Below, one piece after another: positions 1-64,000 of a stretch of DNA of 64,000 nt. A program made the translations under genes and the position numbers. Numbering within the stretch: the stretch's first letter is position 1; every line of letters begins with the position of its first letter. The DNA is taken from the IMG/VR virus record IMGVR_UViG_3300046660_000488, positions 514,293-578,292 of that record; one strand, written 5' to 3'. The notes beneath the pieces were generated by a model. That model was not told where the DNA came from and made no database searches. It saw only the letters and a list, made by a program, of their open reading frames with translations.

Positions 1-2
1 GC

Positions 3-845
3 AATGGCCAAAAGGCATCGACCGGCAATAACAACACTGGGTGGTACGGCGCTTTCGGCGTTGGTGTCCAATGGCGTGCGGCGGACGGGGGAGGCTACAG
101 CAACGTGACCTCCGGATCATTTGCTCCGTGCTACCCGAACTATGTCGTGTGGGCTTCGGACAACGTCCGTTTCCTTTGCTACGGCGGCCAAGGAGTTACG
201 CGGGGAGCAAGCGATTTGAACCCAGCACCGACGTATTATGGAAGTTTCTGGGGACAGCTTTCGGATGCTGGCGCCCTATTCTGCCAGACACCGACCGCGA
301 ACATCGCTTTCACAAAGGCGGAATGGTTCGGAAACGACGTCGTCATTTTCAACGGCACGGCGCCGAAGGCCGTGACCTATGGCTCGATCACGCCTCGAAA
401 TCTGACTATTCTCGGGGATACACCGACGATCCCAACCAGTGCGACGATCACCAAGCTATCTGAGACACGCTTCCTCGCCAGCTTCGTCAACTATCAGAAC
501 TACGCCATCGTCACCGATTTCACCTACGACGGCGTGGCCAACACACTGACCGGCCGCATCGTGACCAACACGCTGATGGGCAATACGGTCAACAACGGCA
601 ATACCCGCATTGTCGTGCCTCACATGCTAGATGACGACCGCTTGCAACTCTATTACTTCGACGGTGTCCGCCAATTCCAGCACCGGTACGTCAAGTCGGG
701 AACAGGCCCGTTCATCAAGTCGTTGAACGACTTCGCCTTCCCTCCTTTCTCGGCCGCCGCAACTTTTACATCGCACAGCAGTGGCAACGCGCTGCACGTA
801 TTCGGTTCGGGTGGTAACGTGGCACTATATAACACCTCGATTTAA
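3..845 (+). CDS. 5'-truncated virion/tail-associated protein (C-terminal part)
   Basis: Frame of the 105..845 ORF is open back to position 3; rich in T/N/G/S with a beta-type composition. Confidence 0.55.
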   Translation, partial: NGQKASTGNNNTGWYGAFGVGVQWRAADGGGYSNVTSGSFAPCYPNYVVWASDNVRFLCYGGQGVTRGASDLNPAPTYYGSFWGQLSDAGALFCQTPTANIAFTKAEWFGNDVVIFNGTAPKAVTYGSITPRNLTILGDTPTIPTSATITKLSETRFLASFVNYQNYAIVTDFTYDGVANTLTGRIVTNTLMGNTVNNGNTRIVVPHMLDDDRLQLYYFDGVRQFQHRYVKSGTGPFIKSLNDFAFPPFSAAATFTSHSSGNALHVFGSGGNVALYNTSI

Positions 846-850
846 TTCAA

Positions 851-885
851 GAATTTTGGTGAACGAAATAATTTCACCAAAATTC
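851..885. repeat. 13-bp inverted repeat
   Basis: GAATTTTGGTGAA (851-863) / TTCACCAAAATTC (873-885), 9-nt loop, just after the stop codon. Confidence 0.75.
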
Positions 886-895
886 GCTTTTCTTG

Positions 896-926
896 TTGAC
901 CGGAAAATTCGTTTCCGGCATAAATA
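896..926 (+). promoter_or_regulatory. Promoter for leader/tRNA operon (TTGACC-N17-CATAAA overlapping a TAAATA box)
   Basis: TTGACC at 896-901, TAAATA at 921-926, upstream of SD GGAGA (991-995). Confidence 0.5.
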
Positions 927-1005
927 GAAATATCAGGGGTGCACAACGCACCTCGGAAACCAATTCGCCCCTCGGGGCTTTCACCATCTAGGAGACTGAA
1001 TTTCA

Positions 1006-1146
1006 ATGTTCGCCGTGGCCACCCACATCCCAGCAAATTTCGTCGTCGGCGCCTTCGCCGTCGCGATGCCTGCTGTCGTGGCCCCGATGAATCAAATTCA
1101 GCCCACCGTCGCCGCCCAGTTTGGGCACGGAGGTTTGCACTCGTGA
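1006..1146 (+). CDS. Putative attenuator leader peptide, 46 aa (MFAVATHIPANFVVGAFAVAMPAVVAPMNQIQPTVAAQFGHGGLHS)
   Basis: SD GGAGA then ATG at 1006, TGA at 1144-1146; followed by a terminator; absent from the supplied ORF track. Confidence 0.8.
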   Translation: MFAVATHIPANFVVGAFAVAMPAVVAPMNQIQPTVAAQFGHGGLHS

Positions 1147-1184
1147 TCAGAAGCTGAGAAATCAGCATCCAATCAGAGCGAAGC

Positions 1185-1219
1185 AAGCCTCCAAGGGAAA
1201 CCTCGGAGGCTTTTTCTTT
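1185..1219 (+). terminator. Intrinsic terminator (attenuator) upstream of first tRNA
   Basis: AAGCCTCC (1185-1192) / GGAGGCTT (1205-1212) + TTTTTCTTT; alternative partner GGAGGTTT at 1129-1136. Confidence 0.85.
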
Positions 1220-1259
1220 GGCCTCTCTTCAACCTCCAACCGTCCCTCGATTGTTTCGT

Positions 1260-1334
1260 GGTTCATTAGCTCAGCGGTAGAGCAATCGCTTGATAAGCGA
1301 TAGGTCGCTGGTTCGAATCCAGCATGAACTACCA
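1260..1334 (+). tRNA. tRNA-Ile(GAT)
   Basis: Cloverleaf, loop TTGATAA, TTCGAAT T-loop, encoded CCA. Confidence 0.95.
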
Positions 1335-1365
1335 AACAGTCGAGAGACAACCCCGAGTACTTTGT

Positions 1366-1439
1366 TCTTCTATAGCTCAGCCCGGTAGAGCAATCGCTTG
1401 ATAAGCGATAGGCCGTAGGTTCAAATCCTACTGGAAGAA
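1366..1439 (+). tRNA. tRNA-Ile(GAT), no encoded CCA
   Basis: TCTTCTA/TGGAAGA acceptor, loop TTGATAA; acceptor stem extended by flanks. Confidence 0.85.
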
Positions 1440-1457
1440 CAAAGTACTTGGGTCCAC

Positions 1458-1532
1458 GGGCCTGTAGTTCAACGGGAGAACGTCTGCATTACAAGCAGAA
1501 TGTCGGGGGTTCAACTCCCTCCGGGCCTACCA
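1458..1532 (+). tRNA. tRNA-Val(TAC)
   Basis: Cloverleaf, loop ATTACAA, CCA. Confidence 0.9.
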
Positions 1533-1737
1533 AAATACTGCTTGACAACGGTTCAACCGAACTTTAGGCAAGCAACCGCGCTCTTCGGGAAGCTCTCTTT
1601 GCTTACCGGACGGATTCCAAAACCTACCATAGGTGCGGAGTCGTGTAAAGGGGCCGGGGTCTTTGACATCGTTGATTTGCGTAACGAATTGGTCGGGCTT
1701 TACCAGAGCCCGGCCGACTTCGGGGACGTGTGTTTGA

Positions 1738-1809
1738 TGAGGGATAGTTCAGCGGTAGAACGCCTGTCTCTGGAACAGGATGTCGTAGGTTCGATCCCTA
1801 CTCCCTCAT
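1738..1809 (+). tRNA. tRNA-Gln(CTG), no encoded CCA
   Basis: TGAGGGA/TCCCTCA acceptor, loop CTCTGGA; 16-bp flanking extension. Confidence 0.85.
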
Positions 1810-1830
1810 CAAACACACGTCCCCATAGGT

Positions 1831-1906
1831 TCGGGGGTAGTTCAGTTGGTAGAACGGCAGTTTTTGGTACTGCATGTCGAAGGTTCGAGTCCTTCTCCCC
1901 GATCCA
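1831..1906 (+). tRNA. tRNA-Gln(TTG)
   Basis: Cloverleaf, loop TTTTGGT, CCA. Confidence 0.9.
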
Positions 1907-1928
1907 AACACTCAGTATTCATCCTTGT

Positions 1929-2014
1929 TGGGGAATGGTGTAATGGTAACATCCCGGCCTTTGACTCCGGAGACCGAGAAGGATTTGTAGGTTCGAGCCC
2001 TACTTCCCCAGCCA
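1929..2014 (+). tRNA. tRNA-Gln(TTG) with long variable region
   Basis: TGGGGAA/TTCCCCA acceptor, loop CTTTGAC, 16-nt variable region, CCA. Confidence 0.85.
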
Positions 2015-2043
2015 GCATGAATATTGAAGACAATGTACTTTGA

Positions 2044-2120
2044 CGCGGAGTGGAGCAGTCAGGTAGCTCGTTTGGCTCATAACCAAAAGGTCGCGGGATC
2101 GAAGCCCGCCTCCGCATCCA
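2044..2120 (+). tRNA. tRNA-Met(CAT), initiator-like (C1.A72)
   Basis: CGCGGAG/CTCCGCA acceptor, loop CTCATAA, T-loop ATCGAAG, CCA. Confidence 0.9.
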
Positions 2121-2129
2121 AGTACATTG

Positions 2130-2359
2130 AGGCCGCGTAACAAGAGAGTGAAGCAGTGATGCCCCGTCATCTGTACCTGACGGGGAGGCCAGAAACAGAC
2201 CGTGCATACGCCCCACGGTCTCTAAATATGGAACACGGACCCACTGGGGCCGTGCGGGAGCCAGCACGACCCGCCGTGGTCTAAGTCCGTAAGGGGCAGA
2301 AAGCGGCACACCCGGTACTGGCGGGTAACCTATTTGGTCGAATGACCATCACCTTTTTT

Positions 2360-2360
<1 letters not shown>
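2130..2360 (+). ncRNA. Candidate structured RNA of unknown family
   Basis: Dense helices 2162-2169/2178-2185, 2197-2204/2214-2221, 2234-2238/2250-2254, 2269-2275/2320-2326; no convincing ORF. Confidence 0.4.
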
Positions 2361-2437
<77 letters not shown>

Positions 2438-2455
2438 ATTGTCCATGTGCTTCGT

Positions 2456-2532
2456 CTAGGCGTAGCGCAGTCTGGTAGCGCGCCTGCTTTGGGAGCAGGA
2501 TGTCGCAGGTTCGAATCCTGCCGCCTAGACCA
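2456..2532 (+). tRNA. tRNA-Pro(TGG)
   Basis: Cloverleaf, loop TTTGGGA, CCA. Confidence 0.95.
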
Positions 2533-2555
2533 AGCACATGGACTTTCACCTACGG

Positions 2556-2638
2556 CAGTCGGTGAGGATGTAACAGGTTCGATCCCTGACCACAGGCTCT
2601 TGCGAGCGTGTGAGTAAGCCCATCCAAACCGACTACTG
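2556..2638 (+). ncRNA. Candidate Y-RNA-like (permuted tRNA-like) RNA
   Basis: Terminal stem AGTCGGT/ACCGACT + GGATG/CATCC enclosing a T-arm CAGG-TTCGATC-CCTG and a further hairpin; no anticodon arm or CCA. Confidence 0.4.
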
Positions 2639-2639
2639 A

Positions 2640-2727
2640 TCCTCACGACCCAGCTTGGTGACGGGCGCCGACTGTTAATCGGATGACATGGAAATGTGGC
2701 AAGGTTCGAAACCTTGGTGAGGAACCA
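2640..2727 (+). tRNA. tRNA-Asn(GTT) with long variable arm
   Basis: TCCTCAC/GTGAGGA acceptor, loop CTGTTAA, variable hairpin ACAT-GGAA-ATGT, CCA. Confidence 0.85.
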
Positions 2728-2797
2728 TTTCGCAGTTGACTTGCATTTAAGTGCTTGTCATAAATAAGGAACACGAAGGTGCTTCGGCACACTTTGT

Positions 2798-2873
2798 TCT
2801 CTCGTAGCTCAGTTGGTAGAGCGTCTGACTGTTAATCAGAATGTCGTAGGTTCGAGTCCTACCGGGGGAGCCA
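2798..2873 (+). tRNA. tRNA-Asn(GTT)
   Basis: Canonical cloverleaf, G73, CCA. Confidence 0.95.
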
Positions 2874-3011
2874 TTTCTACTACGGTGAGCAAGTAACCGC
2901 CTAACGTCCTTTGGACGAAGGTGCTCCAGCACAAGACGCTGGGCTGACAAAGCACTTGCACAATTCTCTTATCCTGCTTTTCGGTGTTTCGCCAATTTTC
3001 GGGATAACGAT

Positions 3012-3087
<76 letters not shown>

Positions 3088-3151
3088 ATTTTCTAATCTC
3101 GCGCAGGGCGCCGTGATGAACGGATAAGTCCGCTGCACGCCTTTCTTGGAT

Positions 3152-3257
3152 GGGCTGGACGCCTCCTGACATCGACGTCAGGGTAGAGGTACGGAACCTC
3201 GGGCTACGGCGACAGGGTTCGCGACCCTACGCGGTTCGATCCCGCGCCGGTCCACCA
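3152..3257 (+). ncRNA. tRNA-like RNA with alanine acceptor identity and no canonical D/anticodon arms
   Basis: GGGCTGG/CCGGTCC acceptor (G3.U70), A73, CCA, T-arm CGCGG-TTCGATC-CCGCG; 106 nt. Confidence 0.7.
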
Positions 3258-3266
3258 AGCAGTTTT

Positions 3267-3342
3267 GGGGCATTAGCTCATCTGGTAGAGCGCGACAATC
3301 GCAATGTCGAGGTGAGCGGTTCAAGTCCGCTATGCTCCACCA
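3267..3342 (+). tRNA. tRNA-Ala(CGC)
   Basis: Cloverleaf, loop ATCGCAA, G3.U70, CCA. Confidence 0.95.
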
Positions 3343-3343
3343 A

Positions 3344-3646
3344 TCACCGGCCGTTCAGGAATTTCTCCGAGCAGATGTAATCGCAGACGGAGAACACCAC
3401 GGCTTCCGCACCAGACTCGAAGGCGTCGCTGCTGTGATCGCCGGACCACTGGGGCTTCGCGAAACTGCACGACACGCCGTCCTCGTGGACGCCGACGTCG
3501 ATGATGTGGCCTTCGCCTTCGAACTTGGTCAGCGTCTCTTTCGCCCACACCACCGCTTCATAGAGGTCTTCGGTGATCTCGGATGGGACATTCGCATACA
3601 TGGCGAAAATCTGGTCCTTGAGCGCTTGGGGATAGTGGGCGGTCAT
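3344..3646 (-). CDS. Hypothetical protein, antisense within tRNA array
   Basis: 100-aa ORF filling the gap between tRNAs, coding-like composition. Confidence 0.7.
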   Translation of the reverse strand: MTAHYPQALKDQIFAMYANVPSEITEDLYEAVVWAKETLTKFEGEGHIIDVGVHEDGVSCSFAKPQWSGDHSSDAFESGAEAVVFSVCDYICSEKFLNGR

Positions 3647-3709
3647 GACGATCTCGGGTTTGGTTTACCAAATCCTACACACAACACCCGGCGGGTTCAA
3701 CCCCGCTAC

Positions 3710-3785
3710 GGGGCATTAGCTCATCTGGTAGAGCGCCTGTTTTGCAAGCAGGAGGTGTGGGGTTCGAGTCCCCAATGCTCCACCA
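3710..3785 (+). tRNA. tRNA-Ala(TGC)
   Basis: Cloverleaf, loop TTTGCAA, CCA. Confidence 0.95.
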
Positions 3786-3791
3786 AACAAT

Positions 3792-3866
3792 GCGTCTGTA
3801 GCTCAGTGGGAGAGCGCTTCCGTGACATGGAAGAGGCCGACAGTTCAATCCTGTCCAGATGCACCA
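3792..3866 (+). tRNA. tRNA-Val(GAC)
   Basis: Cloverleaf, loop GTGACAT, CCA. Confidence 0.95.
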
Positions 3867-3940
3867 TTTCACTACCCAACCCCGGAGGATAACCAAATGA
3901 CCCCGCTAAACGCAGGAAAGTAAGCAAGAAATTCCGAAAG

Positions 3941-4219
3941 ATGATCGACGTGTACGGGATATTCACCCGAGACATTGAAGAGCATCTTGACTTCAGTGAC
4001 GACATGCTCTTGGAAATGTACCAAGCAGAGTCAGTCGGTGGAGACTGTCATCATCGGAATGGCTTCTACCATGGAAAGAAATTCATGGATGTGAGCGTCA
4101 AGATGTGGCGCGAGGACATGTCGAAAGGCACGTTGTTCCTCTGCGAACTCTACGACGATCCTCTCCTGCCCAACTGGTGGTTGGACAAAATCTTCGGTCG
4201 GTCTGGTCCTCCAGACTGA
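3941..4219 (+). CDS. Hypothetical protein (true start may be the out-of-frame ATG at 3897)
   Basis: 92-aa ORF; frame is open from 3893; strong SD GGAGG precedes ATG 3897. Confidence 0.7.
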   Translation: MIDVYGIFTRDIEEHLDFSDDMLLEMYQAESVGGDCHHRNGFYHGKKFMDVSVKMWREDMSKGTLFLCELYDDPLLPNWWLDKIFGRSGPPD

Positions 4220-4226
4220 CCAACAT

Positions 4227-4303
4227 GTAGCCGTAGCTCAGTCTGGTAGAGCGCCTGCCTGAAAAGCAGGGCGTCGGTGGTTCAAATCCACCCGGTTGCA
4301 CCA
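4227..4303 (+). tRNA. tRNA-Phe(GAA)
   Basis: Cloverleaf, loop CTGAAAA, CCA. Confidence 0.95.
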
Positions 4304-4304
4304 T

Positions 4305-4871
4305 TTACTCCTTCTGGAGTTTCTTTTCTCGCCAGAGGCGGCTGTTGGGGCCATCGCCATTCCACCCGTCAAACAGCCCTTCATCCTGTGCGGCTCGCAT
4401 CATCGGAGCAACACGAATCCACGCTTGGTACGGCATAGTTCCTCGGGTGTGGTTGCATCGAACACACGAGGTGTTGACGTTGTTCTGCAAGTGGCCAAGG
4501 CTATTGTCGATCCGGTCCAGCGTAATGCGGACCTCTGGTGGTTCAACACCGCAATAAAAGCACGGCTTGGCCACGCATTCGGCCACGAATTCGAGCGTGA
4601 GGTCGCAGTCGCGGTTCTTTCGCTTGTCGGTATAGCGGCAGTCTTGCAGCACGTTGCGGGCTACGGTCATGTGATCGTTCTCTCTCCGAGCTTTGCGACG
4701 AACCGCATGGCGACGCTCTTCGGCTTGTTGGAACCCTTCCGGGTTGCTGATGAACTGTTCGCGGCGGCAGGGGCCGCATTTCTTTCGGCGCCGACCGGCG
4801 CTCATGTGGAACGCGCTCTCGGGGCGATCCTCTCCGCAATATTTGCACAACATAGTGCCATTAAGGCACAT
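4305..4871 (-). CDS. HNH (His-Me finger) homing endonuclease-like protein
   Basis: CKYC/CGPC zinc motifs and CFYCG...LDRIDNSLGHLQNNVNTSCVRCN HNH signature. Confidence 0.85.
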   Translation of the reverse strand: MCLNGTMLCKYCGEDRPESAFHMSAGRRRKKCGPCRREQFISNPEGFQQAEERRHAVRRKARRENDHMTVARNVLQDCRYTDKRKNRDCDLTLEFVAECVAKPCFYCGVEPPEVRITLDRIDNSLGHLQNNVNTSCVRCNHTRGTMPYQAWIRVAPMMRAAQDEGLFDGWNGDGPNSRLWREKKLQKE

Positions 4872-4907
4872 CTGGTTTTCCAAATTCAATATTTGGTTAA
4901 CCACTTT

Positions 4908-4984
4908 CAGGGCGTAGCGCAGCATGGTAGCGCACTTGGTCGGGAACCAAGGGGTCGCAGGTTCAAATCCTGCCGTTCTGACCA
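4908..4984 (+). tRNA. tRNA-Pro (loop TCGGGAA; GGG in canonical register)
   Basis: C1-G72, A73, CCA; non-canonical C33/A37. Confidence 0.85.
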
Positions 4985-5003
4985 TTTCGCCTACGGGCAT
5001 TAT

Positions 5004-5080
5004 CTATGTGTAGCTCAGTCTGGTAGAGCGCTGCTTTCGGGAAGCAGAGGCCGCAGGTTCAAATCCTGCCACGTAGACCA
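5004..5080 (+). tRNA. tRNA-Pro(CGG)
   Basis: Cloverleaf, loop TTCGGGA, CCA. Confidence 0.95.
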
Positions 5081-5103
5081 AAACACCGGCCACGAGCCAT
5101 CAT

Positions 5104-5180
5104 CTGAGTGTAACGCAGTCTGGTAGCGTGCCTGTTTCGGTAACAGGAGGTCGCGGGTTCAAATCCTGCCACTCAGACCA
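5104..5180 (+). tRNA. tRNA-Pro(CGG), U37 variant
   Basis: Cloverleaf, loop TTCGGTA, CCA. Confidence 0.9.
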
Positions 5181-5299
5181 ATTTCCTCGAACGAGGATAC
5201 GACTTTGGGAAGCTGACCGTTCCAGTGAGTTCGGCAGGGATGACCACCCGGCAGCTAGGCCTCGTCAGCCCGGCATGTCAGGCTAACCCAATTGACCAC

Positions 5300-5376
5300 G
5301 GTGCTGTAGCTCAGTCTGGTAGAGCAGCGGGCTCATAACTCGCTTGTCGCAGGTTCAAATCCTGCCAGCACCACCA
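5300..5376 (+). tRNA. tRNA(CAT): elongator Met or Ile2
   Basis: Cloverleaf, G1-C72, loop CTCATAA, CCA; Met versus lysidine-Ile cannot be resolved by eye. Confidence 0.9.
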
Positions 5377-5382
5377 ACCTTC

Positions 5383-5457
5383 GGGTGATTAGCTCAGTGG
5401 TAGAGCGCTGCTTTCACACGGCAGAGGTCACTGGTTCAAGCCCAGTATCACCCACCA
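5383..5457 (+). tRNA. tRNA-Val(CAC)
   Basis: Cloverleaf, loop TTCACAC, CCA. Confidence 0.95.
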
Positions 5458-5485
5458 AGAAAAAGGGGCCGAAGCCCCCTGATCC
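5458..5485 (-). terminator. Terminator-like hairpin for the minus-strand gene
   Basis: AAAAAGGGG-CCGAAG-CCCC immediately beyond the stop at 5486. Confidence 0.5.
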
Positions 5486-5728
5486 TTACTCTTCGACGTA
5501 CTGGATTTCTCGCCAAAAATCTCCGGTCGGCGTCACGGTAAAACCACCGGTGTTGGAGACGATCCTGACGTAATGTTCTGCCAGTTCGAGCACGGCCGTT
5601 TCGAGATAGCGGCCGTCGTCTTCGGTGGTGGACGTCAGAACGACCGTGCCGGTCGTGTTGAGCGGATCGAGCGCACCGGCGCGAACGGTGTCGAGCAACG
5701 CTTCGAAGTATACGTCGTAAGTAGCCAT
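5486..5728 (-). CDS. Hypothetical protein
   Basis: MATYDVYF start with SD AAGGA upstream. Confidence 0.7.
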   Translation of the reverse strand: MATYDVYFEALLDTVRAGALDPLNTTGTVVLTSTTEDDGRYLETAVLELAEHYVRIVSNTGGFTVTPTGDFWREIQYVEE

Positions 5729-5803
5729 GAAATGTGTCCTTGAAATGGGTTTAGTATCCAGCCACAAGGATAGCACTGGCCGCTTATTATAAGCAAAATA
5801 TAC

Positions 5804-5879
5804 GCCGCCTTAGCTCAGTTGGTAGAGCGCGTCCTTGGTAAGGACGAGGCCACGGGTTCAAGTCCCGTAGGTGGCTCCA
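5804..5879 (+). tRNA. tRNA-Thr(GGT)
   Basis: Cloverleaf, loop TTGGTAA, CCA. Confidence 0.95.
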
Positions 5880-5893
5880 TTTTCCCTCCTGAT

Positions 5894-5968
5894 GCCGGGG
5901 TAGCTCAGGGGTAGAGCAGCGGGCTGAAAATCCGCGTGTCGGAGGTTCGAATCCTCTCCCCGGCACCA
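5894..5968 (+). tRNA. tRNA-Phe(GAA)
   Basis: Cloverleaf, loop CTGAAAA, CCA. Confidence 0.95.
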
Positions 5969-5969
5969 T

Positions 5970-6044
5970 GGTCGCGTAGCTCAGCGGGAGAGCGTCCCCT
6001 TGACGTGGGGAAGGTCGCAGGTTCAATCCCTGCCGCGACTACCA
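5970..6044 (+). tRNA. tRNA-Val(GAC)
   Basis: Cloverleaf, loop TTGACGT, CCA. Confidence 0.95.
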
Positions 6045-6074
6045 TTTTTCTCAACCAGAAAGGAACCGACTCCC

Positions 6075-7171
6075 ATGGGGTTCAGCCGCTAAGTCCAGAG
6101 AGCCTTCAACGGTATCTGGCGATCAAAGACCTAACTGACCCGGCGACGGGTAAACACGCAATCAACGTTGTCCTCCAGAAATTGACGAAGGCGGTCCAAG
6201 ACTGGGCGGGTTTACACCCGGAAGTCCTGCGTTCCTCCCCAATCGTTTCCATCCAAGACAATTACGACCGCCTCTACTATGAGGCGGACGCTGTCGCACG
6301 CTCGTCGCGCTATTCGCATTATGTGGATGACACCCACATCTTGCGGACGCACACGACGGCGGCCGTGCCCGGCTATCTGCGCGAGACCACGGACGACCGT
6401 CTGATGGTTCTGCCGGGCATCGTCTATCGCCGCGACGTCATGGACAAGATGCACGTCGGCGAACCACACCAAGTCGATCTGTGGATCGTCAAGCAGGCCC
6501 GCCTGCGGCGCCGCGATCTTGAGGCCATGATCTCGGCCATCATGACTGCGATCCTACCCGGCCGCGTGTACCGCTGCAACGAGACCATCCATCCCTACAC
6601 CGTCAACGGCCTTGAGGTCGAAGTGCAGGTTGGCGACCGTTGGGTCGAGGTCTTGGAATGCGGCGAGGCCCACCCATGGGTTCTGAACGACGCTGGGCTG
6701 TCTTCAGCCACATGGTCGGGACTGGCCATGGGCATCGGTCTGGACCGTCTGGTGATGCTCCTGAAGGGCGTGGAGGACATCCGGCTGCTACGGAGCACCG
6801 ACAAGCGCGTCTACGGCCAGATGCAGACCATGCAGCCCTATCTACCGGTCAGCGATCAGCCGAGCGCTAAGCGGGACCTGTCCATCGTCGTTGACGAAGT
6901 GGACATGGAACTGTTGGGCGACAAGGTCCGCACTTTGCTGGGCGACCGGGCCGAGTGGATGGAGGAAATCATCCACGTCGGCGACTACGGCTGGCACGAT
7001 GTTCCGGACGCTGCTCGCCAACGTCTGGGTATGGGGCAGGATCAACGGAACCTCGTTATCCGGCTGATCATGCGCTCGCCGACCCAGAGCATCCCTCGCG
7101 AGGTCGCAAACGAGGTCTACGCGCAAGTCTACGAAGGTCTGCATCAGGGCTCCACGGTCGGCTATCGCTGA
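6075..7171 (+). CDS. Monomeric PheRS-like class II ligase (catalytic domain + FDX-ACB); start requires a -1 shift at codon 2-3
   Basis: LRTHTTA, motif 2 PGIVYRRD..H..EPHQVD, motif 3 GLAMGIGLDRLVML, C-terminal RDLS..RSPTQS FDX-ACB-like; SD-preceded ATG 6075 is out of frame. Confidence 0.85.
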
Positions 7172-7204
7172 CCGTGGATGGTTCTGTGCCACCTAAATAG
7201 TTCC

Positions 7205-7594
7205 ATGGATCGTGAAGCCAAACTCGCTGAACTCATTGATCGCGTCAAGGATTTGCCGGACAAGGCGACCACGCGCGGATACACCTCATATCTGATCATC
7301 GTTCCCCATCATGACATGGCGGGCGACGTATCGATGGCCGTCTCTGAAGAATTCAGGGAATTTGGATACGGCGTTGACAAGGTGACGAAGTCTGAAGTTC
7401 GTGGAGACGAGTTTAGGGTCCTCGTGCGGCCCATCAGTGCTGCTGCGACGAACATCCACAACTTGACCTTCCACGTGTTCTGCATTCCGGGTGATGACGG
7501 ACTGACGGGTCATCAGAAGCAAACATTGCAGAAGATGCTTGAAGCGTTCAGCTACAAGGCACTGGAAACTGCTGATCTCCGCATCGTCTACTGA
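7205..7594 (+). CDS. Hypothetical protein
   Basis: ORF downstream of TAAATA (7194). Confidence 0.7.
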   Translation: MDREAKLAELIDRVKDLPDKATTRGYTSYLIIVPHHDMAGDVSMAVSEEFREFGYGVDKVTKSEVRGDEFRVLVRPISAAATNIHNLTFHVFCIPGDDGLTGHQKQTLQKMLEAFSYKALETADLRIVY

Positions 7595-7600
7595 ATCTCG

Positions 7601-7628
7601 TTGACGAGATCGAAAATGTGTGCATAGT
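7601..7628 (+). promoter_or_regulatory. Sigma70-type promoter
   Basis: TTGACG-N16-CATAGT with TG extended -10. Confidence 0.55.
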
Positions 7629-7649
7629 GCGATCCGAACAGGAGGCACT

Positions 7650-7865
7650 ATGGAAACTTGGGTTCTCGTAATCGTCGTGTGGATGTCGCCGAGCTTTAGC
7701 CATAGCGGTGGTTCTGGCGCGCTGGCGATCACCAACGTCCCCGGCTATGCGTCGTGGGACGAGTGCAATCGCGCGGCTGGCACGGTCTCCAAGAGCGGCG
7801 GAGAAACCAAGGGCTACTGCGTCCCCGGTCCCAAGACCATCGTCGTCAAGCCGAAGGGCAAGTGA
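7650..7865 (+). CDS. Small exported/membrane protein
   Basis: SD GGAGG; hydrophobic N-terminus; two Cys. Confidence 0.75.
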   Translation: METWVLVIVVWMSPSFSHSGGSGALAITNVPGYASWDECNRAAGTVSKSGGETKGYCVPGPKTIVVKPKGK

Positions 7866-8833
7866 TGCACCCGACCCGCGACCGTCTCATCAAGATCATC
7901 GAGCGCACCGAGAACGAGATCGGCTCCGACGCGGCGGCCGACGAAATCCTCGCGCTGCTGCGTGAGCCGCCCAGAAACCACATGGACGTGGTCTGGCCGG
8001 ACGAGGACGAACTGAACGTTCGCCGGACCATGCTCATGGCCGACGTCGTCGCCTTCATCGCGCCCGAGGCGCGCAAGGATGGCAACGGCGGGTACGCGCC
8101 CTGCGACGATGCTGACATCCGGGCGCTGAACGCGCTCATCCGCGAAATCATCGACATGCGCTTCGTTCGAGACAGCGACCGTGGACAGGTCGTGGATTTC
8201 GCCACGGTCAACCGTCTCGAAAATCGCCTCCACACCTTCTACGAACCCCACTCGCCGGACATGCGGGACGAAGCCTCGCCTTCGGAGCGCACCGTCTACG
8301 CCATGCAGATCGCCACGGTCGCTGGGCTGATGGCCGCCGAGACCGGCCGCATGCTGAACCAACTGGGTCGTCGCATGCAGTTTCAAATCGAGGCCGACGA
8401 CAAGAAAGCCTTGCAGGACGCCGAAGCTCGCCGCGACATGGAGGCGGCTGAGCTTTTCGTCTCGCTGGTCTCGACCCGGCCGTTCCACCAATCGCTCTCC
8501 GACTATCGGTCGGCGGCGGCCGAGCTAGGCCCTCGCAACGAGGCGGTGAAGCTGATGCGCGACGCGCTGGCCAAGTCGATCCTGCCGGACACCGAGAACG
8601 CGGCCATCCACATCGACCGCTTGATCGACGAGAACAAGATGGACGAAGCCATCGCCGCTCTGGAGGATGGTTTCGACAAATGGTTCCGTGGCGCCTTCTC
8701 AGAGCAGCGTGAGCGCATCAACACCTACTATCGCGGACTTCGTGAGCGGGCGCGTCGCGCCAAGCTCCCGGCTGATCCGGCGTGGCAGATTTTCATTTCG
8801 CCGCAGGAACCCACGGGAGACCAGTATGCGTGA
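7865..8833 (+). CDS. Hypothetical protein
   Basis: 322-aa ORF translationally coupled to the upstream gene. Confidence 0.8.
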   Translation: MHPTRDRLIKIIERTENEIGSDAAADEILALLREPPRNHMDVVWPDEDELNVRRTMLMADVVAFIAPEARKDGNGGYAPCDDADIRALNALIREIIDMRFVRDSDRGQVVDFATVNRLENRLHTFYEPHSPDMRDEASPSERTVYAMQIATVAGLMAAETGRMLNQLGRRMQFQIEADDKKALQDAEARRDMEAAELFVSLVSTRPFHQSLSDYRSAAAELGPRNEAVKLMRDALAKSILPDTENAAIHIDRLIDENKMDEAIAALEDGFDKWFRGAFSEQRERINTYYRGLRERARRAKLPADPAWQIFISPQEPTGDQYA

Positions 8834-9179
8834 CACCGTCCGGATCGTCACCACCAACAAGGTGCTGTTCGATTTCGCCCAGAAATTCCAGACTGAGCAT
8901 CGCAGCGCGGCGCTGGGCGACCATGTCTTCCTGATTCTGAAGGGTCTGATCATGACCGGGATCGAGGACGCCATGAAGATGGCCGACAAATGCGGCTGGA
9001 CGGGCGTCGAGTTGGTTTCGGCCAGCAGCAACCGCCTGATCGAGGTCGCCAAGGAAGGCGACCCCAAGCGCAACATCGGCTCGATGACCTTCCAGCGACG
9101 CGACGAGGACCAACCTCAGCGCATGATCGCCGTCAATTTCTACGAGGACCACACCCTGTCATGCACGCTTCTGGGATGA
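8826..9179 (+). CDS. Hypothetical protein
   Basis: Coupled ORF, MRDTVRIV start. Confidence 0.75.
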   Translation: MRDTVRIVTTNKVLFDFAQKFQTEHRSAALGDHVFLILKGLIMTGIEDAMKMADKCGWTGVELVSASSNRLIEVAKEGDPKRNIGSMTFQRRDEDQPQRMIAVNFYEDHTLSCTLLG

Positions 9180-9676
9180 CGCCGCTCGACATCGAATTGG
9201 CCAAGCTCGCCGAGCACAAGGCCATCGGCTGGGACTTCGACAAGACACTCGTCAACAGCGAGGCGTCGGAAATCCTGCATCGCTTCATCTTGGATCACCC
9301 CGAGATCGAGCACCACATCGTCACGTTCCGCTCGCACGGCTTGCAGCACAACGTCTGGGTCGAGCTTGAGCAATACGCGGACGCGCCGGGTCGCGGCCAT
9401 TTCAAGGGCGTCGTCAACATCGACGACCACCGCTGGGAAGCGTGGAACGACGCCGTGCGGCGCCGGACGCCGGGTGGTGGCCTGAGCGGGCCGATGAGCG
9501 ACGCAGAGGTCTTCTACTGCTCGTGGAAAGGTCAGGTCTGCAAAGACCTTGGCCTGACCCTGCTGGTCGATGATGACCCGTCGTGCGTCACCTTGGGCTG
9601 CGAGGCCCACGGAATCGCCTTCTATGACCCGGACAGCCTTATCCGGGCAGTCCGACGTGGTCCAGCACCCACATAA
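9176..9676 (+). CDS. HAD-superfamily phosphatase-like protein
   Basis: N-terminal WDFDKTL (DxD motif I), T-F-R motif II, LVDDD motif IV. Confidence 0.7.
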   Translation: MTPLDIELAKLAEHKAIGWDFDKTLVNSEASEILHRFILDHPEIEHHIVTFRSHGLQHNVWVELEQYADAPGRGHFKGVVNIDDHRWEAWNDAVRRRTPGGGLSGPMSDAEVFYCSWKGQVCKDLGLTLLVDDDPSCVTLGCEAHGIAFYDPDSLIRAVRRGPAPT

Positions 9677-9794
9677 CGCCGATGCTGGACACGATCATAA
9701 TGACCGTGACGCACCATGCGAACAGCATGCCGCGCGCGGGCGATAGCGGATCGGGGTTCACCCATTCCTCAGAATTCCAGTCGTTCACTGGCAT
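9639..9794 (-). CDS. Small single-pass membrane protein (51 aa)
   Basis: Read manually: MPVNDW...LFAWCVTVIMIVSSIGVMWVL; below the ORF-track cutoff. Confidence 0.5.
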   Translation of the reverse strand: MPVNDWNSEEWVNPDPLSPARGMLFAWCVTVIMIVSSIGVMWVLDHVGLPG

Positions 9795-9867
9795 CTTATC
9801 GTCTTGATCTTCCACAACGTGTTCCTCCCACGTAGTGATTTATTTTGGTTAACCAAATTGTCGCTTA

Positions 9868-10125
9868 TTATTCCCACCAGCGCAATTTGAAATGGACCAC
9901 GTGCTGCGGTTTTTTGAATGCGAACACGAGCCATTCGCCGCCGGAATTGATGTAGGTCCAGTCGGCCTGCGGGGTGTACTCGGCCATCCAGACGGTCAAA
10001 TCCTCGGCCAGCTTGTCCTTCGGCATCAACTCGTCGCGGTGCTTGATCGCGATGACCAGTTCAGGGTCTCTGCCCTGCGTCACGAACTGGTAGCTCGGGT
10101 GCTTCTTGAGATCGGTGGCGTTCAT
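9868..10125 (-). CDS. Hypothetical protein (F-KLRW C-terminal motif)
   Basis: ORF; C-terminus VHFKLRWW resembles ends of the 21606, 22008 and 47770 proteins. Confidence 0.75.
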   Translation of the reverse strand: MNATDLKKHPSYQFVTQGRDPELVIAIKHRDELMPKDKLAEDLTVWMAEYTPQADWTYINSGGEWLVFAFKKPQHVVHFKLRWWE

Positions 10126-10610
10126 CCGATGGCGTCCGCCATCATCAGGCCCATCATCAGCATAGAATCTGACGAGGCGTGGATCGTGAACCGGTGGTCA
10201 AGATGGTGTCCGGGGATGATCGTGATCAGGTGGTTCCCCAGCGTGTATGAGACGACTGGAGGCTTGTTGGTGTTGGGGTAATACGCCGGGTAGAGCGAGG
10301 CGACGAACCGCTCGCCTTGGCTGCTCTTAATCTCAACGAAACGGCTGAAGCGACCGGCCACGTCCTCGACGCGGATGCTCCAGCGATAGCTCCCATGATC
10401 GCCATATTGGACGAGGTGTCGGCGACTTGAGGCCTCGAAGCACATTTCGTAAAAAGCTCGCCAGACTCCGACCTGAACCGAACCGGCGAGCATGTCGCCT
10501 TCGATCTCGTCGCGGCTGACGAAGAGCTTGAGGCCCGCCGTGGCGCGTTTGCGCTTGCGGGCGCCGAGCGAAAATGGCTCGGCGACTTCGGGAACAGAAT
10601 CGAACGCCAT
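10122..10610 (-). CDS. Hypothetical protein
   Basis: Coupled minus-strand ORF. Confidence 0.7.
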   Translation of the reverse strand: MAFDSVPEVAEPFSLGARKRKRATAGLKLFVSRDEIEGDMLAGSVQVGVWRAFYEMCFEASSRRHLVQYGDHGSYRWSIRVEDVAGRFSRFVEIKSSQGERFVASLYPAYYPNTNKPPVVSYTLGNHLITIIPGHHLDHRFTIHASSDSMLMMGLMMADAIG

Positions 10611-10688
10611 GATACCAGTCTGAAATGGATCGACGCCTAAATTCAGCAGCGTCCAGATCAGATTAGCACATGGTTTACGAGACGGAAA

Positions 10689-10943
10689 TTATTCCGTGAT
10701 CTCGACGAGACGAAAAGCGACGGCCTCGCAGGGGAACTTTTCCTTGGCGGCTTGCTTCTCGGCCTCTTCCTCGACGATCCACAGACGGTCGAAGCGATGA
10801 CCCCAGCGGTCTTCGTCGGTGTGCGTGTTGTGGGCGTTGAAGATTTGCTTGAAACGGCCGTCGCCGATCCGACGCACTTTCCACACCCGCGACGGATCGT
10901 CGGGTGTGGTGATGTGGCGAGTGTTCTCGTAGACGTAGGTCAT
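10689..10943 (-). CDS. Hypothetical protein
   Basis: Coupled minus-strand ORF. Confidence 0.7.
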   Translation of the reverse strand: MTYVYENTRHITTPDDPSRVWKVRRIGDGRFKQIFNAHNTHTDEDRWGHRFDRLWIVEEEAEKQAAKEKFPCEAVAFRLVEITE

Positions 10944-11611
10944 CAGGCGACTTTCGCGGCGTCTTCGGCTTCTCGTTCGGCGCGGCGCGCCGCTCGATAG
11001 TCGTTGATGATCTTCTCGACGCTCGCATAGACGGACGGATCACCGTCCTTCAGGTGCGGCAGGAGATCACGCTTCTCCGGAACGTAGCGCTGGGCGAAAT
11101 CCGGATCGTCGTTGATGATCGAATCCAAGTTGTCCTCGGAATCGACCAGCTTGATCGTCTGGACTTCGGCTGGCTGCGCGGCCGTGTGATCGCGGTTCAG
11201 CGCCATCCGGACCTTGCGGTTTCCATCCCACGGCATGGCGACGTCGGTCAGGCCGTCCACGTACAGAGCGACCAGATCGCCGAATTCCTGACGGATCAAC
11301 TCGATGGTGATGCCGGGGACCATGTACAGAACGATGTCACCAGCCTTGAAGGCCGGGCGAGAACAGAATTCGCCGGTCTTGACGATGACCTCGCCATTAC
11401 CATCAACGAATTTTCGAGTGTCCTCGACGGTGTCATGCAGCAGGGCTGCGACAACCATTTCGACGGTGGCGCCGGGCAGTGCGGCGATCCGCAGGGCCAG
11501 ACGGCGCGGGTGGACGATATACGGCTCGTCCGTATACCTACGCCGCTGACCGACAGCAGCGTGCGCGACCATGGCGAACAGGTCGGCCTTCACGATTAAA
11601 GGATGGTTCAT
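10943..11611 (-). CDS. HD-domain hydrolase, RelA/SpoT hydrolase (SAH/Mesh1)-like
   Basis: AH..GQ.R....PYIVHP, AALLHDTVEDT, EFGD.VA..VDGLTD, IKL.D..DN motifs. Confidence 0.85.
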   Translation of the reverse strand: MNHPLIVKADLFAMVAHAAVGQRRRYTDEPYIVHPRRLALRIAALPGATVEMVVAALLHDTVEDTRKFVDGNGEVIVKTGEFCSRPAFKAGDIVLYMVPGITIELIRQEFGDLVALYVDGLTDVAMPWDGNRKVRMALNRDHTAAQPAEVQTIKLVDSEDNLDSIINDDPDFAQRYVPEKRDLLPHLKDGDPSVYASVEKIINDYRAARRAEREAEDAAKVA

Positions 11612-11659
11612 ATCTATCATGCCGCGCATTATGCGGCATGGATACAATTTCGTCAACCA

Positions 11660-12385
11660 CTATTCCTTGAGCAAGCGGCCCAAGGTCAACACCCTGTCAA
11701 GTACTACTTGGTTCTGATAGTGGATTCCGCGTCTATAAAACTTCCTGCCCTCGTGCATCATATAGGCAGTCACGTAGCCTTCCTCGCAATAGGCGAAGTA
11801 GAGTTTGACGTTGAATCTCTCGATCTGGATGTTCGGCAACACCACGGCGTGCATACCGAACCGGTTCTCATAACCGATGGTGAACGGTTGGTTTCGAACC
11901 AAGGCCATGCACGGTTCGAAGAACGATCCGAGAGCCATGTCCCAAGTCGTGTTGAAGTCTTTGCTGTATTCGGGGAGACCTTTGGCGTAGGCCATAATCT
12001 TCACAACGTCATGATAGTAGGCGTCGATGTTGGCGTGCTTCGACAGGTCTTCTCTTGACGGTGAACTTCGCGGCATATACCACCCGAATTGGTCACTGCC
12101 TATCGGGTTGTGCTGCACCTTGCAGTTGCCAAGATAGCCGGGCGTTCTGGCTGCGACCGGCGGGAACGGACGGGCCAGAAGGCCGTAGTCGTCCAGAACC
12201 CAGTCAAGTTTGTGTCGATCTTCCTTGCGCGTCTGGCGAGTGAAAGACGGCTCGGGCTTTTCCGGCCATTTCCATTCGCAGATGTACAGGCGCTGGAATT
12301 CCTCAAGGCTCAGAGGTTGTCGAATCTGCTCATGCCAGTCGGCGAGCATCTTTTCAGCTTTTTCGAAAACGCCTTTGGCACTCAT
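11660..12385 (-). CDS. Hypothetical protein
   Basis: 241-aa ORF. Confidence 0.75.
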   Translation of the reverse strand: MSAKGVFEKAEKMLADWHEQIRQPLSLEEFQRLYICEWKWPEKPEPSFTRQTRKEDRHKLDWVLDDYGLLARPFPPVAARTPGYLGNCKVQHNPIGSDQFGWYMPRSSPSREDLSKHANIDAYYHDVVKIMAYAKGLPEYSKDFNTTWDMALGSFFEPCMALVRNQPFTIGYENRFGMHAVVLPNIQIERFNVKLYFAYCEEGYVTAYMMHEGRKFYRRGIHYQNQVVLDRVLTLGRLLKE

Positions 12386-12423
12386 CCGTTTGGTTTACCA
12401 AACGTTGACGGTGCGGGGCAACC

Positions 12424-12789
12424 CTAAATGTAGACGGCCGACATGATCCGGTCATGGCGCCGGGCGACCGTCAGCACGGTCTTATAGCCACGCAGCATGC
12501 CATCGCGGACTTGTGGGTTCATCCCGCCGCCTTGGAGCAGGCCGGAGACGTCGCGCACGGCGTCCTCGACGTCCTTCAGCTTGGTGGCCCCGTGGATCGA
12601 GTTGCGGACGGTCTGGTAGGCGGCCAGCGCGCCGACGATGTCGCCCAGACGGTTCATCGAGCCGACGTCGCTCAGGGCTTCGAACGAGTTGCGATTGATC
12701 GCCTCGACGAATTGCTGCTGGCGCCCACGCTCGGACGCGATCAGGGAGTCCAGTTCGTTTCGAAATCGGCCAATGAACGTGTCAGACAT
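12424..12789 (-). CDS. Hypothetical protein
   Basis: ORF in coupled minus-strand run. Confidence 0.75.
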   Translation of the reverse strand: MSDTFIGRFRNELDSLIASERGRQQQFVEAINRNSFEALSDVGSMNRLGDIVGALAAYQTVRNSIHGATKLKDVEDAVRDVSGLLQGGGMNPQVRDGMLRGYKTVLTVARRHDRIMSAVYI

Positions 12790-13102
12790 AGAGCACCACG
12801 ATCTTGCCCGCTTTCGCGAACATGTTGAAGTTGCATTCCCCCTTGGTGCAGATGGCCTCGCGGACCTTCCTGCGTTTGCCGACGCCCTTCAGCAGGGCGC
12901 GGGCCAGAGCCAGAGCAGTTTCGTCCATGGCCGGGATCATCGTGTAGAACGACGCCTTGCGCGGGACGACCTTGATCCGGCCTGCGTACGGATTGACCTC
13001 GCCATCCTCGTAATAGTCCGGCACGTCCATGCGGTCGTACTCAGCGTAGAGTTCGCTGACCGGCATGATCTGGACGTTGGTCAACCCGTTCTGGACGCTC
13101 AT
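12782..13102 (-). CDS. Hypothetical protein
   Basis: ORF in coupled minus-strand run. Confidence 0.75.
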   Translation of the reverse strand: MSVQNGLTNVQIMPVSELYAEYDRMDVPDYYEDGEVNPYAGRIKVVPRKASFYTMIPAMDETALALARALLKGVGKRRKVREAICTKGECNFNMFAKAGKIVVLYV

Positions 13103-13518
13103 GCGGGCTCACCGAAGAGCCGGGCGGCCCACGACGCCAGCCCGGTCGCGGCGACCTTCGGCGGCTGGTGCAGGACGACCTCGCGGCGGCTGCGCGCCAG
13201 ACGGCGGGGCCACTCTTCGAGGATCACGTAGACGCCGTTCTCAAAGCGCGCCAGCGTCCAGCCGTCCTCGATAGGCGGTCGGTCGGTGGGGCAATGGACG
13301 ATCTGTCCCTTCGGAAGCTGGTTCCGGTATTTCTTGTTGCGGAAATTCCAGTGGTCGGAAACCCGAAGGCTTCCTTCCGGGGTGTGACCCCACGTTTTGT
13401 CGGGCGTGTCGTACAGCGAACTGCCGAAGGGGCTCGGGAACACGACCTTCCATTCGGCCGCGATCTTGTCGGCAAGCTCGGAAGGCATGGTGCTCGGCTG
13501 TAGGAACGATGTCGGCAA
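13099..13518 (-). CDS. Hypothetical protein
   Basis: ORF, SPFGSSLY...RVSDHWNF motif. Confidence 0.75.
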   Translation of the reverse strand: MPTSFLQPSTMPSELADKIAAEWKVVFPSPFGSSLYDTPDKTWGHTPEGSLRVSDHWNFRNKKYRNQLPKGQIVHCPTDRPPIEDGWTLARFENGVYVILEEWPRRLARSRREVVLHQPPKVAATGLASWAARLFGEPA

Positions 13519-13545
13519 AGCGGGTCTCCACTAATTGTGGAGCGC

Positions 13546-13573
13546 ACTATACATGAAGCTCAAGCACAGTCAA
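13546..13573 (-). promoter_or_regulatory. Sigma70-type promoter
   Basis: TTGACT-N16-TATAGT on the minus strand with TG extension. Confidence 0.6.
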
Positions 13574-13952
13574 CGTACTTTTCAAGCAAACCGTAGCGAC
13601 GAGGGCGATCCCAATTTGGGTCATGCTCTTTCGCGCGAGTTTCCGAGATCGCGGTGAACGGCTCTTGCTTCTCGACGTAGCAAAAGCCGTCGCCGGTGTG
13701 CTGCACCATTGGTGCGAACGGGCGACGCTTGCGCTGTTCAACCGGCGCCCAGCCAACGAACAATCCGTCAAAGCCTTTGCCGTTGATCTGGAGATACCAT
13801 CGACCAGCCCCGACGACGCCGACCTGCTCGTAATAGGCCGTGACCGTGGACAGGTACGGCTCGTCGTACTTGCCCCGAACCTCGACCAACACCAGAACCG
13901 GCCGCCCATCCGTGGGGACGGTCTTGGGGTCTCGCCACTTGATGCGGGTCAT
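13560..13952 (-). CDS. Hypothetical protein (DUF551-like N-terminus)
   Basis: W...P.DG.PVLV motif typical of small phage proteins. Confidence 0.7.
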   Translation of the reverse strand: MTRIKWRDPKTVPTDGRPVLVLVEVRGKYDEPYLSTVTAYYEQVGVVGAGRWYLQINGKGFDGLFVGWAPVEQRKRRPFAPMVQHTGDGFCYVEKQEPFTAISETRAKEHDPNWDRPRRYGLLEKYVDCA

Positions 13953-14194
13953 CAGCTAATCCTCACCGGCTTGCCGAAGAAAGGGTTGCGCGGGCTCATC
14001 AGGCTGAACTGGTTGCGCTTGTCGGCGAAGTTGGCCGCCACGATCTCGTTCTCGGCCTCGTCCCAGCCAGCTTCCCAGAATTGCAGGAAGTACGCCCGCC
14101 GGTAGATGCGGGCACCCATGAAGCGTTCCTTGCCCTCACGCCGCGCGTGATAGCCCTTGTTCTGGATCGCCCACGTGACCTTGTTGTGCCGCAT
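13952..14194 (-). CDS. Hypothetical protein
   Basis: Coupled ORF. Confidence 0.7.
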   Translation of the reverse strand: MRHNKVTWAIQNKGYHARREGKERFMGARIYRRAYFLQFWEAGWDEAENEIVAANFADKRNQFSLMSPRNPFFGKPVRIS

Positions 14195-14484
14195 CAGGCG
14201 GCGATGGGCTGGGTCTTCAGCAGCTTGGCGCGGTAGCGCTCGATCAGGCCCCAGTCGCGGGCGCGGATCGGCGTGTCGTACTCGGCCATGAAGCGCTGGT
14301 GGTCGTTGCCGTTCAGGCCGACCTTACCCGGCCCGATGTTGCGATGATGGGCGTCCATGGCGGCTTCGCGCAGGTCGTGATCGCCAGCGGCAAAGCGTTG
14401 GATGATGTCAAGGTCTTCCTGCGGCATCGTCGCCAGCACGGACGTGGCCTTAGCGGGAATCAGGCTCTTCAAAAGCGTAAGCAT
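14194..14484 (-). CDS. Hypothetical protein
   Basis: Coupled ORF with SD GGAGG. Confidence 0.7.
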   Translation of the reverse strand: MLTLLKSLIPAKATSVLATMPQEDLDIIQRFAAGDHDLREAAMDAHHRNIGPGKVGLNGNDHQRFMAEYDTPIRARDWGLIERYRAKLLKTQPIAA

Positions 14485-14549
14485 GTGGGCCTCCTATTTT
14501 CGAATACCAAAATAGCCGGTCACGCGCCTTCACGCAACCGTCGTCAAAA

Positions 14550-14867
14550 TCAGTCGATGCTGCGGTCGCGGTCGCGCCACGCTTCGACCTTGGACATCAG
14601 GTCGGCGTCCAGCGGAAAGGGCTTCTGCCGCTCTTCCACCAAGGCGAGGAAATCAGCGGCGTCCTTCGTGTTCACGAGGATGTTCAGGTGGCGAATCTCG
14701 AAGCACACCCGAGCGAAACCGACGCCGCACGGGCTGTTGGTGATGATCTGCTCCCAGCGTTTTCCTTTCCAGAAAAACTCGTCGATGGTTTTCGCCATTA
14801 CGTCGGCGCCGTCACCCGAATAGTAGAGATCGAGGTATTGGACCGTGTCGTTGAAGCGAACTTGCAT
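14550..14867 (-). CDS. Hypothetical protein
   Basis: ORF with SD GGAG. Confidence 0.7.
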   Translation of the reverse strand: MQVRFNDTVQYLDLYYSGDGADVMAKTIDEFFWKGKRWEQIITNSPCGVGFARVCFEIRHLNILVNTKDAADFLALVEERQKPFPLDADLMSKVEAWRDRDRSID

Positions 14868-15121
14868 CTGTGCTGGTGCTCCTAAGAATTGATCGGACGC
14901 ACACTATAGGACGGAAGTTCAATCTCGTCCACCAAAAAATTGACGGAAATTGTCCCAGTAGCGCCCTATGGGTCCGTACTGTGCCAGTTCGCGCCGAATT
15001 TCCGGCTGCATTTCGGCTAAATACATTGAAATCACTCAGCATTTTCTGAGTGGTTAACGAAATATTGCCCTGCTGGCCTCGGGTTCCGTACGCTGGCTCT
15101 CATACTTGAAGCATTTTGATC

Positions 15122-16612
15122 ATGAAGTCTTGGACGCTCAAAATTCTCGACGAAGTCAATATCAAATTTGACGGGCTCGAACCCCATACTCGCCGAGAGA
15201 TCGTCAATGCGTGCAAGTTCTTCATGCCGCACGCTGCGTTCTCGGAGGCGTACAAGCTAAAGCGTTGGGACGGCATGGCGAACTTCGCCACGCCCGGCGG
15301 CGGCTCGTTCATGAACATGCTGGACCGTATCCAGCCGATCCTGTGGCGTCACGGCTATTCCCCCGATCACATGGTGATCGAGGACGCCCGGAAACACTGG
15401 AACTTCCAGTGGCCGGAAGTCAAGGAAGACATGCTGGCCCACAAGGTTTGGCCGGAAGGTCACCCGGCTGAGGGTGAGCCGGTCATGCTGCGCGACTATC
15501 AGGTCGAGGTGATCGAGCGCTATCTGAAGAACCCGGCGTCGATCCAGTCGATTTCCACGGGCGCGGGCAAGACGCTGATCACGGCCGCCCTGTCGGCCAC
15601 GGTCGAGCGGTACGGCCGGTCCATCGTCATCGTGCCGTCCATCGACCTCGTGTCGCAGACCGAAGAAGACTACATCAACCTCGGGCTCGACGTCGGCGTG
15701 TTCTGCGGCGCGCGCAAGGAATGGAACCGCACGCACACGATCTGCACGTGGCAGTCGCTGGGCGCCTTCAGCAAGCGCGACCGCAATGGCGTGAGCGAAG
15801 CTGGCTGCACGCTGGAGGAATTCCTGTCCGGCGTCGTCTGCGTGATGGTGGACGAAGTTCACTCGGCCAAGGCCGACGTCCTGCACAAGATGCTGACCGG
15901 TCCCATGGCCAACATCCCCCTGCGCTGGGGCCTGACCGGCACGATTCCGAAGAAGGAATTCGAGTACATGTCGATCCTGTGCTCGCTGGGTCCGTGTGTG
16001 GGTTCGATCACGGCGCGCGAGCTTATCAATCGCGGCGTGCTGTCGGAACTGTTCATCGACATCCTTCAGCTTCAGGAAGGCGATCTCGAATTCAAGACGT
16101 TCGCTGACGAGTACAAGCACACCACCACGAACGCGCATCGGATGAAATTCCTCGCGACCTATTGCGAGGCCATCGCGCAGACCGGCAACACCCTGATCCT
16201 CGTGGATCGCATCGAGAGCGGCCGGGCTCTGCTCGAAGCCTTGGGTCCTGAGCGTGCGGTGTTCATTTCCGGCAAGGTCAAGTCGAAGGATCGCAAGAAG
16301 GAATACAAGGAAGTTCAGGGGGCCGATGGGAAGATCATCATCGCCACCTACGGCGTCGCGGCCGTGGGCATCAACATCCCCCGCATCTTCAACCTCGTGC
16401 TGCTCGAAGCTGGCAAGTCGTTCGTCCGCACGATCCAGTCGATTGGTCGTGGCATCCGTACCGCCAAGGACAAGGACTTCGTCCACGTCTACGACGTCAC
16501 GTCGAACCTGAAGCACAGCAAGAAACACCTCGCCGAGCGCAAGGGCTTCTACAAGGAAGCCGAATACGCCCACCGCATCACGAAGCTCGAATACCGGAAC
16601 CTCGTGCTATGA
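15122..16612 (+). CDS. uvsW: SF2 DNA helicase, UvsW-like
   Basis: LRDYQ Q-motif, STGAGKT Walker A, DEVH, GLTGT, VGINIP, QSIGRGIR. Confidence 0.9.
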   Translation: MKSWTLKILDEVNIKFDGLEPHTRREIVNACKFFMPHAAFSEAYKLKRWDGMANFATPGGGSFMNMLDRIQPILWRHGYSPDHMVIEDARKHWNFQWPEVKEDMLAHKVWPEGHPAEGEPVMLRDYQVEVIERYLKNPASIQSISTGAGKTLITAALSATVERYGRSIVIVPSIDLVSQTEEDYINLGLDVGVFCGARKEWNRTHTICTWQSLGAFSKRDRNGVSEAGCTLEEFLSGVVCVMVDEVHSAKADVLHKMLTGPMANIPLRWGLTGTIPKKEFEYMSILCSLGPCVGSITARELINRGVLSELFIDILQLQEGDLEFKTFADEYKHTTTNAHRMKFLATYCEAIAQTGNTLILVDRIESGRALLEALGPERAVFISGKVKSKDRKKEYKEVQGADGKIIIATYGVAAVGINIPRIFNLVLLEAGKSFVRTIQSIGRGIRTAKDKDFVHVYDVTSNLKHSKKHLAERKGFYKEAEYAHRITKLEYRNLVL

Positions 16613-17022
16613 AAACGTTCGATGCGCTGGACGAAGATCACAAGCGGTCAGCCATCCGGTTGGCCGCGATGATCCCTGACATGGTCGAGGCGTCCTTGTT
16701 GGTCCCCTACCATTCCATCGGGATCGTCGTCGTCCACAACGAAATCCGCCGGTTGATCAACAAGATCATCCGTCAGGAACTGGCGAAATGGGGCGCGCTC
16801 GAAGAATACAGCCCGTGGACCATCCGCGCCAAAAATGACTGCACCTTCCACGTCTCTCCGATCTCGGGCGTCGCCTACCGTGGTCGATCCATCAACAAGT
16901 TGTACCTGCCGCCGATGGACATCCTCGACACCAAGCGCCTCAACGAAATGAACTATTTCCTGTACGGCTTCATGCCGGTGATCATGAGTTGTCGTGACTG
17001 CGAAATCGTCTACAACTACTGA
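16609..17022 (+). CDS. Hypothetical protein
   Basis: Coupled ORF. Confidence 0.7.
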   Translation: MKTFDALDEDHKRSAIRLAAMIPDMVEASLLVPYHSIGIVVVHNEIRRLINKIIRQELAKWGALEEYSPWTIRAKNDCTFHVSPISGVAYRGRSINKLYLPPMDILDTKRLNEMNYFLYGFMPVIMSCRDCEIVYNY

Positions 17023-17158
17023 TTCGTCTCAGAGAACAAGAATATTTCAAGTTATAGCGGCACTTTGCTTCTATACTACGGTAAATATTGTCTGAAATTC
17101 AATACGCTGTCATATTGACGGTAGTATTGGGGCAATGATGCTCACTTGAGGACTTGTT

Positions 17159-17662
17159 TTGAGAATTTTGACGCCTGAGAACGCGCCGTTCGAAATGAAC
17201 GAAGTGCCGAACCAAGTGGATGATCTGCGGTACTGCGTGCTCGACTATTCGAACCAAGCGGATGTCGATTTCTATTTCATCCCCATGATCTTTCTGGACT
17301 CGTTCCCACGTCCAGCGGCTGACCTGATGATCGGCTCCTACCGTATCCAGATGCCTCTGGATTGGTCCGTCGTGATCGCGGACCGCAACCTTGGGAACAT
17401 GGAGATCATCGAACTGAAGCATCTGAACGACCGCGACTTCGAAGCCTTCGTTCTAAACCCCATCAGTGGGTACGCGCCGGAGTGCTTGGCCATCGAAATG
17501 GTCAACGTGTTCCCAGACGTCAACTGGTATTTCCCGAAGCTGAAACGCGGCCACATCCTCGCCGTCCCCCTGTCCGAAAAACCCGGCGCGCCGTGCGCGT
17601 ATTTCGTCAAGGACACCAACAAGCTTCCGGACGGCCTCGATATTTCGAAGGTCTTTGCATGA
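17159..17662 (+). CDS. Conserved jumbo-phage hypothetical protein
   Basis: TTG start; MRILTPEN...FYFIPMIFLDSF type seen beside UvsW in Rak2/GAP32-like phages (from memory). Confidence 0.75.
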   Translation: MRILTPENAPFEMNEVPNQVDDLRYCVLDYSNQADVDFYFIPMIFLDSFPRPAADLMIGSYRIQMPLDWSVVIADRNLGNMEIIELKHLNDRDFEAFVLNPISGYAPECLAIEMVNVFPDVNWYFPKLKRGHILAVPLSEKPGAPCAYFVKDTNKLPDGLDISKVFA

Positions 17663-17898
17663 GCAGCGCGATCTACCAATCGCGGAGCGACGATCCTCGC
17701 ATGGTGGCCGCCATCGCACAGATGAAAGTGCGGCGGGATGCGACCACTGACGTCGAAAAACGTCAGGAAATCGGGCGCCAGATCGACCTACTGGAAGACG
17801 GTCTCATCATCTACCACCTTCTGCATGGGCCAAATCCCCCAAGCGAGGAAGAGTATTTGACAAAATACTACGCCGGTTTGGAGGACGGAACCGAATGA
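17659..17898 (+). CDS. Hypothetical protein
   Basis: Coupled ORF. Confidence 0.7.
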   Translation: MSSAIYQSRSDDPRMVAAIAQMKVRRDATTDVEKRQEIGRQIDLLEDGLIIYHLLHGPNPPSEEEYLTKYYAGLEDGTE

Positions 17899-18092
17899 CA
17901 CTAGAAGAGGCGAAGCAAGCATTGGTGGTGGCATCATCAAAGCGGGACTTGGCCTTTGAAATGTGGCCGAGCAATCCAACGACCATCGCGGTAGCTGGAC
18001 ACTTTGACGACCATACCTATGCCAGAGAATGGCAAAAGTACAACGACCTGATTGAAACAATACTTAACCAATTTCCGGAGTTGAAATCATGA
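17895..18092 (+). CDS. Hypothetical protein
   Basis: Coupled 65-aa ORF. Confidence 0.6.
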   Translation: MTLEEAKQALVVASSKRDLAFEMWPSNPTTIAVAGHFDDHTYAREWQKYNDLIETILNQFPELKS

Positions 18093-18667
18093 CCACCAAG
18101 ACTGAACTTGACAACCTGCTGGCCGAGACCCTGAAGGCCAACAACCGTGGCTCCACCAAGGAAGCCATCCGCATCCTGCTGAACTCGCTGGTCCCCGCGC
18201 TGGTGGACTTCGTCGAGAACCCCGGCGTTTCGTTCGTCCCGGCCGAAGTGACCAAGGAAGAAGCCGTCGCTCAGGCTGAAGCCCTGTTCTCGCCGCCGTC
18301 CAAGGCTGACGAGATCGCGGAAGACGCCATGATCATCGAGCGCATCCAAGACTCTCCGGAGCGCAAGGTGTTCTCCGTGGACGTCGGCTCGCTGGCGCCC
18401 GAAGAGGTCGTCGCCAAGCTGGAGGAATTCAAGGAAGAATTCGCCGCCGCCAAGGTGGAAGGTGAGACCTGCGAGCCGTGCGAACCGACCGAAGAGAACC
18501 CGAACGGCGTCGCCGATCCGGTCGTGATCCCGGCCGAAGACGTGCCCGCCACTGAAGTGGCCGACGAGCCTGCCGCTGAAGTCGCCGACAAGGCGGATGA
18601 TGCTGGTGAGGACGCCCCGGCTGCGAAAACCGCGCCGAAGGGCAAGACGACCAAGAAGGCTGATTAA
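18089..18667 (+). CDS. Acidic, low-complexity hypothetical protein
   Basis: E/A/P-rich C-terminus, strongly biased codons. Confidence 0.8.
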   Translation: MTTKTELDNLLAETLKANNRGSTKEAIRILLNSLVPALVDFVENPGVSFVPAEVTKEEAVAQAEALFSPPSKADEIAEDAMIIERIQDSPERKVFSVDVGSLAPEEVVAKLEEFKEEFAAAKVEGETCEPCEPTEENPNGVADPVVIPAEDVPATEVADEPAAEVADKADDAGEDAPAAKTAPKGKTTKKAD

Positions 18668-18832
18668 AATCAGCGAGTGAGCACGCTGGCCCGCCACGAA
18701 AAAAATTGAGCGTCGTAGCGGGCCAGCGGAGCAACCAAATAGCAGGGAGAGTGCTATCCGAAAACCTTTGACATGGCCGTCTACTCGTATTTATTATGCG
18801 TTGGTAAACCATTTCGATTAAGGCCATTTTTC

Positions 18833-19375
18833 GTGAGTTCCCCGCCCAAAGCGCGGCCGAAGTACGTCCTCGACATGTTCAAAGAGGTACTTCCCGCCGC
18901 CGACCGACGTGACTTCGGGTTTTTCACCCGCCTATCCGACGATCAGAAAAAGGGCTTCTCGGCTCCCGTCATTCTGCGCGCCGCATCCATCATCGGGGAC
19001 GGACCCCAAGCTGCTCGGCAGATCGAGAAAGTCAACGAGCGGGCCAACCTGAACTTCCACGCGCTCTACAAACACCCAGACCTCCAGTACCGGCTTATCG
19101 CATCCTGCGGCACGGGGCGACAGCAATTCCACCCTTGGATCGCTGGAGCCAAATCAGGCAAGAAAACCGACAAGGTCACCCTGTTCTTGGCCCGGTTCCA
19201 CCCGACCGCGAACGACTTCGAGTTGGACATTCTCCTCTCCAAGTTCACCGATGAAACGTTCCGGCAGTTTGTCCGCTCCAGCGGCATCACGGATGCGGAA
19301 GAAAAAGAGGTTTTGGAAGCGTATGACCGTCTCACCGGAAAAGCAAAAAGCCCCAAGAAAAAAGCAAAAGGCTGA
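18833..19375 (+). CDS. Putative clamp-loader small subunit (gp62-like)
   Basis: LDMFK.VL.A.D.RD..FF..LS...K.FS...KHP.LQY.L...FHPWI pattern; replication context; start uncertain. Confidence 0.5.
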   Translation: MSSPPKARPKYVLDMFKEVLPAADRRDFGFFTRLSDDQKKGFSAPVILRAASIIGDGPQAARQIEKVNERANLNFHALYKHPDLQYRLIASCGTGRQQFHPWIAGAKSGKKTDKVTLFLARFHPTANDFELDILLSKFTDETFRQFVRSSGITDAEEKEVLEAYDRLTGKAKSPKKKAKG

Positions 19376-20054
19376 GCCGGTCGGGTTTTCCTGCGAACAC
19401 TGCAAGAAGACCTACGTCCGCGAGAGCACGCTGCTGAGCCACGTCTGCGAGCCGAAGCGCCGTTTGATGGAGAAAGACCAGAAACACGTGGTGTTCGCCT
19501 TCTGGGCCTACAACCATTTCTGGAAGATGAACATGTACGGCGCTAAGGAGCGCACGTACAAGGATTTCATGACAAGCAACGTCTACACCGCCTACGTGCG
19601 GTTCGGGCGCTACATCATGGACATCAACGCCATCAACCCGAAAGCCTACGTCGATTACTTGATGAAGAACAAGGTCAAGATCGACGATTGGGTCAAGGAC
19701 TCTGTCTACGAGCGCTACATCCGCGAACTGAATACCAAGGAAAGCGCCGACGCCGCGATCCAGCGCACGACCATGCTGATGGAAGAGTGGGCCATCAACA
19801 CCGGCAAACCGTGGGTCGATTTCTTCCGAGAGATCAATCCGAACCAAGCCACGTCGTGGATTTTGTCCGGCCGCATCAGCCCGTGGGTCATCTACACCGC
19901 CAATAGCTCGCACGAAATGTTCGACCGCATGTCGGACGAACAGCTTGCTTTGGTGCATAACTACATAAACCCGGACTTTTGGAAGCATCGCATCAAGATG
20001 CACCAGACGGACGTGGCGACAATTCGAGAGATTTTTGATTCTGTAGGTATTTGA
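19323..20054 (+). CDS. C2H2-type zinc-finger protein
   Basis: CEHCKKTY.RE.TL..HVC motif. Confidence 0.75.
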   Translation: MTVSPEKQKAPRKKQKAEPVGFSCEHCKKTYVRESTLLSHVCEPKRRLMEKDQKHVVFAFWAYNHFWKMNMYGAKERTYKDFMTSNVYTAYVRFGRYIMDINAINPKAYVDYLMKNKVKIDDWVKDSVYERYIRELNTKESADAAIQRTTMLMEEWAINTGKPWVDFFREINPNQATSWILSGRISPWVIYTANSSHEMFDRMSDEQLALVHNYINPDFWKHRIKMHQTDVATIREIFDSVGI

Positions 20055-20518
20055 TGAGCGATTTTGGAGAAGAGCCCCAGCGGATTGATGAAGCCGCTGT
20101 CGAGGCAGAAATCCGCCACCAGATGTACGGCCAATACCTTGGCGACGACGATGGCGGTGACGACCTGTACAGCATGTACGGCGTCCGTGACGACGACCTC
20201 GACGATCCTGCGGTTTCTCCAGAACTGCGCGCCGCGCAGATCGACGCCCTCAAGCAAATCCGCCCCGGCGCCTACGCCAAGCAGACCGTTCGGGATGTGG
20301 TCGAGATTGATCTGGGCATGGGCAAGACCGCGACCGTCGCCGGAGCCGACTACGTCAAGAAACTGGAACAGGTGATCGACAAGCAGGGCATGATGCTCCG
20401 ACAACTATTCACCCTCGTTCGACAGCAGCGTGTGGCGATCAACCAAATCAACAGCCAGAACGGCCAAGAGTTCAATTCGATCTGGAATGAACTTGAGAAG
20501 AAAATAACGATGAGGTAA
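20054..20518 (+). CDS. Hypothetical protein with C-terminal coiled coil
   Basis: Coupled ORF. Confidence 0.75.
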   Translation: MSDFGEEPQRIDEAAVEAEIRHQMYGQYLGDDDGGDDLYSMYGVRDDDLDDPAVSPELRAAQIDALKQIRPGAYAKQTVRDVVEIDLGMGKTATVAGADYVKKLEQVIDKQGMMLRQLFTLVRQQRVAINQINSQNGQEFNSIWNELEKKITMR

Positions 20519-20527
20519 TCTTCACCT

Positions 20528-20983
20528 ATGGCTTGCGTAATCATCAACGACTTCGTGTCCGACCGCCGGACTGAGATCACCTTCAACCACCCGCAGGATT
20601 TCCAACGGGTGGACGCCATGTGGGAAGATGAAGACCAGCTTCTACGGGAGCTTCAGACCACCGAGGCCTTCAAGGGCAAGACGCGGTGGTGCGACCTCAC
20701 CCCGATGAACTACCGCTTCCTGCTGATGAACGTCCTGAACAAGGTCAGCGCCCTGTCGGACGAAGAGCAATCGGACCCCGGCCACGAGGCGATGTCGAGC
20801 CTGACGTTCTGCCTCAGCGCCTTGCTGAAATGTCTGGAAGATCGTAGCCAGAGCACGGTGGAATTGCTGCGCGTCAACCGACTCGGCGAGCAGGAAATGC
20901 TTTACGACTTCACCGCCAGCGTCAACATGCAACTCGAACGCAAGCCCACCAAAGGCTTCCGCGTCGTCGTGGACAACACCTGA
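20528..20983 (+). CDS. Hypothetical protein
   Basis: ORF coupled to mini-DnaE. Confidence 0.8.
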   Translation: MACVIINDFVSDRRTEITFNHPQDFQRVDAMWEDEDQLLRELQTTEAFKGKTRWCDLTPMNYRFLLMNVLNKVSALSDEEQSDPGHEAMSSLTFCLSALLKCLEDRSQSTVELLRVNRLGEQEMLYDFTASVNMQLERKPTKGFRVVVDNT

Positions 20984-21609
20984 TGGGCAAGGTCACTACC
21001 GACATCGACATCGACTTCGCGGATCGCGAAGGCGCGCTCGACGCCCTGATGGTCGTGTCGGCCAGCATGAGCAAGGATGGCGTCCGCAGGCGCCACCCGA
21101 CCAGCGTCTATTTCCAGAACATCCCGACCGATCCCATCGACGGCTACGCGGCCATCGAGTACGAGCCTGCGGCCGATAACGGCTACTTCAAGATCGACTT
21201 CCTGAACAACAGCATCTACAACGGCATTCGGGACGAAGAGCATCTTGACGCCCTGATCAATACGCCGGTGGACTGGGACCTGTTCCTGATCCCCGAAGTC
21301 GTGTCTGAACTCGCCCACATCAAATCCCATTTCAACGTCGTCCAATTCGTCAAGCCTAAGAGCATCGACGATCTGGCCGTGATCCTCGCCCTGATCCGTC
21401 CGGGCAAGCGTCACCTGATCGGCGCGCCGCGCCACAAGATCGACGCCGAAATCTGGTCGGCCGGGAACGAGGACTACACCTTCAAGCGTGCCCACGCCTG
21501 TGCGTACGCCGTCAGCATCATCGTCCAGTTGAACAAACTGTTCGAGGAATTGGCGCCCTTGCTCGACGACAACAGCCAGCACGGAGACTCGTCGGAGTTC
21601 TTCTCTTGA
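20983..21609 (+). CDS. Miniature DNA polymerase III alpha (DnaE)-like catalytic core, 208 aa
   Basis: TDIDIDF (PDFDVDF), RHPTSVY, YFKIDFLN (KFDFLG), LAVILALIRPG, YTFKRAHACAYA. Confidence 0.85.
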   Translation: MGKVTTDIDIDFADREGALDALMVVSASMSKDGVRRRHPTSVYFQNIPTDPIDGYAAIEYEPAADNGYFKIDFLNNSIYNGIRDEEHLDALINTPVDWDLFLIPEVVSELAHIKSHFNVVQFVKPKSIDDLAVILALIRPGKRHLIGAPRHKIDAEIWSAGNEDYTFKRAHACAYAVSIIVQLNKLFEELAPLLDDNSQHGDSSEFFS

Positions 21610-21962
21610 TCGTCACGCGCAAGTCGCCGTGTCAGTTGGTCTACGAAGGCGTGGAATCCACGAACCGCGTGATCGATCTGCCTGTGCTTGACCTGCACGA
21701 AAACGAAATCGGTCTCGACTCCGGCCGCTTCAAGCATTTCACCCGTGAAAAGCAGGAATTGAAGGTCAAGCTGACGCTGGCCCGCGATCCTGAAGAGACC
21801 CGCTTCATGATGCGTGAGCGCGTCGAGTGGATCGCCCGACATACCGACGAGCCATGGTCGATGGACGTCACCTACAAATCCATGGAACAGCCGCTGGAGG
21901 CGACATTCTGGTTCGCCGAGACCACGGCGGCCGTCCTATTCAAGCTTGTATGGTACGACTGA
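21606..21962 (+). CDS. Hypothetical protein
   Basis: Coupled ORF, TTG start. Confidence 0.7.
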   Translation: MIVTRKSPCQLVYEGVESTNRVIDLPVLDLHENEIGLDSGRFKHFTREKQELKVKLTLARDPEETRFMMRERVEWIARHTDEPWSMDVTYKSMEQPLEATFWFAETTAAVLFKLVWYD

Positions 21963-22007
21963 TCGGGTTATAGGAAATGGTAAACCATATTTTTGTAGGC
22001 CATTTCC

Positions 22008-22703
22008 ATGGGTCGTTTGATCCCCATCGCTCCGAATTTCAAGATCGAAGATCAAAAAACCGGGCCTCCGGTTCAAATGTCGAGAGTGGTCCATCTGGCC
22101 GATAAGGACGGCGTGCCGCTTTCGAACATGAGCGGGTTGGTGATAGTCAACGAACCGGCGTCTGCACCAGCGGTAAAGAACGACGCTTTCATTCGCCCGT
22201 CGAACATCATCTATCAAATCGTCGGCGATCTGAACAGCGCAAGCTACGACAATCCCGAAAAGCCTCATCGAAACCAACCGTTCAAAATGAGACATCGACC
22301 CGCCTCTGACCGGGTCGTGATGAGTATTGACGCCGACCCAAACCAGTCATTCTGGACGTTCGACGAATTCGAAGAATTCGTTCACGGGCTGAAACATGAC
22401 GTCTACATCAGCGAATTCCAATTCGCCCAACTGAACGTCAAATCATCCACAGTCACGCTTTATACGACCAGTATGATTGACCATGCGAACTTGACGGCCC
22501 GAATCCGGTCTCCGCGAAAGCCGCCACTGAAATTCGACATTGATGAAAACGAGCTTGGCGAACTGGCCGAGTGGTGCACCAAGAACCTGCTCGGCATGTT
22601 CGATCTCGAAGTGTCAAACTGGGGTCCAGTGCGGAACGCTTATCTTCGCGTTAAGGATGACGTAGAAGAGGTGCATGCAAAGCTGCGATGGTGCGGCAAC
22701 TAA
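22008..22703 (+). CDS. Hypothetical protein
   Basis: 231-aa ORF. Confidence 0.75.
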   Translation: MGRLIPIAPNFKIEDQKTGPPVQMSRVVHLADKDGVPLSNMSGLVIVNEPASAPAVKNDAFIRPSNIIYQIVGDLNSASYDNPEKPHRNQPFKMRHRPASDRVVMSIDADPNQSFWTFDEFEEFVHGLKHDVYISEFQFAQLNVKSSTVTLYTTSMIDHANLTARIRSPRKPPLKFDIDENELGELAEWCTKNLLGMFDLEVSNWGPVRNAYLRVKDDVEEVHAKLRWCGN

Positions 22704-22760
22704 GACTTGCAATATTTGACAACTGTGCTACAGGTTCGGCTTCGATAGCAGGAGACCGCG

Positions 22761-23015
22761 TTGTCCCTATTCGGTAATCGCATCGCGCGCCCCATCGGGG
22801 CCGCCGACATGGAGCACTATGAATCGGGCCTCGTGCTCCGGTTCGCTATTGTCATGTCCGGCCGCAGCGAGACCGACTGGGCCGCGCTGTCGCCACGGAC
22901 TAAGGGCCGTTGGCTCGACAAATCCCGCGACGCCCTCTGCGCTGTCCTGAACGAAAAGGAAGTGGTGGCCAAGCTCCCGCTTCTCGTCAATAACCTGACG
23001 CAGAGGGATCAATGA
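22761..23015 (+). CDS. Hypothetical protein
   Basis: SD GGAGA + TTG start. Confidence 0.7.
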   Translation: MSLFGNRIARPIGAADMEHYESGLVLRFAIVMSGRSETDWAALSPRTKGRWLDKSRDALCAVLNEKEVVAKLPLLVNNLTQRDQ

Positions 23016-23266
23016 CCCAGCCCACCAAGCTCATCGTCACCGACGAGATCGTCGCCCACGTTCTGCTGGCTACCTTCGATTCCATCATCGAAGGCCGCAA
23101 GGAACCGAACATCGTCGATTTCCTTCTGGCCGAAGGGATCGCTCAGGCGGTGTTGCAAACGGCCTTTCCCGAGGTGAAGGATCGCGAGAGCGTGGCTGAT
23201 CACGGCCAAACCGTCGTGGTCTGGCGCGACCTGCGCGCCGAGCAGAAAGCTAAGCGGGGGTACTGA
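23012..23266 (+). CDS. Hypothetical protein
   Basis: Coupled ORF. Confidence 0.7.
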   Translation: MTQPTKLIVTDEIVAHVLLATFDSIIEGRKEPNIVDFLLAEGIAQAVLQTAFPEVKDRESVADHGQTVVVWRDLRAEQKAKRGY

Positions 23267-23268
23267 AC

Positions 23269-23715
23269 ATGAGAGTCACCTTCCACGGCGAGGAATTCTC
23301 GCACACGATCAACCTGAACCCGATGGGCGCCATCAAGGAATGGCTGGAGGCGCGCGCCAAGCGCAAGGCCAAGAACGATCTCGCCATCCTGCTCAAGCAA
23401 GCGGCGATGAACGAGTTTCAATGGAACACCAACGTCATCCGGGCGACGGACAATAACGGGCGCCTGAGCGTCGGGTCCTCGCTGAACCGGGATTTCGACG
23501 ACACCATCGCGGTCGGGTTCTATCTCGGGAACAGCACGTGGCGGCACGTCAACATCAGCACCTCGCGTGCGCGCCTGATGGCCAAGATGCTTGTCGAGCG
23601 CGCTGACGCCATCGAAGAAATCGACGGCCAAGCTCACGACATCGACAAGCCGCAGGAATTCATCGACGGCCTGAAGCCGGGTGACCAGTACTACAACCTC
23701 TACCACAAGGCCTGA
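23269..23715 (+). CDS. Hypothetical protein
   Basis: ORF in operon. Confidence 0.75.
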   Translation: MRVTFHGEEFSHTINLNPMGAIKEWLEARAKRKAKNDLAILLKQAAMNEFQWNTNVIRATDNNGRLSVGSSLNRDFDDTIAVGFYLGNSTWRHVNISTSRARLMAKMLVERADAIEEIDGQAHDIDKPQEFIDGLKPGDQYYNLYHKA

Positions 23716-23716
23716 T

Positions 23717-24232
23717 ATGAAGCCCCACACGGCATTGCTCTTCGGTCTGGGCTTGGGACTGACGGCTGGTATCCTCGGGATGATGTCGCTGGATCGCTCG
23801 CTCGACCACGTCGAGAAAAAATCGGCGGCCAGCGTTCAGGTCAAAGTGGACAACGACAACGGCAACGACCGGGTCGTCTACGTCACCGCGATCTACGACG
23901 GCGACACCTTCAGCTTCAACATGCCGGGCCTGCCGCCCAAGCTGAACCCCCTGAAGATCAGGGTGCGGGGCGTGGACACGCCCGAGCGCGGCGGTAAGGC
24001 CAAGTGCGACGCCGAGCGGAATGCGGCAGATCGCGCACGCGAGTTCACCAAGAAACTGATCCACGGCAATGGCGACAAGGTGCTGCTGAAGAACCTCGAC
24101 TGGGACAAATACGGCGGGCGGGTTGATGCTGACGTCTACGTCGGAGACACGCTGCTCTCGGATCGCCTGATCGCTGGCGGCTACGGCCGCGAGTACCACG
24201 GCGAGAAACGCGACATCGGGTGGTGCAACTGA
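23717..24232 (+). CDS. Thermonuclease (SNase family) with N-terminal signal/TM segment
   Basis: YDGDTF, IRVRGVDTPE, DKYGGRV motifs; hydrophobic N-terminus. Confidence 0.9.
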   Translation: MKPHTALLFGLGLGLTAGILGMMSLDRSLDHVEKKSAASVQVKVDNDNGNDRVVYVTAIYDGDTFSFNMPGLPPKLNPLKIRVRGVDTPERGGKAKCDAERNAADRAREFTKKLIHGNGDKVLLKNLDWDKYGGRVDADVYVGDTLLSDRLIAGGYGREYHGEKRDIGWCN

Positions 24233-24233
24233 C

Positions 24234-24458
24234 ATGGGCGTGAAATCGACAGTTCATCTGTCTCGCGAAGAGGCAGAGCGGCGCTACATCGACCACATTA
24301 TCGACACGGTGCTTCGGCCCCGTCTGGTCAGTCAGGTCTCGTTCTTGAGCGACACTGAGCTTGAGGATGTGATCGAGCGGTTCAACGACGAGAAATATGA
24401 GAGCGGCGGCGGGTTCGACAACTACATCATCGACGCCCGGACTGACGTCCGTACGTGA
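24234..24458 (+). CDS. Hypothetical protein
   Basis: 74-aa ORF ending the operon. Confidence 0.7.
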   Translation: MGVKSTVHLSREEAERRYIDHIIDTVLRPRLVSQVSFLSDTELEDVIERFNDEKYESGGGFDNYIIDARTDVRT

Positions 24459-25200
24459 TCTGAAGGAAACCGTTCGCTCGCGCTCACTTTCTTCCTTCAG
24501 ATCGAAGCTCTCTATGTGAGTTTCGAATCATATGTCCCTAGATTTACAGTCTCTTTCTCCCCCTGTCGTGGTGACGCGCTTATCCAATGGTCGCACTGAT
24601 GCGATTTGAAGAAGGGCAGTCACCACGACAGGGGGATTTCGGTCGTTACGTCCCTGAGTTCGTATCGCCTTTCGATAGCAACTGGACACGTTTATAGTGT
24701 CAGCAGGCGGTCTCCCTAGACCTGCATGCCATTGCCCAATCCCGGCCGCTTCACCTGAAGAGAGGGGTTTTGGGGCTGTGGTCTCGATGTGTGCTCGCGC
24801 ACCTTTTCATCGGCCAGCCTTGCACCCCCGGTAAGCTTTTGTGCCAGACGGTTATGATTTGTTGGATCAAGCTCGTGAGCACGGCAATCGAAGAACCGCA
24901 CTCACGCGGGCGGCGGTCAAATTCTCCAGACCGGACCGCCCTCGTTTTCGTGGTGCCTTTTTACATGCCTGAAGCATGTGGAGGGGCCGTTACTGCTTTC
25001 CGCATGTCCGCCTCCGTGGTTGCTCTACCCCTGCACCGGTCACCAGTTAGGCCCAGTCTTTTCCAGTTTTGCGGTGGGGTGAACCGCTGTATACCCCTGA
25101 GCACTATATGAGTCCTTGTATAGAATCCTTTATCAAATACTGTCGATAAAATAGTAGGCACAGAATTCCGAATCAGAGGTAGTGACCTCTGCGTGACGAT
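24457..25200. other. About 750-bp apparently non-coding region with long inverted repeats (origin or structured RNA candidate)
   Basis: 12-bp IR 24457-24468/24492-24503; 18-bp IR 24558-24575/24619-24636; no ORF with phage-like codon bias. Confidence 0.55.
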
Positions 25201-25295
25201 CTCGTAAACCATTTATTGACCAGAAAATACCTGACCTATATGGTGCAGAAATCAGGTGGAAACGCCTGTTATTTCAACAAAGGTATTTGAGTTAG

Positions 25296-25823
25296 ATGAA
25301 GTTTCTCGCCCCTCTGGCCGCCATTGCGGCCCTCGCTATCGCCGGTTCGGCCGCCGCTGCTCCCTCGAACTACGTCCAAGGTTCGGTCGGTGGTCAATTC
25401 CAAGCCAACCGCGCTGACGCCACTTCCTACTCGGCCGCTGTCGGCCGCGACTTCGGCACGGTCCGCGTCGAAGGCGAATACGTCGCCTCGCGTGGTTCGG
25501 ACAATGCCAAGCTCGGCACGGTCGAAGCCAATCTGGGCAACGTCAACGTGTTCGTCGAGCCGGTGACGGTCTACGGCATCACTCCCTTCGTCGGCGCGGG
25601 CGTCGGCTACGGCTCGCTGTACGGCGCCGGTGTCAAGGGTGATCGCAACGGCACGGTGTTCAACGCCCAAGTCGGCGCCACCTACAAGCTGACCCCGAAG
25701 CTGGACGTGGTGGGCTCGTACCGCTACTGGCTGGCCGCCGACGTGGACGTCCAAAAGGCGCCCAAGATCGTCGAGCAGTATCGCGCCGAGACCCTGTCGG
25801 TGGGCCTGCGCTACAGCTTCTAA
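25296..25823 (+). CDS. Outer-membrane beta-barrel protein (OmpA-TM/Ail-Lom-like)
   Basis: Sec signal peptide, amphipathic strands, TPFVGAGVG, C-terminal LRYSF BAM motif. Confidence 0.85.
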   Translation: MKFLAPLAAIAALAIAGSAAAAPSNYVQGSVGGQFQANRADATSYSAAVGRDFGTVRVEGEYVASRGSDNAKLGTVEANLGNVNVFVEPVTVYGITPFVGAGVGYGSLYGAGVKGDRNGTVFNAQVGATYKLTPKLDVVGSYRYWLAADVDVQKAPKIVEQYRAETLSVGLRYSF

Positions 25824-25848
25824 TCCTTCGGGATATGAGGTACGGATG

Positions 25849-25879
25849 AGGCCGGGAGAAATCCCGGCCTTTTTCTTTT
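25849..25879 (+). terminator. Intrinsic terminator
   Basis: AGGCCGGGA-GAAA-TCCCGGCCT + T tract. Confidence 0.85.
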
Positions 25880-25890
25880 GGGGAACGAGA

Positions 25891-26430
25891 ATGACCATCG
25901 CCTTGATCGCAGCCATGGACCTCAACGGCGTCATCGGCAAGGACGGAACCCTACCGTGGAAGCTGCGGGACGACATGGTCCTGTTCAAGATGCAGACCTA
26001 CGGCCACAACGTCTACATGGGCCGCAAGACTTGGGAGTCCATCGGCGCCAAACCCCTGCCCGGCCGCGACAACATCGTGTTCTCCAACCAGTTGGCGGCG
26101 AAGGCCGGGGAAAACTCCTGCGAAATTCTCCAATTTGGAAATGAGTTTGTGGACGTTTACCGCGTTCACCAGATCGACAACGTTCTGAGCGACATCGGCG
26201 CTAATTACCACAGCAAGAAGCAGTTCGTCATCGGCGGGGCGAAGCTCTACGAAGCCACGCTACCTGATGCTGACGAACTGTACATCACCCGCGTGCTGGC
26301 CGAAGTCGAGGGCGACACGGTTTTCCCCGACATCGACCTCCACGAATGGAAGTTGATCACCCGCCTCGATTTCCCTAAGAACGACCGAAACGACCACGCT
26401 TTCTTCCACGCTTACTACGTTCGCAAGTAG
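25891..26430 (+). CDS. folA: Dihydrofolate reductase
   Basis: IAAMD.NGVIG..GTLPW, MGRKTWESIG.KPLPGR, IGGAKLY, GDT.FP. Confidence 0.95.
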   Translation: MTIALIAAMDLNGVIGKDGTLPWKLRDDMVLFKMQTYGHNVYMGRKTWESIGAKPLPGRDNIVFSNQLAAKAGENSCEILQFGNEFVDVYRVHQIDNVLSDIGANYHSKKQFVIGGAKLYEATLPDADELYITRVLAEVEGDTVFPDIDLHEWKLITRLDFPKNDRNDHAFFHAYYVRK

Positions 26431-26470
26431 AGCGGCTTGACAACAGTATAGATTCTGATACTCTGCTTGG

Positions 26471-27103
26471 ATGATCGTAGAGACCATCACAGCAGAGTGC
26501 AGCCAGTATCTGGCCGCCTTCGACCACACCCGGCCCCTCCTACGGGGTCTGGAGGGCATGAAGGCTGACCATCTGCTGATGATGCCCACCGACCGCTCCA
26601 AGCGCTCTGGCGCCGAATTGGGCGTCGAGCAGCACACCGACGCTTACCTGAAGAAAAACAAGTTCAAGGCCATGCGTCTCCAGAGTGCGTTCTGCACTCA
26701 CGAGGCCACGTACGCCGAGCAATACGGTGACCTGTTCTATTTCTTCCCCAAGGACGGCTACTCGTTCGCTTATGGCGCGGGTCGGGACCTGATCCCGACC
26801 GTTGAGAAATGGCTGATCGAGGACGCGAATTACGAAGCCCGCCAGATGGGCTTGGGGCCGGGTGTGCAGGACATGCTCCACGACGCACGCTCGGACATAT
26901 GGACCTTCGGTGTCTATCTGGATCGCGCCCCCAAGATGCGGAAGCTGTACCACGCCTACCTCGACCGCTATGGTCTGTCGCAGACTGATCTGCGGGCTGG
27001 CCTCGACGCCAACGCCGAATTCTGGTTCACCGGCGAGTACCATGTGGTCCGCAAGGAAAGTCAGATGGGCTGGGAAGTATGGAAAGCCTTCGGGCTTTTC
27101 TGA
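26471..27103 (+). CDS. Hypothetical protein, possible ADP-ribosyltransferase fold
   Basis: PLLRG ... SAFCT ... EFW spacing resembles R-S-E ARTs. Confidence 0.45.
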   Translation: MIVETITAECSQYLAAFDHTRPLLRGLEGMKADHLLMMPTDRSKRSGAELGVEQHTDAYLKKNKFKAMRLQSAFCTHEATYAEQYGDLFYFFPKDGYSFAYGAGRDLIPTVEKWLIEDANYEARQMGLGPGVQDMLHDARSDIWTFGVYLDRAPKMRKLYHAYLDRYGLSQTDLRAGLDANAEFWFTGEYHVVRKESQMGWEVWKAFGLF

Positions 27104-27195
27104 AACCACAGTTTTCCATCTATACTTGAAATAGTGCTTGCAATAAGCACTGCGTGTGCTACTGTGTGTTCTCGGATCAACGAACGGAGCGCCCC

Positions 27196-27660
27196 ATGTC
27201 GTCGAAGACCTCCATCGTCTACGTGAACCACTATCACACCCACACGGTGGAATCGCTCGACAAGGCGCTGGCGCTCCTGACGATGCTGGCCCCGATGAAA
27301 ATGTCGCCTGATGTTTATCAGCCGGTCGCGCGCGAATCCGTCCGCGAAATGATCTGGGTGCACAACGTCCTGTCGCGCATGACCGAACAGCCGCAGATCG
27401 AAATCAAGACCACCGGCATCGACAACGACGAGACCGGCAAGGTGAAGGTCTACGACCTGACCGATAAGCACAACATGGAGTACACCAAGAAGGTGTTCGA
27501 CATGGTCAAGGGCGCCGTCAGCGACCCGTTCATCCACGGCAACGACCCGGTCGGCTGCGAAGGCTTCCGCGAGGCGGCCATTACCAACCTGCACAAGGCG
27601 CGCTATCTGATGGCGGCGCTGCTGGCTGGCGTGTTCGTCAAGGAAGAGGCCAAGGCCTAA
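27196..27660 (+). CDS. Hypothetical protein
   Basis: SD GGAG, MSSKTS start. Confidence 0.75.
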   Translation: MSSKTSIVYVNHYHTHTVESLDKALALLTMLAPMKMSPDVYQPVARESVREMIWVHNVLSRMTEQPQIEIKTTGIDNDETGKVKVYDLTDKHNMEYTKKVFDMVKGAVSDPFIHGNDPVGCEGFREAAITNLHKARYLMAALLAGVFVKEEAKA

Positions 27661-28244
27661 TGTCTAACCACCACGCCTACTATCTGGACAAGACCAACAC
27701 CCTGTCGCCGGACGAGTACCGCGAGCAGTACGATTTGGGCTACGCGGCGATGAAGGCCGGTGTGGACCGCACGTCCGGCCTACCGCGCGGCGACCTGCGC
27801 GACATGACCATGGCGCTGGCGTGGCGGAACGGCTGGTGGGTGGCGTGGAAGGAAACTCAGCCGGTGGTCCGCGAAATGCCGTCCAAGGACTTCGAGAACA
27901 TCGCTGTGCTCTATCGCGAAGCGGCACAAGGCTTCCGCTATCTGGGCCTCTATGCTGAGCCCGCGCTGGGCGGCGAGCAGTCCAACAACGCCATCCATCT
28001 GGCCGACATGGGCGCCAGCCTGAAGCGCCTGTCGGAACAGCAACTGGCGGACGGTGACAAGGCTCTGGCCAAATCGACCGGCGACATGGCCGAAATCTTG
28101 CTGGCTTTCCGCAACTGGCCCAAGGAACCCGGTGACGAGTCGTTCTGGGACAAGTGCGACCCGGCCGCCGACGAGGCGTCCAAGATCGCCGGACAGTACG
28201 AATTTCTGGCGGTTCAGGCCGCCCAACGCGAACAGGAGGTCTAG
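27660..28244 (+). CDS. Hypothetical protein
   Basis: Coupled ORF. Confidence 0.75.
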   Translation: MSNHHAYYLDKTNTLSPDEYREQYDLGYAAMKAGVDRTSGLPRGDLRDMTMALAWRNGWWVAWKETQPVVREMPSKDFENIAVLYREAAQGFRYLGLYAEPALGGEQSNNAIHLADMGASLKRLSEQQLADGDKALAKSTGDMAEILLAFRNWPKEPGDESFWDKCDPAADEASKIAGQYEFLAVQAAQREQEV

Positions 28245-28247
28245 GCC

Positions 28248-28784
28248 ATGGAATTCACCAAGATCGACGGCTGGTATCTCCGCGAAGGCTCACGCAAGTG
28301 CACCTCGCCGCCCACGGTCGAAGACATGACCATCCGGCCCGAGAACATCCACCACATCCATGGGCTGTCGAGCGGCATCACCCGGCTGGAGCAAGTGGCT
28401 GAAGACGCCGTGACCGAAACGGCCGACGACATCCGCCGTCAGGAGTTGGCGCGCTGGGCGTTCAAGCACCTGATCTCGCTGCACAACAGCCTCGCCCAGT
28501 ACATCGGCGACAAGGACGGCCTGCTGTCCCTGCGGAAATTCGAGGCGTTCGAGAAGGACGCGCGGACGAACCGCGACAGCCTGCTGGTGGTGTCCTACCT
28601 CGGCGACAAGACTTTCCGCGACATCATCGCGCTGGCGCGTGTGATCGACGCTGACTACCTGCACGACTACAACCCGCTGTTCGAGCAGGGCATGGCCATC
28701 AACATCCTGAAGCTGCGGGCGCGCATCTGCCTGTTCATCCGCGCGCTGACCGGCAACATGGACCTGAAGAGGGAAGCCGCCTGA
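28248..28784 (+). CDS. Hypothetical protein
   Basis: SD GGAGG. Confidence 0.75.
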   Translation: MEFTKIDGWYLREGSRKCTSPPTVEDMTIRPENIHHIHGLSSGITRLEQVAEDAVTETADDIRRQELARWAFKHLISLHNSLAQYIGDKDGLLSLRKFEAFEKDARTNRDSLLVVSYLGDKTFRDIIALARVIDADYLHDYNPLFEQGMAINILKLRARICLFIRALTGNMDLKREAA

Positions 28785-29074
28785 TGCAGCGCAAGTACGT
28801 CATCCTCGTGGACGCACACCCCGAGAGCCATCAGGCGTCGGAATTCCCGGTCCTGATCGATAACCGGATCGCCCACCGCTCCGTCCACCAGTGGGCGCGC
28901 GAGAACGACACCGGCTATCGCCACGGCGTGCGGACCTACACCAAGCCGGTGTCGGCCGGGTTCTTCTCCATCGTGGACGGCAAGGTTCAGGTCGGCGGCT
29001 ACAGCGAGACCTTGGACCTGCACTCCCGGCCGGAAGACGCCGACATCATCAGCAAATTCCTGTTCGGAGCCTGA
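28784..29074 (+). CDS. Hypothetical protein
   Basis: Coupled ORF; PVSAGF motif. Confidence 0.75.
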   Translation: MQRKYVILVDAHPESHQASEFPVLIDNRIAHRSVHQWARENDTGYRHGVRTYTKPVSAGFFSIVDGKVQVGGYSETLDLHSRPEDADIISKFLFGA

Positions 29075-29077
29075 TCC

Positions 29078-29452
29078 ATGGCCTGCATCATCAAGGCCAT
29101 CGGCCGCAACCTCGACGACATGGTCTACATCACGCAGGACCCGGCTGGCTGGGTTACTCGCAATCGGGCTGACGCTCAGGTCATCGAAGATGAGGGCGCC
29201 GCCCGCCAGCAGGCTGAGCGGTACAGCCTTCGCGCTCTGCATTCCGGAGAGGGCTACGTCTTCACTGTCGAGTACCTGTCCGAGATCACGATCAAAAACT
29301 GGCACACCGACATCGACAAGCTGGCCACGGCGCTGGCCCATTTCGATCAGGAGTCGCACGGCTGGCCAAAAGTTGAACTGGAGCGCGTGTCGGACCCCGA
29401 GCACTATCGCCAGCAGGCTCGCATGATTTTTGCGGCCTTCGCAAAATCGTAA
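29078..29452 (+). CDS. Hypothetical protein
   Basis: ORF in operon. Confidence 0.75.
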   Translation: MACIIKAIGRNLDDMVYITQDPAGWVTRNRADAQVIEDEGAARQQAERYSLRALHSGEGYVFTVEYLSEITIKNWHTDIDKLATALAHFDQESHGWPKVELERVSDPEHYRQQARMIFAAFAKS

Positions 29453-29523
29453 ACGAAATATATCGACCGAAATCCAACGCCGTCGTATCCTGACCAAATA
29501 GGGCGTTGTGAGTATTTTTGGTC

Positions 29524-29922
29524 ATGGTCAAGCTGTTCATTGACGACGAGCGCTTCCCGCCGGGGGACGGCGAGGGATGGATCGTCGTGCGGACAATGGA
29601 AGAGGGTCAGGCGTACATCGCCCAGCACGGTTGCCCGACCTTCATCAGCTTCGACCATGACCTTGGGTACGACGGCCTCGCCCTTCTCCCGACCGGCTAC
29701 GACTTCGCCAAATGGCTGGTAGATCAGGATATGGACGCCAAGGGCCATTTCTTCCCAGACGGTTTCTGGTACTACGTCCACAGCCAGAACCCGGTCGGCG
29801 CTCGCAACATCGACGAGTTGATGTCGAGCTATTTGCTTGTGCACCGTGAAATGCCGGAGGGGATTACTATCGGATGGACGGCTGAGCCGACCACAGCGGG
29901 CTTCAGCATCCGCTATCGGTAG
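29524..29922 (+). CDS. Cyclic-phosphate-processing receiver domain protein
   Basis: LFIDDER.P, ISFDHDLG, TGYD, VHSQNPVG motifs. Confidence 0.85.
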   Translation: MVKLFIDDERFPPGDGEGWIVVRTMEEGQAYIAQHGCPTFISFDHDLGYDGLALLPTGYDFAKWLVDQDMDAKGHFFPDGFWYYVHSQNPVGARNIDELMSSYLLVHREMPEGITIGWTAEPTTAGFSIRYR

Positions 29923-29928
29923 CACAGA

Positions 29929-29956
29929 TTGACTTCACAACTGAACTGTGCATAAT
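29929..29956 (+). promoter_or_regulatory. Sigma70-type promoter
   Basis: TTGACT-N16-CATAAT with TG extension. Confidence 0.6.
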
Positions 29957-29988
29957 GGCCTCCAAGTTCAACTTCGGAGGCCATTTGC

Positions 29989-30636
29989 ATGTCCAAGGGC
30001 GAGATCATTCTGATCAAGGGTCGCGTGATCGACCAAGACGGCAAGCTGGCCGACATCGGCCGCTACGTCGCGCCCGTGAGCATGAAGGCCGATTTCGACG
30101 ACGAGGGCTATCCCTGCCTGTCGTTCCAGATGATCCATCGCATCCCCAGCCAGATGCTGGACGCCCTGCGCGACATCGTCATGACCAACGCCAACGGCGG
30201 CTTCTCCTACGAGTTCACCGCGCTGAAGATCGTCGGTGGCCAGATGGTCGCCCAATTCTCGCGCGGCTGCGGCCAAGTCGGTGAACGGAAGACCGTTCGC
30301 GAAGGCCTGTCGTTCTGGATGATCGACCGGCCGCACGTCATCCTCCCCTCGACCGTCCTCGAAGGCGATCCGCGCACCGGACCGTGGGAGCTTCCGGAAT
30401 ACATGACCGCATGGCTGGAGACCAACTGCGGCTTCGAGGCCGTCAGCGAAGAGCGCGTGAACGAGGCGCGTGGCTGGAATTGGGCCATCGCCGAGATCAA
30501 GCCCAAGGTCGTCAAGACGCTTTCCGACCGGTTCGTCGCCAGCATCGTCTTCCATGAGCCCGAGACGGCTCACGCTTTCGTCGCTAAATTTGGCCTGAAG
30601 ACGCTGAACATCGACGTTCTGCGTCAGGGAGGATAA
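29989..30636 (+). CDS. Hypothetical protein
   Basis: SD GGAGG; 215 aa. Confidence 0.8.
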   Translation: MSKGEIILIKGRVIDQDGKLADIGRYVAPVSMKADFDDEGYPCLSFQMIHRIPSQMLDALRDIVMTNANGGFSYEFTALKIVGGQMVAQFSRGCGQVGERKTVREGLSFWMIDRPHVILPSTVLEGDPRTGPWELPEYMTAWLETNCGFEAVSEERVNEARGWNWAIAEIKPKVVKTLSDRFVASIVFHEPETAHAFVAKFGLKTLNIDVLRQGG

Positions 30637-30640
30637 GACC

Positions 30641-30853
30641 GTGTACGACGTCACTTCCGGCATCGCCGAAGCCGGGCGCCTCGACCCGATCCGTTCGAGC
30701 CTGCAAACGGCACGCCAATTCCAGCGAGACGCTGACACCCGTCTTGCCAGTTTCAGGGAAGGCACGTCGCACCACGACAGCGCCGTCGAGGACAAGAAAC
30801 GCGCGGATGCCATGTTGGACGCCGCCCTCGCCCAGCTTGAAAGCCTGCGCTGA
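30641..30853 (+). CDS. Hypothetical protein
   Basis: SD GGAGGA, GTG start. Confidence 0.65.
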   Translation: MYDVTSGIAEAGRLDPIRSSLQTARQFQRDADTRLASFREGTSHHDSAVEDKKRADAMLDAALAQLESLR

Positions 30854-31296
30854 TGGCTGTCCCCAAATTCATCTACGTCGTCAGCGGACAGCAGCATTGG
30901 ATGTTCGCGCTCAGCAACTGGCGCCTGATCGTCGAGCGCGCCGTCATGACCGGCCAACCTGCCGAGATCAAGGACAAGTGGAAGCTCAAGCACCCGGTAA
31001 AGCCGGGCTGGGGCCGCACGATCATCAACATCACCGCTTGGACGTCGGACGACTACGTCAAGGTGCTGAACGACATGAACAAAGGATACAAGATCGACCC
31101 AGATCACCTGTTCCGCGTCCGCAGCGTCTATGACGGCGCCATCCTGAAGACCGGACGTTCGAGGGAAATCCTCGAAGGCTATCGCGACGATTCCTCACCG
31201 GCTGGCTACGGCAAGATTGTCGTCGAGCCGATCCCCGGCCGGGAGGCGGATTGCCCCAAGCCGATCTTCCTCAAGAACGAGCCGATCTTCGACTGA
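30853..31296 (+). CDS. Hypothetical protein
   Basis: Coupled ORF. Confidence 0.75.
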   Translation: MAVPKFIYVVSGQQHWMFALSNWRLIVERAVMTGQPAEIKDKWKLKHPVKPGWGRTIINITAWTSDDYVKVLNDMNKGYKIDPDHLFRVRSVYDGAILKTGRSREILEGYRDDSSPAGYGKIVVEPIPGREADCPKPIFLKNEPIFD

Positions 31297-31364
31297 ATTC
31301 AATCTGGTTGACCAAACTGTCCTTTCTCTGGTAAATAGAGTTTCCTCTAACAGGAAGAAGGACA

Positions 31365-31568
31365 ATGGCGAAGCGACCCCCGCGCAACCCGCGCAACCCG
31401 CACGCCCAAGCCCTCTTCACCTGCAAGCTCTTCGCTCCGAAGTCCGTGCCGGTGAAAAAGGGAAAGGGCATGAAGTACGACCGCAAGAAGGATCGGGGAG
31501 TGGACCTCTCCGGTCCTTATTTTTTGCCTGAATACTTGGGGTTTTTGAGACCAGTGTTTTTCGCTTAA
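31365..31568 (+). CDS. arfA: Alternative ribosome-rescue factor A homolog
   Basis: N...ALF...LF.......KKGKG.KY.RK aligns with ArfA [30 protein letters not shown] AAGGA. Confidence 0.8.
   Translation: MAKRPPRNPRNPHAQALFTCKLFAPKSVPVKKGKGMKYDRKKDRGVDLSGPYFLPEYLGFLRPVFFA
31488..31525 (+). terminator. Intrinsic terminator inside arfA CDS (non-stop mRNA)
   Basis: 13-bp stem AAGGATCGGGGAG/CTCTCCGGTCCTT, loop TGGAC, then ATTTTTT; stop codon about 40 nt further on. Confidence 0.8.
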
Positions 31569-31628
31569 CCTGAAATTAACGTCCCCCTGCTACATCGTGC
31601 CGCATGTACAAACAGAGGGAGATCAGCA

Positions 31629-31922
31629 GTGTCGCAAGTCACCAAGATTCGTCAAGTCCTCCGAGCGCGTATCGCGGCGGCGCTGGCCGACCGCGCGGGC
31701 ATTTGCGACGAACGGCTCGATGAAATCGAGTCCATCGCCTACAACTCGGTCCAGTCTCTGAAGCCGAACGTGCTCCGCAATCTGATGCAGCACCACATGC
31801 GGAAGATGGAAGACGGCCACATCCTCATCGAAATCCCGTTCATCATCGCCGCCGAGTTGGCCTTGGAAATTATCCAAGCACGCGCGGACGACTACCACAA
31901 CTATGACCAAATCTGTGCTTGA
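31629..31922 (+). CDS. Hypothetical protein
   Basis: SD GGGAG, GTG start. Confidence 0.7.
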   Translation: MSQVTKIRQVLRARIAAALADRAGICDERLDEIESIAYNSVQSLKPNVLRNLMQHHMRKMEDGHILIEIPFIIAAELALEIIQARADDYHNYDQICA

Positions 31923-31981
31923 CTCCAAGTATAGATTGTAGTACACACACCATATTGTCTGAAGCGATTTGGAGGCCCACG

Positions 31982-32743
31982 ATGACTTTTGAATTCAAGA
32001 GCGCGTCCTACCCCTACGGCATCGTGGAAAGCCTGATCAGCGAAGAGCAAGCCCAGACGGTTCTGGACATGCTGGCCGAAGCTGGCATCGACAGCGTCTT
32101 CAACAGCGCCACCACCACCGACGCCGCCAGCCGCGAACTGCGGTGGAAGTCCGTACCGGCGATTGTCCAGTACGTCGAGAATTTCCCGGCGTCGTGGATG
32201 TTCGAGGTCTCCGGTTTCCAGAGCAACCAGCGCGCGCTCAAGAATTTGGAAGCGGTCCGCGAGAGCTATGCCGCCATCGAGAACCCGGCGATCCGGGGCG
32301 AGTTGCTGAGCAAGCTGAACGACGTGCGCGAGACCCCGCGCGGCTTCCGCAAGGCAGAGATCACCGATTGCTCGCACTGGGCGCGCACGGCGGCCGTCGA
32401 TAACACCCGCAAGAGCACCGACAGCAAGGGCCGCGCCTTCACGGTCGGCAAGCCCGCCTACAAGCCCGAGCCGGGCTGCAAGGCCGCGCTGCTGGTCAAG
32501 GAAGCTGTCCATTTCAGCTACATCCAAGACTCGTGGGCCGACTATTCGGAATATCTGGTTCCGATCAAGATCGAAGACGGCGCCGATCTGGCCGTCTGCC
32601 GCCGCAACCTCGCGGCCTTCGCCCGGTCGCTGAGCACCCACAACGGCATGGCCGGTTCGGGCTCGGAATGGACCTTCACCTTGGAAGAGTTTCCGGCCGG
32701 TACGGTCGTCCGCGCCGTCGCCCGCCATTCCATCGCTGACTAA
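31982..32743 (+). CDS. Hypothetical protein
   Basis: SD GGAGG; MTFEFKS start. Confidence 0.8.
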   Translation: MTFEFKSASYPYGIVESLISEEQAQTVLDMLAEAGIDSVFNSATTTDAASRELRWKSVPAIVQYVENFPASWMFEVSGFQSNQRALKNLEAVRESYAAIENPAIRGELLSKLNDVRETPRGFRKAEITDCSHWARTAAVDNTRKSTDSKGRAFTVGKPAYKPEPGCKAALLVKEAVHFSYIQDSWADYSEYLVPIKIEDGADLAVCRRNLAAFARSLSTHNGMAGSGSEWTFTLEEFPAGTVVRAVARHSIAD

Positions 32744-32800
32744 TGGGTGGCCATCGGCCACCCTCTCAGCTATAATTCGTTTCCCAGTTTCGGAGTCCCC

Positions 32801-33223
32801 ATGTCGTCCCTGAAGATCAAGAGCAAGGCCGCCAAAAAGGTCCACACCTACGTCAAGGTCGAAGACCTCGACCGCGCGGTGCTGGCCATCATTGGCCCGG
32901 ACATCTTCATGAAAGACCTGCATGACCGCCCGAAGCGTCACCAGATCGCTCTGGACATGATCGAGGCCGGTAAGCTGACCGGGACCGACGTGGAAACCGT
33001 CCTGACGGCCAAGGCTGAACTGGACCGCTACGGCTCCTACGAGCAGCCCCTGCCCGGCATGGAGCTTCGCTCAGCCCGCGCCCATTTCGAATTCGAAGAA
33101 TTCGACCCCATCAGCGGCATCTACGCCTTCAAGTGCGTGAAGCCGTCCAAGATGTGGAAGCTCGGGACGCTGGTCGGCGTGGACACCCACGGCATCTTCG
33201 GCGGCGTCATCCACCGCGCCTAG
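32801..33223 (+). CDS. Hypothetical protein
   Basis: SD GGAG; MSSLKIK start. Confidence 0.75.
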   Translation: MSSLKIKSKAAKKVHTYVKVEDLDRAVLAIIGPDIFMKDLHDRPKRHQIALDMIEAGKLTGTDVETVLTAKAELDRYGSYEQPLPGMELRSARAHFEFEEFDPISGIYAFKCVKPSKMWKLGTLVGVDTHGIFGGVIHRA

Positions 33224-33462
33224 ATGTCGTCGTTCATCCACATGACGACAAGGTCATCGCCCAAGACCGTCGTCTTGTAGCGGTCGCCGTTGCGGCGGAT
33301 CAGGTTCAGCCGCATCAGGGCGGCCAAGTCGGTCGTGGACAGGCTCTGGTGATCGACGATCCCGTAATTGGGGTTGGCGATCACGCAGAGCAGGCAGAGT
33401 AGGTCAGCCTGCGATTTGGACAACGTGTCGCCCAGTCGCACCATCGCTGATGCTTCGGTCAT
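33220..33462 (-). CDS. Small winged-helix-like hypothetical protein
   Basis: SD GGAGG; DLAALMRLNLIRR..DRYKTTVLG resembles a wHTH wing. Confidence 0.6.
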   Translation of the reverse strand: MTEASAMVRLGDTLSKSQADLLCLLCVIANPNYGIVDHQSLSTTDLAALMRLNLIRRNGDRYKTTVLGDDLVVMWMNDDI

Positions 33463-33866
33463 GCAAATGCCTCCAGAAGGGTCTGGTGAGCTTGCCGGTC
33501 CGGAACGTGGTTGTCGAGGTCCGCGCTGAGATTTTCCATGAATGTGCTCATCAAACGCACAGCCAGATCGCACGTTGAGTAGACGCCGTCGCGCCATGCG
33601 GTCGGACTCTCGGCGTGTTCCTTTCGGAAGATGCGCGCCCGGTCGTTGATGTAGGCGGACAGCAGTTCAGCATCTTGCACGCTGAACCCGTTGGCCTTGA
33701 TCCGCCCGAAGGCTTTGTGGACGTGATCGAGTGGGGTGAACGGGATGCGGCGATCATTCGGCGCGGTGTAGTACACGTCCTTGCCAATCAAGTTGTAGGC
33801 TTGGATCGCGTGATTGATGTCCGCCATGTCTTCGACGAGCAAGGTGATGATCGGGGTAAGCTGCAT
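33459..33866 (-). CDS. Hypothetical protein
   Basis: SD GGAGA; MQLTPII start. Confidence 0.7.
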   Translation of the reverse strand: MQLTPIITLLVEDMADINHAIQAYNLIGKDVYYTAPNDRRIPFTPLDHVHKAFGRIKANGFSVQDAELLSAYINDRARIFRKEHAESPTAWRDGVYSTCDLAVRLMSTFMENLSADLDNHVPDRQAHQTLLEAFA

Positions 33867-33976
33867 CTGTGGTCTCCTACACATACTGTAGCGCAGGATC
33901 GGCGAGACCTTAACCGGCGCGAACGAAATTTTTCAGTCGTGGATTCCTAAATACCCTACACGATTGGAGAAACACC

Positions 33977-34210
33977 ATGGAAAATTGGTATCGCGATTAC
34001 AAGAACCTCGTCGAGAGCACGGTTGAAGCTCCGTCGTACGGCGCCCGGCTGCAACAGGCTGTCATGAACGCCGAGAGCGCCATGTTCCACGTTCTGGCGG
34101 ATGGTGGCTTCAACGGCCCGGCCGACCTCGCAGCGATGCAGGAAGCCCACGCCGCGTTGCGCGCGCTGATGGCTGAACCGGAATACAAGATGCTGGGCGT
34201 TCAGGGCTGA
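33977..34210 (+). CDS. Hypothetical late protein
   Basis: TAAATA at 33948, SD GGAGA. Confidence 0.75.
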   Translation: MENWYRDYKNLVESTVEAPSYGARLQQAVMNAESAMFHVLADGGFNGPADLAAMQEAHAALRALMAEPEYKMLGVQG

Positions 34211-34221
34211 TAAATATCGCC

Positions 34222-34881
34222 ATGGAACGTTCAGACGACATGCGTAGCCTGCTGGACCTCGTCGAGGCTGATGTGCCCGTCGAGGCCGGTGTGGAGGACA
34301 CGATCTTCGAAGCCTTCAAGGGCTGGAGCACGCTCAGCGAAAGCTACCGCTACGCAGGCAACTGCACCGGGCTGGCGGCCGACGATCTTCACGACATGAT
34401 GGACAAGGCTCGGCAGGTCACCTACTCGACCTTCGTCAAGGCCATTGGTCTCGACCAACTGCGTGAACTGTTCGCCGACTACGGTTGGGGACACCAGCGC
34501 GGTTTCGTCCGCATGAAGACTGATCCGCACATCACCTACTATCGCAGCATCTTCAAGGGCAAGCACTGCTACTACGTCCGCGAGTCCGGCATCGAGTACA
34601 TCTTCGTCGATGACGACAAGCCGAGCGCCGAAATGCAGGTCAAGCCGAACCGGTTCACGATCACCGCCGATGGCGCCGTGATCAAGGGTTTCTCGCGCGG
34701 TGTGTTCAACGGCGCCAAGACCCCCGACAGCCTGAAGATCACGTGGACGTCCACGCCCAGCAGCAAGGCCGCAGAGACGCTGACCCGCATGGTTCGGCAG
34801 TCGAAACTGGAAGAGATCATTTTGGACGACGAGCCGACATCGGCCGAGAACGTCATCGCGCAGCTTAAGCGCTTCCTCTAA
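34222..34881 (+). CDS. Putative virion-associated protein
   Basis: TAAATA at 34211; N-terminal MRSLLDLVE motif. Confidence 0.75.
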   Translation: MERSDDMRSLLDLVEADVPVEAGVEDTIFEAFKGWSTLSESYRYAGNCTGLAADDLHDMMDKARQVTYSTFVKAIGLDQLRELFADYGWGHQRGFVRMKTDPHITYYRSIFKGKHCYYVRESGIEYIFVDDDKPSAEMQVKPNRFTITADGAVIKGFSRGVFNGAKTPDSLKITWTSTPSSKAAETLTRMVRQSKLEEIILDDEPTSAENVIAQLKRFL

Positions 34882-34937
34882 TCCTTTTCGTTGACGAAAT
34901 CGGTTATCGTGTTACTCGTTGGCAAACAGGAGTTCCC

Positions 34938-35315
34938 GTGTCCGATCTCGATCACAGCGCCGTAATTTTCAAGATCAAGACGACCATCCATTCCCTGTCG
35001 GACGAGGATGGCTTCAACCATTACCGCACGCGGAAAATGGTGTCGGAGAGCTTCAGCTTTTCGGATTTGGAAGGCGACGTGCGCGGCACGGTCCTGATGT
35101 TGATGGACCTACCAGACGAACTTCGGAACAAGGTTGTCGTCGGCGGCGTGGAATCGCTTGATCACCTGCCGCAAAATTTCACTAAGGTCAGGTTGTTCGG
35201 TGCCGTTTTCATGCCGTTGGATGGAATCATCCTGCCTAGTCAGCATGGGGTCGCTCAGTGGTTCGCCACGATCAAGCTCGTGTCTGACGGCGACCCTTTG
35301 GCATTTTTCTCGTAA
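34938..35315 (+). CDS. Hypothetical protein
   Basis: SD GGAG, GTG start. Confidence 0.65.
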   Translation: MSDLDHSAVIFKIKTTIHSLSDEDGFNHYRTRKMVSESFSFSDLEGDVRGTVLMLMDLPDELRNKVVVGGVESLDHLPQNFTKVRLFGAVFMPLDGIILPSQHGVAQWFATIKLVSDGDPLAFFS

Positions 35316-35693
35316 TCAGTCGATTTTTTTCAGCAGGGTGACCTGACGCTTCCGCACGCGGCGAGCGATGGTCTCTTGCAGGCTGACAGACGGCCCCGAT
35401 TGCAGGTCGAATTCCTTGCGCGCGAAATGCTTCAGGTACGGCCGGAAAATCTTGAACTTGTCCTTCAAGAAAATGTTGATCGGGATTTGCCGATTGCTAC
35501 CCCACCACCACTCTTCGCCCGACTTCAGGAAGATGCGGCGAAGGTTCTCATCGGGGATCGAGTCGAGCACGTACATCGACAGCAGTTGGCTGTCGGAATT
35601 CTGCACGATTCCGAGGTAGGGTGTTTCCAGAAGCACGCCGTAGCTGAGGAACGGGTACTTCTCAAGAATAGCGGCGATGCGCGCGTCGTCCAT
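35316..35693 (-). CDS. Conserved jumbo-phage protein (EKYPFLSY...WWWGSNRQIPINIFL)
   Basis: Distinctive motif; TAAATA on the minus strand at 35719-35724. Confidence 0.8.
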   Translation of the reverse strand: MDDARIAAILEKYPFLSYGVLLETPYLGIVQNSDSQLLSMYVLDSIPDENLRRIFLKSGEEWWWGSNRQIPINIFLKDKFKIFRPYLKHFARKEFDLQSGPSVSLQETIARRVRKRQVTLLKKID

Positions 35694-35785
35694 GATTCTG
35701 TACAAGCTATTATGCGAGTATTTAGGTCAGAAAAATCTGCTCATTTTCCACTTCGGCGTAGCAACGCACATGGGTAAATAGTTCC

Positions 35786-36373
35786 ATGCGCGATTATATG
35801 AAATTGATGGAAGATTTCGTCACTGGTGAACAAGAAACCAAGTGGGATTTCTGGGACTTTGCAAGGCATCTTGGCCTCGACGAATTCAAAGAGAAGTTCG
35901 ATGATGCCACCATCAACTGGCATAATCGCAACACTCGTACGCCTATTGACCGGATGGTCAAGAACAAGAAAGCCAAGTTGCTTTCCATGCTTCGTCTGTG
36001 GTTCAAGAAGGACGGGCCGCAGATGTACAGCACCCCTTTCGCCACGATGGACGACTTCAAGCAGGCGGCCAACGCGCCGGTCACCATGTGGCGCGGTGGT
36101 GGCGGTGAGTACAATCCGGACTACCCCGGACACCACTGGGTGAGCTTCACCCTCAGCGAGCGCCGGGTGACGACTTTCTCCGAGTACGACGGCACGCGGG
36201 CGACCCGATCCTACATGCTCCCCAAGCGACGCCAATACTGGGTCGTCGAACTGACGATCCCCCTGAGCGAAATCCTGCTTTACCTGCCCAACGGCGGGGA
36301 CGAGGAAGTTATCGTTTCGGCTGAGACAGCCAAGAAGGCCAAGGTGATCAAGCAGGTGACCGTCGATGCGTGA
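35786..36373 (+). CDS. Putative ADP-ribosyltransferase (R-S-E type), virion-targeted
   Basis: TMWRG, WVSFTL, GDEEVIV; TAAATA at 35775; MRDYMKLME N-terminus. Confidence 0.6.
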   Translation: MRDYMKLMEDFVTGEQETKWDFWDFARHLGLDEFKEKFDDATINWHNRNTRTPIDRMVKNKKAKLLSMLRLWFKKDGPQMYSTPFATMDDFKQAANAPVTMWRGGGGEYNPDYPGHHWVSFTLSERRVTTFSEYDGTRATRSYMLPKRRQYWVVELTIPLSEILLYLPNGGDEEVIVSAETAKKAKVIKQVTVDA

Positions 36374-37076
36374 GTGGATCAACCTGTTCGAGGCCGCGCC
36401 CACCGCAGGCACGATTTACTACCACGGCACGCCGTTGGAAGCAGCGGCCAAGGCCATCATGAAGACCGGCCTGAAGGGTGCGGAGGTGCAAGGTCGTGGA
36501 ATGATGGCGCCGGTGGCCGGGCGCGTCTACATGACGCCCAGCCTCGCCTACGCCATCATCTATGCGATTGGTGGCGCGTACGCGGGGCACGAAGCTCCGG
36601 AAAGCATGATCGCGAAATCTCGCTACGGCTATGTGTTCGTCATCGACGGCAACGATCTGGACACGGTTGAGCCCGATGAAGATTCCATCGGCGAATGGCT
36701 GCACAACAACGGTAAGCGAAGCGACGGCGGCAGTTCGTCGTTCGGAAACCGGCGTTTGGGCTCGATCCAATATGAGCCGAAATTCAAGCACGGCGATCCA
36801 CTCTTCCGGCTATGGCACAACGTCAAGAACGCCATGACGCCGCGTCAGTTCGAGTTGACCATGCAGGCGGAGTACGCGGCTTGGGCACACGGCGGAAAGC
36901 GCGCCTTGAAGGTTCTGAGCGATAACGACAAGGCCCTGCTCGTCGCGCAGGGAACCCACGTCCACCACGCCAGCGGCATCATGCCCTCGCAGTGCTGGAA
37001 GCTCGACAAAAAGCGCACTCAGGATTTGGCTGCGGACGGTTCCAATTTCTTCGAGATCGCCACACGGGTCTCATAA
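36366..37076 (+). CDS. Putative ADP-ribosyltransferase fold (H-Y type), virion-targeted
   Basis: YYHGT, I...GLK, VYMTPSLAYAIIYA, YGYVFVI; MREWINLFE N-terminus. Confidence 0.6.
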   Translation: MREWINLFEAAPTAGTIYYHGTPLEAAAKAIMKTGLKGAEVQGRGMMAPVAGRVYMTPSLAYAIIYAIGGAYAGHEAPESMIAKSRYGYVFVIDGNDLDTVEPDEDSIGEWLHNNGKRSDGGSSSFGNRRLGSIQYEPKFKHGDPLFRLWHNVKNAMTPRQFELTMQAEYAAWAHGGKRALKVLSDNDKALLVAQGTHVHHASGIMPSQCWKLDKKRTQDLAADGSNFFEIATRVS

Positions 37077-37085
37077 ATACTCTTC

Positions 37086-37886
37086 ATGACCGCCACGATC
37101 AATGTCTACAAGCTGCCACAAGTCGTCACATTGACCATGGGCGGAAACACGGGAGCCGCACTGATGAACTATCCTATGGTCCGCACTGACTTCAAAGTCA
37201 CGAAGGGTGTGAAGAACGAAATTCTGTTCTTCATTCGCAACGTGGATCGCAAGGTTGTTCAACTTGACGGCACGCCGCGCGCGGTGATCGTTGACACCCG
37301 CGACAACAAGCTGCTGCTCGAACGTGACCTGACGGTCTACGACGCCCCCAAGGGAATCTGGATGCTGTCGGTCTCGGCCGTGGACGCCGAGTTTTGGCCG
37401 CTGGGCTATCTGAAGTACAGCGTCGTCTTCCACCGTGAATCCGACGACGAAAACATCGCCCTCTACACCGACCGCGCCTACGGTCCGGATAGCTCCATCG
37501 AAGTCATCCAAGGCCCCTACCCGTCGCCGCCAGAGGCCCAGACGGTGCTGCTGGCCGACATGACTGAGCCGCAACTGAACACCATGATCAGCGGCTCGTA
37601 TCTGGGCGGCGCCAGCATCGGCAACGTGCTCGGCTATCACACCTTCCAATGGTCGGTCACCAATTTCATCGGGAAGCTGATCGTGCAGGGATCGCTGGAA
37701 CAGCAGCCCGCCGAGCAGGACTCCAACTGGTTCGACGTCAGCACGACGGAATTCGAGGTTGAAGCCCCCGGCAACGGCTCCATCTTCGTGGACAAGACCG
37801 GCCACTATCTGTGGCTGCGGTTCAAGGTCGTCTACGACGTGATGAACACCGGGACGTTCGAGAAGGTCGTCTTCCGTCCGATCTAA
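37086..37886 (+). CDS. Virion structural protein (beta-rich)
   Basis: TAAATA at 37074; beta-strand-rich sequence. Confidence 0.65.
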   Translation: MTATINVYKLPQVVTLTMGGNTGAALMNYPMVRTDFKVTKGVKNEILFFIRNVDRKVVQLDGTPRAVIVDTRDNKLLLERDLTVYDAPKGIWMLSVSAVDAEFWPLGYLKYSVVFHRESDDENIALYTDRAYGPDSSIEVIQGPYPSPPEAQTVLLADMTEPQLNTMISGSYLGGASIGNVLGYHTFQWSVTNFIGKLIVQGSLEQQPAEQDSNWFDVSTTEFEVEAPGNGSIFVDKTGHYLWLRFKVVYDVMNTGTFEKVVFRPI

Positions 37887-37922
37887 ATGGTCAGGAATTT
37901 CCCGACCTGATAAACATGAACG

Positions 37923-38243
37923 ATGAGCTATTGGGGTCCGTTAAAAGTCAGCAACGTTTCGGTCCGCGAGTTGCCGGATGGTCGTGTCCAGTTATTCGTC
38001 CGTGACCACACGTGGTCGCAGCTTTCTTACTGTGACAGTGGCCGATATGATGCGACGAACTGGAACGCCATGCGTACTGACACAGAAATGGGCCAGTGGT
38101 GTTCAAAGAACTTGACCCTTGCGGTGTATGTCGGTGGAGTATTCGATGTGTGCGGTAATGGAAACACTCTGACGTTCTTCAATATGGAAGACGCTGAAAA
38201 GTTTATGGAGAAATGGACTAAGCACAATCACGACGAATACTAA
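37923..38243 (+). CDS. Hypothetical protein
   Basis: 106-aa ORF with lower GC. Confidence 0.6.
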   Translation: MSYWGPLKVSNVSVRELPDGRVQLFVRDHTWSQLSYCDSGRYDATNWNAMRTDTEMGQWCSKNLTLAVYVGGVFDVCGNGNTLTFFNMEDAEKFMEKWTKHNHDEY

Positions 38244-38274
38244 ACGTCGGTGTTTATTTCGTCGTAAATATTTG

Positions 38275-39033
38275 ATGCGTATCCATATTCTCTCTGATCT
38301 CCATTTCGAAAAACACAAGATGGACCCAGACTACGTCCCGCCTGAGTGCGACGTGGTCGTGCTGGCTGGCGACATTTCGCCGGGCCTGCCGGGCATCGAG
38401 TGGGCCAAGGCCACCTTTAGCGTCCCTGTGATCTACGTCATGGGCAATCACGAGTACTGGCATCAGCGCGGCTTCTACAAGATCGTGGACAAGCTGAAGG
38501 CTGCGACCGCAGGGTCCAACGTCCACCTGCTCCAGAACGAGGCGGTGGTCATTGACGGTGTGCGTTTCATCGGCGCCACCTTGTGGGCGGATTTCAACCT
38601 GACCGGCCTTGGACCCTACAGCAAGGTCGTCTGCCATCGCGCGCTGGCGGACTATGACGCAGCGATCCACCTCGACGACGGAACGTTCCTTGGAACCGAC
38701 GAGGCCATGGACGAGCATTTCATGTCGAGGGATTACATCCACACCCAGTTGCGTGAGCAATTTGACGGCAAGACCGTGGTCGTCACCCACTACGGCTGTT
38801 CGCCGAAATCGGTTCATCCGCGCTGGGTGTCTAACCTCGCAACGCCGGGTTACGTCTCCGACCTCGACTACATGATGCACGAGTGTGGGCCGGTCCTATG
38901 GATTCATGGCCACGTCCACGACGCCTTCGACTATCAGGTCGCCGAGACGCGCGTGGTCACCAACCCGCGCGGCTATCCGGCCGAGCGCGAGGCTGGGAAC
39001 GGTTTCATCCGTGAGTTGGTGGTGACGATCTAG
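38275..39033 (+). CDS. Calcineurin-like metallophosphoesterase
   Basis: SDLH, AGDI, GNHE, THY, HGHVH motifs. Confidence 0.92.
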   Translation: MRIHILSDLHFEKHKMDPDYVPPECDVVVLAGDISPGLPGIEWAKATFSVPVIYVMGNHEYWHQRGFYKIVDKLKAATAGSNVHLLQNEAVVIDGVRFIGATLWADFNLTGLGPYSKVVCHRALADYDAAIHLDDGTFLGTDEAMDEHFMSRDYIHTQLREQFDGKTVVVTHYGCSPKSVHPRWVSNLATPGYVSDLDYMMHECGPVLWIHGHVHDAFDYQVAETRVVTNPRGYPAEREAGNGFIRELVVTI

Positions 39034-39632
39034 CTCGTCAGGCCTTCAAGGGATTCGAGGTCGGCGAGGATAGCGTCGATCTCGGCCCGGTCTCTCGCCA
39101 ATTCCTCTGGTGATTTCTGGCGCTTGGGGCGGTCATCCATCCAAGGCGTCGGTGGCATACCATGGACCGGCGGCTTGGGGATCGTGCGTTTCAGATCGAA
39201 CGAGGTGAAGACCTTTCGACCGCGCACGACCTTCACCTGCATCTGGTAGCCAAGGCCATCGAATTTGGCGCCCAGCTTCAGGGCCATGCGGTTGTAAAGC
39301 TCATCGCGCCCAGTGTCGTGGAAGCCGACGAAGCCGATCTGTCCGGGGAACTGGTTCTTGATGAAATGAGCCAGACAGTTGATGGCGTAGCCGAACACCT
39401 TCGTTGCCGAAGCGCCCTGCCCGCCGATGTTGTCGTGACGGCCGACCTTGTCGGGGTTTTCGAGATTGGGGACGTCGGCCGTGAAGGCAAACTCGTAGTA
39501 ATCTCCGCCGCCACCGTCGCGTTGGAACGTGGCGGTATAGGGCACGCCGTTGACCGCGAAGGTCGCCTTTGTCGGGCTATGCCACTGGACGCCTTGGCTG
39601 TCGAAGGCTTCGGTGATCTCTTTGTAACGCAT
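39030..39632 (-). CDS. Putative virion-associated protein
   Basis: TAAATA (minus) at 39638-39643; MRYKEITEA N-terminus. Confidence 0.75.
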   Translation of the reverse strand: MRYKEITEAFDSQGVQWHSPTKATFAVNGVPYTATFQRDGGGGDYYEFAFTADVPNLENPDKVGRHDNIGGQGASATKVFGYAINCLAHFIKNQFPGQIGFVGFHDTGRDELYNRMALKLGAKFDGLGYQMQVKVVRGRKVFTSFDLKRTIPKPPVHGMPPTPWMDDRPKRQKSPEELARDRAEIDAILADLESLEGLTS

Positions 39633-39636
39633 GCCC

Positions 39637-39852
39637 TTATTTAGGGTTGGCGTCCGCAATAATCCGGCGCTCGACTTCAGCCTTGGCTCGCGCCAGACCT
39701 TCGTCATCGCGAAAGCCGATGATCCCGCAGCGAGTGCTGTGGGTCACGCCGACCTTGTAGACCTCGTAGGTCCCTTTCTTCTTGCCGTAGGGGACGCGGA
39801 GCACCCAGTAGTCGCCTTTCTCGAAAGCGATGTCTTTTTCTTGGTAGCTCAA
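39637..39852 (-). CDS. Hypothetical protein
   Basis: Coupled ORF, TTG start. Confidence 0.65.
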   Translation of the reverse strand: MSYQEKDIAFEKGDYWVLRVPYGKKKGTYEVYKVGVTHSTRCGIIGFRDDEGLARAKAEVERRIIADANPK

Positions 39853-40190
39853 GCGGCCCTCCGTGCGGTCAGGATCGTGTGGTTCCGATTGAAATTGGGG
39901 TGTAGCGGCTCACCGACCGGGTAGATGCCGGTGGTGTGCCAGACACCATCGTGCTCGAACACCGGCGCCAAGGCGGTTTCGTCATGGACGAAGTACGAGC
40001 GTTTTCGCTTGGTCGAGCCGTCCGGCATGTCGATCAGGAACGTCGTGGCTTTCTTCCCAGCCGTCGCCGACGTCCCACCCTTGCGGCCGTAGCCTGCGGA
40101 GACGCGACGAAGGCTAGGCCGAAGCACGTTCAGACGCTCCATGGCGTCTTGCACCTTCGCTCGTGCGATGACGCGCTCGTCTTCGGTCAT
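39849..40190 (-). CDS. Hypothetical protein
   Basis: MTEDERV start, coupled. Confidence 0.7.
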   Translation of the reverse strand: MTEDERVIARAKVQDAMERLNVLRPSLRRVSAGYGRKGGTSATAGKKATTFLIDMPDGSTKRKRSYFVHDETALAPVFEHDGVWHTTGIYPVGEPLHPNFNRNHTILTARRAA

Positions 40191-40528
40191 CCGAGCACGC
40201 TGATGTCCCAGCGCATCTTCCGGCCCTCGGTGGTGTACGGCGTCTTGAACGGCACACCAAGGCTGGCGCGGGTGACTTGCTGCTCCGGCGGCAGAGCGAT
40301 GGTCTCCGAACCGTAGGGCTCGATGGTCCACCCGGCGGCCTTCAGCGCGTTGATCAGTTGATCGCGGACGGCGTTGAGGTCGTCGCCCCACACTTGGATG
40401 CCGTGGCGGTTCACTTCATAGCGCGCGTGCAGCGGGTCGCGCTCGATCTCGATGGTCTCGCCATTCTGATCGCGCAGCATGGTCCACAGGGCGCGGCGAA
40501 GCTTGGCTTTCTGGTTGGAGCTTGCCAT
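40187..40528 (-). CDS. Hypothetical protein
   Basis: SD GGAGG, coupled. Confidence 0.7.
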   Translation of the reverse strand: MASSNQKAKLRRALWTMLRDQNGETIEIERDPLHARYEVNRHGIQVWGDDLNAVRDQLINALKAAGWTIEPYGSETIALPPEQQVTRASLGVPFKTPYTTEGRKMRWDISVLG

Positions 40529-40530
40529 GA

Positions 40531-40692
40531 TCAGTTGACCTCCATCCAGTTGCGCTCGTCCGAGCCACGACCGGAGAGCAGAATCTTCGAACCATCGGTG
40601 AAGATGATCTCGACCCAGCTAGAGCCGGTCTCGACGCTTTCGACGGTCTTGCCGACAATTTCTTGGCAGGTTTCGCTGTCTTGGCTGTCCAT
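40531..40692 (-). CDS. Small hypothetical protein (53 aa)
   Basis: Read manually, MDSQDSETCQEIVGKTV...; SD GGAGG. Confidence 0.7.
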   Translation of the reverse strand: MDSQDSETCQEIVGKTVESVETGSSWVEIIFTDGSKILLSGRGSDERNWMEVN

Positions 40693-40762
40693 GTCGGCCT
40701 CCGTACTTCGAAAGAGGTGATCCTTCTATAGTATTGGAAGCACAGTGTCAAGCACAGTTATG

Positions 40763-40933
40763 CTATGTCTTGGGACGCCGCTGAAGCTGCAAAGCGAGGG
40801 CCGCGCTTTGGTCGTGCCAGTCGTCTTGGGCCTTGCGGCGCTGGCGGTCACCCGATTCCTTGACGATCATGACCAGAAGATCACGAAGCTCTTCATCGGT
40901 CAGGACGCTGATTTGCTCGGCAGTGATCGGCAT
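40763..40933 (-). CDS. Small hypothetical protein
   Basis: SD GGAGG; MPITAEQ start. Confidence 0.65.
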   Translation of the reverse strand: MPITAEQISVLTDEELRDLLVMIVKESGDRQRRKAQDDWHDQSAALALQLQRRPKT

Positions 40934-40983
40934 AGGAACCTCCCTGAAAGTTGAAAGGGGCCAGATCGCTCTGACCCCTTCCG

Positions 40984-41517
40984 TTACCACTTGATCGCGA
41001 AGTCCTTCCGCCGGACCTTGGCCATCCGACCATCGGGGTGGTGGAACACCAGCCCTTCATGGTCGTGAGCCATCAGCCACGCGACGAGCGCATCATGGGT
41101 GCGCTCGACCTCGACGATCACCGACCCATGCTTCCACAGTTCGTGGTGGGCCAGCTTGTACGGGTTGCTCTGGACCTTCGGGCCAACAAGCTCGTAGGTT
41201 CCATCGCTCAGCCCGTCCTTGAACGCTTCGGCGTGCCAACGGCTCGCCGGATCGTCCATGTCAACCGGAACCCAGTGCGGCCAGTGACCAGTCACCGGGT
41301 CAGCAGCGGGTTCGCAGGGGATCGCCCCGGCCGGAGGGGATTTGCCGTGCTTGGCGTCGAAACGCTTGAACAGCTTCCCGTCACGGATCATGCACGACGT
41401 TCCATCGTGCTTGATAGTGGCGACACCTTCACCGTCCATGACCCACTGAACTTGAACCTCGTCGGTTGCCCTACGGGTAGCCCGGTCAATCACGAACACA
41501 GTCTTCATCTTTTGCAT
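40984..41517 (-). CDS. ATP-dependent RNA ligase-like nucleotidyltransferase (DUF5565/RLIG1-like)
   Basis: Motif I KHDGT, III YELVG, IV EGLVF, V MAK; HWPHWVP segment. Confidence 0.75.
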   Translation of the reverse strand: MQKMKTVFVIDRATRRATDEVQVQWVMDGEGVATIKHDGTSCMIRDGKLFKRFDAKHGKSPPAGAIPCEPAADPVTGHWPHWVPVDMDDPASRWHAEAFKDGLSDGTYELVGPKVQSNPYKLAHHELWKHGSVIVEVERTHDALVAWLMAHDHEGLVFHHPDGRMAKVRRKDFAIKW

Positions 41518-41764
41518 GGTTCTCGAAAACTCCTCTGTCTGGGGTTTTCGAATCCTACCCGCAGAGGTGCTTCGAGAAGAAGCAAAGCCAATAGAGCACA
41601 TCACATGCTTCAAGTCAACAGCACAGATTCACATTCTATACTTTTGCCCTGAACGCCCGTCGATAAGCGACCGGTTACCTCGCGCCACATAATTTTGACG
41701 GCGAATTTTCCGGCTCCTATGGTGGGTTTCTGATTGGTAAACGAGTATCGCCGGAACCCCGACC

Positions 41765-42886
41765 TTGAGCAACATGCTGAACACCATCCTGCACGACGAT
41801 TTCGTGTGGACGGCGATCACCGGCGCTCTCTCCGGTCGGAGGGGTGTGTCCAACACGAACTTCCTGAATTTCAACTGCCCGATGTGCCCGCGCCGTGGGA
41901 AGACGCCGGACAAGGATCGGAAGTGCGGTGCCAAAAAGGACGCCCAAGGCATCGGCATCAACTGCTTCCGCTGCGGCTTCCGCACGCGCTATCAGGTCGG
42001 CGACATGGTGTCCGCCAACCTGAAGGGCTTCCTCGGCGCGCTGGGCGTTCCAGAGCGCGAGGTCATGAAGATCGGCCACAAGGCTTTCCAGTATCACAAG
42101 ATGCTGGCCAGCAATCCGGCCGCAGCCGCGCACGTGCCGTCGCTCGCAGTTCCGACTTTCCCGACCGTGTCTCTGCCGAGCGGGGCCAAGAGCTTCAGCC
42201 AACTGGCCAACGAGGGCTGCACGGACCCGGATTTCATGGCGGTGGTCGGCTATGCGGCCAGCCGGGGCATGGCCGTGTTCAACGGGGCCGAATATTACTG
42301 GACGCCGTCCAAGCTCGACGACATGAACCGTCGCATGATCCTGCCCTTCATCTACAAGGGCAAGATCGTCGGCTACACCGGACGCCTGATCGACGAGGCC
42401 ACCAAGACCAAGCCGCGCTACACCGGCAACGTCCCCTCGCATTTCCTGTTCAACAACCAGTTCCTTGAGGGGAGCCATCGGGTCTACGCCTTCATCTTCG
42501 AAGGCGTGCTCGACGCTGTCGCCGTGGACGGGGTCTCGACCTTGGGCTCGAAGCTGAGCAACGAGCAGGCCCACTGGTTGACGACGTCGGGCAAGATCAA
42601 CATCGTGGTCGCCGACCCGGACGTCGCCGGTCAGCGGATGATCGACCACGCCCTGACCCACAAGTGGCATGTGTCGTTCCCCAAGCTGCGCGAAGGGTCT
42701 GGTTTCGACAACTGGTGGGAGCGTGACGTCAAGGACGCGGCCGAAGCCACCAAGCGCTATGGCAAGCTCTACGTGACCCGCTCGATCATCGAAACGGCGA
42801 CCAACAACCCGCTCGAAATCCGGATGAAACGCAAGCTCATGTACTTCGAAAAACCCAAGGAGGAAGCTCCCAGAGTCAGCCAGTAA
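41765..42886 (+). CDS. DNA primase (Zn finger + TOPRIM)
   Basis: CPMC..CFRC zinc ribbon, GYTGR, EGVLDA, D.D.AG. Confidence 0.9.
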   Translation: MSNMLNTILHDDFVWTAITGALSGRRGVSNTNFLNFNCPMCPRRGKTPDKDRKCGAKKDAQGIGINCFRCGFRTRYQVGDMVSANLKGFLGALGVPEREVMKIGHKAFQYHKMLASNPAAAAHVPSLAVPTFPTVSLPSGAKSFSQLANEGCTDPDFMAVVGYAASRGMAVFNGAEYYWTPSKLDDMNRRMILPFIYKGKIVGYTGRLIDEATKTKPRYTGNVPSHFLFNNQFLEGSHRVYAFIFEGVLDAVAVDGVSTLGSKLSNEQAHWLTTSGKINIVVADPDVAGQRMIDHALTHKWHVSFPKLREGSGFDNWWERDVKDAAEATKRYGKLYVTRSIIETATNNPLEIRMKRKLMYFEKPKEEAPRVSQ

Positions 42887-42974
42887 TATATTGAGTTCAC
42901 AATTTTGGGCTCGGTATAACTAGGACTCCCTACTGAAAAACTCACCGTCACGGCAAGCAATTTGGCCCCGTGCG

Positions 42975-44588
42975 ATGAAGCTGGAATTTGCCAGCCCGGT
43001 ATTATTGAAAGCCATTTCTTTAATGTATACTCAAGCCAAAGCTGCCTCTTCGAACGAAGAGTTCAATTACGATGTGCAACTGCTCCTGCTTCGGACGATG
43101 ATGTCCGATTCGGATGTGTATGCTCGCAGCCAGAACATCATCAACCCTGATTTCTTCGACGACGTGCTGCGACCGGCGGCCCGTTTCATCAAGGAATACA
43201 CTGACAAGTACGCCAAGGTCCCGTCGCCGGAGATCGTCTACGCGAACACGAGAACGGACGTCCAACTGTTCCCTCACGCCAAGCAACACAGCGACTGGTA
43301 TCTCCAGACCATCGAGAAATTCTGCCAATACCGGGCGCTTGAACTAGCGGTTCTGAACGGCCTCGAACTGATCCAGAACGGCGAAGGCGCCAAGCTGGAG
43401 GCCATGGTCAAGGAAGCCATGACCATCAGCCTGATGACGGATTTGGGCACGTCCTACTTCCTCGATCCGGCCATGCGTCTTGAGCGCCTGAACGAGAACT
43501 CCAATTTCATGAAGACGGGGTGGGACATCCTCGACAAGAAACTTGGCGGCGGTCTGGCCGTTCAGGGTCTGCACATCTTCGCCGGTGGCTCGGGTTCTGG
43601 CAAGTCGCTCTTCCTGCAAAACCTCGCCCTGACGTGGGCGTTGGACGGCAAGAACGTCGTCTACATCACTCTCGAACTGTCTGAAGATTTCGCGGCCGTG
43701 CGTCTCGACTCCATGCTCACCGGGCTGGGAACGAAGGCGGTGCGGACGAACATCAGCGACGCGGCGCTGAAGATCGTCATGACCGGGAAGAAGCAGAAGG
43801 CGGGCGACCTCCGGATCAAGAAATTCCCCGAGGGCGGCACGAACTGCAACACGATCCGGGCCTTCCTGAAGGAATACGAGATCAAGGAAGGGTTCAAGCC
43901 GGACGTAATCCTGATCGACTATCTGGACCTGCTCCACCCGAACAACGCCAAGATCAACCCGTCCGACGCCTTCGTGAAGGACAAGTACGTCTCGGAAGAA
44001 ATGCGCTCCATCGCGTTCGACTGGAATTGCCCGGTCGTCACGGCGTCGCAGTTGAACCGCCAGTCGGTGGATGCTCCCGAGTACGATCACAGCCACATCG
44101 CTGGCGGTATCTCGAAGATCAACACCGCCGACAACCTGTTCGGCATCATCACCTCGAAGACCATGAAGGAGCGCGGCGAGTTCCGTCTGCAATTCCTGAA
44201 GTGCCGTTCGGCGCCGTGCGTGGGTCAGACCATCACGCTGGCCTTCGACCAACTGTCCATGCGGATCAGCAACTGGACGCAAGGGCCGATGGATGATGAC
44301 GACGACTTCCTGCCTGCCGAGCAAGCGGCTGAGCACGACCGTCGTCTGACGGGTCTGCGCGAAAGCCTGCGGCATGGGTCATCGGTCGGCGAAAGCCCGG
44401 TCATCGAAAGCCGGACGGTCGCGCCCGGCCAGCGGATCAGCGAGGCGGCCCACCCGGCACAGACGCCTCGCGTCCAAATCGAACAGGAAGTTGCATCCCG
44501 CATTCCTGAACCCGCCCTCGCGGCGGCCAACCCCGTCCGTGCGAACATCATGGACCTGATCAACAAGACTAGGAACGGCAACCAATGA
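42975..44588 (+). CDS. Replicative DnaB-like helicase (gp41-like)
   Basis: GGSGSGKS Walker A, YITLELSE, LIDYLD, TASQLNR, QFLKCR. Confidence 0.93.
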   Translation: MKLEFASPVLLKAISLMYTQAKAASSNEEFNYDVQLLLLRTMMSDSDVYARSQNIINPDFFDDVLRPAARFIKEYTDKYAKVPSPEIVYANTRTDVQLFPHAKQHSDWYLQTIEKFCQYRALELAVLNGLELIQNGEGAKLEAMVKEAMTISLMTDLGTSYFLDPAMRLERLNENSNFMKTGWDILDKKLGGGLAVQGLHIFAGGSGSGKSLFLQNLALTWALDGKNVVYITLELSEDFAAVRLDSMLTGLGTKAVRTNISDAALKIVMTGKKQKAGDLRIKKFPEGGTNCNTIRAFLKEYEIKEGFKPDVILIDYLDLLHPNNAKINPSDAFVKDKYVSEEMRSIAFDWNCPVVTASQLNRQSVDAPEYDHSHIAGGISKINTADNLFGIITSKTMKERGEFRLQFLKCRSAPCVGQTITLAFDQLSMRISNWTQGPMDDDDDFLPAEQAAEHDRRLTGLRESLRHGSSVGESPVIESRTVAPGQRISEAAHPAQTPRVQIEQEVASRIPEPALAAANPVRANIMDLINKTRNGNQ

Positions 44589-44866
44589 TTCCGGCCGCTG
44601 AACTCTTCTCCCGCATGCTCATGGATGCGGCGATGTTGCAAGCAGAAGTCATCGAATTCGAGCCTGAAATGGGCGTGGACAACGACACATTGTTCCACGA
44701 CCTTCAGATGGAGAGGGACGGCGTGTTCCTCTCCATGATCCACTACGTCAACACCCACGGTCAAGAGATCGTGGACGCGATCCGCGAAGAACGGTCTTCG
44801 CGCTTTGCCAAGACGCAAAACGTGCAAGATCACCCGTTTTTCAAAGCGATCAACGGCATCACCTGA
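44585..44866 (+). CDS. Hypothetical protein
   Basis: Coupled ORF. Confidence 0.7.
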   Translation: MIPAAELFSRMLMDAAMLQAEVIEFEPEMGVDNDTLFHDLQMERDGVFLSMIHYVNTHGQEIVDAIREERSSRFAKTQNVQDHPFFKAINGIT

Positions 44867-44899
44867 AACTCTTGCTGATGTCTGTTGCTAAATAACGTG

Positions 44900-45199
44900 A
44901 TGGGCGATCAGCAAAACTTTCAGCAGATGAGAGAGTTCATCTACCTGACTGAACAACAGGTCTATGCGGACTACGCAGACTTGTTTGAACAGCAGGTGGG
45001 TGAACCTTTGCTCGAAGAACAACAAGAAGTCTTCGAACATCCTATTCTGCATGACTGCCGCGAACTCGTCTTCAAACTAAGAGCCTTCATGGAAAGTGAG
45101 GGCGGTGATTACGCGATGGGTGTTGAGACCGGTATGCAGCGGGCTGCTGAAATGGTCGAGAATATCATCCGCCGCTATGAGAAGGGTGACGATGAGTAA
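44900..45199 (+). CDS. Hypothetical late protein
   Basis: TAAATA at 44889. Confidence 0.75.
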   Translation: MGDQQNFQQMREFIYLTEQQVYADYADLFEQQVGEPLLEEQQEVFEHPILHDCRELVFKLRAFMESEGGDYAMGVETGMQRAAEMVENIIRRYEKGDDE

Positions 45200-45452
45200 C
45201 CAGAAATTCCGCAGCATCCTCGACGAACTGGCCGGGTCAACAGCCGCGCCTGCGCGCGACCGCGACCAGTTTATCGAATACCAAGCCCAGCAGGTCATGG
45301 CGAGCGTCAGCCACCTCATGAACCTGATCCGCGAAACGTATGACCCGGAGACTGCCGAAGACCTGCAAAAGCGTCTGGTCAATTCGATCCGGACTGAAGA
45401 CGAGCGCAAGTTCCGTCGCAAGATGAAAGAGCTTCGCGAGGCCAAGAAGTGA
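45192..45452 (+). CDS. Conserved head-module hypothetical protein
   Basis: Coupled; L..LIRETYD.ETAEDL.KRL.NSIRT.D..KF motif. Confidence 0.75.
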   Translation: MSNQKFRSILDELAGSTAAPARDRDQFIEYQAQQVMASVSHLMNLIRETYDPETAEDLQKRLVNSIRTEDERKFRRKMKELREAKK

Positions 45453-46834
45453 AAATCGAGCTAAAAGCCGTCAGCAAGAAATCCAAGCTCATCCACATCG
45501 ACGGTGAGCGCGCCGGAATCGTGGACTGGGAATCCCAGTCCATGCCGAACACCTTGAGCGGTCCCGGCCGCAGGGCGTCGTTCTGGTCGGGTTTCGTTCG
45601 CTGGGACGGCCAGAAGCTTGGCCTGAACAAGATCGAGAAGGCGTCGGACATCGTCGCCAAGATCGAGCGCGAGATCGCGCGCCATGAAGCCCAGAAGACG
45701 GCTCCGTCGCTGGAAGAAGCCGGGATGATCTCCCGTCTTGCGAACCGTGCCGTGAACGGCATCAAGTCGGCCGCCGCCGACACCAAGGATCGTTTGGCCT
45801 ACGGGTTTGGTGACCATGGCGCTCTGGGTGAAATCGGACTGCGCTCGGCGACCAAGGAACTGACAAACCAGTGGAGCGTCTATGCGCGTCGGAACGCGCG
45901 GGCTGAGAAAGATCAGTCCTATCTGACGAACCCGAACCTCGAACAACTCGCGGACTTTCTCCAATTTCAGTACGGCTTGACGCTGACGCCAGAGCAGATC
46001 ACTGCGGCGATGAGCGGCAAGAAAGCAGCCCCCGCGAAAGCTGAAGCACCGGCCGTCGCGCCTCAAACCGCGACGGAAGCCATCCTGCAACGTCTTGCGA
46101 TCAAGGCCGTCATCAGCGAGGCGCCGACTATGCCGCCGGTTGATGCTCCGGACGAAGAAGAGCACGAAGCCGGTCCCGCCGACATCACGTTCGACCCCAA
46201 GCAACTGTTCCCGCGTCTGGCGAACATGCTGATGAATGCTGGCCTGTTGAAGGTAGACTTCAAAGGCGGCGTCAGCGTCGGGTCGCTTCACGGCAAAGGC
46301 GCGGAAGAAGAAAATGACGGCCCAGTCGCCGTGACGCCGGAGCAGGCCGCGCAGATCGCATCCAAGATCACCGATGATGGCTATCACCTCGACATGATCA
46401 AGCTGAGCAAGCAGCTTGGCGCGAAAAACGTGTCGCTGGCCCAGATGAACTGGCTCCAGCAGAACATCCACACGCCGATGGACGTTCGCCAAGTCATGCT
46501 GCGTCAGAAGGACGAGAAGACTGACAACCGCGACACCGTAGAGTTGCTGACCACAGTCGCCACGACGATTGCGGATTGCTTCACCAAGCAAGAACTGAAG
46601 GGCAACAACATCACCAGCCTTGGGTCCACCGTGGACGTTGACAAGATGGCGAAGATGCTCAAGGCCGAAAACATCGACGGAACCGTGCTCCAGATCATGG
46701 CCAACGCCGCGAAGGACCCGGACAAATTCGCGGCTCTGCTGATCCGTGAGAACGACGCCGCGACCCGCGCCGTTGCGGGCGTGATCAAAGCGTTCTCGGC
46801 ATCCATGGTGCGTGCCACGAAGGGCAAGAAGTGA
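45449..46834 (+). CDS. Putative virion protein
   Basis: 461-aa ORF in late operon. Confidence 0.75.
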   Translation: MKIELKAVSKKSKLIHIDGERAGIVDWESQSMPNTLSGPGRRASFWSGFVRWDGQKLGLNKIEKASDIVAKIEREIARHEAQKTAPSLEEAGMISRLANRAVNGIKSAAADTKDRLAYGFGDHGALGEIGLRSATKELTNQWSVYARRNARAEKDQSYLTNPNLEQLADFLQFQYGLTLTPEQITAAMSGKKAAPAKAEAPAVAPQTATEAILQRLAIKAVISEAPTMPPVDAPDEEEHEAGPADITFDPKQLFPRLANMLMNAGLLKVDFKGGVSVGSLHGKGAEEENDGPVAVTPEQAAQIASKITDDGYHLDMIKLSKQLGAKNVSLAQMNWLQQNIHTPMDVRQVMLRQKDEKTDNRDTVELLTTVATTIADCFTKQELKGNNITSLGSTVDVDKMAKMLKAENIDGTVLQIMANAAKDPDKFAALLIRENDAATRAVAGVIKAFSASMVRATKGKK

Positions 46835-47595
46835 GCTTTGAGTTCATCAACACCCTATCCGAAAGCCGTCTGATCCCGTCGAAGACATCGTACCGCCAGT
46901 ACGACGCCCAAGACATTTCGGAAATGGTGGCGCTGTATCTGTGCACCCTCTACATTCTGTACTGCGAGCGCGAAAGCCGCGAGACGGCGATCTCCTACGC
47001 CCGCCGCACGCTCCAGTACGGCATCCACTTCGGGACGTGGCACACCGGGGGCACGGACCTCTATGCCCTGCTGCACGGCATCACGGACGGGACAGACATC
47101 GACTTCCGCAATCAGAGCCGCAGCGAGCGTTTTCGCCACCAGCTTCCCATGGACGAAATCCTGATCGTTCGCTGGATTCGCGAACTGAGCCAAGGGTCGA
47201 TCCGTCCGGGCACGCACCGTCAATTGTTCATCCGTCTGGATTTCAACCTCAAGATCGAGAACCAGTCTATCCGGTCGGTTCGCCGTCTGGTCATGGACTG
47301 GAAGGATTTGGCCGAGCCTGAAGCTCGACTGGCCACCACGCGCCTGCTTCAGCTTCTCCGCAACCGCGCGCCGCGCAGCGAATTGCTGGGCACGCTGAAG
47401 GACATGGCCGACCGCCACCATCTGGAAATCAACGGCGCCCGTAACAAAGAAGCGGGCATCCCGAAATACAACGAGCCGCCCAAGGACATCAACGTCCCGG
47501 CGGCAGAGCCGAAGTCTAACCTGCTCCGGAGCCTCGCCACGGTTGGCGCTGGATACGCGGCCGGTCGTTTCATCGGCTCGCGACTGAGGAAGTAA
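46831..47595 (+). CDS. Putative virion structural protein
   Basis: Coupled, late operon; F...LSESRL N-terminus. Confidence 0.75.
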   Translation: MSFEFINTLSESRLIPSKTSYRQYDAQDISEMVALYLCTLYILYCERESRETAISYARRTLQYGIHFGTWHTGGTDLYALLHGITDGTDIDFRNQSRSERFRHQLPMDEILIVRWIRELSQGSIRPGTHRQLFIRLDFNLKIENQSIRSVRRLVMDWKDLAEPEARLATTRLLQLLRNRAPRSELLGTLKDMADRHHLEINGARNKEAGIPKYNEPPKDINVPAAEPKSNLLRSLATVGAGYAAGRFIGSRLRK

Positions 47596-47596
47596 C

Positions 47597-47773
47597 ATGC
47601 GTTGGAAAGAAATCGTCGAAACAGCATCTTGTGGAGCGACCGGGTCGGCGAGCATCGCCACGGCTCCGGGTGGTCTGGGTATGGGCTTTGACCCCAAGGG
47701 GGACAAGGGCATCTACCAGAACAAGAAGAAGCGCAAGAAGACCGACGAAAGCATGCCCATCATCCGTCGATGA
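47597..47773 (+). CDS. Small internal head protein candidate (58 aa)
   Basis: Read manually: MRWKEIVETASCGATGSASIA...; SD GAGGA. Confidence 0.75.
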   Translation: MRWKEIVETASCGATGSASIATAPGGLGMGFDPKGDKGIYQNKKKRKKTDESMPIIRR

Positions 47774-48045
47774 ATGTAGACTACAAATACATAGACGACC
47801 GCCGCACCAAAGAAGGTGATCTGGCTCGGGAAGGATACGTCTACCGGTTCTACTTCACAACGAAGGACCGGGACGATCTCAAGCATGTCTATGAATGGCT
47901 CGACGAGCACGTCCGGTCTGAAGTCAATAAGATGGAAATGTCGTCAAGCGGCAATGCTTTTCTAGGTCGTCCGACCGAATACATCCTCACGCTGTGCTTC
48001 AAGGACGACAAAGACGCTGTATTGTGCCGTTTGCGCTGGTGTTGA
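47770..48045 (+). CDS. Hypothetical protein
   Basis: Coupled ORF. Confidence 0.7.
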   Translation: MNVDYKYIDDRRTKEGDLAREGYVYRFYFTTKDRDDLKHVYEWLDEHVRSEVNKMEMSSSGNAFLGRPTEYILTLCFKDDKDAVLCRLRWC

Positions 48046-48108
48046 GCCTTCGAGGATAAATACTTTCATGGCCTTCGGCCCCAATCTCTCCTTTGAAAGG
48101 AAAACACA

Positions 48109-48468
48109 ATGTATAGCAATAAAGTGAACGGTCACGCCTTTGCTGGCGAGCACCTGACTTCGAACATCGACTACTTCACCGTTTCGACCCCGGTCAACCT
48201 GACCGCCGCCGTCGCCAACGGTATCTCGGCCCTCGACAAGCTCGTCGAAGTCGTCTCCCTGCGTGGCCAGCCGGTCATCATGGGCGCCGTCACGGGTACG
48301 GGTCCGTACGTCCTGAAGTTCGCAACGGAACACAAGGGCTCGTGGAACGTCTCGGGCGACCAAGTCACCGACAACTCGGCGGCTGACCTGAAGGCTGCGA
48401 TCATCGCCCACGGTGTTGGTTTCGGCTTTGACGCCAACACGACCGTCACGGTTTCGGCCTCGCTGTAA
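48109..48468 (+). CDS. Small virion structural protein, probably highly expressed
   Basis: TAAATA at 48057, SD AAGGA, strong codon bias, own terminator. Confidence 0.75.
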   Translation: MYSNKVNGHAFAGEHLTSNIDYFTVSTPVNLTAAVANGISALDKLVEVVSLRGQPVIMGAVTGTGPYVLKFATEHKGSWNVSGDQVTDNSAADLKAAIIAHGVGFGFDANTTVTVSASL

Positions 48469-48494
48469 TCCAGCACTGACGTAGTCTCAAGATT

Positions 48495-48528
48495 AGCCCC
48501 GGTGGTTCTCCACCGGGGCTTTTTCTTT
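48495..48528 (+). terminator. Intrinsic terminator
   Basis: AGCCCCGGTG/CACCGGGGCT + T tract. Confidence 0.85.
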
Positions 48529-48593
48529 GTCCGTCAAGTTGAGGCGAGCGCAGCTAAATACACAATCAGTGCTGAGGATGCGTTCCTTTTACC

Positions 48594-48740
48594 ATGACGA
48601 TTAATGAAATGTTCGAGAACTCGGGCAACCGCAAGACGATCTGGACGAAGCGTGGGGGTGAACTCTCCAAGCGCTCGACGATGGCTGCTGTCGCACCGCG
48701 AACCAAGTTCGAGCAGGTCAAGGCCGGTGAGCAGAAATGA
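48594..48740 (+). CDS. Small protein (48 aa)
   Basis: Read manually: MTINEMFEN...; TAAATA at 48555; ATGA overlap with next gene. Confidence 0.55.
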   Translation: MTINEMFENSGNRKTIWTKRGGELSKRSTMAAVAPRTKFEQVKAGEQK

Positions 48741-50671
48741 GCACCACCAAATTCGAAGACGACCTGCACAAGCTTCTTGGCGTCGATAAGGATCAGATCG
48801 CAAGTCTGATTACCAAACTCGACTACGACGATCTTGAGCGTCTTCGCGACGTCTCTGACGGTAAAAGCTCCGAAGACAAAGAAGAAGCAAAGAAGATCGT
48901 CAGTAAAGCTGCTGATGATAACACGGAAGTGGATGAAGAACTCAATTCTCTTCTGCTCCCGAAGTCGGAGCTTAAGAAATCGTCGAAGAATTCGAAAATC
49001 CTCAAGAAGTCAAAGAGCGGCAAACGCCGCAATCACAATGCGACCTTTGCCATCGGCAGTGAAGTGGCGGTCAAAGGTCATAGCGCAACAGTCAAGAAGC
49101 CTAAAGCGCCGGGCGGCACGGTAGGCGTCATGATCAACGGAGAAACCAAAATGGTCGATAAGAAAGACGTTCACCCTCTTGAAGAGGGCATCATGGGTAT
49201 GTCGAGGATGCCCGGCCTTCGTCGTATCCAAGAACTGGCAGGCATCGCGCCGCAGCCCGGTTCTTTCGATGAACCCGAGCCCGCCGTGGTTCCGGGTGCT
49301 GAAGCCAGCCCGCTGGCTCCCGGTGCAGTTCCGGTCGAAGACCCGATGACTGCTGGCATGAGCGATGACATGGGCATGGATGACGGCATGGGTGACCATG
49401 ACGATCTGGGCATGGACGAATTCGGCGCCGACATGGACGCCGGTCTGGACGGCGGCATGGACGCTGGTATGGATGCGGGCATGGACGCAGGTTCCGAAAT
49501 GGGTCCTGAGCCGATGAGCGCTGCTCCGATGACGCCGGTCGCTCCGGCGCCGGGCGTTGCTGGCCTGCCGGGTCTGTCGATGGGTGCGGACGACGCATCC
49601 AACCTCGACCAGATGATCACCGACATCGAGAACCTGATCCCGAACGTCAAGATCAGCGAGTTCAAGTCGATCATCGCTCGTCTGGACGGTCTGGTCTCGC
49701 TGGCCAAGAACGCTGGCCGCGCTGCTCTGTCGGAAGCGCAAGCTCGCCGCCGCGCTGCTGCTCTGGCTGAAGACTTCGGTCCGCGCAAGAAGCGCCCGGT
49801 TCGCTACGGTGACGACCACGAAGACACGGCCGCCGCCGACCACTGGCTGCACGGCGACGACGAAGAAGACCTCGGTGACATGATGGGCCGTTCGCGCGGT
49901 TCGCGCACAGGCCACGGCGTTGACGAAGAAGCTCCTTCGAAGCCGAAGAAGCGCCCGACGCGCTACGGCGACGATCTGGAAGACACGTCGGCTGCTGACC
50001 GCTTTGCGTTCGGCGATGATGACGACGACGATCTGGGTGATGCTCTGGGTATGTCGCGCGGCGAGCGTCGAGGCCACGGCTTCGACGAATCGTTCGACGA
50101 CGAAGACACCGAAGCCGCTGACAAGTGGCTGCACGGCGACGACGAAGAAGACTCCGACCTGCAAGACTATCTGGGCCACTCGCGTGGTTCGGCGAGCCGT
50201 CACCGCTCGTTCGACGAAGACTCGATCAAGTCCGGCATCGACACCATCAGCGTCGCTCGCGACATCATGAAGCGTGGCGAAGCCAAGGAAAAGGGTCTCG
50301 GCAAGCGTCGTGGTGAGGAAGAAGACGCTCCGCCCAGCGATGGCGAAGACGTCAGCCGCAAGTCGCTGTTCGATTTCGTGAAGGAAGCTGAAGCTGACGG
50401 CATGGAAACCATCGGCGCCAACCGCAACGACGCCATCAAGGCAATGCAGGCCCGCATGGGTCCGGGCACGCCTTCGACGGCTGCTGCGGCGGCTCTGGAC
50501 GGCATGATCAAGGCCGGTTCGATCCAGCAGAAGGGCGCCAGCTTCACGATGAAGCCGACCGACGACGCGACGTTCCACAACACCATGAACGCCACGGTCA
50601 ATCCGGCCAACAAGCAACCTATCCAACCTTCGACGTCTGCGACGTCGTCGGTCACGGGTGGCATGGGCTAA
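48737..50671 (+). CDS. Acidic repeat-containing head/scaffold-like protein
   Basis: 644 aa, GMDA repeats and three acidic GDD-E repeats; late operon. Confidence 0.75.
   Translation: MSTTKFEDDLHKLLGVDKDQIASLITKLDYDDLERLRDVSDGKSSEDKEEAKKIVSKAADDNTEVDEELNSLLLPKSELKKSSKNSKILKKSKSGKRRNHNATFAIGSEVAVKGHSATVKKPKAPGGTVGVMINGETKMVDKKDVHPLEEGIMGMSRMPGLRRIQELAGIAPQPGSFDEPEPAVVPGAEASPLAPGAVPVEDPMTAGMSDDMGMDDGMGDHDDLGMDEFGADMDAGLDGGMDAGMDAGMDAGSEMGPEPMSAAPMTPVAPAPGVAGLPGLSMGADDASNLDQMITDIENLIPNVKISEFKSIIARLDGLVSLAKNAGRAALSEAQARRRAAALAEDFGPRKKRPVRYGDDHEDTAAADHWLHGDDEEDLGDMMGRSRGSRTGHGVDEEAPSKPKKRPTRYGDDLEDTSAADRFAFGDDDDDDLGDALGMSRGERRGHGFDESFDDEDTEAADKWLHGDDEEDSDLQDYLGHSRGSASRHRSFDEDSIKSGIDTISVARDIMKRGEAKEKGLGKRRGEEEDAPPSDGEDVSRKSLFDFVKEAEADGMETIGANRNDAIKAMQARMGPGTPSTAAAAALDGMIKAGSIQQKGASFTMKPTDDATFHNTMNATVNPANKQPIQPSTSATSSVTGGMG
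49786..50220 (+). repeat. Three imperfect protein-coding repeats (EDT.AAD..LHGDD.ED.LGD..G.SRG...H..DE)
   Basis: Visible in translation and DNA. Confidence 0.8.
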
Positions 50672-50675
50672 AACG

Positions 50676-51086
50676 ATGTATGTTCTGCTCGGTGAGAATC
50701 GTAGCGAGGCAGTCAACCGGTTCCAAGAAAGCTTGGGACCGGTGACGCCGCGCCCTCTTGCCGAGCAGACATTTCGCGTCTTCGAGAAGAAGGGTTTCAT
50801 CGTCGAGCAAGACGGAAAGTACCTGATCGAAGACTCAGTCGGCCAAGCCGACATGCGTACTCAGGCGACCGCAGAGGTCGTCAAAGCTGCTGACGCCACG
50901 ACGCAGGCTCACTCGAAAAGCCGCTCCAAGGGTGGCATGCACCACTTCAACGTCAACTCGTCCAATTTCCAGCGCGCACGGATCGCGAATTCGTGGAGCC
51001 CGCAGATGGCGTCAGTGTTCGCCCCCTCCCTGTTTCAGGCGTTGGGCATGACGAACCCCAATCCCGCCGACGCATCCGACGATTAA
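50676..51086 (+). CDS. Hypothetical protein
   Basis: MYVLLGENR start. Confidence 0.7.
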   Translation: MYVLLGENRSEAVNRFQESLGPVTPRPLAEQTFRVFEKKGFIVEQDGKYLIEDSVGQADMRTQATAEVVKAADATTQAHSKSRSKGGMHHFNVNSSNFQRARIANSWSPQMASVFAPSLFQALGMTNPNPADASDD

Positions 51087-51136
51087 TATTGCCGGGAATA
51101 GAGCCTAAATAGGATAATAACCTATTCGGTCATTCA

Positions 51137-51361
51137 ATGCGCTATCATGAGATTTCCGGCGGGTTCCGTGTTCCGGTTTCCGAGGAAGAACAAGAAATCA
51201 TCAGCTTGATCCAAGAAAAGGATCAAGTAAAGAAGGCTGATCTCGATGAACGTCAGCGCGAAATCGCGCGCCTGATGGTATCGCGGGGTCTCCTCAACCG
51301 TGGGCGCGATGATGACCAAGTTGTTTTGACTTTGAACAGCCCGGACTTGTGGAGAAACTGA
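51137..51361 (+). CDS. Conserved small late protein
   Basis: TAAATA at 51106; MRYHEI N-terminus. Confidence 0.75.
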   Translation: MRYHEISGGFRVPVSEEEQEIISLIQEKDQVKKADLDERQREIARLMVSRGLLNRGRDDDQVVLTLNSPDLWRN

Positions 51362-52203
51362 TGCCTGACGTGAACGCGAATGACGCCGCTGAAATGCAGC
51401 GTTTCATTGACATGATGGAAGGCCGCAATCCCGGCCCGACACCGCTCCAGCGCGGTGGCAACATGCAGCAGCATGCACCTTTGCCTGTGGACGACGGCGG
51501 CGCCTCGGCCATGAAGGACATCCTGTTGGCGATGTACGAAGCAGCCCCTGAACTGCAAACGGCTGGCCGTCACCTGAACGGCGGCGGCGATGACTTCGAT
51601 CCGGTCGGCGCGGCTTATCAGCAGCAGCAGATGGAAGCTGGCGGCGGCTACATCCCGGAAATGGACGAGTACGGCAACGAGAACCCGGCCTACACCCGTC
51701 AGCAGGCGGTTCACGCCGCGCGAGCCGCCCAGTCCTACGCCCCTCCGGCGTTCGATCCGGCTGGCCTGATGGTCGAGCGCGCCAAGGGCGACCGCGAACT
51801 GCGCGAAGCCATGATGACGAGCGTCAACGATGACGGCGTCCGCATCGGCAAGTACCAGATCGTCGTCAACGAGAACGACGCTGGCCTGAAGAGCTTCGAC
51901 ATCACCAACGCCAAGACCGCCGAAGCTATCGCCACCGACCTGACCCTGTACGAAGCCGCGCGCGGCATCGTGCGTCACCTCAACGAAGGCCTGATGATCA
52001 ACAGCCGGGAAATCCGCGAAATCCTGAACACCGAAGCGATCTACGGCCGCTCGCGCCAGAACGCGGCGGAAGCCCGTGAGCGCCAGCGCGTCTACGAGCG
52101 TCGCAACGACCCGAGCAAGGCGAACCTCATGGAAGCTCGCTACAGCGATTCGCTGGCCAAGGCCAAAGCGGCGAAAGCCCGTCTGATTGACCTGACCAAG
52201 TAA
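51361..52203 (+). CDS. Putative virion structural protein
   Basis: SD GGAGA, coupled. Confidence 0.75.
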   Translation: MPDVNANDAAEMQRFIDMMEGRNPGPTPLQRGGNMQQHAPLPVDDGGASAMKDILLAMYEAAPELQTAGRHLNGGGDDFDPVGAAYQQQQMEAGGGYIPEMDEYGNENPAYTRQQAVHAARAAQSYAPPAFDPAGLMVERAKGDRELREAMMTSVNDDGVRIGKYQIVVNENDAGLKSFDITNAKTAEAIATDLTLYEAARGIVRHLNEGLMINSREIREILNTEAIYGRSRQNAAEARERQRVYERRNDPSKANLMEARYSDSLAKAKAAKARLIDLTK

Positions 52204-53879
52204 TGCGTTTTCGGGAGATCATCGCGGAGAAGCGTCGCAACGCTTCGGTGAACAAGAAAGAAAGCGGCCTGTCGCAACTCTTGAAGTACAAGGGGCAGGC
52301 CGACGTCTTCGTGTCTTTCACCAGCGATGTGGGTACTGCGTCCAATCCCACCGAAATCACCCCGCACGACACACAGACCGGCGTCCGCGCCAGAGGCGGC
52401 AACCACAACGCCCGTGGCTCGAAGATCGGCATCAATCCCCAGACCGAATTCGACACCCCGGTGGGCATCTACGCCTATCCGGTGGACTACGTCATCGAGA
52501 AGCAGACGCGGATGGAATTTGCCGCGTCACGCCCGTACATGTACGTATTCCGCGCCCAAGGCAACGTTCTCGATCTGCGCTCCTACACCGACGCCGACTT
52601 GAAGCAAGACGTCGCCAAGCTGATGAAACTCTACGATTTCTCGGAGAGCGAAGTTAAGCGCGCGATGCGTGACGCCACAACCCAGACCCCCGGTGGCCAA
52701 ATCTGGAACATCACCCGGATGGTTTCGATTGCCGTCACGAAGCGTGAAGAAGCCCGCAAGGGCTTCGACAACTACGACGAATACGAGCCGCAGGAAGATG
52801 ACTTCGATTCCTTCGAGGAATACGAAGCCGAGTACATGGACTGGGAGCAGAACAAGCCTAAGTCCAAGGTGAAGACCAAGGGCGACGCCGGGGAGGAAAC
52901 CGCCGCGCCGATGAAATGGAACACCGTCTGGCGAGCGCTCGGATATTCAGCGGTGATCGATCTGGATGGTCTCGGCATCATTCACGAGAACGAAGCCACA
53001 CAGGGCGTGTTCTTCAGCATCAAGTCCATCAAGGCTCTGGAAGTCATCGACAGCATCGACCCACAACCGGAATGGAAACTGACCCGTGTGTGGGCCGACA
53101 AGCCTGAGTTGTTCATCAGCCAGATGCAAAAGGGCAAGATCGCGCTCGAAGACATCATCGAGTTCATGAAAGAGCACGAGTACATGTTCTCGCATGTTCC
53201 GTTCGATGCGTTCCCCAACGATTTCAAGAAGTACATCTTCGCGCATCCGCTTGAATTCTTGAAGCGAAGCTACGCGATGCACCATGTGCCATTCCCTCCG
53301 GCAACCCAGATCATGATCATTGATCACGATCCGAGGCAGGTTCAGGCGTTGCACAAGCCGCTTGCCCGGCCGGTTCTGGCGTATATTGCCAAGAATTTCA
53401 GCCGGTTCGCGAAGGAAGTCCCAGAAGTCATCGACCGGCTCCCTCCCGCACAGCAGGTCGCTGAGATCACCAAGAACCCGGCCCTGATTACCTATCTGCC
53501 GGGGTCACCGACGATGGTTGCGGCGCCGGTTCTGGCGGCGATCATCGACATCGATCCGTCGTTGTTCATGCGGTACTACCATAGCTACGACGCTCCGAAG
53601 ATTCATCCTTCGGTGATCGCTAAATTCTACAAGCAAGTCGTCGTGCCTCGCAAGCACCAAACGCTGGAATTTCTGTCGCTGATCGCGTCGAAGTATCCGG
53701 CCGCGACGCTGGGTGCTTGTCTGGCGGTTACAGACAAAAGGACCGCCCGCGCTTTCTACAAGCTGGCGAGCGGCCCCATGGATGGAAATCTGGTTCAGAA
53801 GGATTGGACGCGGAATACGAGCAAGCCGCCGAGCATGCTGGCGAAGCTGATCCTGAAATACCGCCCCGATCTGGCTTAG
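52203..53879 (+). CDS. Putative injected internal head protein
   Basis: MRFREIIAE N-terminus; GINP...FDTPVGIYAYP and GLGIIH.NE motifs. Confidence 0.75.
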   Translation: MRFREIIAEKRRNASVNKKESGLSQLLKYKGQADVFVSFTSDVGTASNPTEITPHDTQTGVRARGGNHNARGSKIGINPQTEFDTPVGIYAYPVDYVIEKQTRMEFAASRPYMYVFRAQGNVLDLRSYTDADLKQDVAKLMKLYDFSESEVKRAMRDATTQTPGGQIWNITRMVSIAVTKREEARKGFDNYDEYEPQEDDFDSFEEYEAEYMDWEQNKPKSKVKTKGDAGEETAAPMKWNTVWRALGYSAVIDLDGLGIIHENEATQGVFFSIKSIKALEVIDSIDPQPEWKLTRVWADKPELFISQMQKGKIALEDIIEFMKEHEYMFSHVPFDAFPNDFKKYIFAHPLEFLKRSYAMHHVPFPPATQIMIIDHDPRQVQALHKPLARPVLAYIAKNFSRFAKEVPEVIDRLPPAQQVAEITKNPALITYLPGSPTMVAAPVLAAIIDIDPSLFMRYYHSYDAPKIHPSVIAKFYKQVVVPRKHQTLEFLSLIASKYPAATLGACLAVTDKRTARAFYKLASGPMDGNLVQKDWTRNTSKPPSMLAKLILKYRPDLA

Positions 53880-54202
53880 GCCGCCTTGGCGAAGAGCTTT
53901 TCGTAGGTCATCCAGTCGAACCGGCTGACGTTTTCGTAGAAATCGCCCGGCAGGGTGGCGATGTAATCGCGCACGGTCTGCTCCATGTCTTCCGGCACGC
54001 CGACGAACAGCGTCAGTTGGTAGGTCGTAGCGATCTCGCGCACGTCGCAGGCCGGAGCTTCGGTCAGGGCCTTGGCTTCGTCGAGGCGGCCGGTGAGGAA
54101 ATCCTTCGCGTCATTCACGTCCAGCAGGCAGATGCGGCAGACGGCGTCCAGCAGAGCAATCATGCGAGGGGTCGGGTAGTAGAACTTAACGTCGCGCGAC
54201 AT
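53876..54202 (-). CDS. Hypothetical protein
   Basis: SD GGAGA; MSRDVKFY start. Confidence 0.7.
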   Translation of the reverse strand: MSRDVKFYYPTPRMIALLDAVCRICLLDVNDAKDFLTGRLDEAKALTEAPACDVREIATTYQLTLFVGVPEDMEQTVRDYIATLPGDFYENVSRFDWMTYEKLFAKAA

Positions 54203-54340
54203 GAATGGTTCTCCGTGCTGTTCCGATGACCTCAAGCTACCACAATATTTTCAATTTGCAAGTGGAAATGTTGAATCAGAAGAGAAAAGATCGCCAGCAT
54301 AAATACAACACACAGACTGTGTTGGCTGCTTGGAGTAATC

Positions 54341-54628
54341 ATGGCTATCCGCGAGATTCGCGAACGAGCAATTCAGAAGCTCAAACCACTGAACGAACGT
54401 ATGGATCGTCAGTATGGGGTGAAGCTCGACCTGAATTCAGATCGCGACCATCTTCGGACGGTTTATGAGCACTACAAAGCTAAGCGTGAAACTATTCGCG
54501 CGAAGCTTGGCGAAGCAGCCGCCATCACAGACCCCGACTATGCCAAGGCCGTCTTCATCAGCGAGGCCGCCCGGCTATTTCTGCGGGAAATTTCGCCGAA
54601 GCGCATCCGCAAGAAAACCAAGAAATAA
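54341..54628 (+). CDS. Small late protein
   Basis: TAAATA at 54300, SD GGAG. Confidence 0.75.
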   Translation: MAIREIRERAIQKLKPLNERMDRQYGVKLDLNSDRDHLRTVYEHYKAKRETIRAKLGEAAAITDPDYAKAVFISEAARLFLREISPKRIRKKTKK

Positions 54629-54639
54629 CAGGAGCCATT

Positions 54640-56166
54640 ATGATTAAGAAGACCGTGAAGGAAACGGCTCAGGCCAAGGGTCTGGCTTTCCTCATCGAAA
54701 GCGAACTGGACAAGGCTGAGGTCGTCATCGCGGCCAAGGGCATCCTGTCCAAGCTGCAAGGCATGGCCGAAGACCTCGCCAAGATCGAGGCCGACGACAT
54801 CATGCCGATCCTCGACAACATGCGTCTGACCTTCGGGCCGGAACTGACCGACAGCTTCAACGACATCACGACGGCGAAAATTCGTCAGACGATGGAAGCT
54901 GTGAAGGGCGCCAAGGAAGCCATCACCCGCGAAGTCGGCCGTCTGGAGAACACGGTCAACGGCGAGCCCACCAACGATCTGGGCATGGGCGACGAAGGCA
55001 TGGGTATGGATGGCGACATGGCTGACGGTAGCTTCGATGCTCCGGAAGACAATGATCTCGACGTTCCGCCGATGCCTGACGCGGCTGACCCGGACGCGGT
55101 TCCGACCGCTGATCTCGCCGCTGGCGGCGAAGAAGGCCCCGACGCCGGTGGTCTGGCCGACGAACTGGACGCTGCTTTCGACAAGGAAGCGACCGCCGGT
55201 GGTGCTGCTGGCCGCGCCCGCAAGGAAAGCGCCATGGTCTCGCGCAACGTCAAGGCTCTTCGCGAATCGAAGAACCCGGACATGCTGATCTACGCTGCGT
55301 TCAAGCGCACGATGAAGGAAAGCCGCAAGATCGTCGAGTCCGCTCGCGCTGTGGCCAAGGCATTCGCCATCGACTTCGATGACGTCGCCACCATCGTGAA
55401 GGAACACGCTGTCAAGGAAAGCAAGACTCGTAAGGACGAGAAGGGCCGCAAGGACAAGAACGACGACCGCTCCGAGGATCGCAAGACCAAGAAGCGCGAA
55501 CGCCCCACGGACATCGACGAAGGCAAGACCTTCAAGGACGAGGAAGGCAAGACGTCGAAGAACAAGGACCGTTCGGAAGACCGCGCCACCAAGAAGCGCG
55601 AGCGTCCGAAGGACATCGACGAAGGCAAGACCTTCAAGGACGAAGACGGCAAGACCGACAAGAACAAGGATCGCTCCGAGGATCGCAAGACCAAGAAGCG
55701 CGAACGTCCTTCGGACCTCGACGAAGCCAAGAAGTCTTTTAAGGCTGGCGGCATCGCGGGTAAGCCGAGCGATGCACCGGTCGAAGAAAGCGTCCTGAAC
55801 CGTTTTCAGCCCCGTAAGGGTCTGAGCGACTTCCGCACCCGTCGCATCGACGTGGTGTCACAGGAAGACGGTACGGCTCGCGCCGTGAAGGATTACAACG
55901 ACCACGTCAATCGCACGATGGAAGTGCCGTATATCTACGCGATGGTGGACGGCGAAGCTCGCCAGTTCAACAGCCATTCCGGCGATCCCTTCATCATCCG
56001 CGTGTCGAAGACGATGCCGGAGCTTGTGAAGCGCTGGAACGGTGAAAACCTCAGCCCGCGTTGGCAGGTGAAAGTCGAGAATGGACAGGGCGTTGTGCCG
56101 CCCGACGTCAAGTCCGGCTTCATCGACGCTCCGGGTTATCGTTTCCTGCCACAACGGCCGCGATAA
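54640..56166 (+). CDS. Prohead core/scaffold-like protein with internal repeats
   Basis: SD GGAG; LIESE..KAEVVIAAK motif, acidic linker, 34-aa repeats. Confidence 0.7.
   Translation: MIKKTVKETAQAKGLAFLIESELDKAEVVIAAKGILSKLQGMAEDLAKIEADDIMPILDNMRLTFGPELTDSFNDITTAKIRQTMEAVKGAKEAITREVGRLENTVNGEPTNDLGMGDEGMGMDGDMADGSFDAPEDNDLDVPPMPDAADPDAVPTADLAAGGEEGPDAGGLADELDAAFDKEATAGGAAGRARKESAMVSRNVKALRESKNPDMLIYAAFKRTMKESRKIVESARAVAKAFAIDFDDVATIVKEHAVKESKTRKDEKGRKDKNDDRSEDRKTKKRERPTDIDEGKTFKDEEGKTSKNKDRSEDRATKKRERPKDIDEGKTFKDEDGKTDKNKDRSEDRKTKKRERPSDLDEAKKSFKAGGIAGKPSDAPVEESVLNRFQPRKGLSDFRTRRIDVVSQEDGTARAVKDYNDHVNRTMEVPYIYAMVDGEARQFNSHSGDPFIIRVSKTMPELVKRWNGENLSPRWQVKVENGQGVVPPDVKSGFIDAPGYRFLPQRPR
55417..55725 (+). 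repeat. Three tandem 102-bp (34-aa) charged repeats
   Basis: GAAGGCAAGACC at 55519 and 55621; unit EGKTFKDE.GK..KNKDRSEDR.TKKRERP.DID. Confidence 0.9.
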
Positions 56167-56172
56167 ACAACA

Positions 56173-56202
56173 AAGGGGCCGCTCACCAGCGGCCCCTTCT
56201 TT
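56173..56202 (+). terminator. Intrinsic terminator
   Basis: AAGGGGCCGCT/AGCGGCCCCTT + CTTT. Confidence 0.75.
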
Positions 56203-56220
56203 CTATGAGTGCTGGAACCC

Positions 56221-56580
56221 ATGTACCTATTTGAACTCTTCGACGAACAGTCCTTGGACGTGACAGACAACATCAAGTCGTCGCTGATGGACATCCTGAC
56301 GCCGCTCGTGGCGTCGGAAGTGCCATTTGTCACGTTCAACCAGTTGATCGACAAGATGAACAGCAGCGGTACAGGTCTGTCCATCGACCGCGCTCTGATC
56401 ATGGACCTGCTGGACCCGGATAAGGTCAAGATGGTCAGCAAGATCGAGGGCGACCGCATCTACCTGACGTCGCCGGACGGCGCCGACCGCTCAGTGACGA
56501 AAGACGACGCTGTGAAGGATCAGGAGCACGTCTCGAAGATGGCCACGGACCAAGCGTCCAAGTCCATGGACAGCCTCTAA
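56221..56580 (+). CDS. Conserved late protein
   Basis: MYLFELFDE N-terminus. Confidence 0.75.
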   Translation: MYLFELFDEQSLDVTDNIKSSLMDILTPLVASEVPFVTFNQLIDKMNSSGTGLSIDRALIMDLLDPDKVKMVSKIEGDRIYLTSPDGADRSVTKDDAVKDQEHVSKMATDQASKSMDSL

Positions 56581-57032
56581 TCCAGCACGACGCCTTCGAT
56601 GGCGACGATGACGCCGCGTTCGTTCAAACGCACCACGATCATTTCCGGGCGACGGAAATGCTCCATCACGAAATCCGGTGATTCCGGCGTGATCAGGTCG
56701 GCCTCGTAGGTCCGATCCTCGTCTTCATCCGCCCATACGCGCACCTGCGCGACGAAATCCGGATGCCACTTGCCGTTCACCCGATGAGCCCACAGTTGTC
56801 CGCGCGGATAGTGGAGGTGGCTGCGCTGTTCGACGCCATCGACGAATTCCCGGCCCACCAGATCGTTGAATGTCTCGATGATGTTCTCGTCTTCGATGCG
56901 CTGAAGCGCACGCAGGAGGGCGTCAGCTTCGATGATCTCGACCTCTCCCGACGTGGTTTCCACGGTCGTCGTCGCGTTCTTGATGATCGTGAACAGCGCC
57001 GCAGCCGTGAGGTTCACCGGAAGAAAAGCCAT
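56577..57032 (-). CDS. Hypothetical protein
   Basis: SD GGAGG; MAFLPVN start. Confidence 0.7.
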   Translation of the reverse strand: MAFLPVNLTAAALFTIIKNATTTVETTSGEVEIIEADALLRALQRIEDENIIETFNDLVGREFVDGVEQRSHLHYPRGQLWAHRVNGKWHPDFVAQVRVWADEDEDRTYEADLITPESPDFVMEHFRRPEMIVVRLNERGVIVAIEGVVLD

Positions 57033-57142
57033 CGAAGCACCTCCAAATATTGATCTCAAGTATTCATAGCACAGTTGCTGCGAAAAGCAAGCCAGAAAGA
57101 TATGGCGCTCAATTTTACCGGCGGAGTACGGTTAACCATTGA

Positions 57143-57913
57143 TTGACCCGTATTGGACGCCATTTCGTGATCCCGATTCTGAACGACTTCAAGTACGTAC
57201 GCCTCCAACGCAACACCGCTGACGATGGCATGCGTTTCTACACGTGTCCGGAAACGGGAGCATTTCTTCCCAGCGTCACCACCATCCTTGGCCACACCAA
57301 GGACAAGACCTTCCTGATCGAGTGGAAGAAGCGGATTGGTGAGAAAGAGGCCGACCGCATCCGCGACGAGGCGGGCAAGATCGGCACGCTGATGCACACC
57401 CACCTCGAAAACCACATCCAAGGCAAGCCTCGCCCCGGCGGCAACAACAAAATCCGGGTGCTGGCCGCCGGGCTGGCCGACACCATCATCGAGAAGGGTC
57501 TGTGCAAGGTCTCAGAGGCTTGGGGCTTCGAGGTCCCGCTGTACTTCCCCGGCATGTACGCGGGAACGACCGACCTCGTCGGCATCCACGAAGGCTCCCC
57601 CGCCATCATGGACTACAAGAACTCGCGGAAGATCAAGACCAAGGAGCAGATCGAGGATTACTTCTGCCAGTGTGCCGCCTACGCGCTGGCTCACAATTAC
57701 GCCTTCGGGACCAACGTCGCCAAGGTCGTGATCTTCATGGTGGACCGCGAACGCAACTTCAAGGAATTCGTCATCCAAGGCAACGAGTTCTTCAAATACT
57801 GCGACATCTGGATGAAGCGGATCGACCAATACGCGGCCACGGGCGGCGCGTTGCAGTTCAATCCGGGCGCCAATGTCAACGTCACATGGGTGGAGCCGAA
57901 CACCAGCGAGTAG
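57143..57913 (+). CDS. PD-(D/E)XK exonuclease (MGME1/Cas4/lambda-exo-like)
   Basis: PSVTTIL, GT.MH..LE, AGTTDL, IMDYKNS, QCAAY. Confidence 0.9.
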   Translation: MTRIGRHFVIPILNDFKYVRLQRNTADDGMRFYTCPETGAFLPSVTTILGHTKDKTFLIEWKKRIGEKEADRIRDEAGKIGTLMHTHLENHIQGKPRPGGNNKIRVLAAGLADTIIEKGLCKVSEAWGFEVPLYFPGMYAGTTDLVGIHEGSPAIMDYKNSRKIKTKEQIEDYFCQCAAYALAHNYAFGTNVAKVVIFMVDRERNFKEFVIQGNEFFKYCDIWMKRIDQYAATGGALQFNPGANVNVTWVEPNTSE

Positions 57914-57949
57914 TGGGGCTAAATACAGGGTCAAGTTTTGGATGAACCC

Positions 57950-58543
57950 ATGTACGTTTTGATCAGCAAGTTCCAACTCCGTCGCGGACCAGAGGCTAAG
58001 CTTCCGGGCGCTCCGACTTCTTTGGAACCCCTGCAAATGAGCGCAGGTCTGGATAACGGTGAGGTCGCCATGACCGCCGATACCGGCCGCGTGTTCATCG
58101 GGCACATCCCAGCGCCGGGCGACGTCAACTATCGCCGGGCGGCCTTCCCCTACCAGAACATCGAAGTCCTGACCGAAGCGTCCCCGCGCATCCGCGAACT
58201 GATCAGCGAATTCACCCGCGATCAGGGCACGGATTCGTTCTATCTGCCGCTGCAAATCCAGTCGGACGGCAGTTACGCCGTCCCGACCGGCTATTCCGAT
58301 CCGACCGAAATCCCGAACGAGTGTTCGGCGACGTTCGAGTACCACGCCTTCGACGGCAACGGGAACCCGATGCAGCAAGGCGTCGTCCGAGCGGCCACGG
58401 GACTGGGTGTCTCGGCGACCGAAAAGATCGGAAGCGGCGTCACCTTCACCCTGACCCCCAACGGCTCGGTGACCAACCTAACGATCCTGCCGAACCAAAC
58501 CTGCATCATCTACCTTCGGCGGACCATCATCAACAGTGTCTAA
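57950..58543 (+). CDS. Tail-fibre/baseplate-associated protein with Mtd_N-like N-terminus
   Basis: QLRRG...L..GEVA...DTGRVFIG motif; TAAATA at 57920. Confidence 0.7.
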   Translation: MYVLISKFQLRRGPEAKLPGAPTSLEPLQMSAGLDNGEVAMTADTGRVFIGHIPAPGDVNYRRAAFPYQNIEVLTEASPRIRELISEFTRDQGTDSFYLPLQIQSDGSYAVPTGYSDPTEIPNECSATFEYHAFDGNGNPMQQGVVRAATGLGVSATEKIGSGVTFTLTPNGSVTNLTILPNQTCIIYLRRTIINSV

Positions 58544-59006
58544 AGTTTCGGTGAAAATCATGAACCCCTTCGTACTTGAGCCCAGTGCATTGCTGGCAGA
58601 GTGGAAGAAGCTTCGAGCAGACATGGCAGGCAAGCCTGACGTGGATCAACTGCACATGGTTATGGAATTCTGGTCGATGGCGCCACTCGTGAAGATCGCC
58701 TACGACCCGGAAGGCTTGGACACGTATCCCACTGCTTGGGAAATGATGAACTTCAACGACTGGTGCGAGAATTCCGTCGCAGTCGGCATGGAGTTTACGC
58801 TTCGTCTGGCTGGATGGTCTGCTGATCGACTGCGCGTCGTGATGCTGAAGGACTATGATGCTTCGATCCAGCGTTTGGTGCTCGAAGTCGATGGTAAATA
58901 CTACCTCAATTACGAATACCGTGAGGTGACGGAAATCCCGCAGACGAACCATTCGTCGCTGGAGATTTGGCAGTTCAACGGTCGAAAGTACCAGCGACTG
59001 ACATGA
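58536..59006 (+). CDS. Conserved protein, possible transglutaminase-like cysteine peptidase fold
   Basis: PTAWEM...WCENSVAVGMEFTL resembles TPWE..GDCED.A pattern. Confidence 0.45.
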   Translation: MSKVSVKIMNPFVLEPSALLAEWKKLRADMAGKPDVDQLHMVMEFWSMAPLVKIAYDPEGLDTYPTAWEMMNFNDWCENSVAVGMEFTLRLAGWSADRLRVVMLKDYDASIQRLVLEVDGKYYLNYEYREVTEIPQTNHSSLEIWQFNGRKYQRLT

Positions 59007-60826
59007 CCATCACATCCGTCACGAAAATCCAGTTCTTCCCCATGACAGAGGGTGAATTCGCCGCAGCAGATGCTGGTCAGGCGATTTTCCTGACGGATAC
59101 CGCACGCATCGTGGTCGGCGCTGACCCGACCCACGGCAACCCCTACCACATCCGGGCGGCGGACAAGGAAAACCGTTTCCCGTTTGAGGCCATCGAAGTC
59201 CTGACCGAAGCGTCCCCGCGCGTACGCGAGCTTTACGGCCTGAACATCCGCAATACCGATCAGGCCGCCGCGCTGGCGCCGGTCGTCATTCCGGCCGGTG
59301 AGACGGTCCCGGCCGCGTACGCATACGTCTACGGTGGCCAAGCCATCCCGATCAGCTTCACCGGCAACATGTCGGCGACGTTCGAGTACCATGCCTTCTC
59401 GGGTGGCTCGCCAGCACAGACCGGCTTGCTCCGCTTGCTTGGTGGGTCCTCGCCGGTGTTCGCCACCAGCGGTGATGTCGGGACGTCCCTGACGTTCACG
59501 CTGGAGAGCATGGGCGACACCTGCACGATCATGTGCACCAACAACTCGGCCGATCCTGTTCGCCTGATTGTTCGCGCCACCATCATCATTCCGACGCTGA
59601 GCGAAGGCGGTCCGCCAGTCTCGACCGATCAGCCGCCGGTCTGGGGCACGACGGCAGGCCCGCTGGGCGAGTACGACGCTTCGGTCACCATCCAGTTCCA
59701 AGCCTCCGACCCGGAAGGCGAGCCGGTCACGTTCGCCGTATCGAATGGAACCTCCATTCCGAACGGCCTGACCCTGTCGAGTGATGGCCTGATGCTGGGC
59801 ACGGTTGTTCGCACCAGCGTCGAGGTCATCAACCACTTCACCCTGTCGGCCAGCGATGGCGTCAACACGGTCTACCGTGATTTCACCCTGACAGTTCCGG
59901 CCGCCGTGGTGCAGAACTTGCCGCCTGTCTGGCAGTCGCCGACCGCAGGCAATCTGGGATCGTTCACGCAGAACCAGCCGCTGAGCATTGCGCTGTTCGC
60001 GTCAGACCCGGAAGGCCAGAACGTCACCTACGTCTCGGCCTTCACCACGGGCGTCGAGGCCCCCTTCAGTTCGATCATTCCGGGCCTGACCCTAGACCCC
60101 GGCACGGCCACGATCAGCGGCACGCCGACCACGTCGTCTTCGTACAATTTCCGCATTTACGCCAGCGACCCGGCGGGCAACCGCACGTCGCGAGATTTCT
60201 CGCTGACGGTCGGCGCCCAGAACCTGCCCGCTGTCTGGACGACGACGGCCGGTGGCCTTGGATCGTTCGTCGAAGGCTCGGCCGTCTCGGTGCAGGTCAC
60301 GGCGACCGATCCGGAAGGCTTGGTGATCTCGTACTCGTCGCCCGATCTGCCGTCCGGTCTCACCCTCAACGCTTCGACGGGTGCGATTACTGGAACTGCC
60401 CCGGCTGTCAGCGGCACGTCCACCCTCAGCTTCACGGTCAACGCCGTGGACAACAGCGGCGTGCCGGTGGGTCGCCAGTTCTCGATTACGGTGCTCGACA
60501 CCGCGTCCCTGCCGAACTGCCCCTCGACCTATGCCGACATGACCATCACCGGTCGCCTGCTCGGGCAGGAGCCCCACCAGAACCTTCCGGGGTTCGGTTC
60601 TGGCACGGTCTGGGGGACGGCCACCTACGGCTACACCAACGATTCAAACATGTCGGCCGCAGCCGTCCACGCTGGCCTGCTTCAGGTGGGCGAGACGGGG
60701 GTTATCCGCTTCGCCCTAACCAACCCCGTCTACAAGACCAACTACCCTTCCAGCACCGCTCACGGGGTCACGACGACGCCTTGGGAGACCGGTTGGTGCG
60801 GGGTCACGCTGTCGCGCATTTCCTAA
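59003..60826 (+). CDS. Adhesin: paralog of the 57950 domain + three putative-Ig repeats + C-terminal LCCL domain
   Basis: A.DPEG..VT...LP.GLTL....I.G repeats; VWGT..YTNDSNM.AAAVHAGLL LCCL motif. Confidence 0.8.
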   Translation: MTITSVTKIQFFPMTEGEFAAADAGQAIFLTDTARIVVGADPTHGNPYHIRAADKENRFPFEAIEVLTEASPRVRELYGLNIRNTDQAAALAPVVIPAGETVPAAYAYVYGGQAIPISFTGNMSATFEYHAFSGGSPAQTGLLRLLGGSSPVFATSGDVGTSLTFTLESMGDTCTIMCTNNSADPVRLIVRATIIIPTLSEGGPPVSTDQPPVWGTTAGPLGEYDASVTIQFQASDPEGEPVTFAVSNGTSIPNGLTLSSDGLMLGTVVRTSVEVINHFTLSASDGVNTVYRDFTLTVPAAVVQNLPPVWQSPTAGNLGSFTQNQPLSIALFASDPEGQNVTYVSAFTTGVEAPFSSIIPGLTLDPGTATISGTPTTSSSYNFRIYASDPAGNRTSRDFSLTVGAQNLPAVWTTTAGGLGSFVEGSAVSVQVTATDPEGLVISYSSPDLPSGLTLNASTGAITGTAPAVSGTSTLSFTVNAVDNSGVPVGRQFSITVLDTASLPNCPSTYADMTITGRLLGQEPHQNLPGFGSGTVWGTATYGYTNDSNMSAAAVHAGLLQVGETGVIRFALTNPVYKTNYPSSTAHGVTTTPWETGWCGVTLSRIS

Positions 60827-60963
60827 GCCGGTTCTCGTTTACCAGTTTAGAAATTGACGAAAAATCGTCTGAAAATCTACGATCTGAAAATAGGTTCTGA
60901 AGGGCTTTAACGAGTTTCCAAGGGGCTAAATACCTCTCCCTCAGATCAGATTTAGGACATCAT

Positions 60964-63441
60964 ATGCGCGTTCGTAAGAGAAACGGTACTATCGAGGCCG
61001 TTGACCTCAACAAGATTGTCAACTCCATTTCAAAGGTCGTGTCAGACCTCGAAGACGTCGATGTATTCAAGGTCGCGACCAAGACGGTCGGCGGTCTTGT
61101 TGACGGCGTTTCGACCCGTGAACTCGACCTCCTGTCGATCCGCAACGCGGTCGGCCTCATCATCGAAGACCCGGTCTACTCCAAGGTCGCGGCACGTCTT
61201 CTGTCCAACTTCATCAACAAGGAAGTTGACGGCCAAGACATCCAGTCCTTCTCGCAATCCATTCAGATCGGCTACGACGAAGGCCTGATCAACGAGCAGA
61301 CCTACAAGCTCGTCATGGCCAACAAGCGCAAGCTGAACGCGGCCATCAAGATCGAGCGCGACTGGAATTTCGAATACCACGGCATCCAAACGGTTTACGA
61401 CCGTTATCTGCTGAAGCATCCCTCGCGCATCATCACGGGCGACGACGGCAAGAAGACCCGCGCCGTCATCGAGACGCCGCAGTACTTCCTGATGCGCGTG
61501 GCCTCCGGTCTGGCCAACGACGCCACCGAAGCGGTCGAACTGTACACCCTGCTGTCCAGCCTCGAATACATGACCTCGACGCCGACCCTGTTCAACTCGG
61601 GCACGAGCCACAGCCAGATGTCGTCGTGCTACCTGCTGGACAGCCCGCAGGACGATCTGGGCGACATCTACAAGCGCTACAGCGACATCGCCTCGCTGTC
61701 GAAGTTTGCTGGCGGCATCGGCGTCTCGGCGTCGCGCATCCGTTCGGCCGGTTCGCACATCAAGGGCACGAACGGCAAGTCGAACGGCATCGTTCCGTGG
61801 CTGCACACCCTGTCGGCTTCGGTCGCGGCGGTGAACCAAGGCGGCAAGCGCAAGGGCGCCGCCTGCGTCTATCTGGAACCGCACCACCCGGACATCATGC
61901 AGTTCCTTGAACTGCGCGACAACACCGGTGAGAAGGAAAAGCGCGCCTACAACCTGAACATCGCCAACTGGGTTTCGGACCTGTTCATGCTGCGCGTGAA
62001 GGCTGACGCCCTGTGGTCCCTGATCGACCCGGCCGCTGCTCCGGAACTGACCGACCTCTACGGCTCGGCCTACGAGGCTCGCTACCTCGAACTCGAAGCT
62101 GCTGGCCGTGTCGTCGAGCAAATCCCGGCTCGCAAGCTCTACGCGCGCATGATGCGTACGCTCGCGGAAACCGGCAACGGCTGGATGTGCTTCAAGGACA
62201 CGTCGAACCGTCGCGGCAACCAAGTCGGTGAAGGTGGCATCATCCACCTGTCGAACCTGTGCACGGAAATCCTCGAAGTCACGTCGTCAGGCAAGAAGGT
62301 TCGCCTGACCCGCGAGCAGATGATGTCCACCACGGCGGCCGAGATGGTCGAGAAGAACATCCGCATCACCGGCTTCAACGTCGCTGCGGACGAATTCGAA
62401 GCCATCGAAGGCATGGAGACGGCGGTCTGCAACCTCGGTTCGATCAACGTGGGTCGCGGCTACGTCAAGAACGGCAAGCTCGACAAGGAAAAGCTGCGGA
62501 AGAACGTCGCCATCGCGGTCAAGTACCTCGACCGCGTCATCGACCGCAATTTCTACCCGATCCCCGAAGCCGAGTCCTCGAACAACCGCTGGCGTCCGGT
62601 GGGTCTGGGCCTGATGGGTCTGGCCGATTTCTTCGCTCAACTGCGTCTGCCGTTCGAGAGCGACGAGGCTATCCGCCTTTCGGCCGAGATTCAGGAGGAA
62701 ATCTACTTCCAAGCCCTGAAGACCTCGAACGAACTGGCCAAGGTCCACGGTCCGCACCGCGACTTCGCGCTCACCCGCGCGGCCAAGGGTGAACTCCAGC
62801 ACGATCTGGCTGGCGTCGTTCCCAAGGACGAGGCCCGGTGGGAAGCTCTGCGTTCGGAGATCGTCGAGCACGGTCTGCGTAACTCGCTGCTGATCGCCAT
62901 CGCCCCGACCGCGACCATCGCCCACATCACGGGCGCTGAAGAGTGCATCGAGCCGATCAAGTCGAACCTGCTGAAGCGCGAAACCCTGTCGGGCGAATTC
63001 GTCGCGATCAACAAGCACCTCGTGGCCGATCTGAAGAAGCTGGGCCGATGGACGCCGGAGACCATCAACCGCCTGAAGGTGGACGAAGGGTCGATGCAGG
63101 GTATCGAGGGTCTTCCGGCCGAACTGTACGACCTGTACAAGACGGTCTGGGAAATCAGCCAGAAGAAGATCATCGAGCACGGCGCCGCCCGTGGCGTCTG
63201 GATCGACCAGTCGCAATCGCTGAACATCTTCATCGACCTGAACAAGTTCCCTGAAGACAAGCGCATCGGCGTCCTGTCGTCGGTCTACATGCTGGCGTGG
63301 GAAAGCGGACTGAAGACCACCTACTACTTCCGCAGCCGTTCGGGTTCGCGGATCGCGCAGGTGACCACTGACCGCCCGAGCATTGCGGTAGCCGCCCCGG
63401 TGGCTGCTGAAGAGCCGGAAGTGTGCGACGCCTGCATGTAA
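60964..63441 (+). CDS. nrdA: Class I ribonucleotide reductase alpha subunit with ATP cone
   Basis: VRKRNG ATP cone, TPTLFN, SSCY, NLCTEI, CNLGS, APTA, TYY, C-terminal CDAC. Confidence 0.97.
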   Translation: MRVRKRNGTIEAVDLNKIVNSISKVVSDLEDVDVFKVATKTVGGLVDGVSTRELDLLSIRNAVGLIIEDPVYSKVAARLLSNFINKEVDGQDIQSFSQSIQIGYDEGLINEQTYKLVMANKRKLNAAIKIERDWNFEYHGIQTVYDRYLLKHPSRIITGDDGKKTRAVIETPQYFLMRVASGLANDATEAVELYTLLSSLEYMTSTPTLFNSGTSHSQMSSCYLLDSPQDDLGDIYKRYSDIASLSKFAGGIGVSASRIRSAGSHIKGTNGKSNGIVPWLHTLSASVAAVNQGGKRKGAACVYLEPHHPDIMQFLELRDNTGEKEKRAYNLNIANWVSDLFMLRVKADALWSLIDPAAAPELTDLYGSAYEARYLELEAAGRVVEQIPARKLYARMMRTLAETGNGWMCFKDTSNRRGNQVGEGGIIHLSNLCTEILEVTSSGKKVRLTREQMMSTTAAEMVEKNIRITGFNVAADEFEAIEGMETAVCNLGSINVGRGYVKNGKLDKEKLRKNVAIAVKYLDRVIDRNFYPIPEAESSNNRWRPVGLGLMGLADFFAQLRLPFESDEAIRLSAEIQEEIYFQALKTSNELAKVHGPHRDFALTRAAKGELQHDLAGVVPKDEARWEALRSEIVEHGLRNSLLIAIAPTATIAHITGAEECIEPIKSNLLKRETLSGEFVAINKHLVADLKKLGRWTPETINRLKVDEGSMQGIEGLPAELYDLYKTVWEISQKKIIEHGAARGVWIDQSQSLNIFIDLNKFPEDKRIGVLSSVYMLAWESGLKTTYYFRSRSGSRIAQVTTDRPSIAVAAPVAAEEPEVCDACM

Positions 63442-63450
63442 TGCAGGCAG

Positions 63451-63479
63451 AGGGCCACGGGGAAACTCGTGGCCCTTTT
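63451..63479 (+). terminator. Intrinsic terminator
   Basis: AGGGCCACG/CGTGGCCCT + TTT. Confidence 0.8.
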
Positions 63480-63531
63480 GCTATCCAAAAAGCGATGATA
63501 GGGTCACCCTCGTAACGAGTGGAGACCCTAC

Positions 63532-63861
63532 ATGGTTGACTATGGCCTGCCGCCGCTGAGCAAGGCTTCCCGCGAGATCGACCGCTCGGTTCGAAGCGCG
63601 ATCAAGCAAGTTCAGGAAACGGGGCAATTGGCTCCGGGCGACCGCGTGGAGTACGCCTTCCTGATCGTCCGCGAAAAGCTGGACAGGATGGAGAATGACG
63701 CTCAGTACGAGCACCTGATGATCAGCTTCACCGACGCGGCCATGCAGACGGCCGTCGTCAACGAGATCAAGCGCAGCTTGGGCGTCGAAACCGAAGTCCG
63801 TTCGCATTACCCGGACGACCTGTCGGAGATCGCCAAGCACGGCCTCTCGTTCGTCGCATGA
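63532..63861 (+). CDS. Hypothetical protein
   Basis: SD GGAGA. Confidence 0.75.
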   Translation: MVDYGLPPLSKASREIDRSVRSAIKQVQETGQLAPGDRVEYAFLIVREKLDRMENDAQYEHLMISFTDAAMQTAVVNEIKRSLGVETEVRSHYPDDLSEIAKHGLSFVA

Positions 63862-64000
63862 TGGAAGCCACCCTCACCATCACGTTCCCACCCGGCACAA
63901 CCGGGCAGGAGGTGAGGGATTACGGCATGAGCATGATCGCCACGATGCTCGTGGAAGTGGCCAGAGCGACGCCGGGCGGCATGGACGTTCTCATGGCGGA
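63858..64000 (+). CDS. 3'-truncated hypothetical protein
   Basis: ATGATG overlap with upstream stop; frame open to the window end. Confidence 0.55.
   Translation, partial: MMEATLTITFPPGTTGQEVRDYGMSMIATMLVEVARATPGGMDVLMA

What the first reader, a model, noticed from the sequence alone, without database searches (positions are those of the whole stretch)
6075..7171. Single-chain PheRS-like ligase encoded at the end of a phage tRNA array
SEEN: class II motifs 2 and 3 fused to a FDX-ACB-like C-terminal domain (about 365 aa), placed after the last tRNAs; the array has two tRNA-Phe genes. KNOWN: bacterial PheRS is alpha2beta2, whereas this catalytic+ACB chimera is the mitochondrial architecture. 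From memory it resembles the uncharacterised PheS-related 'SrmL' family (verify). INFERENCE: the phage context suggests its substrate is tRNA-Phe or one of the unusual tRNA-like RNAs.
Basis: partly seen in the sequence, partly recalled or inferred. Interest (0 to 1): 0.62.

Follow-up and report, generated by a model that had tools for sequence, protein, structure and literature searches.

The report
Frameshift-gated PheRS-like ligase in huge phage
A 578-kb phage carries a single-chain, mitochondrial-type relative of phenylalanyl-tRNA synthetase (SrmL family) whose reading frame can apparently be entered only by a one-base backward ribosome slip at a phenylalanine codon. That suggests an enzyme made only when charged tRNA-Phe runs short.

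Summary
The gene is real. The open frame 6077-7171 (+) follows the last tRNA of a 24-tRNA array that holds two tRNA-Phe(GAA). It scores 438.6 bits on NCBIfam NF051887 "PheS-related mystery ligase SrmL" (cut-off 300).

This is not an error. An independent 175x contig is identical. Twenty-eight loci of the alphaproteobacterial and phage clade share a Shine-Dalgarno-like (SD-like) AAAGG, 8-11 nt, ATG GGR TTY N6 TAA, always one base off the SrmL frame. Many have an in-frame stop just upstream. Other clades have an ordinary in-frame ATG at that position.

Bacterial members of the clade also carry an upstream Phe-rich leader peptide and a terminator, as in a pheST-type attenuator.

My best reading is an auxiliary monomeric PheRS-type ligase for tRNA-Phe. 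Its expression would depend on a -1 slip of tRNA-Gly on G_GGR while the Phe codon waits. The conserved signal is shown by comparison. The slip, its dependence on Phe-tRNA and Phe charging are inferred. The amino-acid pocket differs from true PheRS (F to H, F to Y, E to D).

The parts
4227..4303 (+). tRNA-Phe(GAA), 77 nt, canonical-type anticodon loop (CUGAAAA)
   Evidence: ARAGORN, Rfam tRNA 65.1 bits, sequence
5894..5968 (+). tRNA-Phe(GAA), 75 nt, canonical bacterial type. It lies 107 nt upstream of the ligase start site.
5970..6044 (+). tRNA-Val(GAC), the last tRNA of the array. The ligase leader begins directly after it.
6059..6065 (+). Shine-Dalgarno-like AAAGGAA, 9 nt before the ATG. AAAGG is conserved 8-11 nt before the ATG across the clade.
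6075..6092 (+). Mini-ORF ATG GGG TTC AGC CGC TAA (M-G-F-S-R-stop) in the +1 frame relative to SrmL. It contains the proposed slip site G6077-GGG6080 and the Phe codon 6081-6083.
   Evidence: for the window. The pattern (ATG|TTG) G[GA][AG] TT[CT] N6 TAA lies exactly 53 nt before the D codon of the conserved DLTD motif in 28 loci of the clade (18 distinct versions). It is found in none of about 110 loci of other clades.
6077..7171 (+). SrmL reading frame: 364 sense codons plus the stop at 7169-7171. With the Met of ATG 6075 the predicted product is 365 aa.
   Evidence: dN/dS is 0.12-0.29 against relatives. Only 8 conservative departures occur in 134 conserved columns.
6095..6119 (+). Conserved hairpin (CCAGA/UCUGG outer stem, GCC/GGU inner stem) starting 3 nt after the mini-ORF stop. 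It is a possible stimulator of the slip.
   Evidence: RNAalifold on 26 sequences gives 93.8% of cells paired. One pair covaries at synonymous sites (UA 13, CG 7, GC 2). 0 of 500 shuffles reach the observed score. The window's own hairpin folds at -10.1 kcal/mol, z -2.3.
6152..6820 (+). Class IIc catalytic core (Pfam tRNA-synt_2d) with the motif 2 and motif 3 arginines
6851..7147 (+). C-terminal ferredoxin-fold anticodon-binding-like domain (FDX-ACB)
   Evidence: Pfam E 0.004 in this protein, and matches in 21 of 41 relatives. The fold aligns with the same domain of mtPheRS. The C-terminal part of the PheT model hits the same domain of a bacterial SrmL.

Best explanation
Shown:
- The gene belongs to the SrmL family. 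It is a single chain made of the PheRS alpha catalytic core plus a ferredoxin-fold anticodon-binding domain, the architecture of mitochondrial PheRS.
- It is an accessory gene. SrmL-bearing bacteria keep canonical pheS and pheT.
- In the alphaproteobacterial and phage clade the frame has no start codon of its own. A conserved SD-like motif and an ATG open a 5-codon mini-ORF, M-G-F-x-x-stop, one base out of register.

Inferred mechanism:
1. Ribosomes start at ATG 6075 and read GGG.
2. If Phe-tRNA-Phe arrives promptly, they read TTC and stop at TAA 6090. No enzyme is made.
3. If the Phe codon stays empty, peptidyl-tRNA-Gly slips back one base on G_GGG.
4. GTT (Val) then enters the A site and the 365-aa ligase is made.

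Inferred function: the enzyme adenylates phenylalanine, or a close aromatic analogue, and charges tRNA-Phe(GAA), including the phage's own copies. It would act as a back-up PheRS switched on by shortage of charged tRNA-Phe.
For: Identity:
- NF051887 scores 438.6 bits against a cut-off of 300.
- The AlphaFold2 model has pLDDT 93.2. Its top fold hits are mtPheRS, E 1e-26, over both domains.
- Five of five SrmL-bearing genomes keep pheS and pheT.

Recoding signal:
- 28 loci carry the motif at exactly -53 nt from the D codon of DLTD.
- At least 12 of them have an in-frame stop five codons (two in L026) before the Gly codon, with no start codon in between.
- Other clades have an in-frame ATG or GTG at -18 codons, which is the same position shifted by one base.
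- Rare codons are fixed in the leader. xTT, GGG (GGA in 4 phage loci) and YTA/ATA occur in 25 of 25 leaders. Elsewhere in the same genes GTT is 15% of Val codons, GGG 20% of Gly codons and CTA 3.6% of Leu codons.
- The base after RTT is always a pyrimidine, which keeps codon 3 of the mini-ORF as Phe.
- One phage (L016) has reverted: an in-frame TTG stands exactly at the Gly codon.

Selection: dN/dS is 0.12-0.29. The source run gives the same sequence at 175x.

Link to phenylalanine:
- 17 of 19 bacterial clade members carry an upstream leader ORF with 3-4 Phe in its last 22 codons, followed by a conserved terminator hairpin and a T-run. In other clades the count is 7 of 100, against 3 of 100 in the reverse-complement control.
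- tRNA-Phe genes flank the gene in 7 related phage loci.
Against: - Nothing has been measured. There are no RNA or protein data, and no RNA run holds the stretch.
- The amino-acid pocket is not that of any proven PheRS. Against mtPheRS: F232 becomes H, F234 becomes Y, E159 becomes D, S121 becomes T. The adenine-stacking F155 becomes P. H, Y, D and P are invariant in SrmL; the Thr is nearly so.
- The scores for the pheS and pheS_mito equivalog models are far below their cut-offs.
- I know of no precedent for a P-site-only -1 slip at codon 2.
- The hairpin starts 11 nt after the A-site codon, which is further than in classical -1 sites.
- The L003/L004/L009/L015 phages have TTG GAG TTT, a much less slippery site.
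- The window phage lacks both the attenuator and the special tRNA-Phe variant that sits beside the gene in its relatives.
Confidence: 0.6

Rival explanations
1. The recoding signal is real, but the enzyme is not a phenylalanine ligase. It would load tRNA-Phe, or another acceptor, with a different aromatic or polar amino acid, or modify the tRNA. That would make it an aaRS paralogue of the GluQRS or PoxA kind.
For: Family-invariant replacements occur at the two ring-stacking Phe residues (H, Y), at the amino-group Glu (D) and at the adenine-stacking Phe (P). The NCBIfam curators call it a 'mystery ligase'. The pheS and pheS_mito scores are below their cut-offs.
Against: Expression is tied twice to decoding of Phe codons: once by the leader attenuator and once by the Phe codon in the slip site. 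That fits a supplier of Phe-tRNA-Phe best. The residues at the floor of the pocket (Thr and Ala, which I recall correspond to E. coli T251 and A294) and the motif 2 and 3 arginines are kept.
Confidence: 0.2
2. The frame offset has no regulatory meaning. Either it is a tolerated indel corrected at a constant low rate, or translation starts in frame at a non-canonical codon (ATT 6044, CTG 6116) or re-initiates after the mini-ORF.
For: An annotator gave the Rhizobium copy an ATT start. CTG 6116 is conserved. The family model begins only at residue 26 of the translated stretch. SD use in this phage is weak overall: 22% of ORFs against 11% background.
Against: In at least 12 loci an in-frame stop lies five codons (two in L026) before the Gly codon, with no near-cognate start between them. 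ATG, GGR, TTY and TAA are frozen at otherwise synonymous sites in 18 distinct versions. The ATG sits exactly where other clades start.
Confidence: 0.12
3. In this particular phage the gene is on its way out and is not expressed.
For: It has no in-frame start. The phage lacks the tRNA-Phe variant found next to the gene in relatives. The terminal branch is long, 0.44.
Against: The 'missing start' is the ancestral state of the whole clade. The frame stays open for 364 codons. All 53 invariant family columns are kept, and only 8 conservative changes occur in 134 conserved columns.
Confidence: 0.08

Closest known systems
NCBIfam NF051887, PheS-related mystery ligase SrmL
   Same: Full-length match above the curated cut-off, with the same two-domain layout.
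   Different: This copy is phage-borne and sits in a tRNA array next to tRNA-Phe. No function is published: a full-text search for SrmL found nothing. I found no description of the recoding leader or the attenuator reported here.
Mitochondrial PheRS (human FARS2; PDB 3CMQ, 3TUP)
   Same: A single chain of catalytic core plus FDX-ACB domain. It is the best sequence and fold match.
   Different: Identity is only 21-22%. The TIGR00469 score is 120 bits against a cut-off of 258. The Phe-pocket and adenine-stacking residues differ.
Bacterial PheRS alpha (PheS), and the E. coli pheST operon with its pheM leader attenuator (established knowledge)
   Same: The catalytic core is homologous. Bacterial SrmL genes have a Phe-rich leader peptide plus a terminator, the same control logic as pheM.
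   Different: There is no beta subunit and no editing domain. The TIGR00468 score is 111 bits against a cut-off of 237. The phage copy has no attenuator.
Autoregulatory frameshifts: prfB (RF2, +1 at a slow stop codon) and dnaX (-1 with an upstream SD-like stimulator). Reviewed in PMC5009743.
   Same: A slow A site or an upstream SD-like element drives a frame change that decides whether the product is made.
   Different: Here the shift would be -1, at the second codon of the message, at a sense codon for the amino acid that the enzyme handles. The review lists no aaRS case.
tRNA synthetases of huge phages (Al-Shayeb et al. 2020, PMC7162821)
   Same: Huge phages carry up to 67 tRNAs and up to 15 synthetases. 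This genome has 69 tRNAs and three matches to the class II tRNA-synt_2b core.
   Different: This is a paralogue of unknown activity rather than a host-type synthetase, and it carries its own recoding control.

Membership tests
SrmL (NF051887) | HMM score above the curated cut-off over the whole model | tested here: met
   438.6 bits against a cut-off of 300, model positions 1-349 of 349
SrmL (NF051887) | PheS-type core fused to a C-terminal FDX-ACB-like domain in one chain | tested here: met
Mitochondrial PheRS (TIGR00469) | Equivalog score above the cut-off | tested here: not met
   120.3 bits against a cut-off of 258.35
Mitochondrial PheRS (TIGR00469) | Phenylalanine-pocket residues (F232, F234, E159 of 3CMQ) | tested here: not met
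   Replaced by H, Y and D, each invariant in the family
Mitochondrial PheRS (TIGR00469) | Two-domain fold in a single chain | tested here: met
   TM 0.77-0.81 over 376-403 aligned columns
Bacterial PheS (TIGR00468) in an alpha2beta2 enzyme | Equivalog score above the cut-off, and a PheT partner | tested here: not met
   111.5 bits against a cut-off of 237.45. No B3_4 domain is found in the phage genome.
Class II aminoacyl-tRNA synthetase | Motif 2 and motif 3 arginines | tested here: met
   R118 and R224 in model numbering align with R143 and R282 of mtPheRS and are invariant
Class II aminoacyl-tRNA synthetase | Amino-acid activation and tRNA charging | not testable with these tools
   Needs biochemistry
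Programmed -1 ribosomal frameshift | The downstream frame lacks its own start, and the offset is conserved among diverged relatives | tested here: met
   28 loci. At least 12 of them have an in-frame stop just upstream.
Programmed -1 ribosomal frameshift | A conserved slippery site constrained at the nucleotide level | tested here: met
   G_GGR followed by TTY, with rare codons fixed. Four phage loci have the weaker G_GAG.
Programmed -1 ribosomal frameshift | A stimulatory element | tested here: inconclusive
   An SD-like AAAGG lies 8-11 nt upstream. A hairpin has one covarying pair but an 11-nt spacer.
Programmed -1 ribosomal frameshift | The trans-frame protein is observed | not testable with these tools
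   No RNA or proteome data
Leader-peptide transcription attenuator (pheM/pheL type) | A short ORF rich in the regulatory codon, followed by an intrinsic terminator | tested here: not met
   Absent upstream of the window gene and of the related phage genes. Present in 17 of 19 bacterial clade members.

The most novel reading that the evidence does not exclude
SrmL would be a starvation-induced monomeric PheRS whose synthesis is switched by a natural 'hungry-codon' sensor: a -1 slip at the second codon that happens only while a Phe codon waits for Phe-tRNA-Phe. That would be the first synthetase-type gene autoregulated by frameshifting. Bacteria would stack it on a Phe-leader attenuator, and huge phages would have captured it together with tRNA-Phe genes. 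The family could also be the bacterial counterpart of the mitochondrial PheRS architecture.
Probability: 0.4. Interest if true: 0.88.

Novelty: new variant of a known kind. Interest (0 to 1): 0.75.

Why it matters
- It gives the uncharacterised SrmL "mystery ligase" a concrete, testable job. Two independent Phe-codon sensors upstream of the gene tie it to the supply of Phe-tRNA-Phe.
- If the slip is real, it is a compact sensor of charged tRNA (about 45 nt for the SD-like motif, ATG GGR TTY and the stop; about 60 nt with the hairpin). It would also be a new class of recoding event at the very start of a message.
- It explains why gene callers truncate these genes, or give them odd start codons, in phages, plasmids and chromosomes.
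- It shows that bacteria have a mitochondrial-style single-chain PheRS fold.

Tried and rejected
- Assembly error in the G run: rejected. The Logan contig at 175x is identical, and the offset is shared by 28 loci.
- Pseudogene: rejected on selection.
- Initiation at CAG 6056 by a phage initiator-like tRNA-Gln(CUG): rejected. That tRNA has a paired 1-72 end and no initiator features.
- The upstream ATGAAAGG ATG as the true start: rejected. Its spacing to the second ATG varies (16, 17 or 19 nt), so its frame is not conserved.
- Transcriptional slippage: unlikely, because the G runs are only 2-4 long.
- An outer helix pairing the slip site with the DLTD codons: no covariation.
- Guilt by association in bacteria: 62 loci show no conserved neighbour and no adjacent tRNA-Phe.
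- The tRNA-Phe variant with loop UUGAAAC: not found in the window or in the rest of the genome, nor in four other SrmL-bearing huge phages; a fifth has only a one-mismatch match that is not a tRNA.
- Near-identical phage records: none.
- Literature on SrmL or on frameshift-regulated synthetases: nothing found.
- A first all-against-all BLAST timed out and was repeated on a smaller set.

Full report
Observation. The window is the last 64 kb of a 578,292-bp virus record with direct terminal repeats. ARAGORN finds 24 tRNA genes at 1260-6044, among them tRNA-Phe(GAA) at 4227-4303 and 5894-5968. The array ends with tRNA-Val at 5970-6044 (Rfam agrees). A long open frame follows and ends at 7171. The stated start does not work, however. 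Translation from ATG 6075 reads M-G-F-S-R and stops at TAA 6090-6092. The conserved frame begins at G6077, one base back from the codon after the ATG. It holds no in-frame ATG, GTG or TTG between the tRNA and TTG 6182, which is where the gene caller started its truncated 329-aa product. The sequence is not an assembly slip: a Logan contig of the probable source run, at depth 175, covers 5800-7300 with no difference and no gap.

Identity. The translated frame scores 438.6 bits on NCBIfam NF051887, 'PheS-related mystery ligase SrmL' (cut-off 300), over the whole model. It stays far below the cut-offs of pheS_mito (120.3 against 258.35) and pheS (111.5 against 237.45). Pfam finds the class II core (F) at E 4e-35. 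The FDX-ACB domain matches weakly here (E 0.004), but it matches 21 of 41 relatives, best E 1.8e-8. An AlphaFold2 model built on 41 sequences has mean pLDDT 93.2 and pTM 0.88. Foldseek ranks human mitochondrial PheRS first (3CMQ and 5MGW, E 1e-26, TM 0.77-0.81, 376-403 aligned columns covering both domains). Bacterial PheS chains match only the core. The ESM Atlas look-alikes carry the same names.

Active site. In the HMMER alignments to mtPheRS the motif 2 arginine (R143) and the motif 3 arginine (R282) are kept. So are Q157, T235 and A275. Several other positions differ: F232 becomes His, F234 becomes Tyr, E159 becomes Asp, S121 becomes Thr, and F155 becomes Pro. The roles of these residues (ring stacking, amino-group binding, adenine stacking) are from my knowledge of PheRS structures. 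His, Tyr, Asp and Pro are invariant across the family; the Thr is nearly so. The enzyme therefore looks like an adenylate-forming ligase with an aromatic-sized but altered pocket. Its amino-acid specificity is not settled.

Distribution and context.
- The family is rare and patchy. In one genome per species, 378 stretches encode a relative. They come from Actinomycetota, Myxococcota, Gemmatimonadota and Pseudomonadota. At least 496 more occur in metagenomes.
- Five of five SrmL-bearing genomes tested keep canonical pheS and pheT, so SrmL is an extra gene.
- 62 bacterial loci share no conserved neighbour and have no adjacent tRNA-Phe.
- On a maximum-likelihood tree the window groups with four other phage loci (SH-aLRT 97). 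That group sits inside a clade (SH-aLRT 99) of huge-phage and alphaproteobacterial sequences: Xanthobacteraceae, Paracoccaceae and a Rhizobium repABC replicon.
- The phage relatives come from contigs of 181-635 kb, plus fragments.
- In seven loci of the nearer phage group the gene lies beside tRNA-Phe(GAA). In five of them a distinct tRNA-Phe follows the stop codon directly. Its anticodon loop is UUGAAAC, inside an invariant 13-mer.
- The window genome has 69 tRNAs but only the two ordinary tRNA-Phe. It has no PheT domain and no second PheS-type gene. It has three matches to the class II tRNA-synt_2b core.

The start. Relatives show that the offset is the rule, not an accident.
- In 28 loci of the alphaproteobacterial and phage clade, the pattern (ATG or TTG) G[GA][AG] TT[CT] N6 TAA lies exactly 53 nt before the D codon of the conserved DLTD motif. 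It is always one base out of the SrmL frame. There are 18 distinct versions, and the peptide is M-G-F-x-x in all but the four phage loci with TTG GAG TTT.
- One further member has ATG GGG TTT TGA.
- An AAAGG motif lies 8-11 nt upstream.
- In at least 12 loci an in-frame TGA or TAG sits five codons (two in L026) before the Gly codon, with no start codon between them.
- None of about 110 loci from other clades has the pattern. They have an ordinary in-frame ATG or GTG about 18 codons before DLTD, which is the same place shifted by one base.
- The leader is constrained as nucleotides. The SrmL-frame codons there are always xAT, GGG (GGA in four phage loci), GTT or ATT, and YTA or ATA. Elsewhere in the same genes GTT is 15% of Val codons, ATT 17% of Ile, GGG 20% of Gly, and CTA and TTA 3.6% and 1.9% of Leu.
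- The base after RTT is always a pyrimidine, although the residue there varies (Q, S, L, P, R). That keeps codon 3 of the mini-ORF as Phe.
- One phage (L016) has an in-frame TTG in place of the Gly codon. This fits the predicted N-terminus.
- The genes are under purifying selection, with dN/dS 0.12-0.29, including pairs that both lack a start. The window protein departs from 134 conserved columns only eight times, always conservatively.
- A hairpin beginning 3 nt after the TAA (window 6095-6119) is 93.8% paired in 26 sequences. One pair covaries at synonymous sites, and 0 of 500 shuffles reach the observed score. It folds at -10.1 kcal/mol in the window.

A second Phe sensor in bacteria.
- Upstream of the bacterial clade members lies a short ORF whose last 22 codons hold 3-4 Phe. 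Its stop is 101-126 nt before the ATG. This holds for 17 of 19 loci with enough sequence.
- A conserved G+C-rich hairpin and a T-run follow. It appears as a terminator-like site in L018. It is present in all 17 aligned sequences, with compensatory changes in three pairs.
- A segment complementary to the 5' arm of the terminator precedes it. That suggests an antiterminator, but I judged this by eye only.
- Other clades show such ORFs in 7 of 100 loci, against 3 of 100 in the reverse-complement control.
- This is the layout of the E. coli pheST (pheM) attenuator, which is established knowledge.
- The phage copies lack it. They keep only the mini-ORF.

Mechanism. Shown by comparison: a conserved initiation site one base out of frame, a G_GGR run, an invariant Phe codon, a fixed TAA, and no alternative start. 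Inferred: after initiation and one translocation, peptidyl-tRNA-Gly sits on GGR with TTY in the A site. If Phe-tRNA-Phe is slow to arrive, tRNA-Gly re-pairs one base back on GGG, GTT or ATT enters the A site, and SrmL is made. Otherwise the ribosome finishes the pentapeptide and leaves. The SD-like pairing, then 11-14 nt behind the P site, and the hairpin at the leading edge of the ribosome may both help. SD-like stimulators of -1 shifts and 'hungry' codons are described in PMC5009743. The product would be Met-Gly-Val..., 365 aa, the same length as in clades with a normal start. Two separate Phe-codon sensors upstream of a PheRS paralogue that carries an anticodon-binding domain argue that its job is to supply Phe-tRNA-Phe. 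This is inference, and the altered pocket is the main caveat.

Rivals.
(i) A ligase for another amino acid or another acceptor. The pocket changes favour this reading; the Phe-linked control argues against it.
(ii) Non-canonical in-frame initiation or constant 'correction' of an indel. The upstream in-frame stops and the frozen synonymous sites argue against it.
(iii) A decaying gene in this phage. The shared ancestral leader and the intact, conserved frame argue against it.

Known and new. Huge phages with many tRNAs and synthetases are known (PMC7162821). SrmL is a curated but uncharacterised family, and full-text searches found nothing on it. I found no report of a synthetase-type gene controlled by frameshifting. 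The gene is a new phage-borne member of a known family. The start-proximal, Phe-codon-linked -1 signal and the attenuator appear to be undescribed.

Limits.
- There are no expression data, and no RNA run holds the stretch.
- The laid runs were contigs, so variant frequencies are unknown.
- Many of the 28 loci are related, so the counts are not independent events.
- The large representative search, domain-by-domain homologue searches and a dimer prediction were not run.
- The relation of SrmL to the origin of mitochondrial PheRS is untested.

Noticed in passing
L003:9013-9087, L004:9366-9440, L009:4258-4332, L014:7120-7196, L015:6345-6418, L016:4578-4652: A second kind of tRNA-Phe(GAA) sits directly beside the ligase gene in related phages. 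Its anticodon loop is UUGAAAC, it has an altered D arm, and it holds an invariant 13-mer (CGGTTGAAACCCG). It is absent from the window genome. It may be the ligase's preferred substrate.
   Followed up: partly
G000:C1:109999-110155 (outside the window): Two adjacent tRNAs with anticodon CUA (amber suppressors; ARAGORN labels them 'Pyl') occur in the same phage genome. A tRNA-like gene with a 2-base anticodon call lies at 457430-457499.
   Followed up: no
window 2044-2120: This tRNA-Met(CAU) has a C1 x A72 mismatch at the top of the acceptor stem, which is the hallmark of a bacterial initiator tRNA. It is encoded by the phage.
   Followed up: no
window 1929-2014 and 2640-2727: tRNA-Gln(UUG) and tRNA-Asn(GUU) are unusually long (86 and 88 nt); ARAGORN draws a long extra arm in tRNA-Gln. 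The long tRNA-Asn recurs in relatives (L003, L004, L014, L015).
   Followed up: no
window 10943-11656 (-); L003:16159-16839; L008:6432-7034: A protein with an HD_4 (RelA/SpoT-type hydrolase) domain recurs within a few kb of the ligase in three phage lineages. In L008 the ligase directly follows a polynucleotide kinase-phosphatase-like gene (HAD_PNKP plus AAA_33), which hints at a tRNA-repair neighbourhood.
   Followed up: no
L017, L018, L022, L104-L107, L110, L114, L178: about 17 nt before the mini-ORF ATG: A second ATG is embedded in the SD-like motif (ATGAAAGG) in 12 of 27 leaders. Its frame relative to SrmL varies, so it is unlikely to be the start. It could be a decoy or a further control point.
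   Followed up: partly
L018, L022, L104, L105 and others: about 60-70 nt before the leader-peptide ATG: A conserved TTGACA box precedes the Phe-rich leader ORF of the bacterial genes. This suggests that each SrmL gene is a self-contained unit of promoter, attenuator, recoding site and gene.
   Followed up: no
whole genome G000: Shine-Dalgarno-like tetramers precede only 22% of long ORFs, against 11% background. A+T-rich words (AAATA, ATTTC, CATTT) are the commonest upstream pentamers. This hints at SD-poor initiation in this phage and its host.
   Followed up: no
L013:3001-3903: A 533-kb provirus-class record encodes a PheS-like protein only 29% identical to the window's. It sits among tRNA-Leu genes and is possibly a different paralogue.
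   Followed up: no
L007:8001-9179: The Rhizobium rhizogenes copy lies next to repABC genes, so it is plasmid-borne. It is annotated with an ATT start codon, which probably reflects the missing in-frame start.
   Followed up: partly

Follow-up and report, generated by a model that had tools for sequence, protein, structure and literature searches.

Ribosome rescue is essential in bacteria, and the non-stop switch of arfA is a classic example of how one rescue pathway keeps watch on another. An arfA-like open reading frame (ORF) in the genome of a very large phage, with a hairpin and a T tract located upstream of its own stop codon, raises the question of whether phages have kept this switch, such that the rescue factor would be made from an mRNA without a stop codon. 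The answer depends on the identity of the encoded protein, on whether the hairpin is a conserved element of the locus and on what happens to protein conservation on either side of it.

The phage and the arfA-like locus

The DNA analysed here, referred to below as the window, makes up the final 64 kb of the IMG/VR phage contig IMGVR_UViG_3300046660_000488 (578,292 bp). It has a G+C content of 58%. The phage origin that the original prediction, made from the letters of the sequence, had taken for granted is borne out by the 578-kb IMG/VR record, by 24 tRNA genes and by matches of window proteins to a ribonucleotide reductase (RNR), a DnaB-type helicase, a second helicase and a virion structural protein. 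The contig is that of a very large phage, and its host is probably Gram-negative. The tRNA genes are arrayed on the + strand at positions 1260-6044 (24 by ARAGORN, 23 by Rfam) and include three tRNA-Met(CAT), four tRNA-Pro and five tRNA-Val genes. No tmRNA is found in the window, where the Rfam matches are to tRNAs only. There is no DNA-level relative of the window among GenBank phages, and the locus itself and one close relative are also without a DNA or protein match there.

Further genes of the window encode a T4-portal-like fragment, a DHFR, an SNase and an outer-membrane beta-barrel protein. The first of these is a 192-residue ORF (18089-18667) that matches the T4 portal (Gp20) model over residues 75-120 only; it could encode a portal fragment or a very divergent portal-related domain. 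A terminator-like hairpin (25848-25871) is located just past the outer-membrane beta-barrel gene (stop at 25823) and overlaps the opening codons of the DHFR ORF as called mechanically (25846-26430). Because the Pfam DHFR match starts at residue 18, the true DHFR start is probably 3' of this hairpin. A strong G+C-rich palindromic hairpin at 56172-56199, with T-rich runs on both strands, is found directly past the stop of the gene at 54640-56166 and looks like a bidirectional terminator.

The arfA-like ORF is located at 31365-31568 and has 67 codons, ending with TAA at 31566-31568; it is encoded on the + strand, as are all features of the locus described below. A purine-rich Shine-Dalgarno region, AGGAAGAAGGA, can be read from the sequence at 31352-31362, and GGAG-like runs align at this position in homologous loci. 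The upstream gene ends 190 nt 5' of the hairpin, and the downstream ORF (31629-31922) begins 60 nt past the TAA.

The TAAATA box that had been reported at 31332 is located at 31332-31337, 27 nt 5' of the ATG, and is probably a -10 element. A -35-like hexamer, TTGACC (31308-31313), is separated from it by a spacer of 18 nt. Of 13 homologous loci, 11 have G(G/T)TAAATA equally far from the ATG, and nine have a TTGACA-like hexamer that aligns with TTGACC. The TTGACC/TAAATA pair was not called by a generic sigma-70 scan. The arrangement TTGAC-N17-21-TAAATA occurs three times in the window (0.04 expected), and the other two copies, with spacers of 19-20 nt, lie before the tRNA array (896-926) and within it (2736-2766). 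The hexamer TAAATA by itself is present 20 times on the + strand and three times on the - strand. Several copies are only 5-6 nt ahead of an ATG, examples being those at 7194, 34211, 35775, 37074 and 48057; the TAA of the copy at 37074 is the stop of the preceding ORF, and the copy at 34211 follows directly after a TGA. TAAATA may mark both promoters and stop-restart junctions.

A gene for a cyclic-phosphate-processing receiver domain (cRec), predicted to process 2',3'-cyclic RNA ends, is located upstream at 29518-29922 (PF20274, E-value: 4.6e-23). It is separated from the arfA-like gene by two ORFs (29989-30636 and 30853-31296) that are without homologues in the other loci. The arfA-like gene has a cRec gene beside or close to it in the window, in the homologous loci L003 (9563-9949), L005, L008, L010 (723-1031), L014 (949-1257), L016 (5659-5967) and L017, and on two further contigs. 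This linkage may be mere synteny among relatives, and it is a lead toward a functional module, not evidence of one.

Relationship of the protein to ArfA

The original prediction had likened the ORF product to ArfA on the basis of its KKGKG core. This core is present at residues 31-35 (31455-31469) and aligns with K33-G37 of E. coli ArfA. An HMM search against the ArfA family, which had been proposed as a check, gave a divided result: Pfam PF03889 (ArfA) is the sole family match of the window protein (E-value: 7e-4), but the score of 19.4 bits is below the gathering cut-off of 25.5 bits. PF03889 is also the only significant match of nine of the ten relatives that were scanned (16.5-25.7 bits), with only P0126 (25.7 bits) above the cut-off. 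The window protein has no NCBIfam match and no phmmer match in the PDB.

When a word-indexed protein search was performed with the single window protein, it recovered only itself. Exhaustive phmmer comparison with 1.84 billion representatives identified 16 small proteins (54-98 aa), which align to query residues 1 to 44-59 only. A profile search enlarged this subfamily to about 45 members, many of them on contigs of 415-578 kb. The homologues share around 50% identity, with invariant motif residues, and at least six members are annotated by JGI as 'stalled ribosome alternative rescue factor ArfA'. Two large repeat proteins in the phmmer list, P0122 and P0135, were rejected as relatives because their scores were sums of weak repeat matches; the third long protein in the list, P0136, was left out of the subfamily without inspection of its sequence. 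A locus search with a tighter alignment gave one distant genome match and three metagenome loci. Two distant relatives, L009 (158-307) and L006 (861-1007), lack a hairpin and end with a real stop in codon 49-50. L006 is found on a 2.4-kb contig that was binned into a Rhodospirillaceae MAG, and its protein is without the GKG motif.

The subfamily profile has a single match in the PDB at E-values of up to 10, which is the ArfA chain 5u4i_w (E-value: 0.31). ArfA is ordered only when it is on the ribosome. Comparison of the subfamily alignment with canonical ArfA using hhalign gave a probability of 85% (pairwise E-value: 5.8e-6, residues 13-45 against 15-46), the canonical profile being low in diversity because the search with E. 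coli ArfA, from which it was built, gave enterobacterial sequences only. The aligned pairs (phage/E. coli) are A16/A18, L22-F23/L24-F25, KKGKG/KKGKG, Y38/Y39 and R40/R41. In the subfamily alignment, F23, G33, Y38 and R40 are invariant, and A16, K31, K32 and K34 are conserved in at least 90% of sequences. The core residues of ArfA (the A18 equivalent, L-F, KKGKG and Y-x-R) are all present in the window protein, with one extra residue between GKG and Y, and each is either invariant or conserved to at least 90% in the subfamily. In E. coli ArfA, the substitution A18T blocks RF2 activation, and docking on RF2 is by the strand Q27-E30 (PMC8012679).

The KH motif, which is common to ArfA and BrfA, is absent from the window protein. 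The aligned residues are D43-R44 (RN, QD or DW in relatives), and the region aligned to the motif is still K/R-rich. The KH motif is located in the C-terminal part of ArfA and binds a pocket within the mRNA entry channel, where the basic contacts are redundant (PMC8012679). The N-terminus of the subfamily is conserved and basic (MKxRKPRKxRN), unlike that of E. coli ArfA.

Membership in the BrfA family (B. subtilis YqkK family) was considered and rejected, as only ArfA was matched in the Pfam, NCBIfam and PDB searches and the KH motif is absent. The BrfA-ribosome structure 6SZS, which is present in the PDB (PMC8012679), is not matched by the subfamily profile.

The kinship with ArfA that had been proposed is upheld by the PF03889 match, the hhalign probability of 85%, the PDB search in which ArfA is the only match and the JGI naming. 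Assignment of the window protein to a divergent ArfA subfamily is supported by these comparisons, at a score below the curated threshold for the window protein itself.

Hairpin, T tract and tail

A 13-bp hairpin and a T tract had been described within the coding sequence, and both are found there (31488-31526). The hairpin (31488-31518, codons 42-52) has a stem of 13 pairs, seven of them G-C, and a 5-nt loop. It is followed by the T tract ATTTTTTG (T6; 31519-31526, codons 53-54), which is the predicted 3' end of the transcript. Termination 7-9 nt past the stem is predicted to place the 3' end of the RNA in codons 53-54, some 40 nt short of the stop; at the sequence level, this agrees with the earlier expectation of a transcript that ends near codon 54, before the TAA. 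The 71-nt region has a folding energy of -27.6 kcal/mol (z = -3.2), with two of 200 shuffled sequences folding equally well.

Across the full 64 kb, the + strand has only four terminator-like sites with at least 10 pairs, and the site in the arfA-like ORF is the longest. The other three resemble ordinary terminators: those at 25848 and 56173 begin 25 and 7 nt, respectively, past ORF stops, and that at 48495 is about 215 nt 5' of the next long ORF.

DNA sequence was available for 13 loci (the window, L003, L004, L005, L007, L008 and L010-L016). A stem of 10-15 bp is found at codons 40-54 in all 13, followed by four to seven T in the next 9 nt. In some homologues the T tract is weak, with only four T in these 9 nt. 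None of the 13 loci has an in-frame stop before the hairpin, and the stop is located at a variable position 31-142 nt past the stem. Covariation was tested using the 13-pair structure and an alignment of 12 of the 13 loci, in which 94.7% of cells are paired; sliding the partner by one column reduces this value to 59-62%. Compensatory changes affecting both sides of the stem are found in eight of the 13 pairs, and none of 500 shuffles reaches the observed values. RNAalifold independently predicts the same helix. It is mainly because the hairpin is conserved in all 13 loci with compensatory substitutions that it can be regarded as more than a chance structure.

Frameshifting or transcriptional slippage on T6, leading to the TGA at 31529-31531, was also considered. 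It was rejected, as stops in the alternative frames around the T tract are not conserved across the 13 loci.

Protein-level constraint vanishes beyond the hairpin. The conserved coding part, corresponding to codons 1-54 (31365-31526), is the predicted product. The remaining codons, 55-67, and the TAA (31527-31568) form an unconserved hydrophobic tail that is predicted to be rarely transcribed or translated. Mean identity is 58% for the heads of the subfamily members and 18% for their tails. P0144 and P0148 have identical heads and unrelated tails, and tail length varies between 2 and 46 residues across members. The conserved protein end, SGP[YF], is simply what the codons of the stem's descending arm encode.

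Residues 53-67 of the window protein (FLPEYLGFLRPVFFA) are hydrophobic, as had been claimed. The hydrophobic fraction across members is 0.58 in the tails and 0.30 in the heads. Beyond the T tract, the in-frame value is 0.51, compared to 0.39-0.41 for the other two frames. As this excess is small (0.51 against 0.40) and the compared sequences are relatives of one another, the evidence for selection of a hydrophobic tail is only suggestive.

The original prediction had proposed that the phage keeps a stop-less design. The covariation of the stem, the lack of an in-frame stop ahead of it and the end of protein conservation at this point agree with that proposal, and they support a design that is conserved and under selection.

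Proposed ribosome rescue by phages: precedents, alternatives and model

The bacterial background to this design had been given correctly: arfA and brfA of bacteria are expressed from stop-less mRNAs (PMC8012679, PMC8327144). In E. coli, RNase III cleaves the arfA mRNA (PMC8012679, PMC8327144), and the non-stop mRNAs of N. gonorrhoeae arfA (PMC8327144) and B. subtilis brfA (PMC8012679) are ended by a terminator. The phage locus fits the terminator type better than the RNase III type because its stems are short with an immediate T tract, whereas the E. coli hairpin is approximately 20 bp. The architecture is the same as in N. gonorrhoeae, where a hairpin ends transcription before the stop and synthesis is held down by trans-translation (PMC8327144). 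The N. gonorrhoeae gene is chromosomal and encodes a canonical ArfA, whereas the phage protein is divergent, lacks KH, has the RKPRKxRN N-terminus and carries the extra residue after GKG.

E. coli ArfA (YhdL) has a 72-codon ORF with a hydrophobic, unconserved tail and a KKGKGSY core (PMC8012679), and the phage ORF is similar in having 67 codons and in keeping the core. The two differ in that BLASTP identity is only 36% over 33 residues and in that truncation of the E. coli mRNA is mainly by RNase III, at a longer hairpin (approximately 20 bp). Of the 72 residues of E. coli ArfA, the final 17-18 are missing from the active protein, and shortening to 40 residues abolishes activity (PMC8012679). 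The predicted phage product of approximately 53 aa is similar in length to the active E. coli protein. BrfA of B. subtilis is comparable in having a 72-codon ORF, a rho-independent terminator ahead of the stop, regulation by trans-translation and RF2 as its partner (PMC8012679). It nevertheless belongs to an unrelated sequence family, and its similarity to ArfA is limited to the KH motif (PMC8012679), which is absent from the phage protein.

ArfA-like genes are also found in other phages. Gp10 of Citromicrobium phage vB_CbaS-RXM, which is annotated as ArfA, matches the subfamily profile with 90% probability over 43 columns (hhalign). The gene has an 11-bp hairpin at codons 35-43, a weak T tract and a stop at codon 61, and it probably has the same non-stop design. 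RXM is a 104-kb siphophage of an alphaproteobacterium; in its description gp10 is named ArfA, and a hairpin or tmRNA control is not mentioned (PMC8953757). A gene of Pseudoalteromonas phage J2-1 is likewise annotated as ArfA, in both phages by name only. As ArfA had already been annotated in these two cultured phages, the novelty of the locus is somewhat less than the original prediction implied.

A tblastn search with E. coli ArfA identified ArfA-like ORFs in several cultured phages, several of which infect alphaproteobacteria. Five phage-borne genes (Salmonella phage Arash gp99c and genes of Pseudomonas phage pf16, J2-1, Ralstonia jumbo phage RsoM2USA and the metagenomic P0173) share the core KKGKGS[YF]RR in four of five cases, J2-1 being without GKG. 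Unlike the window gene, these five have a real stop after 40-51 codons and no hairpin before it. Judging from this layout, their output would be constitutive and tmRNA-independent. P0173 (40 residues) adjoins rIIB, and the next gene begins 3 nt past its stop. Since both hairpin-type and stop-type genes are found, phages carry two designs, one switch-bearing and one constitutive.

Some of these genes are misannotated or unannotated. Arash gp99c (L018 398-538, OQ632216.1) is annotated as 'ribosomal protein L2'; it is 63% identical to residues 4-41 of E. coli ArfA and has the motif KKGKGSYRR. The gene probably encodes an ArfA and ends with an ordinary stop; the annotated start seems too far upstream. 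ArfA-like ORFs in pf16 (L019 395-535), RsoM2USA (L022 434-553) and Caulobacter phage Cr30 (11151-11237) are unannotated in GenBank. The records of pf16 and RsoM2USA have a 'hypothetical protein' on the strand opposite the ArfA-like ORF, over the same stretch.

Huge phages are known to encode tmRNA, SmpB and release factors (PMC7162821). These are also termination and rescue genes, but they belong to a different rescue pathway. In a literature search for ArfA in huge phages, no match was found in that paper, and there are zero occurrences of ArfA in a jumbo-phage survey (PMC7824862) in which cRec, tRNAs and PTH2 are discussed as serving RNA repair and rescue. The literature search found no description of a phage non-stop switch. 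Non-stop control itself is established in bacteria, and the locus is a divergent viral member of this known kind of regulatory system.

Several other explanations of the locus have to be weighed. Short spurious ORFs are plentiful in GC-rich sequence, and the arfA-like ORF might be one of them, with the hairpin serving as the ordinary terminator of the upstream gene. The conservation data lead us to reject a chance ORF as barely credible: the ORF product has about 45 homologues that are around 50% identical and keep invariant motif residues, the promoter box and Shine-Dalgarno region are conserved, and the upstream gene ends 190 nt 5' of the hairpin. Alternatively, the hairpin may be a processing or stability element (a site for RNase III or another endonuclease, or a stem protecting the 3' end) instead of a terminator. 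RNase III truncates E. coli arfA at its hairpin (PMC8012679, PMC8327144), and some homologues have only four T in the 9 nt after the stem. This reading is unlikely, however, given that the stems of 10-15 bp are shorter than the roughly 20-bp hairpin of E. coli arfA, that a T-rich tract is found directly 3' of the stem at every locus and that hairpins with T tracts elsewhere in the window are located past ORF stops or between long ORFs. Even if the hairpin were a processing site, the mRNA would still be stop-less and the tmRNA logic would be the same.

It is also conceivable that the terminator is a leaky attenuator, with read-through producing the full-length protein of 67 residues as the main product and the terminator tuning the downstream gene (31629-31922) via ribosome proximity. 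A coupled ribosome can suppress terminators inside translated regions, this ORF begins only 60 nt past the TAA, and no separate sigma-70-like promoter was called in the gap before 31629. A functional full-length product is difficult to reconcile with tails that are 18% identical, unrelated on identical heads and 2-46 residues long; the downstream genes vary between loci and no alternative-frame stop is conserved, so that an attenuator appears quite unlikely. Still less probable is a channel-binding peptide without a role in rescue, acting for example by blocking tmRNA-SmpB tagging of phage proteins or by altering host ribosomes. Such a peptide would be compatible with the absence of the KH motif, with the strongly basic and family-specific N-terminus, with the sub-threshold Pfam scores of most members and with the use of the mRNA entry channel by both ArfA and the SmpB tail (PMC8012679). 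Against it, A16 (the equivalent of A18) and the segment aligned to Q27-E30, the beta-strand that is added to RF2 (PMC8012679), are conserved in position, and ribosome jamming without release would harm phage translation too.

The explanation favoured here, which we consider probable, is that the locus encodes a divergent phage ArfA that is made from a non-stop mRNA by means of a terminator in the ORF, is under tmRNA control and recruits RF2. The interpretation as a non-stop switch is well supported by the comparative evidence; from bacterial precedent, we infer termination at the hairpin site, control by tmRNA, recruitment of RF2 and a benefit to the phage.

The proposed mechanism begins with transcription of the arfA-like gene, which would be driven by its own TTGACC-N18-TAAATA promoter. 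RNA polymerase would halt at the intrinsic terminator in the ORF (31488-31518 and T6), such that most transcripts would end in codons 53-54 without a stop. A ribosome that translates this RNA would stall at the 3' end. If host tmRNA-SmpB has spare capacity, the nascent ArfA peptide would be tagged and degraded. If trans-translation is overloaded or out of action (for instance, through mass cleavage of mRNA or tRNA during infection or defence), the peptide of approximately 53 residues would instead be released. Its basic, K/R-rich C-terminal half would bind the empty mRNA channel of other non-stop ribosomes and recruit host RF2, which would release the stalled peptide and return the ribosomes to phage translation. 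A ribosome closely behind the polymerase could suppress termination within the coding region. Bacterial ArfA is confined to Gammaproteobacteria and some Betaproteobacteria, with none among 2,376 alphaproteobacterial genomes (PMC11633108). Given this taxonomic restriction, compatibility with host RF2 is an assumption of the model.

A broader possibility, which is doubtful at present, is that the non-stop arfA gene is the sensor arm with which a clade of phages of approximately 415-580 kb responds to translation damage, reading the saturation of host trans-translation by way of the stop-less transcript and only then releasing a viral RF2 recruiter. The saturation sensed in this way may be due to defence RNases or to mRNA decay induced by the phage. 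The arfA-like gene is linked to cRec and has the TTGAC-N18-20-TAAATA promoter type in common with the tRNA array, and the three could form one regulon for repairing or bypassing cleaved RNAs. If the sensor reading is true, the stop-codon versions would belong to phages that have lost the sensor and express the factor constitutively, and alphaproteobacteria-type hosts that lack ArfA would gain RF2-dependent rescue from such phages.

With this finding, ArfA joins the translation genes on record for huge phages, and attention is drawn to ArfA-like genes that are misannotated or lack annotation in cultured phages. Direct tests are possible in E. coli laboratory strains and in reconstituted translation. 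The switch-bearing and plain-stop phage versions constitute a natural experiment on when tmRNA-dependent control pays. A phage arfA gene would imply that phages themselves supply RF2-dependent rescue, and a switch under purifying selection in very large phages would imply that the state of host trans-translation matters during infection.

What the first reader, a model, noticed from the sequence alone, without database searches (positions are those of the whole stretch)
34240..56250. Shared N-terminal M-x-x-x-E-phi-x-E-like motif suggests capsid-targeting and protease-cleavage tags on many proteins
SEEN: MRSLLDLVE (34240), MRDYMKLME (35786), MREWINLFE (36366), MRYKEITE (39632, minus), MRWKEIVE (47597), MTINEMFE (48594), MRYHEI (51137), MRFREIIAE (52203), MAIREIRE (54341) and MYLFELFDE (56221). 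Nearly all lie behind TAAATA boxes or in late operons. KNOWN: T4 internal proteins carry a ~10-aa capsid-targeting sequence (MKTYQEFIAE type) removed by the gp21 protease after [ILV]-x-E. INFERENCE: a set of otherwise unrelated cargo proteins, including enzymes, packaged and injected with the DNA.
Basis: partly seen in the sequence, partly recalled or inferred. Interest (0 to 1): 0.6.

Follow-up and report, generated by a model that had tools for sequence, protein, structure and literature searches.

The report
Capsid-targeting tags in a huge phage
A 578-kb T4-related phage puts a short, cleavable N-terminal address tag on about 40 mostly unrelated late proteins, several of them host-attack or anti-defence enzymes; this is most likely the T4 way of loading proteins into the head, used on a much larger scale.

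Summary
All ten N-termini exist as quoted. The motif runs through the whole genome, a complete 578,292-bp virus record. About 37 of 781 predicted proteins start with M-R, a hydrophobic or aromatic pattern, then hydrophobic-x-Glu. About 7 are expected from internal sequence windows (p 4e-16).

There are two interchangeable variants. The protein bodies are mostly unrelated, and codons at conserved positions vary synonymously, so the signal is in the peptide.

The genome has a T4-type head module in T4 gene order, with an S77 prohead protease. It also has a gp55-like sigma factor. Tags are tightly linked to TAAATA late-promoter boxes (odds ratio 48).

Tagged proteins include five ART-PolyVal ADP-ribosyltransferases, three GNATs, a SprT-like protease and an Acb1 anti-CBASS enzyme.

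In the cultured relative Atu_ph07, 21 of 23 tagged proteins are in the published virion mass-spectrometry list, against about 20% of all genes.

Cleavage, sufficiency of the tag and injection remain untested. I rate it a new variant of the known T4 capsid-targeting system.

The parts
34211..34216 (+). TAAATA late-promoter box, 5 nt before the ATG at 34222
34222..34881 (+). Late gene (219 aa, no family). Variant-B tag at 34240-34266, six residues after the probable start.
35775..35780 (+). TAAATA box, 5 nt before the ATG at 35786
35786..36373 (+). Tagged late gene (195 aa, no family). Variant-B tag at 35786-35812.
36366..37076 (+). Tagged gene (236 aa). Variant-B tag at 36366-36392. The body has an ADP-ribosyltransferase fold. 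In homologs the tag ends just before a conserved M-A-x-P.
39638..39643 (-). TAAATA box, 5 nt before the ATG at 39632
39030..39632 (-). Tagged gene (200 aa). Variant-A tag at 39609-39632. Homolog of Atu_ph07 virion proteins gp483 and gp53.
44900..45199 (+). Late gene (99 aa) with TAAATA at 44889-44894. Variant-B tag begins at residue 10 (44927-44953).
47597..47773 (+). 58-aa ORF starting with a variant-A tag behind a Shine-Dalgarno site. In relatives the same peptide is an internal or C-terminal part of a larger virion protein and follows a hydrophobic-x-Glu site there.
51137..51361 (+). 74-aa gene with the first half of the variant-A tag. TAAATA at 51106-51111. Homolog of Atu_ph07 gp46 (found in virions by MS) and of a PHROG virion protein.
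52203..53879 (+). 558-aa gene inside a late operon. Variant-A tag at 52203-52229, the closest match to the T4 tag.
56221..56580 (+). 119-aa gene with an N-terminus like the T4 Alt propeptide. Its N-terminus is kept in the 607-kb relative. Positional counterpart of PA5oct gp238 (found in virions by MS).
48594..48740 (+). Weak match, no relatives. Not accepted as tagged.
54341..54628 (+). Its ortholog in the 607-kb relative has no tag. Not accepted as tagged.

Best explanation
The motif is a capsid-targeting propeptide of the T4 kind. A stretch of 8-11 residues holds a basic residue at position 2, hydrophobic or aromatic residues spaced as on one face of a helix, and a final hydrophobic-x-Glu. 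It would dock the newly made late protein onto the scaffolding core of the prohead. The S77 (gp21-type) prohead protease would then cut after the Glu, so the mature protein stays inside the head with the DNA. The enzymes among the cargo (ADP-ribosyltransferases, acetyltransferases, a SprT-like protease, Acb1) would then enter the host with the DNA and act before any phage gene is expressed. Shown here: the tag exists, is enriched, acts at the peptide level, is modular and swappable, and is tied to late promoters. The protease and a T4-ordered head module are present. Tagged proteins of a cultured relative are virion proteins. Inferred only: binding to the core, cleavage, location inside the head rather than elsewhere in the virion, and ejection.
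For: 1. Enrichment. 2. Peptide-level signal: Arg, Glu and Ile/Leu codons vary synonymously, and tagged genes also occur behind Shine-Dalgarno sites inside operons. 3. Modularity: 30 of 40 tagged bodies are singletons by BLASTP. Orthologs in a 607-kb relative that shares only 232 of 781 proteins keep a tag but swap the variant. In 59 homologs of the 36366 protein the tags vary freely, most of them ending just before a conserved M-A-x-P. Three untagged homologs start exactly there, and one carries a near-copy of the T4 tag. 4. Machinery: S77 protease at 86.6 bits with conserved catalytic His, Ser and Asp; capsid protein at 304 bits; gene order portal, small core protein, core protein, protease, scaffold, capsid protein as in T4. 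The T4 gp23 cleavage site aligns with L-L-E|S in this capsid protein. 5. Likeness to T4 substrates: the internal-protein tag is quoted in PMC8442874, and gp24, gp22, gp21, gp67 and Alt were read from NC_000866. In T4, residues 4 and 7 direct targeting and residues 8 and 10 direct processing (PMC9026906). Variant B has an aromatic residue at position 4 and Leu/Ile at position 7. 6. Late expression: odds ratio 48 with TAAATA boxes and a gp55-like sigma factor. 7. Experiment in a relative: 21 of 23 tagged Atu_ph07 proteins are in its virion MS list against about 20% overall (p 6e-13; by family 9 of 11, p 2e-5). Three window proteins have MS-detected homologs there. 8. Cargo families are those known from injected polyvalent proteins (PMC7824862).
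Against: There are no data on this phage itself: no virions, no N-terminal peptides, and no RNA run was listed. The mass spectrometry in Atu_ph07 shows presence in virions, not location in the head, and cannot show cleavage. Thirteen of the 23 Atu_ph07 proteins belong to one paralog family. Some tags lack the final Glu (51137) or end in Asp, which blocks processing in T4. Other relatives with similar capsid proteins (Phosso, G002, G004) lack the promoter-plus-tag DNA pattern; their proteins were not scanned for the peptide. PA5oct has only about four tag-like N-termini. A complex prediction of protease with tag could not be run.
Confidence: 0.78

Rival explanations
1. The tag marks virion proteins in general. 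It would be an assembly or maturation propeptide of structural parts, in the head or elsewhere, and not injected cargo. The proteins would stay with the particle or be degraded as core material.
For: The small core proteins next to the protease carry similar N-termini. Several window proteins are small proteins of unknown function in a block syntenic with PA5oct structural genes. The MS data give no location.
Against: At least ten tagged proteins are enzymes with no structural role: ART-PolyVal, GNAT, SprT-like and Acb1. Large late structural genes with the same promoter type carry no tag. In T4 the same tag serves both core proteins and ejected proteins, so this reading overlaps with the main one rather than replacing it.
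Confidence: 0.13
2. The shared start is a nucleotide-level signal. It would be an initial transcribed or translated sequence needed by leaderless late mRNAs, or part of a mobile promoter cassette, and the peptide would be a by-product.
For: Sixty-three genes have TAAATA 4-6 nt before the ATG, and 25 of the 37 tagged genes are of this kind.
Against: Conserved residues use several synonymous codons, and hydrophobic positions switch between Ile, Leu and Phe codons. Thirty-one genes with the same promoter arrangement have no tag, and twelve tagged genes lack it. Relatives place the tag 2-8 residues after the start. Atu_ph07 has the tag without the abutting promoter.
Confidence: 0.03
3. The motif is another kind of N-terminal signal, such as a degradation tag, a membrane-binding helix or a chaperone handle, and has nothing to do with the capsid.
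For: Short amphipathic N-terminal helices serve many purposes. The AF2 model shows only a short, low-confidence helix at residues 5-9.
Against: This does not explain the invariant Glu at the end, the match to known gp21 substrates, or the presence of tagged proteins in virions of the relative.
Confidence: 0.05

Closest known systems
[quoted passage not shown]
   Same: An N-terminal tag of about 10 residues on unrelated proteins. Hydrophobic or aromatic determinants followed by hydrophobic-x-Glu. A gp21-family protease and a scaffold core encoded in the same gene order. Late expression. An ADP-ribosyltransferase among the cargo.
   Different: The tag starts M-R rather than M-K-T and comes in two interchangeable variants. 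There are about 40 carriers instead of about 9. The cargo is dominated by enzyme families typical of polyvalent proteins and includes Acb1. In most carriers the late promoter directly abuts the start codon.
Polyvalent proteins of phages and conjugative elements (Iyer et al. 2017, as cited in PMC7824862)
   Same: The same domain repertoire (ART-PolyVal, GNAT, SprT-like metallopeptidase, enzymes that degrade nucleotide signals), thought to enter the cell with the DNA.
   Different: Here each domain is a separate small protein with its own address tag, not one giant multidomain protein.
Ejection proteins of phiKZ-like giant phages such as SPN3US (PMC5694885, PMC10052503)
   Same: Many head-internal proteins are processed after Glu by a related prohead protease.
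   Different: Those phages use A/S-x-E sites and mostly long propeptides. No short shared targeting tag is defined, and their capsid and replication modules differ.

Membership tests
T4-type capsid targeting sequence | Short propeptide (10-19 residues) at the N-terminus of otherwise unrelated proteins | tested here: met
   The tag occupies residues 1-9 in 31 of 37 cases. Thirty of 40 bodies are singletons by BLASTP.
T4-type capsid targeting sequence | Ends in the gp21 cleavage motif, hydrophobic-x-Glu | tested here: met
   Present in almost all tags. The boundary is conserved across 59 homologs of one cargo protein. Exceptions: 51137, and one tag that ends in Asp.
T4-type capsid targeting sequence | Targeting determinants at positions 4 and 7 (Tyr and Phe in T4) | tested here: met
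   Variant B has F/Y/W/L at position 4 and L/I at position 7. Variant A has them one position earlier (PMC9026906).
T4-type capsid targeting sequence | The phage encodes a gp21-family protease and a scaffold core | tested here: met
   PF03420 at 86.6 bits, conserved catalytic residues, T4 gene order.
T4-type capsid targeting sequence | Tagged proteins are found in virions | tested here: inconclusive
   Not testable for this phage. In the relative Atu_ph07, 21 of 23 tagged proteins are in the published virion MS list.
T4-type capsid targeting sequence | The tag is removed by the protease and is sufficient to package a foreign protein | not testable with these tools
   Needs N-terminal proteomics and reporter fusions.
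ADP-ribosyltransferase superfamily (protein of window 36366-37076) | ART fold with a conserved His, Tyr and acidic triad | tested here: inconclusive
   AF2 pLDDT is 92. All top structural matches are ART-fold proteins, but with middling scores (best Z 8.7; Foldseek E above 0.01). H20, Y55 and the D-E-D at 104-106 are invariant. No Pfam match.

The most novel reading that the evidence does not exclude
These huge phages carry a tag-addressed arsenal of roughly 40 separately encoded effectors. It includes an anti-CBASS nuclease, several ADP-ribosyltransferases and acetyltransferases, and it is pre-loaded in the head and delivered at time zero. In effect this is a polyvalent protein split into individually packaged parts. 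The tag would then serve as a sequence-only predictor of injected proteins in uncultivated T4-superfamily phages.
Probability: 0.5. Interest if true: 0.75.

Novelty: new variant of a known kind. Interest (0 to 1): 0.6.

Why it matters
Which proteins a phage injects along with its DNA is known for very few phages, and finding out needs purified virions. If this tag works as in T4, it gives a sequence-only list of packaged proteins for a whole clade of uncultivated phages of 0.4-0.6 Mb. That list is rich in candidate counter-defence enzymes. Acb1 delivered ready-made would blunt CBASS signalling before transcription begins. The roughly 25 tagged proteins without any known family become prime candidates for new host-takeover or anti-defence functions. 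The tag could also be used to load foreign proteins into such capsids, as is done with T4.

Tried and rejected
1. Near-identical DNA in the cultured-phage collection: none.
It was useful only for flagging two large relatives.
3. Relatives of the 558-aa protein in viral contigs: none.
4. PA5oct as a proteomic test: only about four tag-like N-termini, all MS-positive. The sample is too small and was chosen after the fact.
5. A hairpin around the TAAATA boxes is no more frequent than at random positions.
6. The promoter-plus-tag DNA pattern is absent from Phosso, G002, G004 and Atu_ph07. Atu_ph07 nevertheless has the peptide tag.
7. RNA runs to test transcript starts: none was listed.
This gives no verdict.
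9. Protein-atlas leads for 52203 and 39030 scored too low to name a family.
Full report
**Context.** The window is the last 64 kb of a complete virus record of 578,292 bp with direct terminal repeats and 59% G+C. My own codon-usage gene caller finds 781 genes with a median length of 155 aa and 87% coding density. The first version of the caller knew nothing of the motif or the promoter and already gave the results below. A later version added a bonus for promoter-adjacent starts, and the counts were unchanged.

**The observation.**
- Each of the ten quoted peptides is present at its coordinate.
- The strict pattern M-R-x-x-E-hydrophobic starts 18 of 781 proteins but follows only 1 of 3,508 internal methionines.
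- At the DNA level, 18 of its 28 six-frame occurrences are predicted gene starts.
- Listing all M-R starts shows two variants. Variant A is M-R, then an aromatic or small residue, x, Glu or Gln, Ile/Leu/Phe, one or two residues, Glu. Variant B is M-R, Asp or Glu, an aromatic residue or Leu, Ile or Met, x, Leu or Ile, x, Glu.
- With both cores allowed to start within the first ten residues, 37 of 781 N-termini match, against 0.88% of internal windows (p 4e-16). Thirty-one of the 37 start at residue 2.

**Peptide or nucleotide signal.** Arg is encoded by CGC, CGT, CGA or AGA, Glu by GAA or GAG, and the hydrophobic positions by Ile, Leu and Phe codons. Several tagged genes sit inside operons behind ordinary ribosome-binding sites (47597, 52203, 36366). 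The conservation is therefore at the protein level.

**Modularity.**
- After removing the first 14 residues, 30 of 40 tagged proteins are singletons by BLASTP. The few paralog groups mix variants A and B.
- I fetched the whole of a 607,744-bp relative whose capsid protein is 85% identical. It shares only 232 of 781 proteins, at a median identity of 43%, yet has 39 tagged N-termini of 854 (p 2e-16). Many of these have a two-residue prefix.
- Orthologs keep a tag but change the variant. The protein of window 36366 has variant B here and variant A there.
- A word search with that protein returned 75 metagenomic homologs. Of these, 59 were aligned (alignment A1). Most carry an N-terminal tag of free sequence ending in hydrophobic-x-Glu directly before a conserved M-A-x-P. 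Three homologs without a tag begin exactly at that Met. A few carry two tags in tandem. One carries a tag that differs from the T4 tag at three positions.

**Machinery.**
- The genome contains a Peptidase_S77 prohead protease (86.6 bits) and a Gp23 capsid protein (304 bits).
- The gene order is portal, 81-aa protein, 333-aa acidic protein, protease, 415-aa coiled-coil scaffold, capsid protein. This is the T4 order 20-67-68-21-22-23.
- The catalytic His, Ser and Asp of gp21 align. The T4 gp23 maturation site aligns with L-L-E|S in this capsid protein.
- A gp55-like late sigma factor is present (E 3e-6).

**Comparison with T4.**
- The internal-protein tag is quoted in PMC8442874.
- From the T4 genome I read the N-termini of gp24, gp22, gp21, gp67 and Alt. 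All contain hydrophobic-hydrophobic-x-Glu within ten residues.
- The review PMC9026906 states that residues 4 and 7 of the T4 tag direct targeting, that residues 8 and 10 direct processing, and that Asp at position 10 blocks cutting but not targeting. Variant B places an aromatic residue at 4 and Leu or Ile at 7. Variant A does the same, shifted by one.
- PMC5694885 confirms cutting after Glu, including I-T-E at residue 6 of Alt.

**Promoters.**
- TAAATA occurs 180 times, more often than any other hexamer of the same composition. In 63 cases an ATG follows after 4-6 nt, and in 40 cases after exactly 5 nt.
- Tag and abutting promoter are strongly associated: 25 genes have both, 12 the tag only, 31 the promoter only, 713 neither (odds ratio 48, p 7e-23). 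Most tag-only genes lie directly downstream of a tagged late gene.
- Large late genes of 3,275, 1,156 and 694 aa have the promoter but no tag.

**Cargo.** Pfam matches above the curated cut-offs are:
- ART-PolyVal in five proteins;
- GNAT acetyltransferase in three;
- SprT-like in one;
- Acb1 anti-CBASS in one, at 127 bits.

Sixteen tagged genes lie within 25 kb, at genome positions 462-487 kb. Inside the window no Pfam family was found. The 36366 protein folds with pLDDT 92, with only residues 1-10 uncertain. All of its structural neighbours are ADP-ribosyltransferase folds, at modest scores.

**Experimental evidence from relatives.** The nearest cultured phages by capsid protein are Phosso (77%), Atu_ph07 (65%) and PA5oct (63%).

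*PA5oct.*
- Its GenBank record flags proteins detected in virions. Window 35-63 kb is syntenic with PA5oct 144-163 kb, where nearly all small genes are flagged.
- The four PA5oct proteins with tag-like starts are all flagged, including the one at the gp67 position.

*Atu_ph07.*
- I fetched the whole genome and found 26 pattern matches, of which 23 are credible. Eleven of them are consecutive genes.
- Table S5 of PMC6102473 lists the virion proteins found by ESI-MS/MS.
- I matched proteins to that table by molecular weight to 0.01-0.03 kDa. For 16 of them I also checked GenBank accession order, which gave a constant offset to the paper's gp numbers within each region; a 17th (gp206) was placed by its position next to gp207. 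Four rest on weight alone.
- By this mapping 21 of 23 tagged proteins are in the list, against about 20% of all genes (p 6e-13). Counted by family the figure is 9 of 11 (p 2e-5).
- Three window proteins have homologs in the list. The 39030 protein matches gp483 and gp53, the 51137 protein matches gp46, and the 58-aa 47597 product matches the C-terminal end of gp53.
- In gp53, and in the fused ortholog of the 607-kb relative, that peptide follows an internal hydrophobic-x-Glu site. Cleavage there would release the same mature peptide that tag removal would release here.

**What remains open.** Cleavage, binding to the core, location in the head and ejection are inferences. The MS data come from a relative and say nothing about N-termini. 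Thirteen of the Atu_ph07 proteins are paralogs. My gene calls are home-made, although the Atu_ph07 and PA5oct starts agree with the deposited annotation.

**Verdict.** This is a real and strongly non-random feature. It is best read as a T4-type capsid-targeting and maturation tag used on an unusually large and enzyme-rich set of proteins. The principle is known. The scale, the two variants, the promoter arrangement and the cargo are new.

Noticed in passing
window 34211-34224, 35775-35788, 37074-37088, 38265-38277, 39630-39643(-), 44889-44902; genome-wide 63 sites: The T4-type late-promoter box TAAATA sits 4-6 nt (mostly 5) before the ATG, with no room for a ribosome-binding site. If transcripts start where T4 late transcripts do (from memory, about 6 nt after the box), these late mRNAs would be leaderless. 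The same arrangement is seen in the 607-kb and 543-kb relatives. It is not seen in Phosso, Atu_ph07, G002 or G004.
   Followed up: partly
window 46831-47773: Two ORFs in different frames (254 aa and 58 aa, the stop nearly touching the next start) correspond to one fused 313-aa protein in the 607-kb relative. The 58-aa part also corresponds to the C-terminal end of Atu_ph07 gp53. After its tag, the small peptide resembles the segment of the capsid protein that follows its maturation site.
   Followed up: partly
genome 137774-138298 (locus L007:1774-2298), outside the window: An Acb1 anti-CBASS phosphodiesterase (127 bits) carries the tag. This suggests it is delivered ready-made with the DNA.
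   Followed up: partly
genome 462000-487000 (loci L014, L015), just upstream of the window: A dense island of 16 tagged genes in 25 kb. Several are ART-PolyVal or GNAT proteins, and few have counterparts in the 607-kb relative. It looks like a fast-evolving cargo locus.
   Followed up: partly
window 39030-39632(-): The Atlas structural neighbours of this protein include DUF6934 phage proteins and the N-terminal part of T-even Alt-like ADP-ribosyltransferases (TM about 0.55). This hints at a shared domain beyond the short tag. It is a lead only.
   Followed up: no
window 35316-63441: This block is collinear with PA5oct 144.5-162.8 kb: a virion protein, primase, DnaB-like helicase, a run of small virion proteins, an exonuclease and ribonucleotide reductase. 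Replication genes are thus embedded between late structural genes in both phages.
   Followed up: partly
alignment A1 (homologs of window 36366-37076): Most tagged homologs have a Met directly after the predicted cleavage Glu, and untagged homologs start at that Met. The tag may have been added upstream of an original start codon, or both a tagged and an untagged form may be made from one gene.
   Followed up: no
protein P0069: One tagged homolog lies on a contig of 869,618 bp, larger than any relative examined here. I did not check whether that contig is a phage.
   Followed up: no
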